From positions 96,001-160,000 of the forward strand of contig OY969561.1 in NCBI GenBank assembly GCA_963701085.1: a stretch of 64,000 nucleotides of DNA, read 5' to 3'. How positions within the stretch are numbered: position 1 is the first letter of the stretch; every line of letters starts with the position of its first letter. The position numbers and the translations under genes were made by a program. Shown here piece by piece: positions 1 through 64,000 of the stretch. The DNA comes from an uncultured bacterium. Lineage in GTDB: Bacteria > Babelota > Babeliae > Babelales > Vermiphilaceae. The notes beneath the pieces were generated by a model. It was not told the DNA's origin, did no database searches, and was given only the letters and a program-made list of their open reading frames with translations.

Positions 1-636
1 ATTAAATCCAAGGTGGTAACCGTTAATGGGGTTGTTATTGAAGACCCTGGTTTTAGAGTTAACCTTAATGATTGCGTGAGAGTTAGCAATAATATAGTTC
101 GCGCAGAATCCAAGGTATACCTTTTGCTTAATAAGCCAAAGAACTGTATTACAACGGTTTCTGATGATCTTGGTCGTAAAAGCGTGATTGATCTTATTTC
201 TACCGAGGTAAAACAACGCGTGTATCCTGTTGGCCGTCTTGATCGCAATGCAACCGGGTTATTGATATTGACTAATGATGGGGAACTGGCTCTTAAATTA
301 TCACATTCTCGATTTGAAGTTGAAAAAGTATATCATCTCCTTTTGGATAAAGCATTTACCCGCAATGATATGAAAAAAATCCTTTCAGGTGTTCAACTTG
401 AAGATGGTTTTATCAAAGTTGATGCGGCAAATTTCTTCCCCGATAGACCTAAGCAAAATGTAATGGTTGTTCTTCATAGTGGTAAAGACCACATGGTTCC
501 GCGTCTTTTTGAGCATTTGGGCTATGGCGTTGAAAAAATTGATCGCGCCGGATACTCAGGACTAATCAAAGTTCGTTTAAAAGTAGGCGAATGGCGCCAT
601 CTTACCAATGCTGAAGTTTCTCGTCTTAAAAACTAA
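1..636 (+). CDS. rRNA pseudouridine synthase, RsuA/RluB family (5' partial)
   Basis: End of S4 domain, LNKPK motif and catalytic GRLD motif; frame is open from base 1. Confidence 0.9.
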   Translation: MKSKVVTVNGVVIEDPGFRVNLNDCVRVSNNIVRAESKVYLLLNKPKNCITTVSDDLGRKSVIDLISTEVKQRVYPVGRLDRNATGLLILTNDGELALKLSHSRFEVEKVYHLLLDKAFTRNDMKKILSGVQLEDGFIKVDAANFFPDRPKQNVMVVLHSGKDHMVPRLFEHLGYGVEKIDRAGYSGLIKVRLKVGEWRHLTNAEVSRLKN

Positions 637-711
637 TATTTTTTTAATTTTTTGCTGATTTCAAGTACACTGCTCATATTCTAATTTATTATGATACGAG
701 CGGAGTTTTAC

Positions 712-2079
712 ATGCATGATGGATATTTAAAAGTTGAACAATCTCCAGCACTCAAAGGTGAAGTCAGACTTACTGGAGCAAAGAATGCAGTTTTAGTTAC
801 CATTGCATCATTGATTTTAACAACGGGTAAATCATTATTGTACAATGTTCCTATTTCAGCTGATGTTTTTGAGATGATAGAGTTACTGCGCCATTTTGGT
901 GCAGTTATTTTTTTTGATGAAGAAAAGCATCAATTATTTGTGGATACAACATTACTGCATTCATGGAGCGTGAGTAGCGCGATGATGAAAAAAACGCGCA
1001 CGTCAATTTTAGTCATGGGGCCACTTTTGGCGCGTTTTGGTAAAGTACGTATTGGTGGACTTCCTGGTGGTGATGCTATTGGCAAACGTCCTATTGATTA
1101 TCATTTGAAAAATTTTGCAAAGATGGGTGTTGTTATTCATCACGAAGGTGATTATCTGTGCGCTGATGTTGAAAAGTTAGTAGCTGCCCGAATAGTGTTG
1201 GAATATCCGAGTGTGGGGGCAACAGAAAATATCATTATGGCAGCAACACGTGCCCAAGGGGCGACGAAAATTATAAATGCCGCGTGTGAACCCGAAGTTT
1301 TCAATTTGATTGCATGCCTGACAAAAATGGGGGCAAAAATAATTATTGAAGCTCCTGCCACTATTACCATTGAAGGTGTTGATATTTTGAACCCCATTGA
1401 ACACACCATTATGTTTGATCGTCTTGAAGCGGGATCATTGCTGATTGCTGCTGCTGCAACGGGGGGAGAAATTTATATTCCCGATGCATCGGCTGATGTA
1501 TTAGATGTATTTTTGCTCAAGCTTGAAGAAATGGGACATGCAATTACAATTGGTCCAAATAATAAGGGGATTTATCTTAAATCCACTCAGACACCGCATG
1601 CGGTGTCTTTTAAAACTGGACCATATCCAGGGTTTCCGACTGATTTGCAACCTCCCATGATGGCATTGCAATGCTTTGCATCAGGAACGAGTGTTATTGA
1701 AGAGACAGTATTTGAAAATCGTTTTCATCATGCACATGAGCTTATCAAAATGGGTGCATCAATTAAAATTGAACATAATAAAGTAATAGTCACCGGTGTT
1801 GAAAAATTATATGGTGCGCATGTTGTTGCAGCTGATATTCGCGCATCAACGGCGTTGGTTGTTGCTGGGTTGGTTGCGCATGGCACAACAATAGTTTCTG
1901 GTCTTCATCACTGGAAGCGTGGTTATGAAGCGTTAGAAAAAAAACTCCAGCATCTTGGCGCTAAAGTTGCGGTTCATGAAGGTGAAGATATGAGCGCTTT
2001 AATCCTTCAACAAGTTCCCGACTTCGCCAAGGCTTCGACGGGCACGCAGGATGAGCGCGGAAAGCAAACAGATTTATAA
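712..2079 (+). CDS. murA: UDP-N-acetylglucosamine 1-carboxyvinyltransferase, Asp115 type; C-terminal tail is repeat-derived
   Basis: GAKNA, LPGGDAIGKRPID, YPSVGATEN, PYPGFPTDLQ and DIRA motifs; GGAG precedes ATG 712. Confidence 0.95.
   Translation: MHDGYLKVEQSPALKGEVRLTGAKNAVLVTIASLILTTGKSLLYNVPISADVFEMIELLRHFGAVIFFDEEKHQLFVDTTLLHSWSVSSAMMKKTRTSILVMGPLLARFGKVRIGGLPGGDAIGKRPIDYHLKNFAKMGVVIHHEGDYLCADVEKLVAARIVLEYPSVGATENIIMAATRAQGATKIINAACEPEVFNLIACLTKMGAKIIIEAPATITIEGVDILNPIEHTIMFDRLEAGSLLIAAAATGGEIYIPDASADVLDVFLLKLEEMGHAITIGPNNKGIYLKSTQTPHAVSFKTGPYPGFPTDLQPPMMALQCFASGTSVIEETVFENRFHHAHELIKMGASIKIEHNKVIVTGVEKLYGAHVVAADIRASTALVVAGLVAHGTTIVSGLHHWKRGYEALEKKLQHLGAKVAVHEGEDMSALILQQVPDFAKASTGTQDERGKQTDL
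1992..2060 (+). repeat. Type B palindromic half-element with a 30-bp type A element (2017-2046) nested inside, in frame in the murA tail
   Basis: ATCCTTCAACAAGTT[CCCGACTTCGCCAAGGCTTCGACGGGCACG]CAGGATGAGCGCGG; compare the uninterrupted arm at 47827. Confidence 0.9.
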
Positions 2080-2095
2080 AGCCTAATATATGTTT

Positions 2096-2947
2096 TTAAA
2101 AATTACCCGCTAATTCAGTAATTTCAGTCGTAATTTTTGCTTGACGTATTTTGTTGTATTCTAACTTGGTGGTGTTCAACAAACTATTTGCGTTGCGCGT
2201 TGAATTATCCATGGAGATAAAGCGAGCGGCATGTTCAGAAAGCAGTGATTGGAAAATGAGGTGCTGAAATTGAGCCTCGATATACTGCACCGCGAGCGTG
2301 TTTAAGATCTCGCTTGGCGCTTCATCCCAGATATATCCTTCTGTTGGAGGTATGGTTGCTGCAGATATTGTTGCCGGATTGAATGGAATAAGATGGGTTA
2401 CGGTTGCCTTTTGGGTAAAAAAATTTTTAAAAACATTGCTGATGATAGTGACTGATGTATAGGCAGGTGTTGCCAGCATAACAAGATCAGTCAATTCTTG
2501 AGCGATTGTTAAAAAATTACGGGCAGTGAGCACGGGAAAAGAACAGATTAATCTATCAGGATAGTTGTTGATTAAATAATCAATTGGTTTTTTCCCGATA
2601 GCGCTAAAATGATAATGGGCTGATGGGTTTTGTTTTAAATATTCTTGTAAAAATTTTGAGAGCTGTGTATTAAAACCGCCACATAAACCTTTTTGTGATC
2701 CAATAACAACAATGAGAGGGTTACTGTTTTCACCGGTTGGCATAAGCCGCTCATGTGACCATGATGGAGTTGCTAGCTGTACCTTGGCAAGTAATGTTTT
2801 GAGCGCATTCAGGTATTCGCTGAGTGGCTCTTGTTTTATTTTAAGCCGTGAGTGAGCTGACATAGAAATAATACGCATCACATCAGTGACTTTTTTTATT
2901 GTTTCAATGGTTTGAATGCGATTGCGCATTTGAATGAGTTTGGACAT
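2096..2947 (-). CDS. atpG: F1 ATP synthase subunit gamma (stand-alone)
   Basis: RIQTIETIKKVT, KGLCGGFN, SEHAARFISMDNSTRNA, YNKIRQAKITTEITE. Confidence 0.93.
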   Translation of the reverse strand: MSKLIQMRNRIQTIETIKKVTDVMRIISMSAHSRLKIKQEPLSEYLNALKTLLAKVQLATPSWSHERLMPTGENSNPLIVVIGSQKGLCGGFNTQLSKFLQEYLKQNPSAHYHFSAIGKKPIDYLINNYPDRLICSFPVLTARNFLTIAQELTDLVMLATPAYTSVTIISNVFKNFFTQKATVTHLIPFNPATISAATIPPTEGYIWDEAPSEILNTLAVQYIEAQFQHLIFQSLLSEHAARFISMDNSTRNANSLLNTTKLEYNKIRQAKITTEITELAGNF

Positions 2948-3115
2948 GTTACCCCATGGCTGCTTGTGATAAAGCGATTGTATTAAACTTACTGTACCTG
3001 TACTTTAAGCATTTTTCAATGGTAATTATTTTGGCTTTATTGAAACAATGTTGTGTTAATTGATATACTTGCGATGTAGGGTAATAGGGTAGAAAAGTCT
3101 TAATTACGGATAAGT

Positions 3116-3706
3116 ATGATTATTGTTGTGGATGCGTACAACCTTTTACGTTCCGTGCCGCCGTATAAAAAGACCATTACGGACAAAGAGCGGGTGCAAT
3201 TTATTGCGCAGCTGGGTGCGTATGGCCGTCGCAAGGGTCACAAAATGATCATTGTTTTTGATGGTGGTCCTCATGAGTGGCCATTTAAAGAAAACATGAA
3301 AGCAATGACCATTGTCTATTCTGGCATCCATGATAGCGCAGATGATTATATTAAAGAGTATGTGGAAGCTCATCGTGCAAAGGATCTTTTACTTGTATCA
3401 TCTGATGCTGAATTGAATCGCTGGGCAGCGCGGCACAATATTCCCTCCATTGATTCATCAGGCTTTCATCATTTGTTGCATCAAGAGTTGTTGGCAAAGC
3501 AACCGATTGCTGAAAAAATTTCTGAAGTTACAAAATTGCATCGTGATAATGATGCAATAGATATTGACGCTCTCATGACGGAGGCGAGTAAAAGTGTACC
3601 AATAAAGAGCGAAGATTTAGCTCCGGTGAATAAAAGTCGTGATGCAAAAAAGGCTCAGGTTAGTAAAGGTGAGCGTGAATTATTAAAAAAGTTAAACAAA
3701 TTATAG
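3116..3706 (+). CDS. NYN-domain (YacP/Rae1-like) ribonuclease
   Basis: VDAYNL, IVFDG, SADDYI, VSSD motifs. Confidence 0.8.
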   Translation: MIIVVDAYNLLRSVPPYKKTITDKERVQFIAQLGAYGRRKGHKMIIVFDGGPHEWPFKENMKAMTIVYSGIHDSADDYIKEYVEAHRAKDLLLVSSDAELNRWAARHNIPSIDSSGFHHLLHQELLAKQPIAEKISEVTKLHRDNDAIDIDALMTEASKSVPIKSEDLAPVNKSRDAKKAQVSKGERELLKKLNKL

Positions 3707-3716
3707 AGCTATTCAT

Positions 3717-4193
3717 ATGAAGAACCATAACAAAGAGATTGTTTATTCATTAGATGAGCATGATAAGGTTATTCAAGAATTGAAAAATGCAATGGCAAGG
3801 TGTCAGGTCTTTGCCTTGAGCGGTCCTCTTGGTGCGGGAAAAACAACGACCATTAAAGCATTGCTACGTAGTTGCGGGGTGACTGGTACTATTACTAGTC
3901 CAACATTTACGTATGTTAATGAGTACGAAAACAGTCAAGGTGAGCATTTTTATCATTTTGATTTATATCGGATAGGTAGTGTGCAAGAGTTTCAGGCGCA
4001 GGGATTTGATGAATATTTGTATCAACCTGCCTTTCGTAGTTCGCAGAACGAAGTAGGGCCAAATAGTTGGGCATTTATCGAGTGGCCGGAGGTTATTGAG
4101 CCGCTTTTAACGCACAATGTCTGCTTTGTTTCATTTGATTATCACGATGACCCTGATAAACGGGTAGTTATCATAAAAGAGAGTGAATTTTAA
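3717..4193 (+). CDS. tsaE: tRNA t6A biosynthesis ATPase TsaE with an 11-aa repeat-derived insertion
   Basis: GPLGAGKTT, TSPTFT, HFDLYR, IEWPE. Confidence 0.95.
   Translation: MKNHNKEIVYSLDEHDKVIQELKNAMARCQVFALSGPLGAGKTTTIKALLRSCGVTGTITSPTFTYVNEYENSQGEHFYHFDLYRIGSVQEFQAQGFDEYLYQPAFRSSQNEVGPNSWAFIEWPEVIEPLLTHNVCFVSFDYHDDPDKRVVIIKESEF
4026..4058 (-). repeat. Type A element, 33 bp, in frame in tsaE
   Basis: Minus strand CCCTACTTCGTTCTGCGAACTACGAAAGGCAGG; encodes PAFRSSQNEVG. Confidence 0.8.
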
Positions 4194-4293
4194 AGATTTT
4201 TATCAAATAATGTGTTTTTCATCAAAATTAAGTTGAAATACATTGAGAAAAACAATATTATAGTTGAACAAGCTTGTAGATGTGCTTGGGTGC

Positions 4294-4378
4294 GGCGAGG
4301 TTCCCGAGCGGCCAAAGGGGGTGGACTGTAAATCCATCGGCTATGCCTTCGCTGGTTCGAATCCAGCCCTCGCCACCA
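4294..4378 (+). tRNA. tRNA-Tyr(GTA)
   Basis: Cloverleaf, anticodon loop CTGTAAA, long variable arm, GGTTCGAATCC, CCA. Confidence 0.97.
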
Positions 4379-4405
4379 GACTACGCTAAAGCTTCGTCTG
4401 GCAGG
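4376..4405 (+). repeat. Type A element starting at the tRNA-Tyr CCA
   Basis: CCAGAC-TAC-GCT-AA-AGC-TTC-GTCTGG-CAGG. Confidence 0.88.
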
Positions 4406-4481
4406 CCATCTTTTTAAAGGTTGGTTAGAATTATCAAAAAAACTTGGTAATTTAAAAAGATTAAGAAAACAATTGAAATGT

Positions 4482-4557
4482 GCGGGAATAGCTCAATTGG
4501 CAGAGCGACAGCCTTCCAAGCTGTAGGTTGCGAGTTCGACCCTCGTTTCCCGCTCCA
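4482..4557 (+). tRNA. tRNA-Gly(TCC)
   Basis: GCGGGAA acceptor stem, loop CTTCCAA, CCA. Confidence 0.97.
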
Positions 4558-4570
4558 GAAAAGTTATAAG

Positions 4571-4646
4571 GCCGGCGTAGCTCAGTTGGTAGAGCAGCTG
4601 ATTTGTAATCAGCAGGTCACTGGTTCGAATCCTGTCGCCGGCTCCA
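4571..4646 (+). tRNA. tRNA-Thr(TGT)
   Basis: GCCGGCG acceptor stem, loop TTTGTAA, CCA. Confidence 0.97.
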
Positions 4647-4674
4647 TACTTCGCACAAGGCTCCGTATGGCAGG
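4644..4674 (+). repeat. Type A element starting at the tRNA-Thr CCA
   Basis: CCATACTTCGCACAAGGCTCCGTATGGCAGG. Confidence 0.88.
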
Positions 4675-4733
4675 CCATTTTTTTCAAAGGTTTGACATTA
4701 AGACTTTTTGAAAAGATTGATAGCAGAAGCGAA

Positions 4734-4764
4734 GTATGCCCTTCGAAGCTTTAGCGTAGTAGGG
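4734..4764 (-). repeat. Type A element, inverted relative to the tRNA-adjacent copies
   Basis: Minus strand CCCTACTACGCTAAAGCTTCGAAGGGCATAC. Confidence 0.85.
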
Positions 4765-4869
4765 CTATCCTTATCTTTCTGATTTCTAATACACAATAGG
4801 TGTTCAAAAAGTTTGTCTTTTTCTGTTTTTTTAATTAATCTATAATAAACCGTAAGGATTACGGTTCAT

Positions 4870-4944
4870 GCCCACGTAGCTCAGAGGCAGAGCGCTTCCT
4901 TGGTAAGGAAGAGGCCACCGGTTCAATCCCGGTCGCGGGCTCCA
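4870..4944 (+). tRNA. tRNA-Thr(GGT)
   Basis: Loop TTGGTAA, GGTTCAATCCC, CCA; A5-C68 mismatch in acceptor stem. Confidence 0.94.
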
Positions 4945-4989
4945 GATAGAATCAGTTGAAATCAAGGTCTTATAAGTGTCTTTATAATT

Positions 4990-5148
4990 ATGGCAAAAAA
5001 TAGAAAAACTACTCATTTGGTTTGCGAAATATGCAAAGAACGTAACTATACTCAGGTTGTTTCAAAAAAAAGAACTATCGGTTCTTTAAAATTGAGTAAG
5101 TATTGTCCACGCTGTCGCAAGCACAATGATCATAAAGAAACAAAATAG
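4990..5148 (+). CDS. rpmG: 50S ribosomal protein L33, Zn-ribbon type, 52 aa (absent from ORF track)
   Basis: Manual translation [52 protein letters not shown]. Confidence 0.95.
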
Positions 5149-5157
5149 GCCCTTTGT

Positions 5158-5234
5158 AGGTCAGTAGCTCAATTTGGTAGAGCAGCAGACTCCAAATCTG
5201 CCGGTTGGGGGTTCGAGTCCCTCCTGGCCTGCCA
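5158..5234 (+). tRNA. tRNA-Trp(CCA)
   Basis: Loop CTCCAAA, GGTTCGAGTCC, CCA; canonical position between rpmG and secE. Confidence 0.97.
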
Positions 5235-5252
5235 TTAGAAAGAAGAGAGATA

Positions 5253-5453
5253 ATGATAAAAGATGTAACGCAGTTTGTTAAAGACGTGCAACTTGAGCTT
5301 TCAAAAGTTACTTGGCCTAAGTTTGATGAGTTTGTAGGATCAACGATAGTTGTCTTACTACTCATGTCTTTTTTTGCAGTTTATTTAGGTCTCGTTGATA
5401 AAGGGCTTACTGAGCTCTGGCGATTTGTAGTTAGATTGTATGGTGGTTACTAG
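5253..5453 (+). CDS. secE: Preprotein translocase subunit SecE
   Basis: ELSKVTWP plus one TM helix; start set at ATG 5253, after the tRNA. Confidence 0.93.
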   Translation: MIKDVTQFVKDVQLELSKVTWPKFDEFVGSTIVVLLLMSFFAVYLGLVDKGLTELWRFVVRLYGGY

Positions 5454-5474
5454 TTTTGACAGGACAAAGATCAT

Positions 5475-5993
5475 ATGAAGCGCTGGTATGTTGTACAAGT
5501 ATATGCAGGTTATGAGCAGGCAGCTAAGCTAGACATTGAGAAACGAATACAAGCAGAAGGAATGCAAGATTACTTTGGTGAAATTCTTGTGCCATCTGCT
5601 AAATCAAAACCAATGTTTGCAACAGATGACAGTGCTGATCAGCAACTTTTTCCTGGTTACATCTTAGCCGAAATAGAAATGACTCCCGAGTCACTTCGTG
5701 TTGTAACCGCAAGCATTCGTGTCTTGAGATTTTTGGGGGGCAAAAATCCTGAGCCAATATCACAAAAAGAGATCGATCGTATTATTTCCCAAGTTAAAGG
5801 GGAAGTTGCGGTTGAAACTACGCGAGAAGAGTATTCACTTGGCAGTGAGGTAGATATAGTTGAGGGTCCGTTTGCTGGATTTGTCGGTATTATTGATAGC
5901 GTAGATTATAATAACGAAAAATTAACAGTTATGGTTAGTATTTTTGGCAGAATGACCCCGGTTGAACTTGGCTTTCATCAAATTAAGCGATAA
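5475..5993 (+). CDS. nusG: Transcription elongation factor NusG
   Basis: WYVVQVYAGYE, LFPGYIL, GPFAGF, IFGRMTPVEL. Confidence 0.97.
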   Translation: MKRWYVVQVYAGYEQAAKLDIEKRIQAEGMQDYFGEILVPSAKSKPMFATDDSADQQLFPGYILAEIEMTPESLRVVTASIRVLRFLGGKNPEPISQKEIDRIISQVKGEVAVETTREEYSLGSEVDIVEGPFAGFVGIIDSVDYNNEKLTVMVSIFGRMTPVELGFHQIKR

Positions 5994-6013
5994 TCAGTGA
6001 GGTAATTGTCTCT

Positions 6014-6439
6014 ATGGCAAAAATAGTTAAAGCAAAAATTAAGCTTCAGATTCAAGGTGCGAGCGCGACTCCGGCTCCTCCTGTGGGATCGTCACTTGGT
6101 CAACACCAAGTCAATATTATGGAGTTCTGTAAGGCATTTAATGCTCAAACATCTGGTCGCAAAGGCGAAACTGTGCCGGTAGAAATTACTGTATACACTG
6201 ATCGTACATTTGAGTTCAGGGTAAAAACTTCGCCAACTACCGAGCTTATTAAAAAGCGAATTAGTCTTACAAAAGGTTCGCCTCGTCCTCATGAAATTAA
6301 AGTTGGAAAAATTTCATGGAAGGATATTGAAGAAATCGCAAAAATTAAAATGCCAGATTTGACTGCAGTTGATATGGATCAGGCAAAAAAAATTGTCGCT
6401 GGCAGTGCGCGAAGTATTGGAATTGACGTTGTTGATTGA
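6014..6439 (+). CDS. rplK: 50S ribosomal protein L11
   Basis: ATPAPPVGSSLGQ, NIMEFCKAFN. Confidence 0.97.
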   Translation: MAKIVKAKIKLQIQGASATPAPPVGSSLGQHQVNIMEFCKAFNAQTSGRKGETVPVEITVYTDRTFEFRVKTSPTTELIKKRISLTKGSPRPHEIKVGKISWKDIEEIAKIKMPDLTAVDMDQAKKIVAGSARSIGIDVVD

Positions 6440-6453
6440 GCTAGGAAAATATA

Positions 6454-7152
6454 ATGGCTAAGCATGGAAAAAAATATCACGCAGCGGTATCGAAGAAGCC
6501 TAGTAATGATCTTGGTGTAGATGTAGCATTTCAACAAGTTAAAGATCTTTCTTTTGCCAAATTTGATGAGTCCATTGATGTGGCTATCAACTTGGGTATA
6601 GATCCAGCTAAGGGTGAGCAAACAGTTCGAGGTTCTGTTGTTTTGCCTCATAGCAAAGGAAAAGAGAAAGTCATTATTGTTTTTGCAAAAGGTGAATTTG
6701 CTGATGCAGCAAAAAAAGCGGGAGCTGATTTTGTGGGCATGGAAGACCTTATTGAAAAAATACAAGGTGGCTGGCTTGATTTTGATTATGCAGTAGCAAC
6801 ACCAGATGTTATGGGTGCGGTTGGTGTGCTTGCAAGAGTTTTGGGTCCTCGTGGATTGTTGCCAAACAAAAAAGTAGGCACAGTTACGTTCGATGTAGAA
6901 GCAATTGTTACTGATTTAAAAAAAGGCCGTGCTTTCTTCAGAAATGATAAGCAGGGTATTGTTCATTTTTCAATAGGTAAAGTTTCATTTGATGTTAAAA
7001 AGCTTCATGATAATTTAGATGCTTTAGTTAAGGCAGTTGTGGGATCAAAACCGGCGACCGCTAAAGGCAAGTATCTGAAAAAAATGACCGTGTCCTCAAC
7101 AATGGGCATTGGTATTGCGATTAACTCTGACGAATTTGTGCGTTCCTTATAG
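6454..7152 (+). CDS. rplA: 50S ribosomal protein L1
   Basis: AKFDESID, LGPRGLLPN, SSTMG. Confidence 0.97.
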   Translation: MAKHGKKYHAAVSKKPSNDLGVDVAFQQVKDLSFAKFDESIDVAINLGIDPAKGEQTVRGSVVLPHSKGKEKVIIVFAKGEFADAAKKAGADFVGMEDLIEKIQGGWLDFDYAVATPDVMGAVGVLARVLGPRGLLPNKKVGTVTFDVEAIVTDLKKGRAFFRNDKQGIVHFSIGKVSFDVKKLHDNLDALVKAVVGSKPATAKGKYLKKMTVSSTMGIGIAINSDEFVRSL

Positions 7153-7166
7153 GTAAAGAGGTTTCA

Positions 7167-7694
7167 ATGAATCGACAACAAAAAGAATCGGTTGTTGAGT
7201 TATTTCATAAAGATTTTTTGGCAAATAAGGGCACCTTTTTTGTTAATTATTCCGGATTAACTGTTGGTCAAATGCAACAATTAAGAAGGCAATTGCGTGA
7301 AAAAGGCGGCGCGCTTAAAATTGCAAAGATGCGGCTTGTTAAACGAGCACTTGCAAGTGTTAAGGGTGCTGATGGGCTTCTTTCTCATTGTAAAAATCAG
7401 TTAGGTGTTGTTTTTGCGTATGACTCAGCAGAAGTATCTGGTATAGCAAAAGCTCTTAATGATTTTTCAAAAAAGAATGAATCACTTGGCCTTGTTGTTG
7501 GTTGCGTGGATGCACAGCTTTTGGATAAGACAGCAATCACTCGTATTGCATCTCTTCCATCAAAAGAAGTACTGCTTGCTCAGCTATGTGGTACGCTGAA
7601 TGCTCCATTGACCTCGCTTGTGTTTGGACTTAACTCTATGATTGTGAAGCTATTGGTTGCTTTAAAAGAAGTCGAAAAGCAAAAGCAAGCGTAG
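7167..7694 (+). CDS. rplJ: 50S ribosomal protein L10
   Basis: YSGLTV..LRRQL, LPSKEVLLAQL; synteny. Confidence 0.95.
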   Translation: MNRQQKESVVELFHKDFLANKGTFFVNYSGLTVGQMQQLRRQLREKGGALKIAKMRLVKRALASVKGADGLLSHCKNQLGVVFAYDSAEVSGIAKALNDFSKKNESLGLVVGCVDAQLLDKTAITRIASLPSKEVLLAQLCGTLNAPLTSLVFGLNSMIVKLLVALKEVEKQKQA

Positions 7695-7763
7695 TGATAA
7701 GTTTGTCTCATATAATAGATGATAGTAGTTGTTTATAGTACTTTTTAATGTTTAGGGATTGCA

Positions 7764-8150
7764 ATGGCAGCAAAATCTTACGAAAAATTCATTGACGAAA
7801 TAGGTAATATGACGGTTCTTGAGCTTGCTGATCTTGTTAAAGCTCTTGAATCAAAATTCGGTATCTCAGCAGCTATGCCAATGGCATCAGCAGCTCCAGC
7901 GGCATCAGCAGATGCAGCTCCAGTAGCAGCAGAAAAGAGCGAATATAAAGTATCTCTTACTGATGCAGGATCTGAAAAAATTAAGGTGATTAAAGCATTG
8001 CGCGAAGTTATTCCTAATCTAGCGCTTTCTGATGCTAAGAAATTAACAGAAGAAACACCAGCTGTCATCGCTGAATCAGTATCAAAAGCTGACGCAGAAA
8101 AGATGAAAAAGAAACTTGAAGAAGCTGGCGCAAAAGTAGAGCTTGCATAA
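7764..8150 (+). CDS. rplL: 50S ribosomal protein L7/L12
   Basis: KFGISAA, KIKVIKALRE, LEEAGAKVEL. Confidence 0.97.
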   Translation: MAAKSYEKFIDEIGNMTVLELADLVKALESKFGISAAMPMASAAPAASADAAPVAAEKSEYKVSLTDAGSEKIKVIKALREVIPNLALSDAKKLTEETPAVIAESVSKADAEKMKKKLEEAGAKVELA

Positions 8151-8172
8151 CGTTGTTATGCGGGCTTTTTTT
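8141..8172 (+). terminator. Intrinsic terminator/attenuator between rplL and rpoB
   Basis: GCTTGCATAAC-GTT-GTTATGCGGGC followed by T7. Confidence 0.7.
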
Positions 8173-8175
8173 GTT

Positions 8176-8246
8176 CCCCATCTTCAGTTTTCCGACTTCG
8201 TTAAAACTTTGTCGGACAGGCATTTCGATGGGGACCCCAATTGGAG
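8176..8246 (+). repeat. Type F element with a nested 30-bp type A element (8191-8220)
   Basis: CCCCATCTTCAGTTT[TCCGACTTCGTTAAAACTTTGTCGGACAGG]CATTTCGATGGGGACCCC; empty copy at 28500-28540. Confidence 0.88.
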
Positions 8247-8386
8247 TCATTTAATTTTTCATAAAAGTTACCCAACGGTAACAAGGTGAAAATTAAGTTA
8301 AAAGATTGGGGTAAAATGATTTTTTGGTGTAGTGGGGGATGGAATTTGATTGGCCACATGTTTGGCGTTAGTAAGGAGTGGTCTAA

Positions 8387-54964: not shown

Positions 54965-56835
54965 TATTTTTCCCTATATGTTTTGCGAGTTCAACAGCAA
55001 CTTCTTTAATCATAGATTGCCAATCACCTGGCGTAGGTTGTTTGAATAGGCGAGTGATGTTTGGATACCATGGAGAATCATTGCGATCTATCATCCAGCG
55101 CCAATCAGCAGGGTTCGGGAGCATAATCCATGTTGGTGTGCCAAGCCCACTTGCAAGATGGCTGATTGATGTATCAACCGTGATAATAAGATCGAGATTT
55201 TTTATTACCGCAGCAGTATCCATAAAACGACCATTGCTCTGATCAAAATCACCATCAAACGTGATAATGCGCATGCCTTCTGGTAAATCCTTAAGTTGAT
55301 CGGTGCCGGTTGTTTTTTGCAGGCTGTAAACAGTTACGCCGGGAACGTTGCAAATAGGTGCAAACTCTTTTGGATGTACTGATTTTTGGGCAACGGTTGC
55401 GCGTAATAATGGTGTTGCATAGTTATCATTTCCTTGCCAACAGATGCCAATTTTAAAGTTTTTATCCGCGGATAATTTTTGTTTCCAATCAGCTACTAAT
55501 TTTTCATCAGCATAAAGGTATGGAATTTCACAGGGAACAGTATCAAGGCGTGTTTTCAGAACATACGGTAATGATAACAATGGTGAATGAACATCAAAGT
55601 GTGGGGGGGTGTCATCGAGTGAAATCACTTGATCGATATGTTTGCAACGTTTCATGAGGGTGACGAGTGGTTTTTGTACTGCAGCAATAACAATGCCATT
55701 TTTTTCTTTGATCAATTTCGCGTAACGAATAAATTGAAACGTATCGCCAAGCCCTTGTTCTGCGTGAATTAAAATTGTTTTGCCTTGTAAATCTGATCCA
55801 TCCCAGCGTGGTTCAGAGTAGCTGCGCAATGATCCTTGAGAAGGGCGGTCTGTAGCGCCATTCATATCCATGCCATCCGCGTTCAAAATCGCCGATTACA
55901 AGATACGCAAGGCCGCGACTAAAGAGTGCCTCTGCATGGTTGGGATTAAGCTCGAGTACTTTATTATAGTAAGGGAGTGCTTGATCCAAGTAACCAAATT
56001 TTTTGTAAGTGAATGCAATGTTGTATAAAATTGATGGATTGTTTGGTAGTTGACGGTTAAGATCTTGGTATATTGCGAGTGATTCATCAAGTCTGTTGAC
56101 GGTGTTATAAACATTAGCAAGTTCAAAGGTTAAGTTGATATGGCCTGGTTCAAGGGTAAGCCCATCAGTAATAATATTAAGTGCTTGATTAAAAAGATGT
56201 TTATCATTGTAAACGCGTGCAAGTAATAGACGCGTGTCAGGGTCATTGGGGTTAAGAATGAGTGCTTGTTTAAATGGTTCAATTGCATCGCCTGCTTGTT
56301 TGACATCCGTCATTACTTTGCCAATTTGAATGTATGCACGATAGTGATCTTTTTTATGCTGAATTGTTTTTTTATACGCATATAACGCCTCAGAATATTT
56401 TTTTGCATAATAGAGTGCTTGACCAAGATTGAAAAATATCTGTGCGCAGGTGGGATTTAATGCAAGTGCTTGTTTGTAAAATGCAATTGCTTCATCATAC
56501 TGTTCTGCGGTAAAAAGGCCATTTGCATGTTTGCTGAGTGCTTCAAAAGATTGGTAGTCGATATATGAGTGTGGTTGTGGTTTTTTGAGATAATTTTCTA
56601 TTGCGGTAAACGTAACTTGTTTGTTTGCATTGCAAAGGGATGTAGTGAGTAGTAGAAGGATTACCCTTCGATACATTCTCCTGTGGAGAACACTCAGGGC
56701 GAGCGGGAAGAGAAATATATTATTCTTAAGGATTGCGGTAAATTCTAGCCCGCTCGTCCTGAGTGCCACCGTAGGTGGTGTATCGAAGGATGGTGCGGAA
56801 GAAAAACGTAGAATAGTTTGTTTAGTTGTATTCAT
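54951..56835 (-). CDS. TPR-repeat plus GT9-like glycosyltransferase with an apparent +1 insertion near 55851
   Basis: Removing one base from TGG CGC TAC A GAC CGC joins GYEWRY to DRPSQGSL..WDGSDLQGK; EQGLGDTFQF. Confidence 0.85.
56663..56791. repeat. Inverted pair of type C elements (56663-56707 plus, 56749-56791 minus) in the 5' coding region
   Basis: Inner hairpins TTCTCC/GGAGAA and CCACC/GGTGG. Confidence 0.88.
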
Positions 56836-56837
56836 AA

Positions 56838-56895
56838 AAAACTCCTTTTTTGTGCGCTTCTATTTCTGCTTTGTTATACACAAAAAAGGAGTTTT
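56838..56895. promoter_or_regulatory. Perfect 17-bp inverted repeat covering the RBS of the TPR-GT gene
   Basis: AAAACTCCTTTTTTGTG-N24-CACAAAAAAGGAGTTTT. Confidence 0.6.
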
Positions 56896-56965
56896 AATCA
56901 ATTTGATTAATAGTCTTTACCCATTTGCCCATTTGTGGTATGATGTGTTATAAGAGGTACCAATT

Positions 56966-57226
56966 ATGAAAAAAGAAACAAAATACGTAAAAATAGATTC
57001 CCGTAATCGTATTACCATACCAAAAAAGCTATCTGAGGGCATGTCTCATCTGTATGAGATATATGAGAAAGATGGGAAGATTATTCTTGAGCCAGTTTAT
57101 GAGGTTCCTAAAGAAGAAAAATGGTTGTTTGATCCTAAAAATAGGGCAATCGTTGATGAACTTAAGGCAGCACTCAAAGAAAAGGCTCACATAAGAATAG
57201 ATTTAAGCCAATTTGAAGAAGAATAA
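56966..57226 (+). CDS. AbrB/MazE-type antitoxin
   Basis: KIDSRNRITIPK, DGKIILEP; GAGG RBS. Confidence 0.8.
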   Translation: MKKETKYVKIDSRNRITIPKKLSEGMSHLYEIYEKDGKIILEPVYEVPKEEKWLFDPKNRAIVDELKAALKEKAHIRIDLSQFEEE

Positions 57227-57229
57227 TTA

Positions 57230-57526
57230 ATGACTTTTATATTGGAATATTCGGACACAGCGGCGAGACATTTTATGAGTCTCAAGGCTGATTCTTCGAA
57301 ACATAGAATTTTCAAGGACGTTGTTAAAGCTTTGCGGTACATGGAAAGTAATTTGCGGCATCCATCTTTAAACACTCATGAATACCATACTCTTAAAGGT
57401 CCTGGCGGTGAAAAGGTATTTGAGTCATATGCCCAACAAAAAACGCCTGGAGCATATCGAATATTTTGGCACTATGGTCCTGGTAAAAATATCATTTCAA
57501 TATTAGCAATTATACCTCATCCTTAA
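57230..57526 (+). CDS. RelE/ParE-superfamily-like toxin
   Basis: LEYSDTA, RHPSLNTH, GAYRIFWHYGP, IIPHP; coupled to the AbrB-like gene. Confidence 0.7.
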   Translation: MTFILEYSDTAARHFMSLKADSSKHRIFKDVVKALRYMESNLRHPSLNTHEYHTLKGPGGEKVFESYAQQKTPGAYRIFWHYGPGKNIISILAIIPHP

Positions 57527-57633
57527 AATTTGATTACAAAACACGATCAAAGAAAAATCAAAACAATTGGCTAAAAAAAAGTGTTGTATAGTACTTGCAA
57601 GTACTATACAACACTTTTTTTAATAAAATCAAT

Positions 57634-58743
57634 TTACAGTTCGCTTGGCGTCCACTTATTAATATATTCAACAAGAGGCGCAATGCTTTTTTTTGTAAGG
57701 GATGAAACAACAACGTGTGGCTCGTATTGTTCAATGGCTCCCGCTAAAAGCGTTGTATCAATTTTGTCGGCCTTGTTAAATACATAGAGTATTGGTGTTT
57801 CAATATTGAGGTCTTCAAGGATGTCGTTAACAACATGGATATGGTTTCGCCAGCCTGTATCGGCAATATCAACAACATGTAATAATAAATCAGCATAATG
57901 TAATTCTGAAAGTGTTGATTTAAATGCGTCAATTAATCGTGGAGGGAGTTGTTGAATAAATCCAACGGTATCAGAAATGGTACCCTTTTTTGTGCCATGA
58001 ATAAACAGTGAGCGTGTTGTTGTATCAAGGGTTGCAAACAGTTTATCTTCCGCCAAAACATTACTGTTGGTCAGTATGTTTAATATGGTTGATTTACCCG
58101 CGTTGGTATATCCAATAAGACAGACATTGGGCTCATTGTTGTTCAAGCGTTGTTTGCGGCGTGTTTCGCGCGCACTGTGCATTTTTGCAAGATGTCTTTT
58201 GATTTGTAAAATACCATCTTCAATATGACGGGTTTCTTTTTCTTTTGCCGTTTCACCAAAGCCGCCACGAACACCAATGGCGCCACATTGTTGGCCAAAA
58301 TGGATACCGCGACCAGAAAGGCGTGATTTTTTATGCTGTAGTTGAGCGATGGCAACTTGGAGCTTACCTTCTGCGGTATGAGCTGATTTTTCGAAAATTT
58401 CTAAAATAAGTTCAGTTCTATCAAAAATGTTACAATCAAATAATTCTCCCAAATTGCCGGCTTGGCGTGAAGAAAGAGGTTCAGATATAATTACCTGCTC
58501 AATTCCGTTTTCATCGCAAAATAACTTAATTTCATCTCGTTTACCCTTGGTTAAAAAATAACCAGGATCAATGGTACGAATTTTTATATTAAGCTCTTCA
58601 GCATCACGGACACCATTGGTGCGTGCTAAGTTACGAAATTCTTCAAAATAGGATTCCGTATTAGCAACATGATTTTGTGGCGATTGTACGCCCAGAAGGA
58701 GGGTTTTTGGGTAGACTACCGTAGAGGTTGCTTGTCTTTTCAT
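57634..58743 (-). CDS. hflX: Ribosome-splitting GTPase HflX
   Basis: DRTELILEIF, GYTNAGKST, LFATLD, DTVGFI, NKAD. Confidence 0.96.
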   Translation of the reverse strand: MKRQATSTVVYPKTLLLGVQSPQNHVANTESYFEEFRNLARTNGVRDAEELNIKIRTIDPGYFLTKGKRDEIKLFCDENGIEQVIISEPLSSRQAGNLGELFDCNIFDRTELILEIFEKSAHTAEGKLQVAIAQLQHKKSRLSGRGIHFGQQCGAIGVRGGFGETAKEKETRHIEDGILQIKRHLAKMHSARETRRKQRLNNNEPNVCLIGYTNAGKSTILNILTNSNVLAEDKLFATLDTTTRSLFIHGTKKGTISDTVGFIQQLPPRLIDAFKSTLSELHYADLLLHVVDIADTGWRNHIHVVNDILEDLNIETPILYVFNKADKIDTTLLAGAIEQYEPHVVVSSLTKKSIAPLVEYINKWTPSEL

Positions 58744-58809
58744 GATTTTTTGCCTTATTTAAAAAAAGTGCTGCGCACTTTTCATCGTATTAAGCTTGTA
58801 TGTGTTTCC

Positions 58810-58954
58810 CGCGCTCGCCCTGACCCTTCGGCAAGCTCAGGAGTAAACACCTGCCTTGAGAACTTGCAGTGCCTGCCGAAGCCTTGGCGAAGGCAGGTTG
58901 AAGGGTTTCTTAGAGCGCTCGAAGAGATCCTTCAACAGGTTCAGGACGAGCGCG
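58810..58954. repeat. Full type B element with nested type D (58824-58848) and an inverted type A-containing insert (58854-58897)
   Basis: CCCTGA[CCCTTCGGCAAGCTCAGGAGTAAAC]ACCTG[..GTGCCTGCCGAAGCCTTGGCGAAGGCAGG]TTGAAGGG. Confidence 0.9.
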
Positions 58955-58981
58955 AAAAGGCAAGAATGATCGGGTTGTCTA

Positions 58982-59727
58982 TATTCTTCTTTGTAATTAT
59001 AGCATAAGTATCAAAAAAATGTAGCGAGGGAACCATGAAAGTGGATTTGTTGATTAGCCAATATAGTTTTTAAGCAATTCTATAATTTTATTATAGTTGA
59101 CTATCGCTAACATAGTTAGGGCTAAGGCAATAATTGAAAATTTCATTGATTGCTGTTTTTGTGATTGTTGTTTCTGTTCCAATTTCTTTAAATATTCTCC
59201 AGGTGTTGCTTCATTTATTGATTGTCGGTAATGTTTCAAAAACTCATGATCTGTTAATTTTTGATTTTTCCAATAAGGTATATTGTCTAGAAGTGGAAGG
59301 AATGATTGATTTTTTTCTATAACGAGCATTTTAATGGCTTCCATATCCTCTATCATTGTACCACTCATTACTCTTATCTGTGTATAGTCAATAAAGTCAG
59401 ATAAAATGTCGTTTCTCATGGTAGGATATCCTTGAGTATTCATTAAGACTTTTGCACGATTTAAGCTACAACTAGTTTGATTTTTGATATATTTTACATA
59501 CTCAGTTATTTCCTTGGCATTCTTGGAATTTATTAGTTCATCAATATACTCATTGGTTGTTTTAAGGGAATCGTTTCTAATGCTCAGGTGCGGATTAAAT
59601 GGCTTGATTTGGTTTTCAGATGCTATAGTGATAAATCCTATATTTATTGTCAATAGAGCGATAAGATAATAATAGTTCATAAAATCCTCATTGTTAATTT
59701 TGATTATTCTTCTTTGTAATTATAGCA
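58982..59727. repeat. Perfect 23-bp direct repeats (58982-59004 and 59705-59727) flanking an ORFan
   Basis: TATTCTTCTTTGTAATTATAGCA twice; contains minus-strand TGCTATAAT. Confidence 0.85.
59054..59680 (-). CDS. Hypothetical protein with signal peptide and C-terminal TM helix
   Basis: Hydrophobic termini; GAGG RBS; very AT-rich. Confidence 0.65.
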   Translation of the reverse strand: MNYYYLIALLTINIGFITIASENQIKPFNPHLSIRNDSLKTTNEYIDELINSKNAKEITEYVKYIKNQTSCSLNRAKVLMNTQGYPTMRNDILSDFIDYTQIRVMSGTMIEDMEAIKMLVIEKNQSFLPLLDNIPYWKNQKLTDHEFLKHYRQSINEATPGEYLKKLEQKQQSQKQQSMKFSIIALALTMLAIVNYNKIIELLKNYIG

Positions 59728-59884
59728 CAGATGTGCTCAATGGTATAGGCGGATATGGTTAGGCTGGGGTTGGATTTTTCATCTTTTTCTTTTTCCAATG
59801 TTTTTTTTAGAAAAAGTCTGATATTTGTGCTAGGATAGACGCATAAAAATAAGCAAATTCTTTTTCCTTAAAAGGGCTTTTGGT

Positions 59885-61177
59885 ATGTTTGATTTTCTTT
59901 CACAAAAATTTTCATCATTGTTTTCTGGTCTTGAAAGTACTAAAAAATTAACAGAACAGAACATTCAAGAAGCGCTTGAGGCGGTGCAAGAGGCGCTGTT
60001 GGAGGCCGATGTTCCGTATGGTGTGGTGCAAACATTCATTGCATCAGTAAAAAAGGATGTTGTTGGGCAGAAAATAGTGGGGGCGTTAAAGCCAGCAGAG
60101 CAGTTAATGACGGTGGTTCAGCGTAAGATTGTTGATTTTCTTGGTGGTGATGATGCAACATCGTCATTTTCATTTCCGTCAACCGTGATGGTTATGGGGC
60201 TGCAAGGTTCAGGAAAAACAACGACCATTGGTAAGTTGGCGTATAAAATTAAAAAAGATGCTGAAAAAAATAATATCACTCAAAAAATTCTTGTTGGTTC
60301 AATAGATTTTTATCGTCCGGCAGCAATAGATCAACTTGAAGTGCTTGCACGTCAGGTTGATGTTTCTTTTTACCGTGCACAAAGCACTGATCCAGTTGTG
60401 GCAGCAAAAGAGATTTTTTCTTTTGGCCACAACAATGGCTACCATGTTATTTTGCTTGATACTGCGGGTCGCTTGCACATTGATAATACCATGCTGCAGG
60501 AGTTGCAAGAAGTTGATGCGCTGCTGCGTCCTGCGTATAAAATGTTAGTTCTTGATGCAATGACAGGGCAAGAGTCGCTGGCGGTGGCAAAAGCCTTTGA
60601 TGATACAATAGGATTTCATGGGGCTGTTTTGACTAAGATGGATAGTGATACACGCGGTGGAGCGGCATTTGCATTCCGTTTTGTGTTAAAAAAGCCGATT
60701 GTTTTTGTTGGTGAAGGTGAAAAAGTTACCGATCTTAATACTTTTTATCCTGATCGTGCGGCAGAGCGTATTCTTGGTATGGGCGATATTCGCACCTTAA
60801 TGGAGCGTGCAGAAGAGAAGATTTCTGCTGCTGAGCAAGAAAGGGCGGAAAAGGCGCTTAATTCAGGAACATTCTCATTGCAAGACTTCGCCAATCAGAT
60901 GGCAATGATGAATAAGTTAGGTTCTCTTTCACAATTATTGAAATATATGCCAGGTTTGGGCGCAAAAATTTCTCCTGAAATGATTCAAAGAGGAGAAGTT
61001 GAATTGGTTAGATTCCGTGCAATTATTTCTTCCATGACATTAAAAGAGCGTCTCAATGCCAATATTCTCAATAATTCAAGAATGGAACGGGTTGCAAAAG
61101 GGGCGGGGGTGGCTGTTCCGGATGTGGCTAAGCTATTGAAACGCTTTGAAGAAGCGAAACAATATGTTAAGCTATAA
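59885..61177 (+). CDS. ffh: Signal recognition particle protein
   Basis: ALLEADV, GLQGSGKTT, DTAGRLHID, RILGMGD, SSMT.KER. Confidence 0.96.
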   Translation: MFDFLSQKFSSLFSGLESTKKLTEQNIQEALEAVQEALLEADVPYGVVQTFIASVKKDVVGQKIVGALKPAEQLMTVVQRKIVDFLGGDDATSSFSFPSTVMVMGLQGSGKTTTIGKLAYKIKKDAEKNNITQKILVGSIDFYRPAAIDQLEVLARQVDVSFYRAQSTDPVVAAKEIFSFGHNNGYHVILLDTAGRLHIDNTMLQELQEVDALLRPAYKMLVLDAMTGQESLAVAKAFDDTIGFHGAVLTKMDSDTRGGAAFAFRFVLKKPIVFVGEGEKVTDLNTFYPDRAAERILGMGDIRTLMERAEEKISAAEQERAEKALNSGTFSLQDFANQMAMMNKLGSLSQLLKYMPGLGAKISPEMIQRGEVELVRFRAIISSMTLKERLNANILNNSRMERVAKGAGVAVPDVAKLLKRFEEAKQYVKL

Positions 61178-61255
61178 AATAAGTTTGGCCTTATTAAAGG
61201 CCTCGTTAATAAGAAGATATGTACATATTTTTCAGTTTTAGTAAGGATACTTTCT

Positions 61256-61573
61256 ATGGCAGTTAAAATTCGTTTGTCCCGTATTGGAACAACAAATCGA
61301 CCTTTCTATCGTGTTATAGCAACTGATGCTCGTAACAAAAGAGATGGTGAGATTCTCGCAAATGTTGGTACTTTTGATCCGATCAATGGTTCTGTAATTC
61401 AATTCCATGAAGATATTTATCAGGCATGGTTGGCTAAGGGTGCAATTGCGACAGATTCAGCAAAAAAAGTTTATCGTTTGTACAAAAAATCTGGTACATC
61501 GACCATAGCTCCCGCTGCAGCTGTAGCAAAAGAATCTGTTCAAGCAGAAAAAACTGCAGAAGAAGCAGTATAA
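61256..61573 (+). CDS. rpsP: 30S ribosomal protein S16
   Basis: MAVKIRLSRIG..PFYRVI..D.R..RDG. Confidence 0.97.
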   Translation: MAVKIRLSRIGTTNRPFYRVIATDARNKRDGEILANVGTFDPINGSVIQFHEDIYQAWLAKGAIATDSAKKVYRLYKKSGTSTIAPAAAVAKESVQAEKTAEEAV

Positions 61574-61582
61574 GGCGATAGC

Positions 61583-61813
61583 ATGATAAAAGAATTGGTC
61601 ACTTTTGTAGTGCAGCAATTGGTTTCGCATCCACAAGACGTTGTCGTGAGTGTTACTGAAAAAGATGATATAAATCTTTTTGAAATCAAAGTATCACCAG
61701 AAGACCGAGGACGTGTTATTGGAAAAGAAGGGCATACAATTAAATCATTGCGTGCTTTGATTGATGTAGCATCACCTTATGGAAAAAAAGTTTCACTTGA
61801 ACTGTCTCGGTAA
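61583..61813 (+). CDS. khpA: KH-domain RNA-binding protein
   Basis: DRGRVIGKEGHTIKSLR; follows rpsP. Confidence 0.9.
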   Translation: MIKELVTFVVQQLVSHPQDVVVSVTEKDDINLFEIKVSPEDRGRVIGKEGHTIKSLRALIDVASPYGKKVSLELSR

Positions 61814-61852
61814 TCCTTCGATACACCCCTACGGGGCACTCAGGATGAGCGC
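61813..61852 (+). repeat. Type C element filling the khpA-trmD gap
   Basis: ATCCTTCGATACA-CCCCTACGGGG-CACTCAGGATGAGCGC. Confidence 0.9.
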
Positions 61853-61860
61853 AAAATATA

Positions 61861-63165
61861 ATGAATATATCAATTCTTACTGTTTGTGATCAGTTATATG
61901 AGCCATTTGTGCATACCAGTTTGGTTGGACGTGCGCAAGAAAAAGGGATTGTACATATCGATGTACAATCGTTTTTTACGTATGTACAGCCAAAATCGCG
62001 CATTGATGCGCCTACTTTTGGTCCCGGAGCAGGGATGCTTATTCGTCCTGATGTTGTTCAAAAGGCAATAGAGGATAAAGAGGCTCGTTATGGTAAGGCA
62101 TTTAAGATTTTCTTTTCGCCCCGTGGTGAAAAAATGGATCAGCGTGTCTTTGAAACTATTGCAGCTCGAGCTCAGGAGTTGGGCCATTTGATGATTATAC
62201 CTGCGCGATATGAAGGAATGGATGCGCGTGTAGAAGACGAATACGCAGACATGATTTTATCCGTGGGTGATTTTGTTATTATGGGTGGCGATGTTCCGGC
62301 AATGTTACTCATTGAAGGCGTGCTACGCTTAATGCCTCAGGTTGTAGGTAAAGAAGAATCAGTGTGCCGTGAATCGTTTAACGGTCCGTTCGTTGATTTT
62401 CCATCATATACTGAGCCTGTTGAGTGGAAGGGTAAGCGAGTTCCTGACGTGCTTCGTTCCGGTAATCATGCAGCTATTGAAAAATGGCGCAGTGAACATT
62501 CGGTACAAAAGACCGTACGGGAGCATTTTTTATGGTTACGCTCTCAGGCACTTACTGATAATGATAAAAAGTTAGCGCGTCAGTATATTCCTTCTCATTA
62601 TGTCGCTCTTATGCACAGCGATGTGCTTGTTGGGCAAGAGAGAAAGCCTGGTTTTACATCGGTGACATCTATTGATATTCATGATATTGCACGGTCATCA
62701 AAGACGTATGGTGTAAAAGAATTTTTTATTGTAACACCATTGCTTGATCAGCAAAAAATTGTTCAAAAGATGCTTGATTTTTGGAAAAAAGGAATTGGGT
62801 TTGAGTACAATAGGTGTCGTTATGATGCCATTCAATTGGTACAGCTTATTGAATCTCTGAATGAAGTTATTAAAAAAATAGAAGAACGTGAAGGTAAAAA
62901 GCCGCTTGTTGTGGCAACATCAGCTCAGCTCGGTGATGCACAGCAGGTTGTTTCTTTTTATGACCAAAAAAAGGTATGGGCAAGTGATAGGCCGGTATTG
63001 ATGATTTTTGGTACAGGCCAGGGGCTTTCGCCATCAATCATTGAGCAATGTGATTATCTTTTATTGCCGATTGATGGGTTTTCTGAGTTTAATCATTTAT
63101 CAGTACGATCAGCCGTTGCGATTATTCTTGATAGGTGGCTTGGGGTTAGCCCACAACGAGCTTGA
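61861..63165 (+). CDS. trmD: tRNA m1G37 methyltransferase fused to a second SPOUT-class methyltransferase domain
   Basis: FGPGAGM, RYEGMDARV, GDFVIMGG, LRSGNH; then DIHDIARS..TYG, FGTGQGL, FNHLSVRSA. Confidence 0.93.
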   Translation: MNISILTVCDQLYEPFVHTSLVGRAQEKGIVHIDVQSFFTYVQPKSRIDAPTFGPGAGMLIRPDVVQKAIEDKEARYGKAFKIFFSPRGEKMDQRVFETIAARAQELGHLMIIPARYEGMDARVEDEYADMILSVGDFVIMGGDVPAMLLIEGVLRLMPQVVGKEESVCRESFNGPFVDFPSYTEPVEWKGKRVPDVLRSGNHAAIEKWRSEHSVQKTVREHFLWLRSQALTDNDKKLARQYIPSHYVALMHSDVLVGQERKPGFTSVTSIDIHDIARSSKTYGVKEFFIVTPLLDQQKIVQKMLDFWKKGIGFEYNRCRYDAIQLVQLIESLNEVIKKIEEREGKKPLVVATSAQLGDAQQVVSFYDQKKVWASDRPVLMIFGTGQGLSPSIIEQCDYLLLPIDGFSEFNHLSVRSAVAIILDRWLGVSPQRA

Positions 63166-63214
63166 GGTAATATCATTTTTGGGTTATATTTAAAAATATT
63201 TATATGAACACGAT

Positions 63215-63245
63215 GTGCCCTTCCGAAACTTTAGTAAAAGTAGGG
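63215..63245 (-). repeat. Degenerate type A element upstream of rplS
   Basis: Minus strand CCCTACTTTTACTAAAGTTTCGGAAGGGCAC. Confidence 0.6.
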
Positions 63246-63261
63246 CGAAAGAGGATCTCGC

Positions 63262-63684
63262 ATGAAAGCAGCATTTTACACAAAAGAAACGATTCGCAGT
63301 ATTGGTATGAAAAACCGTGAACTTCCAACATTTGGAATTGGTGACACGGTTGTTGTATCGCAAAGTATTAAAGAAGCAGGAAAAGAGCGCTTACAAGCAT
63401 TCCAGGGCAATGTCATTGCAATTCACAAAAAAGGCGTATCGAGCACCTTTATTGTGCGTAAAATTGCTGACAATTCAATTGCCGTAGAACGTATTTTTCC
63501 TTTCTTTTCACCGCTTATTAAAGAAGTAAAAGTACTTGGTAAAGGTGATGTTCGTCGTGCTAAGTTATATTACCTTCGTAAAAGAGTTGGTAAAGCAGCA
63601 CAAGTTAAGCAAGTTGTTGAAACAAAAGCTTCAATTGCAAAACGCAAAGCAGATCAAAAAGCGACTGTTGCTGCGTCTGAGTAA
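63262..63684 (+). CDS. rplS: 50S ribosomal protein L19
   Basis: KERLQAFQG, VERIFP, GDVRRAKLYYLR. Confidence 0.97.
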   Translation: MKAAFYTKETIRSIGMKNRELPTFGIGDTVVVSQSIKEAGKERLQAFQGNVIAIHKKGVSSTFIVRKIADNSIAVERIFPFFSPLIKEVKVLGKGDVRRAKLYYLRKRVGKAAQVKQVVETKASIAKRKADQKATVAASE

Positions 63685-63686
63685 TT

Positions 63687-64000
63687 ATGAATCCTATCAG
63701 AGGGGATTTGGTAGTCGTACGTTGCGTTATGATTATGTTTTGTTTGCTTTTTTCCTCTTGCACAAAACAACAATCATGTCGGCAAAAAAAAGGTATTGAA
63801 CAATTGCGTGATACAGCTCAAGAAGATTATCTTGATACTGTTATTCAGCAGGAAGCAATGCTCGTCGATGTTCCAATTCCCCTTTATGATGAACGCATTA
63901 TCCCATCATTTTCTCATGCTCCTGAATCCGATACATTAACTTTTGGTTATAAAAGTCCATTATCTCGCGAACAAGCAATTGATTTTTTTCTCAATCAGAT
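63687..64000 (+). CDS. Putative lipoprotein (3' partial; absent from ORF track)
   Basis: Open frame MNPIRGDLVVVRCVMIMFCLLFSSCTKQQ.. to the window end; lipobox-like FSSC. Confidence 0.55.
   Translation, partial: MNPIRGDLVVVRCVMIMFCLLFSSCTKQQSCRQKKGIEQLRDTAQEDYLDTVIQQEAMLVDVPIPLYDERIIPSFSHAPESDTLTFGYKSPLSREQAIDFFLNQ

Follow-up and report, generated by a model that had tools for sequence, protein, structure and literature searches.

The small nested palindromes in a 64,000-nucleotide stretch of an uncultured Vermiphilaceae bacterium (Babelota; contig OY969561.1, positions 96,001 to 160,000; in the following called the window) are members of a family of hairpin repeats spread over the whole genome. 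Their likely partner, with a probability of roughly 0.6 for this reading, is a small Ssn-like GIY-YIG nuclease whose gene is bracketed by units of the same family. An earlier note on the window had described small palindromes nested in each other at recurrent junctions; this pattern is real, and every place named there reads as described.

From the genome-wide comparison of copies, the basic unit is a hairpin with the conserved core CGCTCRYCCTGA ... YGAAGG. An outer stem surrounds the core CCTGA(G/A) ... (C/T)GAAGG, whose halves can base-pair if two G.A mismatches are allowed. At its apex the unit is unconstrained and has either CYTGT as a loop of 5 nt, a hairpin of variable sequence (“G-type”) or extra modules (A, D, F). 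G-type units, with the structure CCTGAGTG-hairpin-TGTATCGAAGG, form the second largest class. The “B” element is an inverted doublet made of two units, and the A hairpin has its own purine-rich GAA/GAA internal loop plus a (C/G)TG leader. Modules are nested up to three deep. Of the six types distinguished previously (A to F), we could count A, B, D, E and F, while a separate C of ~41 bp was not identifiable (the leftover segment 58850-58870 gave one BLAST hit in the genome) and the G-type class had been overlooked.

The anchor CGCTCRYYCTGA, allowing at most one mismatch, occurs 271 times in the 1,198,634-bp genome versus 15, 19 and 16 times in three shuffles. Counted by module in the genome, the window and three Markov controls, there are 148 simple units (10 in the window; 6, 2 and 5 in the controls), 68 G-type units (5; 0), 60 strand hits of B doublets at about 30 loci (2; 0), 14 D modules (2; 0), 13 D+A modules (2; 0), 16 F modules (2; 0) and 17 E modules (2; 0, 0 and 1). 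Module bases lie to 78.5% outside and to 21.5% inside greedy ORFs, which make up 81.7% of the genome. The window holds about 18 family members, listed here by window position and strand, with genome anchors and their strand signs where assigned:

1994..2060, minus: one B arm, a single hairpin unit, in which a 30-nt A insert (CGTG + hairpin) separates CCTG from AACTTG; genome anchor 98057-
4376..4401, minus: free-standing A hairpin abutting the 3′ end of the tRNA gene 4294-4375; CAGGCCAT and a T run come next
4644..4670, minus: A hairpin standing free (“empty”), directly adjoining the tRNA gene 4571-4643
8172..8236, minus: F[A], the loop of the first F hairpin holding an A hairpin; genome 104216-; z -2.65
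16919..16977, minus: A[A], two A hairpins, the inner one (16930-16962) in the loop of the outer, which abuts the tRNA 16847-16918; genome 112957-
28448..28655, no strand: E[B[F]], a B doublet with F in its left arm, enclosed by E outer repeats; genome 124478+, 124612-; z -3.81
37696..37740, plus: single simple unit; genome 133698+
44706..44774, no strand: short B-type doublet, two inverted units; genome 140708+, 140772-
47836..47866, minus: single simple unit; genome 143862-
48078..48122, minus: G-type unit, core halves around a CCCCGGTAGGGG hairpin; genome 144120-
48160..48195, plus: free-standing A hairpin with GGCCTG leader; genome 144169+
50269..50343, no strand: empty B, two complete units forming an inverted doublet; -31.4 kcal/mol when folded as DNA, z -9.24
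50385..50430, minus: G-type unit with A/T hairpin; genome 146427-
54793..54928, no strand: B doublet, right arm with D + A (subfamily TGCTTCGAC...); genome 150923-, 150795+
56663..56708, minus: G-type unit, left member of a back-to-back pair; genome 152705-
56750..56795, plus: G-type unit, right member of the pair; genome 152751+; z -2.51
58810..58954, no strand: B doublet, left arm with D + extra 21 nt + A (subfamily CCCTTCGGC...); genome 154812+, 154952-; z -4.89
61808..61853, minus: G-type unit; genome 157851-

The first of these illustrates how a module can reach into a reading frame, overlapping the 3′ end of ORF 691..2079; its empty counterpart lies at genome position 231592. It had been read as a B with an A insert at 2002; the insert is present, but its host is a single arm and not a full B.

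No enzyme for the elements is encoded within the window, as the earlier note had stated. Of the candidates that it listed (an HUH/RAYT, IS200-like or GIY-YIG gene flanked by the same elements), a GIY-YIG gene does exist elsewhere in the genome. By tblastn, four intact paralogous GIY-YIG ORFs of 96-99 aa (~97 aa) were found, at 231646, 1091357 and 1102879 on the plus strand and at 339150-339449 on the minus strand. They match PF01541 (E 6.6e-18, covering residues 5-77), and their best solved relatives are the UPF0213 GIY-YIG proteins 1zg2 (E 1.6e-14) and 1ywl (E 1.6e-12); NCBIfam has no specific model for them. Inverted B-arm units enclose the first three genes, and inverted G-type units the fourth. 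The same arrangement, with a forward unit just upstream of the gene and a reverse unit just downstream, was seen in all ten fetched loci, from this genome (G000) and nine sister species; in one of these (G010), D+A composites resembling those in the window serve as the bracketing arms. Unit type follows gene clade: genes of the B-type clade have CCTGAACTTGTTGAAGG arms, and those of the G clade mostly G-type arms or others. The gene looks functional because catalytic-type residues are kept (Y8, Y17/Y18, G20, R28, H32 and E66 are invariant or nearly so among 16 sequences) and the paralogue pN/pS is about 0.12-0.15 / 0.61-0.63. With a dS of about 1.3, the three B-type paralogues are of old origin, so that nothing points to recent cassette copying within the genome. 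As B is the same pair of units that brackets the GIY-YIG genes, it looks like a gene-less, REPIN/MITE-like form of the unit-gene-unit cassette.

Repeats and gene also tend to occur together among 31 genomes, scored at a GIY match threshold of E<=1e-5. A match was present in 11 of 13 genomes with at least 20 simple units, versus 6 of 18 with fewer; G001, for example, has one unit and no GIY-YIG gene. The two exceptions among unit-rich genomes are G005, with 36 simple and 10 G-type units, and G016, with 26 units in an assembly that is only 61% complete. Cassette positions differ between species. The two neighbour genes of the 231.6-kb cassette of G000 are separated by 21 nt in G005, 11 nt in G007 and 20 nt in G004, cassettes 82-85% identical to it are located elsewhere in G004, G006 and G009, and none of the nine fetched sister loci shares flanks with any G000 copy. 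We infer from these comparisons that the unit-gene-unit cassette is mobile.

Across phyla, the strict G motif was detected in records whose titles name Babeliales/Dependentiae, Dehalococcoidia, Flavobacteriales, Cloacimonadota, Fibrobacteria and others, and small GIY-YIG ORFs adjoin such units in Cloacimonadota, Fibrobacteria, Flavobacteriales and Eisenbacteria. Of 13 small GIY-YIG ORFs inspected outside the order, only about 6 have a unit close by; conversely, such a gene lies within the 300-bp flanks of only 2 of 128 motif loci and in the 600-bp flanks of none of 132 viral loci. Of the distinct cross-phylum inserts between core halves, 99 of 116 close with at least four pairs, versus 1.9% of shuffles. 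Much of the apparent nesting is variation of the apical region, framed by the two conserved halves of the core; this applies across phyla, and a recent insertion need not lie behind each case.

These associations bear on an unlikely alternative, in which the palindromes are older repeats that spread independently and the GIY-YIG genes are homing-type invaders of the centre of a B or G doublet, so that the nuclease would explain its own position only and neither the spread of the repeats nor their nesting. Such invasion would fit the gene always sitting exactly at the meeting point of the doublet's two units, the excess of units over genes of about 60 to 1, the units retained in G005 without a gene match and the age of the paralogues. 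It does not fit well with the correspondence of gene clade and unit type, with the pairing of gene and GA-core unit in four other phyla, or with the fact that the published Ssn enzymes recognise precisely their own flanking hairpins (PMC11893778).

In the two B elements with D and A inserts, the order is CCTGA-[D]-ACCYG-[A]-TTGAAGG, compared with CCTGA-ACYTG-TTGAAGG in the empty B; likewise, F[A] and A[A] have empty counterparts at 28500 and 4644-4670. Both B[D,A] composites are members of multi-copy composite subfamilies, with 6 and 4 close copies plus variants and with members in sister species too, and so are not independent events. The same composites recur in independent assemblies of sister species; among short Logan contigs, none bridged an element. 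The site orthologous to window position 54793, compared in sister genomes as had been proposed, is empty in G005, G001 and G009 and holds six different element sets in G007, G002, G010, G004, G006 and G003.

The A hairpins sit at one fixed point of the core, CTG^AG/AA (CCTGAG/CCTGAA), in several unrelated hosts, and at GA^AG in A and F hosts. Among strict A hairpins, 46 of 54 are preceded by (C/G/T)TG. A hairpins of differing sequence, with their own leader, occupy the CTG^ position of several kinds of host (B arm, G-type, simple unit and D), and at this junction they occur also in two sister species (G006 and G002). No target duplication was seen at the junctions of A inserts, and their 3′ junctions in different hosts share 1-2 nt only (AACTTG, AGTG, AGCTTG). 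The same point of entry in unrelated hosts, with different A sequences, fits independent site-specific insertion of the A hairpin. The earlier idea of independent insertion is supported for A but not for the two B[A,D] composites, each of which belongs to a subfamily that is copied whole.

Recombination, gene conversion or template switching between core-sharing units, with the nests as products of copy-choice at microhomologies and no dedicated enzyme, is a still less probable explanation. Blockwise inheritance of composites, the different element sets at one intergenic site and the short motifs common to all modules at junctions (CTG, GAAG) are what it would produce. The 1-2 nt shared at the 3′ junctions of A are, however, too little for homologous exchange, the cassette and repeats occur at sites cleanly empty in sister species, and the strict bracketing of nuclease genes is left unexplained.

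Selection of copies at the RNA level appears very improbable. The core with its covarying stems would then be a G.A/kink-turn-like protein-binding motif, a ribozyme or a 3′-end element, in line with its conservation across phyla with compensatory stems and with the A hairpins directly 3′ of three tRNA genes in the window, followed by T runs. In Rfam 15, the window at gathering thresholds yielded tRNAs only, with the elements unmatched, and 12 other-phylum loci at E<=1 gave only chance microRNA-like matches. G-type units show no sense-strand bias, with 26 sense versus 34 antisense downstream of gene ends and 13 versus 18 upstream. The missing strand bias and Rfam matches argue for a DNA-level rather than RNA-level role. 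Moreover, a doublet presents both strands, the linked gene belongs to a DNA nuclease family, and Ssn is inactive on RNA (PMC11893778).

The REP/RAYT model favoured earlier, with elements moved by an HUH Y1 transposase (RAYT or IS200-like), can practically be dismissed despite a similar architecture of inverted doublets, mosaics and a repeat-flanked enzyme gene, since PF01797 had no match in the genome (one contig, with a marker completeness of 92.6%), the same search being positive in 6 of 14 control genomes, and neither an IS110-type DEDD transposase (PF01548) nor a transposase-like multi-copy ORF family was found. We also rejected a MITE of a DDE or DEDD insertion sequence, given the latter two results and A junctions without duplication.

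If the GIY-YIG nuclease is indeed the partner of the repeats, we infer cleavage and mobility to proceed as follows. The nuclease would bind the hairpin in single-stranded DNA and nick in or beside it, and host repair, copying or recombination would then spread cassettes, doublets and single hairpins. A would be the module most clearly entering other modules, and its fixed step, in the unit core or in A and F hosts, may mark the nuclease cut site. To our knowledge, GIY-YIG enzymes form no covalent DNA intermediate, so strand transfer would need other factors. Oriented units show no replication-strand bias (for G-type, 29 leading versus 43 lagging), which counts against a single-stranded DNA mechanism, as this might have left one. 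A more far-reaching version is tentative and rather doubtful: a large branch of small GIY-YIG nucleases would act on the cross-phylum GA-core hairpins, and the nested filled and empty sites would record the reaction, a nick of the folded hairpin's 5′ arm at the G^A step of the purine-rich internal loop, where another GA-type hairpin (A with its CGTG leader) is joined in without target duplication. If true, a GIY-YIG enzyme would drive the insertion of one hairpin into another by a single-strand pathway, and the multiplication of Ssn-type repeats would for the first time be explained at the sequence level.

Several known systems resemble this one in part. REP, REPIN and BIME elements with RAYT, reportedly described by Nunvar in 2010, Bertels and Rainey in 2011 and Ton-Hoang in 2012, are likewise short extragenic palindromes of which the inverted doublet is probably what moves; they too form mosaic clusters, have a low-copy enzyme gene between copies of its repeat and rely on hairpin recognition in single-stranded DNA, the last being presumed here. 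Their enzyme is an HUH Y1 transposase, in contrast to the GIY-YIG protein here, and with no covalent intermediate the chemistry of spread must differ. Neisseria dRS3/NIME, Correia-type mosaics and Rickettsia palindromic elements are also small palindromes that flank genes, build mosaics and in some copies reach into reading frames; their sequences differ, and the hairpins here enter each other at fixed steps. IS110/IS1111-family elements insert into REP hairpins, and thus also target another repeat's hairpin at a fixed position, but the inserts here are gene-less hairpins of 26-35 nt, and the genome has no PF01548 match.

Compared by genes and repeats, the Ssn system with its SRM/NTS hairpin repeats is the closest known. 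According to Chenal et al. (Nat Commun 2025, PMC11893778), Ssn nucleases are ~94-aa single-domain GIY-YIG proteins of the cd10448 clade that cut single-stranded DNA strand-specifically next to the hairpin repeats flanking their gene, which are amplified genome-wide, with no action on RNA or double-stranded DNA; spread of the repeats by Ssn is not demonstrated there, and the sole Dependentiae genome of the table, Babela massiliensis, is given with 0 SRM and no Ssn. The SRM pattern HGTCWY...RNCYNB has no match in G000 (0, 1 and 2 in Markov controls), so that, judged by sequence, the hairpins here are a repeat class distinct from the published SRM. They also differ from SRMs in the core CCTGAR...YGAAGG with its G.A mismatches and free apical region, in nesting and in B doublets and composite arms copied as families. 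Common to both are a single-domain GIY-YIG protein of less than 100 aa, inverted hairpin repeats bracketing its gene, hundreds of mostly intergenic copies of the flanking repeat, a conserved 5′ leader that gives the repeats an orientation, repeat pairs flanking ordinary genes, often for surface or secreted proteins, and an enrichment of the system in host-associated bacteria.

All places named in the earlier note, which described small palindromic elements nested in one another, match their description on re-reading the window sequence, and this observation is confirmed and extended by our analysis of the window's own genome (G000; one contig of 1,198,634 bp, G+C ~38%). The window occupies 96001-160000 of this contig. 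The empty B element (50269-50343), used as BLAST query, yielded 160 pieces genome-wide, and the 12-nt anchor CGCTCRYYCTGA (≤1 mismatch) was found 271 times in G000 compared to 15, 19 and 16 times in three shuffles. Together with the pattern counts of seven module classes, for which Markov controls gave 0-6, these numbers indicate that the elements are no peculiarity of the window.

Module classes in G000 by pattern count
Simple units: 148
G-type units: 68
Doublets: 60 strand hits
D: 14
D+A: 13
F: 16
E: 17

The modules detected comprise at least 10,867 bases (0.91%) of G000. Outside greedy ORFs lie 78.5% of these bases, and the greedy ORF set covers 81.7% of the genome.

A grammar was derived by sorting the 271 anchors on their downstream sequence. 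From these emerges a single basic unit in which an outer stem (GCGCTCG/CGAGCGC or CCGC/GCGG, among others) surrounds a conserved core and a free apical region. The core reads CCTGA(G/A)...(C/T)GAAGG and can pair as CCT/AGG, with two G.A mismatches and a G-C or A-T pair. The units differ in the length and content of the apical region.

Apical regions downstream of the 271 anchors
5-9 nt, 136 of 271: loop CYTGT
15-39 nt, 73 of 271: a hairpin; this "G-type" unit, CCTGAGTG-hairpin-TGTATCGAAGG, was overlooked in the earlier note
45-64 nt, 20 of 271: mostly D+A
80-114 nt, 7 of 271: F and others
Closing half not found, 35 of 271: in part chance anchors

The larger modules follow from the same plan. 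B consists of two complete back-to-back units with a common central GCGC. D, read on the opposite strand, is a small unit itself, with the core CCTGAGCTTGCCGAAGG, a different leader and a covarying closing pair (CCT/AGG, GCT/AGC, ACT/AGT). The A hairpin combines a variable outer stem with a GAA/GAA internal loop, a GC clamp and a short loop; the triplet (C/G/T)TG stands immediately 5' of 46 of the 54 strict A copies. As single-stranded DNA, the empty B (z -9.2), B[D,A] at 58808 (z -4.9; square brackets denote nesting, here a B doublet with D and A in one arm), B[F] (z -3.8), F[A] (z -2.65) and one G-type unit (z -2.5) fold better than their shuffles; B[D,A] at 54791 (z -1.55), A[A] (z -0.5) and arm[A] (z -0.4) did not stand out under the same energy model, in which G.A pairs are uncredited.

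Some variants and tandem arrangements were also recognized. In some units (locus L130 of the relative G007, and loci L151 and L153 of other phyla) the core stem CCTGAG...CGAAGG is swapped to GGTGAG...CGAACC, a double compensatory change that retains the pairing and both G.A steps. The orthologue of the window 54793 site in another relative (L138, G010:C1) holds five ~97-bp head-to-tail repeats, each with a reverse G-type unit, then one forward unit. At a Flavobacteriales contig end (L014), a complete 38-nt G-type unit is present three times, head-to-tail and spacerless, hence a tandem array rather than dispersed copies. Outside the window, G000:C1 210420-211046 carries a 491-bp tandem duplication with a D-linked doublet in each copy.

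By screening inverted unit pairs enclosing 200-4000 bp, we identified in G000 four paralogous ORFs of 96-99 amino acids, each located between inverted units.

GIY-YIG ORFs in G000 (genome coordinates)
231646-231942, plus strand, flanked by inverted B-arm units
1091357-1091653, plus strand, flanked by inverted B-arm units
1102879-1103172, plus strand, flanked by inverted B-arm units
339150-339449, minus strand, flanked by inverted G-type units

These paralogues possess a GIY-YIG domain (PF01541, E 6.6e-18), and among solved structures they are closest to the UPF0213 proteins 1zg2 (E 1.6e-14) and 1ywl (E 1.6e-12); the Protein Atlas returned only generic "GIY-YIG nuclease family protein" clusters. 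Y8, G20, R28, H32 and E66 never vary in the 16 sequences compared (this order plus four other phyla), and Y17/Y18 hardly do. The G000 genes differ from each other mainly at synonymous positions (pN 0.12-0.15, pS 0.61-0.63). Profile searches of G000 gave no match to PF01797 (RAYT/IS200) or PF01548 (IS110), and a multi-copy ORF screen revealed no transposase-like family. The RAYT/HUH class of enzyme suggested earlier is therefore not upheld, the gene flanked by the elements being GIY-YIG. The statement that the window encodes no transposase holds, since none of the four genes lies inside it.

Ordinary genes also occur within inverted unit pairs, all outside the window (G000:C1 230786-231462, 237036-241036, 778049-781590, 1049476-1051500 and 1154793-1156112). 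Their N-termini are mostly signal-peptide-like, and the layout resembles the repeat-gene-repeat arrangement reported around Neisseria surface-protein genes.

In all ten loci retrieved (G000 plus nine sister species), units bracket the GIY-YIG gene: a forward unit ends 15-30 nt 5' of the start codon, and past the stop a reverse unit starts within ~15 nt. In the gene clade with 70-85% identity to the first G000 copy the arms are of the CCTGAACTTGTTGAAGG type; in the clade at 55-58% identity they are G-type or other, and those of the G010 gene, from the latter clade, are D+A composites like the ones in the window. A GIY match (E≤1e-5) was found in 11 of the 13 genomes with at least 20 simple units (exceptions G005 and G016, the latter 61% complete) and in 6 of the 18 genomes with fewer, counts that are descriptive only because these 31 genomes are kin. 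One of them, G001, has a single unit and neither the G-type motif nor the GIY-YIG gene.

Orthologous sites in sister genomes, proposed earlier as a check, were found in filled and empty versions. In G000, the cassette at 231.6 kb and a unit-flanked membrane-protein gene separate two genes that lie 21, 11 and 20 nt apart in G005, G007 and G004, respectively. Cassettes with 82-85% DNA identity to this cassette reside at other positions in G004, G006 and G009, and in none of the nine sister loci (best locus per genome) were flanking genes shared with any G000 cassette. G005, G001 and G009 are empty at the intergenic site of window 54793, where G007, G002, G010, G004, G006 and G003 hold six differing element sets. 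Cassettes and repeats have thus both been gained and lost at otherwise syntenic places.

The nested elements were previously attributed to independent, site-specific insertions by a trans-acting enzyme. The window's two B[D,A] composites did not arise independently: each belongs to a multi-copy subfamily with identical junctions, CCCTTCGGC with six and TGCTTCGAC with four close copies in G000, and composite copies at 83-92% identity occur in sister species. Judged as the earlier note itself proposed, by whether composites trace to a duplicated ancestor, these nests go back to descent from composite ancestors. The A hairpin presents a different picture, as with its own leader (CGTG, CCGTG or CTGTG) it is positioned precisely 3' of a core CTG in several host classes of G000.

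A hairpins after a core CTG (genome coordinates)
98057, 778049, 627391: in B arms
927326, 594488, 1048842: in G-type units
266076: in a simple unit
231498, 1144720, 1156206: in D units

These A copies differ from one another in outer stem and loop, no target duplication was seen at the junctions in any of the four host classes, and the CTG junction recurs in G006 and G002. In A and F hosts, entry is at GA^AG or in the loop. The common feature of the A junctions is a purine step in the 5' arm of a hairpin. Nesting, site-specificity for A and a trans-acting enzyme flanked by the elements hence remain from the earlier interpretation; the enzyme class and, in part, independence do not.

We consider a DNA-level element the better reading over an RNA-level one, as G-type units showed no sense-strand preference relative to neighbouring genes, oriented units had no significant replication-strand bias (G-type 29 vs 43; A 24 vs 27), and Rfam at gathering score matched only six tRNAs in the window and none of the elements. 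In 12 other-phylum loci, Rfam at E≤1 gave only chance microRNA-like matches. Some copies may nevertheless have an RNA role, such as the A hairpins after tRNA genes. The letters CUGA...GAA prompted a comparison with hammerhead and other known ribozyme cores; these were rejected, as neither spacing nor letters seem to fit and neither Rfam scan gave a match.

Three of the six window tRNA genes abut an A hairpin followed by CAGGCCAT (or CACGACCT) and 5-8 T (4376-4412, 4644-4685, 16919-16995), and 8-12 A hairpins genome-wide have this GGCCTG-leader context. They may represent a tRNA 3'-end/terminator module or a favoured landing site. Two ORFs extend into elements, 691..2079 with its 3' end and 53486..54964 in its upstream part. 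Translated units yield recurrent pseudo-peptides, and gene callers will lengthen or invent ORFs there, which bears on the annotation of metagenome-assembled genomes. An rpoC-like frame (12705-16527) appears as two ORFs, 12705..14258 and 14230..16527, with a 29-nt overlap; the split may be natural, or it may reflect a frameshift or an assembly error. No short Logan contig over 50000-59500 spans an element (best DNA runs share ≤0.20 of words), and no RNA sequencing run matching this DNA was listed.

The units reach beyond the order. The strict G motif was detected in 17 of the 31 relatives and in three viral contigs; the species collection contains it in at least 124 stretches, whose record titles include Babeliales/Dependentiae/TM6, Dehalococcoidia, Flavobacteriales, Cloacimonadota, Fibrobacteria, Eisenbacteria, Sideroxydans and others. 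By our own arithmetic ~100 matches are expected by chance in 596 Gb, so the count by itself proves nothing. The matches are nevertheless real, since 99 of 116 distinct G inserts, beginning with 40 different tetranucleotides, close with at least four pairs compared to 1.9% of shuffles; for the outer stem, the evidence is less strong (49 of 140 vs 22% in a flank-swapped control). About 6 of 13 small GIY-YIG ORFs from eight genomes of other phyla adjoin GA-core units.

Loci with a GIY-YIG ORF next to a GA-core unit
L151: Cloacimonadota
L153: Fibrobacteria
L152, L159: Flavobacteriales
L157, L163: Eisenbacteria

An Ssn-like GIY-YIG ORF was present at 2 of 128 motif loci (four from relatives, 124 from the species-collection scan with 300-bp flanks). 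The simple unit occurs in at least 129 viral contigs; among 132 fetched viral simple-unit loci, 29 had the usual leader and none an Ssn-like GIY-YIG ORF within 600 bp.

A system of this kind was published in 2025. The Ssn family members (CDD cd10448) are single-domain GIY-YIG proteins of ~94 amino acids; on single-stranded DNA they bind a hairpin repeat (NTS/SRM) and cleave the DNA upstream of that repeat (Chenal et al. 2025, PMC11893778). SRM repeats lie near 71% of Ssn genes and on both sides of 42%, and the authors likened the repeat-gene-repeat arrangement to an insertion sequence and compared it with REP/RAYT (PMC11893778). Mobility was not shown, and repeat spread and a role outside Neisseria were left open (PMC11893778). 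The units described here add a second, differently built repeat class that is tied to an Ssn-like gene, escapes the published pattern and occurs in many phyla. They sit in a compact 1.2-Mb genome where two Pfam transposase families and the multi-copy ORF screen gave no other transposase candidate, and exact filled/empty junctions at the cassette, doublet and single-hairpin levels predict the cut position of the enzyme. Repeat mobility thereby becomes directly testable, with four short proteins and few oligonucleotides.

Literature searches on UPF0213/COG2827/YhbQ/cd10448/cd10456 and on SsnA/Ssn-related motifs yielded Chenal et al. as the only relevant paper among those listed; those on Dependentiae palindromic repeats gave no paper on such elements by title or abstract, and those on recurrent pseudo-peptides of units nothing relevant. 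In the Ssn table, the sole Dependentiae genome is entered with neither repeats nor gene, and the words "nested" and "Dependentiae" are absent from the main text (PMC11893778). The G000 proteins, which may fall in cd10448 or in the neighbouring UPF0213 group, belong to a system of common design with Ssn/SRM, but the published SRM pattern has no match in G000. As far as these searches show, novelty lies in the repeat class, in the rules of its nesting, in its reach across phyla and in the exact junctions.

Follow-up and report, generated by a model that had tools for sequence, protein, structure and literature searches.

REPs are among the commonest repeats in bacterial genomes, and to our knowledge a cognate enzyme (RAYT) is known only for the GTAG class. 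I-TevI and the Seg proteins of phage T4 are free-standing homing endonucleases of the GIY-YIG family. Rickettsia palindromic elements (RPEs), which Ogata and colleagues are said to have described in 2000, are reportedly 100-150 bp long and confined to Rickettsia, and we know of no description of tRNA-end anchoring or of a nuclease partner for them. According to Di Nocera et al. 2013 (PMC3733652), E. coli-type GTAG-3 REPs consist of a tag, a stem, non-complementary di- or trinucleotides, and a GC-flanked loop; the CGTC class of REPs has no cognate enzyme; and RPEs are summarized as palindromic and in frame in housekeeping genes.

The window that we analyzed is a 64,000-nt stretch of DNA from the 1.2-Mb genome of an uncultured bacterium, and it contains many copies of a hairpin repeat that we call type A. 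A genome-wide covariance model, together with covariation, indicates that type A is a real, structure-conserving hairpin of about 30 nt (individual copies are 30-33 nt long). It is made up of a 6-bp stem of free sequence, an internal loop of TTC opposite TTC, a 3-bp inner stem, and a 3' tail, which reads CAGG, CACG or CACT on the TTC strand and CCTG, CGTG or AGTG on the opposite strand. The model gave 145 distinct matches at E ≤ 1 in the genome, with 11 within the window; 127 of the 145 are good copies, and these were used for analysis. Chance or composition is ruled out as the source of type A: a pattern that specified only the non-stem positions had 581 matches in the genome, 94 of which formed at least 5 of 6 stem pairs, versus 357 and 14 in the reversed genome. 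Rfam has no family that matches type A (the best sub-threshold hit, Ocean-V, scored 19 bits against a threshold of 75 bits). As isolated single-stranded DNA, the hairpins are only weakly stable (-3.4 to -9.2 kcal/mol, with z-scores of 0.07 to -3.1).

Type A resembles REPs and REPINs in being an imperfect palindrome of 20-40 nt, with about 100 copies and an unpaired 4-nt tag at one end. It shares a stem, non-complementary trinucleotides, and a short GC-flanked loop with the E. coli-type GTAG-3 REPs; and, as in REPs, the stems vary by complementary changes and some copies lie within genes. The initial annotation had ascribed the layout of GTAG-REPs to it. The unpaired tetranucleotide and imperfect hairpin are indeed as in REPs, but the tag is CCTG/CGTG, not GTAG (nor CGTC). 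As in REPtrons, the repeat is linked physically to a gene for a small nuclease. Unlike in the REP/RAYT system, this gene encodes a GIY-YIG nuclease instead of an HUH Y1 transposase, and a pair of hairpins lies upstream of the gene instead of around it. Also unlike REPs, the module is anchored at the CCA end of tRNA or tmRNA genes, and one sequence core is common to many phyla. Like RPEs, type A is palindromic, lies in frame in housekeeping genes, and adds a short stop-free peptide, but its length of 30-33 nt and its presence in many phyla set it apart from the RPEs as these are described (100-150 bp, Rickettsia only). IS200/IS605 elements also have small DNA hairpins (which are recognized as single strands) and also insert without target duplication, but they depend on a Y1 transposase and on end hairpins that differ from each other, whereas type A is a single hairpin. 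Nor does type A show a replication-strand bias as in IS608, or the lagging-strand bias of IS200/IS605 (64 copies in one orientation versus 63 in the other). The O. terrae REP families of PMC3733652 may overlap with type A. We think that the best explanation, with a probability of roughly 55% for the whole of it, is that type A is a non-coding repeat of the REP-like hairpin kind that propagates as selfish DNA with a GIY-YIG nuclease as its partner, as a module at the 3' ends of tRNA and tmRNA genes and as scattered solo hairpins.

The proposal in the initial annotation that type A conserves structure rather than sequence was confirmed by covariation, both in this genome and in others. Among 80 seed copies from this genome, which make up 73 distinct rows, pairing holds in 93.4% of cells, a value that is biased because the seeds were picked for at least 5 of 6 pairs; sliding the partners gave 31-50%. 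In these seeds, both partners change in 8 of the 9 pairs, and the 132 double-change cells were matched by none of 500 shuffles. As an unbiased sample, we used 124 type A copies from other genomes, collected by a search in which stem pairs 1-5 were left free. In these copies, 93.9% of cells are paired, all 5 of the free pairs change on both sides, and the 139 double-change cells were again reached in 0 of 500 shuffles. Nearly all of the stem changes are from one Watson-Crick pair to another, with few wobble intermediates, and G-U pairs are rare and are not preferred over A-C oppositions. Some mismatched stems recur as amplified subfamilies (for example, CCCTAC/GAAGGG and TCCTCC/GGCGGA). We propose that the 6-bp stem covaries because pairing is its only requirement.

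Within the window, the first and last copies of type A coincide with the span that had been noted initially (2017-63245), and the five copies cited there (at 4376, 4644, 16919, 8191, and 58897 on the minus strand) are present. The inner-stem variants GCC/GGC, GCT/AGC, GTT/AAC and GTTC/GAAC all occur as well, as do the TTC-like 3x3 loop and the CAGG/CACG tail. The copy at 4376..4405 (+, CCAGAC/GTCTGG) has the CCA end of tRNA-Tyr as its first three bases; another CCA and a T-run come after it. The 31-nt copy at 4644..4674 (+, CCATAC/GTATGG) begins at the CCA of tRNA-Thr(UGU), and 60 nt past it is a copy in the opposite orientation (4735..4764, -); these are the A(+) and A(-) halves of a gene-less module. 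No nuclease gene follows this A(-), and elsewhere the same pair precedes a small GIY-YIG gene. The copy at 16919..16981 (+, CCATAC/GTATGG) begins at the CCA of tRNA-Val and carries a second copy in its apical loop (16931..16961, +, CCATCC/GGAGGA, with a bulged stem). Two copies are inserted in type B repeats: 2017..2046 (+, CCCGAC/GACGGG, tail CACG) at AAGTT^CAGGA, which is also read in frame at the C-terminal end of an EPSP-synthase-family ORF (691-2079), and 58867..58897 (-, CCTGCC/GGCAGG, tail CACTG) at TTCAA^CAAGTT. The copy between rplL and rpoB (8191..8220, +, TCCGAC/GTCGGA, inner stem GTT/AAC) is embedded in a larger repeat, and 54851..54880 (+), a variant of the CCGTCC/GGAGGC subfamily with one bulged G in its stem, is part of a longer composite repeat. 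Another copy (48165..48194, -) lies in frame, as IPSFAEASAGRP, in the linker of a UvrD-family helicase gene (47877-50216), and sister genomes have decayed versions of it at the same place. The remaining two matches are a weak variant within ORF 3717-4193 that has the longer inner hairpin GTTC/GAAC (4026..4058, -, E = 0.68) and a degenerate copy (63214..63245, -, E = 0.6).

Across the genome, about 22 of the 35 tRNA genes carry a type A copy whose stem starts with the tRNA's own CCA. (A Fisher test of CCA-start stems against tRNA position is circular by construction and was left out.) These tRNA-linked copies have CCA and a T-run behind them, and they share downstream sequence. The T-run is found only at tRNA-linked copies, where it starts 7-9 nt past the stem, beyond CAGG-CCA; most copies lack it. 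With no U-run directly after the hairpin, type A is not an intrinsic (rho-independent) terminator. Of all 145 matches, 84 are intergenic, in a genome that is 87% ORF, and 43 of the 127 good copies are in ORFs of at least 150 amino acids (called mechanically). When host ORFs of in-frame copies were tested, 16 of 20 had Pfam domains, and the hosts include UvrD, PheT, an M3 peptidase, PriA, Ddl, DnaX, S1, a PBP, CysS, and a Mur ligase.

That in-frame copies are insertions is confirmed by sister genomes in which the site is cleanly empty. PepF of this genome contains a nested pair of type A hairpins (63 nt, 33+30) that is missing from 5 of 5 relatives, and PheT has independent 30-nt insertions, 12 nt apart, in genomes G000 and G005, with the site being empty in the other 4 genomes. 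(The UvrD copy was dropped as an empty-site case because that insertion is old and shared.) Similarly, 5 sister genomes lack the copy that this genome has at tRNA-Thr(UGU); in them, the CCA is directly followed by a T-rich stretch. All 7 of the nestings of one type A copy in another are at the same spot, GCT^TC. The junctions show 0-3 nt of microhomology (CCA at tRNAs and TC at GCT^TC). A fixed target-site duplication is ruled out, as only 48-62% of copies have the element's first base again behind the tail, and only about 41% have its second. The stem does not arise by inverted duplication of the target either, because removing the full 30 nt, with both arms, restores the host repeat or gene. 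Copy number varies from 0 to 133 within the genus, and 28 of 40 relatives have the element.

Type A is also found far beyond these relatives. A genome contig database contains at least 122 loci over many phyla (among the 123 matches listed, 112 have at least 5 of 6 stem pairs), and viral contigs contain 79 loci (71 of 80 matches have at least 5 of 6 pairs). Opitutus, Saccharibacteria, Omnitrophota and Nitrospira genomes have multiple copies. Many phyla share the same unpaired TTC loops, GCCAAGGC core, and CAGG tail. The combination of free stems and constant unpaired bases fits recognition of the folded strand by a protein, as initially suggested, but the protein that had been suggested, an HUH nuclease, did not hold up.

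The likeliest partner is instead a stand-alone GIY-YIG nuclease of 80 amino acids (Pfam GIY-YIG, 56.6 bits), which at this length has room only for the catalytic domain. This genome has one intact class-1 gene for it, at genome position 843858-844097, beside tRNA-Glu and with type A copies on both sides. Y5, Y17, R27, H31, N32 and E63, which we take to have catalytic roles, do not vary among 16 sequences. Of the solved structures, those of SLX1, a structure-specific nuclease, are nearest by sequence, and NCBIfam has no model for the small nuclease. Like GIY-YIG homing genes, it places this catalytic domain in a selfish gene whose site is fixed and lies in a conserved region of host genes (here, tRNA and tmRNA genes, with the hairpin starting at the CCA). 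Unlike those homing endonucleases, it has no separate DNA-binding domain, and it is accompanied by hairpin repeats, which also spread on their own. (A DUF559 nuclease was rejected as a partner: it is present in 2 of 41 relatives, within long proteins, and has no link to type A.)

The nuclease co-occurs with type A and adjoins it. Among 41 Babeliales genomes, type A is present in 23 of the 24 that have the nuclease and in 6 of the 17 that lack it, although these counts overstate the association because related genomes are not independent. There are exceptions in both directions: G008 (96% complete) lacks the nuclease yet has 45 copies of type A, and G040 has the nuclease and no type A. Among 40 nuclease loci in the relatives, type A matches lie no more than 450 nt upstream in 29, with 61 matches in 45 kb versus about 1 per 10 kb genome-wide, and a co-oriented tRNA lies upstream in 20. 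We also chose 80 nuclease loci from metagenomes by the protein alone. Type A lies just upstream of the gene in 68 of these 80, and 107 of the 117 matches at these loci are upstream (10 are downstream). The usual order is tRNA/tmRNA-CCA::A(+), spacer, A(-), nuclease gene, with A(-) being 5-60 nt ahead of the start codon; 45 of the 80 loci have a co-oriented tRNA or tmRNA (one of them downstream), and at least 20 have a CCA-anchored hairpin. The same module is present in an Opitutus MAG (whose nuclease is 51% identical to the one in this genome), in a Nitrospira genome, and at a Babeliales tmRNA gene. Small GIY-YIG genes of Saccharibacteria, Omnitrophota and Vicinamibacterales have no strong type A match nearby (there is one weak match, with E = 0.004).

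We infer that the nuclease binds or cuts the type A hairpin and thereby moves it. The constant parts of the hairpin (the two TTC strands of the internal loop, the short GC inner hairpin, and the 3' CAGG/CACG tail) probably make contact with a protein that recognizes the strand in its folded form, while the 6-bp stem would need only to pair. The ancestral unit would lie at the 3' end of a tRNA or tmRNA gene, as tRNA-CCA::A(+), a spacer of about 60 nt, A(-), and the nuclease gene. Solo hairpins would scatter out of this module and land in the loops of other hairpin repeats, in intergenic DNA, behind tRNA genes, and in frame within protein-coding genes, where they would be tolerated if they are 30 or 33 nt long and free of stop codons.

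Because the hairpin pair is always upstream of the nuclease gene, and not around it, the pair could instead be a promoter, terminator or 5'-UTR device of that gene, and not its substrate. More broadly, type A might be a host-useful element under selection for RNA structure (a tRNA 3'-trailer or terminator, a stabilizer of mRNA ends, or the nuclease's 5'-UTR), with the dispersed copies being incidental. The TTC strand is mostly the sense strand (34 vs 9 in coding regions and 31 vs 15 between tandem genes), and convergent spacers are enriched for type A, both of which would suit such an element, as would the CCA and T-run after tRNA-linked copies and the position of A(-) 5-60 nt ahead of the start codon. 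We nevertheless consider this unlikely: a sister genome (G001, 95% complete) has no copies at all, with nothing at its tRNA-Tyr and tRNA-Thr(UGU) sites, copies lie in frame within enzymes and are nested in one another, G-U pairs are rare and not favored over A-C oppositions, Rfam has no match, and the T-run does not directly follow the stem.

Two other readings seem to us quite improbable. Type A might be a classical REP moved by a RAYT-type HUH (Y1) tyrosine transposase that acts on the folded single strand. Of the 29 Babeliales genomes with type A, 12 have Y1_Tnp matches, versus 0 of 12 without it; such matches are also present in 5 of 5 distant genomes with type A that we checked, and the layout is as in the E. 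coli-type REPs of PMC3733652. But the tag is not GTAG, and neither this genome nor G005 has a Y1_Tnp gene, yet both have lineage-specific insertions. (Profile searches of this genome also gave no TnpB zinc-ribbon, RVT_1, rve or DDE_Tnp_1 gene, and by eye a repeat cluster at 1.1639-1.1646 Mb contains no recognizable ORF of transposase size.) Y1 genes in relatives belong to ordinary IS200 copies with other end hairpins (those of G007 to a 571-bp IS200 whose end hairpins are unlike type A), and none of the 14 Y1 loci that we scanned has a strong flanking match (at 4 loci, the only match is 320 nt from an IS200, and at the other 10, the best has E = 0.018). Alternatively, no protein might be involved: self-correction of quasi-palindromes (by template switching within the hairpin) and copying of subfamilies would mimic compensatory change, and either template switching at microhomologies or gene conversion between tRNA flanks would spread the copies. 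This would account for the scarcity of wobble intermediates, the amplified mismatched subfamilies, the short junction repeats, and the downstream sequence shared by tRNA-linked copies. It leaves unexplained why the TTC loops, the core and the tail are identical across many phyla, and why the hairpins are in a fixed arrangement before one nuclease gene at 68 of 80 independent loci.

We return to the selfish hairpin with its GIY-YIG partner. In open-access papers, we found no mention of the type A core sequence, of the peptides that it encodes, or of a pairing of GIY-YIG with REPs. We tentatively suggest, at somewhat less than even odds, that type A and the 80-amino-acid nuclease form a pan-bacterial and so far undescribed two-part selfish system, a "REPtron" with GIY-YIG in place of HUH. 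In this system, the unpaired bases of the folded 30-nt hairpin would be what a minimal structure-specific nuclease recognizes. The system would target the CCA end of tRNA and tmRNA genes and spread solo hairpins through the genome, some of them in frame within essential proteins, and outer stem bases (such as TGG against CCA) would help to choose the target.

If the pairing of hairpin and nuclease is correct, then a second, unrelated nuclease family is tied to a hairpin repeat, and the arrangement of a repeat plus a domesticated nuclease arose more than once. It would also provide an enzyme and substrate (80 amino acids and 30 nt) that can be tested directly. Finally, it would explain the hairpins behind tRNA genes in these genomes, as well as the odd peptide insertions (xxFAKASxxx and similar) that gene callers translate in many phyla, including in the tiny genomes of CPR and Dependentiae.

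From 5' to 3', type A consists of a 6-nt arm, T(T/A)C, an inner hairpin, a second T(T/A)C, the 6-nt 3' arm, and a tail (CAGG, CACG, or CACT), with a typical length of 30 nt. The inner hairpin is 7-9 nt long and follows G(C/T)N ... N(A/G)C; its commonest forms are GCCAAGGC, GCTAAAGC, GC(A/G)TAAAGC, and GTTAAAAC. We trained a covariance model on 80 type A copies from the genome and searched all 1,198,634 bp with it, which gave 147 matches at E ≤ 1, or 145 distinct sites. Eleven of these sites are in the window and, together with one nested outer copy, they all lie within 2017-63245. Relative to replication, the copies are oriented without bias (64 versus 63); relative to transcription, their orientation is biased, and convergent spacers are enriched in copies.

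When we scanned the genome with the non-stem parts alone, we obtained 581 matches, 94 of which had at least five of the six stem pairs; the same scan of the reversed genome, as a control, gave 357 matches and 14 such cases. In the 80 seed copies, which had been picked for pairing, 93.4% of cells were paired (versus 31-50% in controls with the partner slid) and two-sided changes were seen at 8 of 9 pairs; none of 500 shuffles matched this. A cleaner sample comprised 124 type A copies, spread over about 120 other genomes and retrieved by an exact pattern that specified the loops, core, tail, and innermost stem pair only (2 of the 124 come from one compared genome, G045). Here, 93.9% of cells were paired, all five free pairs had two-sided changes (139 cells, with up to six pair types per position), and again 0 of 500 shuffles matched. 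The covariation of the stems that the initial annotation had noted holds both in the seeds and in copies elsewhere, and the five copies that it named are all present in the sequence as described. Wobble pairs are rare in the stems and are not commoner than A-C oppositions (which are wobbles on the opposite strand), so the pairing rule gives no particular pointer to RNA. As isolated single-stranded DNA, the hairpins are of marginal stability (-3.4 to -9.2 kcal/mol), and the strand with the GAA loop was slightly more stable than its partner in all five pairs tested.

ORFs of at least 150 aa hold 43 of the 127 good copies (34 sense and 9 antisense). According to Pfam, 16 of the 20 host ORFs that we checked are ordinary housekeeping genes. 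The hosts include UvrD and an EPSP-synthase-family enzyme in the window, PheT (with the copy within its B3_4 domain), and, by Pfam, an M3 peptidase, PriA, Ddl, DnaX, ribosomal protein S1, a penicillin-binding protein, CysS, a Mur ligase, PepA, and DprA. The reading frame of the host stays open because the insert is 30 or 33 nt without a stop codon; it usually reads xxFAKASxxx. Empty sites in other genomes show that these are true, lineage-specific insertions. The gene for the peptidase contains a 63-nt nested pair of type A copies that is absent from all five relatives, while PheT has a 30-nt copy here and an independent copy, 12 nt apart, in genome G005, with the other four genomes empty. The insertion in UvrD is older, and sister genomes show it in decay. 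In all seven cases of type A nested within type A, the inner copy interrupts its host's 3' internal loop at GCT^TC, and the loops of type B repeats also house type A copies. The junctions carry 0-3 nt of repeat and lack a fixed duplication, and they give no pointer to the chemistry of insertion.

Type A is also found at tRNA genes, all 35 of which encode their CCA in this genome. By eye, we counted about 22 tRNA genes with type A directly 3', and 14 of these are matches to the model. The 5' arm starts with the tRNA's CCA, the 3' arm ends in TGG, and beyond the tail lies a second CCA, usually with a run of Ts. The site at tRNA-Thr(UGU), in the window, is occupied here; in five sister genomes, a T-rich stretch comes straight after the CCA. 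The site at tRNA-Tyr is bare in genome G001, and other sister genomes carry differing stems there (CCAGAC, CCATAC, and CCAGTC). The tRNA-linked copies look like insertions between repeated CCAs. At three foreign loci from distinct lineages, type A again begins at the CCA of a tRNA. A variant module has a hairpin (TCCTGC TTC GC..GC TTC GCAGGA) that begins just 3' of the CCA, without including it, at metagenome loci L412, L420, L429, L436, L439, L449, L456, L461, and L464.

Other features of the window deserve mention. Between tRNA-Thr(GGU) and tRNA-Trp (4870-5234), upstream of the secE-nusG-rplKAJL-rpoBC cluster, tuf is absent; in many bacteria, tuf is located upstream of this cluster. After the 1441-aa rpoB, the rpoC region contains two overlapping ORFs, at 12705-14258 (517 aa) and 14230-16527 (765 aa), which could be explained by a frameshift, by splitting of the gene, or by misassembly. 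There are tandem paralogues at 21355-24342 and 51085-53425, of two kinds: three adjoining minus-strand genes of 319-342 aa, and four small genes with similar, signal-peptide-like N-terminal starts.

Across genomes, type A is patchy: it is present in 28 of 40 relatives, and its copy number ranges from 0 to 133 within one genus. In one-genome-per-species contigs, the exact core pattern matched at least 122 loci, with an estimated 17 or so expected by chance. Among the matches listed, the records give Verrucomicrobiota, Acidobacteriota, Planctomycetota, Omnitrophota, Patescibacteria, Dependentiae, Nitrospira, Myxococcota, Bacteroidota, Bacillota, and Proteobacteria. Viral contigs have type A at 79 loci. 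With 150 candidates scored per genome, multi-copy counts were at least 23 in an Opitutus MAG, 10 in Saccharibacteria, 7 in Omnitrophota, 3 in Nitrospira, and 81 in Vicinamibacterales. Unpaired bases that stay constant across phyla while the stems are free to vary imply that a protein recognizes the fold.

An HUH nuclease in this role, the kind of candidate that the initial annotation named for assays, is not supported by our searches. A six-frame search of this genome (completeness 92.6%) gave no match to Y1_Tnp (the HUH transposase domain), TnpB, RVT_1, rve, or DDE_Tnp_1. Of 41 Babeliales genomes, 12 have Y1_Tnp, and each of these 12 carries type A; we found no strong type A match beside the Y1 genes at 14 loci scanned in relatives and distant genomes. 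The Y1 genes of genome G007 are plain 571-bp IS200 elements whose end hairpins differ from type A (L199, L200, and L201 are three near-identical copies, each with end hairpins of its own). In the related genome G010, there are 14 Y1_Tnp matches.

Besides UvrC, this genome has five small GIY-YIG ORFs. The class-1 nuclease, a stand-alone protein of 80 aa (genome position 843858-844097, minus strand), is beside tRNA-Glu and has type A on both sides. Class 1 is found in 24 of 41 genomes, and 23 of these 24 have type A, as do 6 of the 17 genomes without it. At the class-1 loci of relatives, type A is at most 450 nt upstream in 29 of 40 (61 matches in 45 kb), and 20 of 40 have a co-oriented tRNA upstream. 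As an independent sample, we picked 80 metagenome loci on the protein alone, from over 563 confirmed. Type A was upstream of the nuclease in 68 of the 80 (107 of 117 matches were upstream and 10 downstream); 45 had a co-oriented tRNA or tmRNA, and at least 20 had a CCA-anchored hairpin. The order is tRNA/tmRNA-CCA::A(+), a spacer of about 60 nt, A(-), 5-60 nt, and the nuclease gene. The same module occurs in an Opitutus MAG (at tRNA-Leu, with a nuclease 51% identical to class 1 here), in a Nitrospira genome (at tRNA-Ser), and at a Babeliales tmRNA gene. In the window, an A(+)/A(-) pair at 4644-4674(+) and 4735-4764(-) is a copy of the module without the nuclease gene. The invariant residues of the class-1 protein include what we take to be the GIY-YIG catalytic set. 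By sequence, the closest solved structures are SLX1 structure-specific endonucleases and a UPF0213 protein, and NCBIfam has no model for this nuclease.

Type B, the second repeat family, is about 40 nt (GCGCTCGTCCTGAACTTGTTGAAGGAT..GAGCGC), and its core, TCCT TC AAC AA GTT C AGGA, is laid out in the same way as type A. Within the window, type B lies at 28561-28623, 37672-37735, 44697-44783, 47836-47873, 50244-50353, 54775-54868, and 58901-58963. Four class-2 (other small) GIY-YIG genes, in open frames of 98-127 aa, are each bracketed by inverted type B copies; type B/class-2 sites outside the window are at genome positions 231658, 339216, 1091369, and 1102891. Type B and class 2 look like a sister repeat/nuclease pair. 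In a composite family, ccttcgataca [A-like hairpin] cactcagg(a/g)cgagcgg, type B with a type-A-like hairpin in its loop has been amplified whole (genome positions 200426, 281181, 288136, 300604, 339616, and about 10 more). A larger repeat, catcttcagttt [A] caggcatttcgatggggacccc (window 8174-8257), encloses the type A copy at 8191; the larger repeat occurs again at genome position 894434, and three further places hold a related form.

We infer that the class-1 nuclease cuts or moves the type A hairpin. A regulatory role for the hairpin pair would fit equally well, as its position upstream of the nuclease gene is fixed, and six genomes carry hairpins without the nuclease gene, which counts against mobilization by the nuclease. 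Type A partially resembles REPs with RAYT, the RPEs in Rickettsia genes, and free-standing GIY-YIG homing genes, but none of these combines such a tag with a nuclease partner and tRNA anchoring. In the open-access literature that we searched, we found no description of the type A core sequence or of a GIY-YIG/REP pairing. According to Di Nocera et al. 2013 (PMC3733652), Opitutus terrae is the richest in intragenic REPs, and type A may be among the REP families of O. terrae described there, with GTAG-17 to GTAG-20 as the candidates. We found no gene other than that of the small GIY-YIG nuclease that both co-occurs with type A and adjoins it. Therefore, we interpret type A as the repeat partner in a selfish pair similar to a REPtron (REP repeats with a RAYT transposase gene), whose home is the 3' end of tRNA and tmRNA genes and from which the solo hairpins would have scattered secondarily.

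What the first reader, a model, noticed from the sequence alone, without database searches (positions are those of the whole stretch)
2017..56791. Palindromic elements add in-frame peptides to core and accessory proteins
Seen: tsaE gains PAFRSSQNEVG (33 bp, 4026-4058) between YLYQ and PNSW. The pcrA linker holds PSFAEASAGR (30 bp) and ARPECPGRGVSKG. The MurA tail ILQQVPDFAKASTGTQDERG is element-derived. The TPR-GT gene at 54964 reads through a 132-bp triple composite whose two nested inserts total 57 bp. The TPR-GT gene at 56835 reads through two C elements. Established: Rickettsia RPEs create coding insertions this way. Inference: an unrelated repeat family does the same here, filtered by selection for frame and for loops or termini.
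Basis: partly seen in the sequence, partly recalled or inferred. Interest (0 to 1): 0.78.

Follow-up and report, generated by a model that had tools for sequence, protein, structure and literature searches.

The report
In-frame hairpin repeats in Dependentiae genes
Small GC-rich hairpin-forming DNA repeats that litter this intracellular bacterium's genome have also landed, in frame, inside dozens of working genes and add short peptides to loops, linkers and ends of essential proteins, much as the known palindromic elements of Rickettsia do.

Summary
Three are solid in-frame additions. TsaE carries a clean 33-bp insert that is absent from all 18 aligned orthologues. The MurA C-terminal tail is element-coded. 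The PcrA linker holds two element peptides.

The two TPR-glycosyltransferase cases are real open frames, but their coding status is open. Both sit in the N-terminal signal or anchor region and have internal ATGs. One of the two genes also has a +1 frameshift downstream.

The genome is a 1.2-Mb Candidatus Dependentiae genome. It holds three related families: 143 A, 93 B and 82 C hits, forming 251 loci. Of these, 129 loci lie in the 10.5% of the genome that is intergenic. Another 68 lie inside 56 ORFs of at least 150 aa, and 36 of those ORFs have Pfam domains (CysS, PheT, RecD2, Ddl, DprA and others).

Frames of the elements that contain stop codons are never used. Long units sit in linkers and termini, and only the 30-nt B hairpin sits inside domains.

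The core of a variant of the A repeat occurs in metagenome contigs whose flanks range from 30 to 78% GC. None of four transposase families searched was found.

This is an RPE-like phenomenon caused by a different repeat family. This scan has already noted it in other Dependentiae genomes (e1-3991278, e1-2073188, e1-2823411). My searches found no paper on it.

The parts
4026..4058 (+). 33-nt B-like hairpin insert in tsaE (CDS 3717-4193). It encodes PAFRSSQNEVG.
   Evidence: Its ends match B-family copies, but it did not appear among the nhmmer B hits at E<0.01. The model puts it in a low-confidence loop.
1995..2061 (+). Single A-type hairpin unit, with a B hairpin nested at 2017-2044, that forms the C-terminal tail of MurA (CDS 691-2079).
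48167..48194 (-). B hairpin in the PcrA linker, read as PSFAEASAGR.
   Evidence: Contigs of runs X2 and X4 span it with 0-2 differences.
48081..48121 (-). C element in the PcrA linker, read as ARPECPGRGVSKG.
54794..54922 (-). 129-nt composite (outer A-type arms, a short inner unit and a B hairpin at 54851-54878). It lies in frame after codon 12-14 of TPR-GT9 gene 53486-54964.
56750..56791 (-). First C element after the conserved SD and ATG (56835) of the second TPR-GT9 gene.
56663..56706 (-). Second C element, in opposite polarity. It contains the internal ATG (MYRRV) that directly precedes the signal-peptide-like stretch.
55845..55855 (-). Approximate place of the +1 base that splits the second TPR-GT9 gene into ORFs 55813-56835 and 54951-55886.
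   Evidence: A contig of run X3 over 55747-56061 is one base shorter, but where the missing base lies was not shown.
50269..50428 (.). Intergenic A-A inverted dimer (50269-50344) plus a C element (50385-50428), upstream of pcrA.
58805..58955 (.). Intergenic composite of the same build as the one in the TPR-GT gene.
28582..28614 (.). Intergenic A half-unit. Further intergenic copies lie at 37696-37728, 44706-44773, 47836-47864 and 61813-61851 (C).
4376..4403 (.). B-like hairpin next to the 3' end of tRNA-Tyr. Similar hairpins lie at 4644-4672 (tRNA-Thr), 4737-4764 and 16931-16959 (tRNA-Val).

Best explanation
The window comes from a 1.2-Mb, 37% GC genome of Candidatus Dependentiae (TM6). The genome is colonised by three related families of small GC-rich repeats that form imperfect hairpins.

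- A is a unit of about 34 nt, usually present as an inverted dimer of about 75-80 nt.
- B is a hairpin of about 30 nt.
- C is a unit of about 45 nt with its own inner hairpin.
- Composites of these units also spread as units.

Copies insert all over the genome. Most survivors lie between genes. Inside genes only those copies persist that keep the reading frame, carry no stop codon in the frame that is read, and fall in a loop, an interdomain linker or a protein end. Such copies are then transcribed and translated with the gene and add 9 to about 45 residues.

Shown here: the insertions, their absence from orthologues, their identity with intergenic copies, and the position and frame patterns. 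Inferred: that they are translated, that selection does the filtering, and how they move. The mobilising enzyme is unknown.
For: Families and copy numbers. The top 14-mers occur 83 times. nhmmer found 143 A, 93 B and 82 C hits, forming 251 loci. The A pattern has 108 matches against 0 for the reversed control, and occurs in 9 of 10 same-genus genomes.

Clean lineage-specific insertions:
- TsaE gains 33 nt, absent in 18 of 18 orthologues.
- RecD2 gains about 34 aa (an A-A dimer), absent in 10 of 10 same-genus orthologues.
- CysS gains about 12 aa, absent in 10 of 10. G002 has a separate insert nearby.
- PheT gains 9 aa, absent in 8 of 9. G005 has a B insert three codons away.
- MurA has its tail replaced; 4 of 4 relatives differ.
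- In the PcrA linker, FAKAS-like peptides lie at the same spot in 3 clear and 2 degenerate of 10 same-genus orthologues, and in 0 of 15 outside the genus.

Census. The crude ORF set covers 89.4% of the genome.
- 129 of 251 loci are intergenic.
- 68 lie in 56 ORFs of at least 150 aa.
- 30 lie in shorter ORFs.
- 24 lie at gene edges.
- 36 of the 56 ORFs have a Pfam match at E<=1e-5.
- At least 17 loci in 14 genes have domain matches on both sides or lie inside a domain envelope.

Frames. A frame 'rev 2' is closed in 87 of 87 intergenic copies and used by 0 of 37 genic copies. C frame 'rev 1' is open in only 2 of 48 intergenic copies and used by 0 of 13 genic copies.

TsaE model. Mean pLDDT is 90.1. 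The insert lies in a coil between helix 97-100 and strand 117-122, with pLDDT under 50 at residues 110-112.
Against: - There is no RNA or peptide evidence. No RNA run was listed, so translation is inferred only from intact frames.
- Single copies fold no better than shuffles, with z-scores from +0.44 to -1.53 in 8 of 8 tested stretches. 'Palindromic' therefore means imperfect.
- About 21 of the 68 genic loci lie within the first 70 codons of a longest-ORF call, and could be 5' leaders swallowed by the ORF caller.
- Some element-bearing genes are broken: the second TPR-GT has a +1 frameshift, and iPGM is cut by an in-frame TGA in a C-C pair.
- No target-site duplication was evident at the 4 insertion sites inspected.
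- No Y1_Tnp, OrfB_IS605, DDE_Tnp_1 or rve match was found in the genome. Active transposition is therefore not shown.
Confidence: 0.85

Rival explanations
1. For the two TPR-GT9 genes only: the elements lie in the 5' leader, not in the protein. Translation would start at the internal ATGs (MEYQK... in gene 53486-54964, MYRRV... in gene 55813-56835), and the long ORFs through the elements stay open simply because GC-rich repeats have few stop codons.
For: In G006 both orthologues start directly with a short signal-peptide-like N-terminus. That N-terminus aligns with G000 only from about residue 71 (first gene) and residue 50 (second gene). In the second gene the internal ATG sits right before ILLLLTTSLCNA. 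A G010 paralogue likewise has MYRRV before its hydrophobic stretch. Most element frames are stop-free by composition.
Against: The Shine-Dalgarno and ATG context at 56835 is conserved with G006. The first gene keeps an MKK start like G006's. The purine run before the internal ATG of the second gene ends 1 nt from it, which is too close by the usual spacing rule (the spacing rule is my own knowledge). Starting the first gene at MEYQK would remove the N-terminal hydrophobic segment that its relatives have.
Confidence: 0.35
2. The element-bearing genes are decaying pseudogenes of a reduced genome, so the in-frame state means nothing.
For: The second TPR-GT gene is frameshifted. iPGM is interrupted by a stop codon. 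TilS, MutL, FtsK and one Ddl copy look truncated next to elements.
Against: TsaE, PcrA, MurA, CysS, PheT and RecD2 are full-length open frames with complete domain sets and 65-88% identity to same-genus orthologues. These are core genes in a genome scored 92.6% complete.
Confidence: 0.08
3. The peptides are native low-complexity protein segments, or arose by slippage, and the DNA similarity to the intergenic repeats is coincidental.
For: G010 PcrA carries tandem SSFAKAS units that look like slippage after insertion.
Against: The same DNA units occur in intergenic DNA in both orientations. The peptides are absent from orthologues. One DNA unit is read in several frames in different genes.
Confidence: 0.03
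4. The inserts are assembly artefacts: repeat-induced mis-joins in a metagenome-assembled genome.
For: The genome is probably assembled from a metagenome. Only fragmentary contigs of public runs match it, with a word share of at most 0.25.
Against: Contigs of runs X2 (151 nt, 2 differences) and X4 (219 nt, 0 differences) run through both PcrA elements into unique sequence, though either run may be the source sample. The inserts keep the frame exactly. Related genomes carry comparable inserts at other sites.
Confidence: 0.03

Closest known systems
Rickettsia palindromic elements (RPE). Source: the passage read in review PMC10969869, which cites Ogata et al. I did not read the primary papers.
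   Same: Both are dispersed palindromic repeats in an obligate intracellular bacterium with a small genome. In both, many copies sit in frame inside unrelated housekeeping genes and are thought to be compatible with the protein fold.
   Different: RPEs are about 150 bp and are reported from Rickettsia. The units here are about 30, 34-80 and 45 nt, nest into composites, and belong to another phylum. The core of a variant of the A repeat also occurs in metagenome contigs with flanks of 30-78% GC. Sequence relatedness to RPEs was not tested.
REP / REPIN elements mobilised by RAYT (Y1) transposases. The family features are from my own knowledge and from earlier scan notes.
   Same: Both are short imperfect palindromes in high copy number. 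Both are mostly extragenic and often occur as inverted doublets, like the A-A dimers here.
   Different: No Y1_Tnp match was found in this genome, while the control genomes gave matches. A quarter of the loci are inside long ORFs.
MITEs that make in-frame fusions with host ORFs (intragenic ERIC, BOX, QMITE1 of Coxiella, as listed in PMC10969869).
   Same: Both are non-autonomous small repeats that can be read through as part of a host ORF.
   Different: No terminal inverted repeat plus target-site duplication signature was seen at the 4 sites inspected. No DDE, rve or IS605 OrfB transposase was found.

Membership tests
RPE-like coding palindromic elements (functional class) | A dispersed repeat family, with copies both between genes and inside genes. 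| tested here: met
   There are 251 loci: 129 intergenic and 68 in ORFs of at least 150 aa.
RPE-like coding palindromic elements (functional class) | Genic copies keep the host reading frame, and orthologues lack them. | tested here: met
   Shown for TsaE, RecD2, CysS, PheT and MurA.
RPE-like coding palindromic elements (functional class) | The element is retained in mRNA and protein. | not testable with these tools
   No RNA run was listed, and there are no proteomic data.
Rickettsia RPE families proper | Sequence similarity to the described RPE families. | not tested
   I had no RPE sequence at hand. The Rfam gathering-score scan of the window gave only 6 tRNAs.
REP/REPIN-RAYT | Short imperfect palindromes, mainly extragenic, often in inverted doublets. 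| tested here: met
REP/REPIN-RAYT | A cognate RAYT (Y1 transposase, PF01797) encoded in the genome. | tested here: not met
   0 matches in G000, against matches in 6 of 14 control genomes.
MITE | Target-site duplication at insertion sites. | tested here: inconclusive
   None was evident at 4 sites. TsaE has at most a 2-nt CC ambiguity.
MITE | A related autonomous element or transposase in the genome. | tested here: not met
   No PF01609, PF00665, PF01385 or PF01797 match was found. Only these four families were searched.

The most novel reading that the evidence does not exclude
The 30-nt B hairpin is not merely tolerated in proteins. It is kept preferentially in one polarity and frame (the P-S-F-A-K-A-S reading). 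That points to selection on the encoded peptide or on the mRNA, and so to a selfish hairpin repeat that serves as a ready-made flexible loop or linker module. The repeat belongs to a pan-bacterial group with no known mobilising enzyme, and it drives length variation at the same permissive loops in sister species (PheT, CysS, PcrA).
Probability: 0.3. Interest if true: 0.65.

Novelty: new member of a known kind. Interest (0 to 1): 0.5.

Why it matters
The result extends the 'selfish DNA inside protein-coding genes' picture from Rickettsia to another phylum of obligate intracellular bacteria, with much smaller units.

At least 14 Pfam-supported genes carry internal copies, among them tRNA synthetases, cell-wall ligases and replication and repair helicases. 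Sister species carry different inserts in the same loops, which gives natural insertion-tolerance maps of essential enzymes.

The elements also matter for annotation. These GC-rich repeats extend ORFs, create spurious small ORFs and blur start codons in Dependentiae genomes.

The apparent lack of any recognisable transposase, together with the occurrence of the core across very different GC backgrounds, leaves open how such hairpins spread.

Tried and rejected
- A fuzzy-regex scan for the TsaE element timed out. I replaced it with blastn-short.
- In the first TsaE alignment, 9 of 20 loci were read on the wrong strand, so only 10 relatives were informative. I redid it with the correct strands.
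- The look-up of earlier notes by place and by sequence returned nothing for this genome.
- Public runs: no RNA holder was listed and all holders were fragmentary contigs. Laying X1-X4 gave only short pieces. They bridge the PcrA elements, but they cannot settle the frameshift or any presence/absence polymorphism.
- I tried to replicate the B-frame bias in 5 relatives. Of 29 sampled exact-core copies, 8 lay in long ORFs. Only 2 of those 8 were in the FAKAS frame; 3 were in the mirror EALAKE frame. The bias was not replicated, and the sample is small and limited to exact-core copies.
- The idea that C elements commonly donate a MYRRV start codon failed. Only 1 of 43 such ATGs in G000 is followed by an ORF of at least 60 codons.
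- Single-copy folding energies were not better than shuffles.
- Literature: 'Dependentiae' with 'palindromic' gave 6 papers and with 'MITE' gave 12, none on this topic judging by the listed titles. Passages on repeats in PMC4776705 and PMC4378268 concern ankyrin repeats only. Motif strings found no paper.
- I considered and rejected the idea that the composite in the TPR-GT gene arose by local nesting.
Full report
WHAT THE WINDOW IS

The window is bases 96001-160000 of a single-contig genome of 1,198,634 bp with 37% G+C. The best named relative of its TsaE is a Candidatus Dependentiae MAG at 50% identity. Same-genus genomes are held only as unnamed handles.

- TsaE: 3717-4193, + strand
- MurA: 691-2079, + strand
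- PcrA/UvrD: 47877-50216, - strand
- A TPR plus GT9 gene: 53486-54964, - strand
- A second TPR-GT9 gene, present as two overlapping ORFs: 55813-56835 and 54951-55886, - strand

THE REPEATS ARE REAL

The commonest 14-mers of the genome occur 83 times and belong to one GC-rich unit. The A half-site pattern has 108 matches at up to 2 mismatches, against 0 for the reversed control. It occurs in 9 of 10 same-genus genomes and in 4 of 30 more distant relatives.

I built profiles from seed copies and iterated them twice. They give 143 A, 93 B and 82 C hits at E<0.01.

- A is a hairpin unit of about 34 nt that mostly occurs as an inverted dimer of 75-80 nt.
- B is a hairpin of about 30 nt.
- C is about 45 nt and has its own inner hairpin.

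A and C share their outer arms. Single copies fold only modestly, with z-scores from +0.44 to -1.53 in 8 of 8 stretches tested. These are therefore imperfect palindromes.

THE FIVE SITES

1. TsaE. The 33 bases at 4026-4058 are absent from 18 of 18 aligned orthologues. At DNA level they are absent from 8 of 8 same-genus relatives that aligned; the G005 row failed to align and was dropped. The flanks are otherwise colinear, with at most a 2-nt CC ambiguity at the junction. The insert's ends match B-family copies, although it did not appear among the nhmmer B hits at E<0.01. An AlphaFold2 model built from that alignment has mean pLDDT 90.1. The insert is a coil between helix 97-100 and strand 117-122, and pLDDT is under 50 at residues 110-112.

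2. MurA. The Pfam match ends at residue 419. After the shared LGAxVxVHE, four of four syntenic relatives have unrelated tails of about 20 residues. G000 instead reads through a single A-type unit with a nested B hairpin, and then 6 more codons to a new stop. No stop precedes the element, so the tail must be translated if the gene is.

3. PcrA. Both peptides lie in the linker between the helicase core and the Tudor domain. I aligned 25 relatives.
- FAKAS-like peptides lie at the same spot in G004, G006 and G010.
- Degenerate versions lie there in G005 and G001.
- G002, G007, G009, G003 and G008 have none.
- None of the 15 genomes outside the genus has one.
- G010 carries four tandem SSFAKAS-type units.
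- The C peptide recurs only in G002, at another distance from the Tudor domain.

The B insert here is therefore old within the genus and has since decayed or expanded.

4. TPR-GT at 54964. The G006 orthologue begins with a short MKK... hydrophobic N-terminus that runs straight into the shared ...PSL..EYQK.. segment. G000 has an MKK start, then the element block, then 14 further residues, then the shared segment. The block is 129 nt by my boundaries. It has nearly full-length relatives at 3 other places in the genome (80-87% identity over 129-132 nt) and further partial ones. One of its relatives lies intergenically in the window at 58805-58955. It therefore arrived as a composite unit.

5. TPR-GT at 56835. 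The promoter-proximal sequence, the Shine-Dalgarno site and the ATG are conserved with G006. Two C elements in opposite polarity follow codon 13. The second contains an ATG (MYRRV) directly before the signal-peptide-like stretch. Which start is used cannot be told from sequence. Downstream the gene has one extra base relative to G006 and G010, which splits it. A 314-nt contig of run X3 over 55747-56061 is one base shorter than the window, but the place of the gap was not shown.

GENOME-WIDE PICTURE

I made a crude ORF set: longest ORFs of at least 60 aa, with greedy removal of overlaps. It has 1230 ORFs and covers 89.4% of the genome.

The 318 hits merge into 251 loci:
- 129 are intergenic.
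- 68 lie inside 56 ORFs of at least 150 aa.
- 30 lie in shorter ORFs, many of them probably spurious.
- 24 lie at gene edges.

That is about 1.0 locus per kb of intergenic DNA against about 0.11 per kb elsewhere.

Thirty-six of the 56 ORFs have a Pfam match at E<=1e-5. At least 17 loci in 14 genes have domain matches on both sides or lie within a domain envelope:
- PBP transpeptidase
- CysS
- PcrA (two loci)
- A methyltransferase
- PheT
- PEBP
- iPGM (two loci)
- DeaD/DbpA
- PfkB
- A Mur ligase
- RecD2
- Peptidase M3
- Ddl (two loci)

All copies inside domain envelopes are the short B type. A-A dimers and C units lie in linkers, N-termini or C-termini.

I checked three of these genes against all same-genus genomes:
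- The RecD2 insert is absent in 10 of 10.
- The CysS insert is absent in 10 of 10, with a separate insert nearby in G002.
- The PheT insert is absent in 8 of 9, with a B insert three codons away in G005.

About 21 of the 68 genic loci lie in the first 70 codons of a longest-ORF call and may be leaders rather than coding sequence.

FRAME AND POLARITY

The A frame and the C frame that carry stops are never used in genes: 0 of 37 and 0 of 13. Those frames are closed in 87 of 87 and 46 of 48 intergenic copies.

For B, 21 of 37 genic copies are read in one polarity and frame, the PSFAKAS reading (chi-square p = 3e-8 against a uniform distribution). This frame is open in only 21 of 36 intergenic copies, fewer than most other frames. 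Stop avoidance therefore does not explain the preference.

Polarity follows the gene, not the replichore:
- 29 copies oppose the model orientation and 8 match it, on both leading-strand and lagging-strand genes.
- Intergenic copies split 17 to 19 relative to replication.

Against this, a sample of 29 exact-core B copies from five relatives had only 8 in long ORFs, and only 2 of those were in that frame. The bias is so far a one-genome result. It may reflect long-retained, diverged copies. The copies are also not phylogenetically independent.

DISTRIBUTION AND MOBILITY

Flank G+C in the 80 loci held ranges from 30 to 78%. The hairpin core is therefore not confined to this lineage.

G000 has no match to Y1_Tnp, OrfB_IS605, DDE_Tnp_1 or rve, while the control genomes gave matches. 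No target-site duplication was evident at 4 sites. How the elements move is unknown. Only four enzyme families were searched.

COMPARISON WITH WHAT IS KNOWN

The review PMC10969869 (passage read) describes RPEs as elements of about 150 bp, in ten families, that integrated 44 times in R. conorii, nearly half of them in frame in ORFs. It suggests the same could occur in other prokaryotes.

The present case works like that, but the units are smaller, nest into composites, and occur in another phylum. Sequence relatedness to RPEs was not tested. REP/REPIN membership fails on the RAYT criterion.

This scan has already reported in-frame GC-rich hairpin repeats in other Dependentiae genomes (e1-3991278, e1-2073188, e1-2823411) and in other phyla. 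Those are unchecked AI notes, but my results agree with them.

My literature searches found nothing on the topic:
- No paper on such repeats in Dependentiae turned up.
- The passages I read in two Dependentiae genome papers mention only ankyrin repeats and one IS4 transposase.
- The motif strings I searched found no paper.

Supplements were not consulted.

VERDICT

It is open for the two TPR-GT leaders. The finding is a new member of a known kind and of moderate interest.

Noticed in passing
G000:C1:914262-915995 (outside the window): The iPGM gene is cut into two same-frame ORFs by an inverted pair of C elements that ends in an in-frame TGA. It could be a pseudogene, a split enzyme or a case of stop-codon read-through.
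   Followed up: partly
window 4376-4403, 4644-4672, 16931-16959: B-like hairpins followed by T-runs sit directly at the 3' ends of tRNA-Tyr, tRNA-Thr(tgt) and tRNA-Val. They may act as terminators or processing signals.
   Followed up: no
relative G010, syntenic to window 54700-56900 (loci L023-L024): Both TPR-GT9 paralogues of G010 are preceded by 5-7 tandem repeats of about 40 codons. Each repeat holds a C element and stays open in frame for about 170-270 codons.
   Followed up: no
window about 55850: There is a +1 base in the second TPR-GT9 gene relative to G006 and G010. A contig of run X3 across the region is one base shorter.
   Followed up: partly
G000:C1:534491-535855 (DprA) and loci L365, L366, L370: The B-coded peptide LSAEALAKEE in the C-terminal part of the DprA ORF recurs (GLSAEALAKEEG, GLPFEALAKEGG) at a similar ORF position in G009 and G010. 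Whether those ORFs are DprA was not checked. If they are, this is an old insertion kept across species.
   Followed up: no
window 57574-57621: A perfect palindrome with 29-nt overlapping arms, flanked by A and T runs, lies between convergent genes. It looks like a bidirectional terminator.
   Followed up: no
window 21355-24342 and 51085-53425: One region holds three tandem paralogous genes on the minus strand. The other holds a run of four small paralogous genes with similar signal-peptide-like starts.
   Followed up: no
G000:C1:15527-25253, 67680-72472, 249304-252369 and others (outside the window): Many large ORFs carry long repeats of GGN-ACN/GCN triplets (collagen-like G-x-T runs). They dominated the first k-mer repeat screen.
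   Followed up: no
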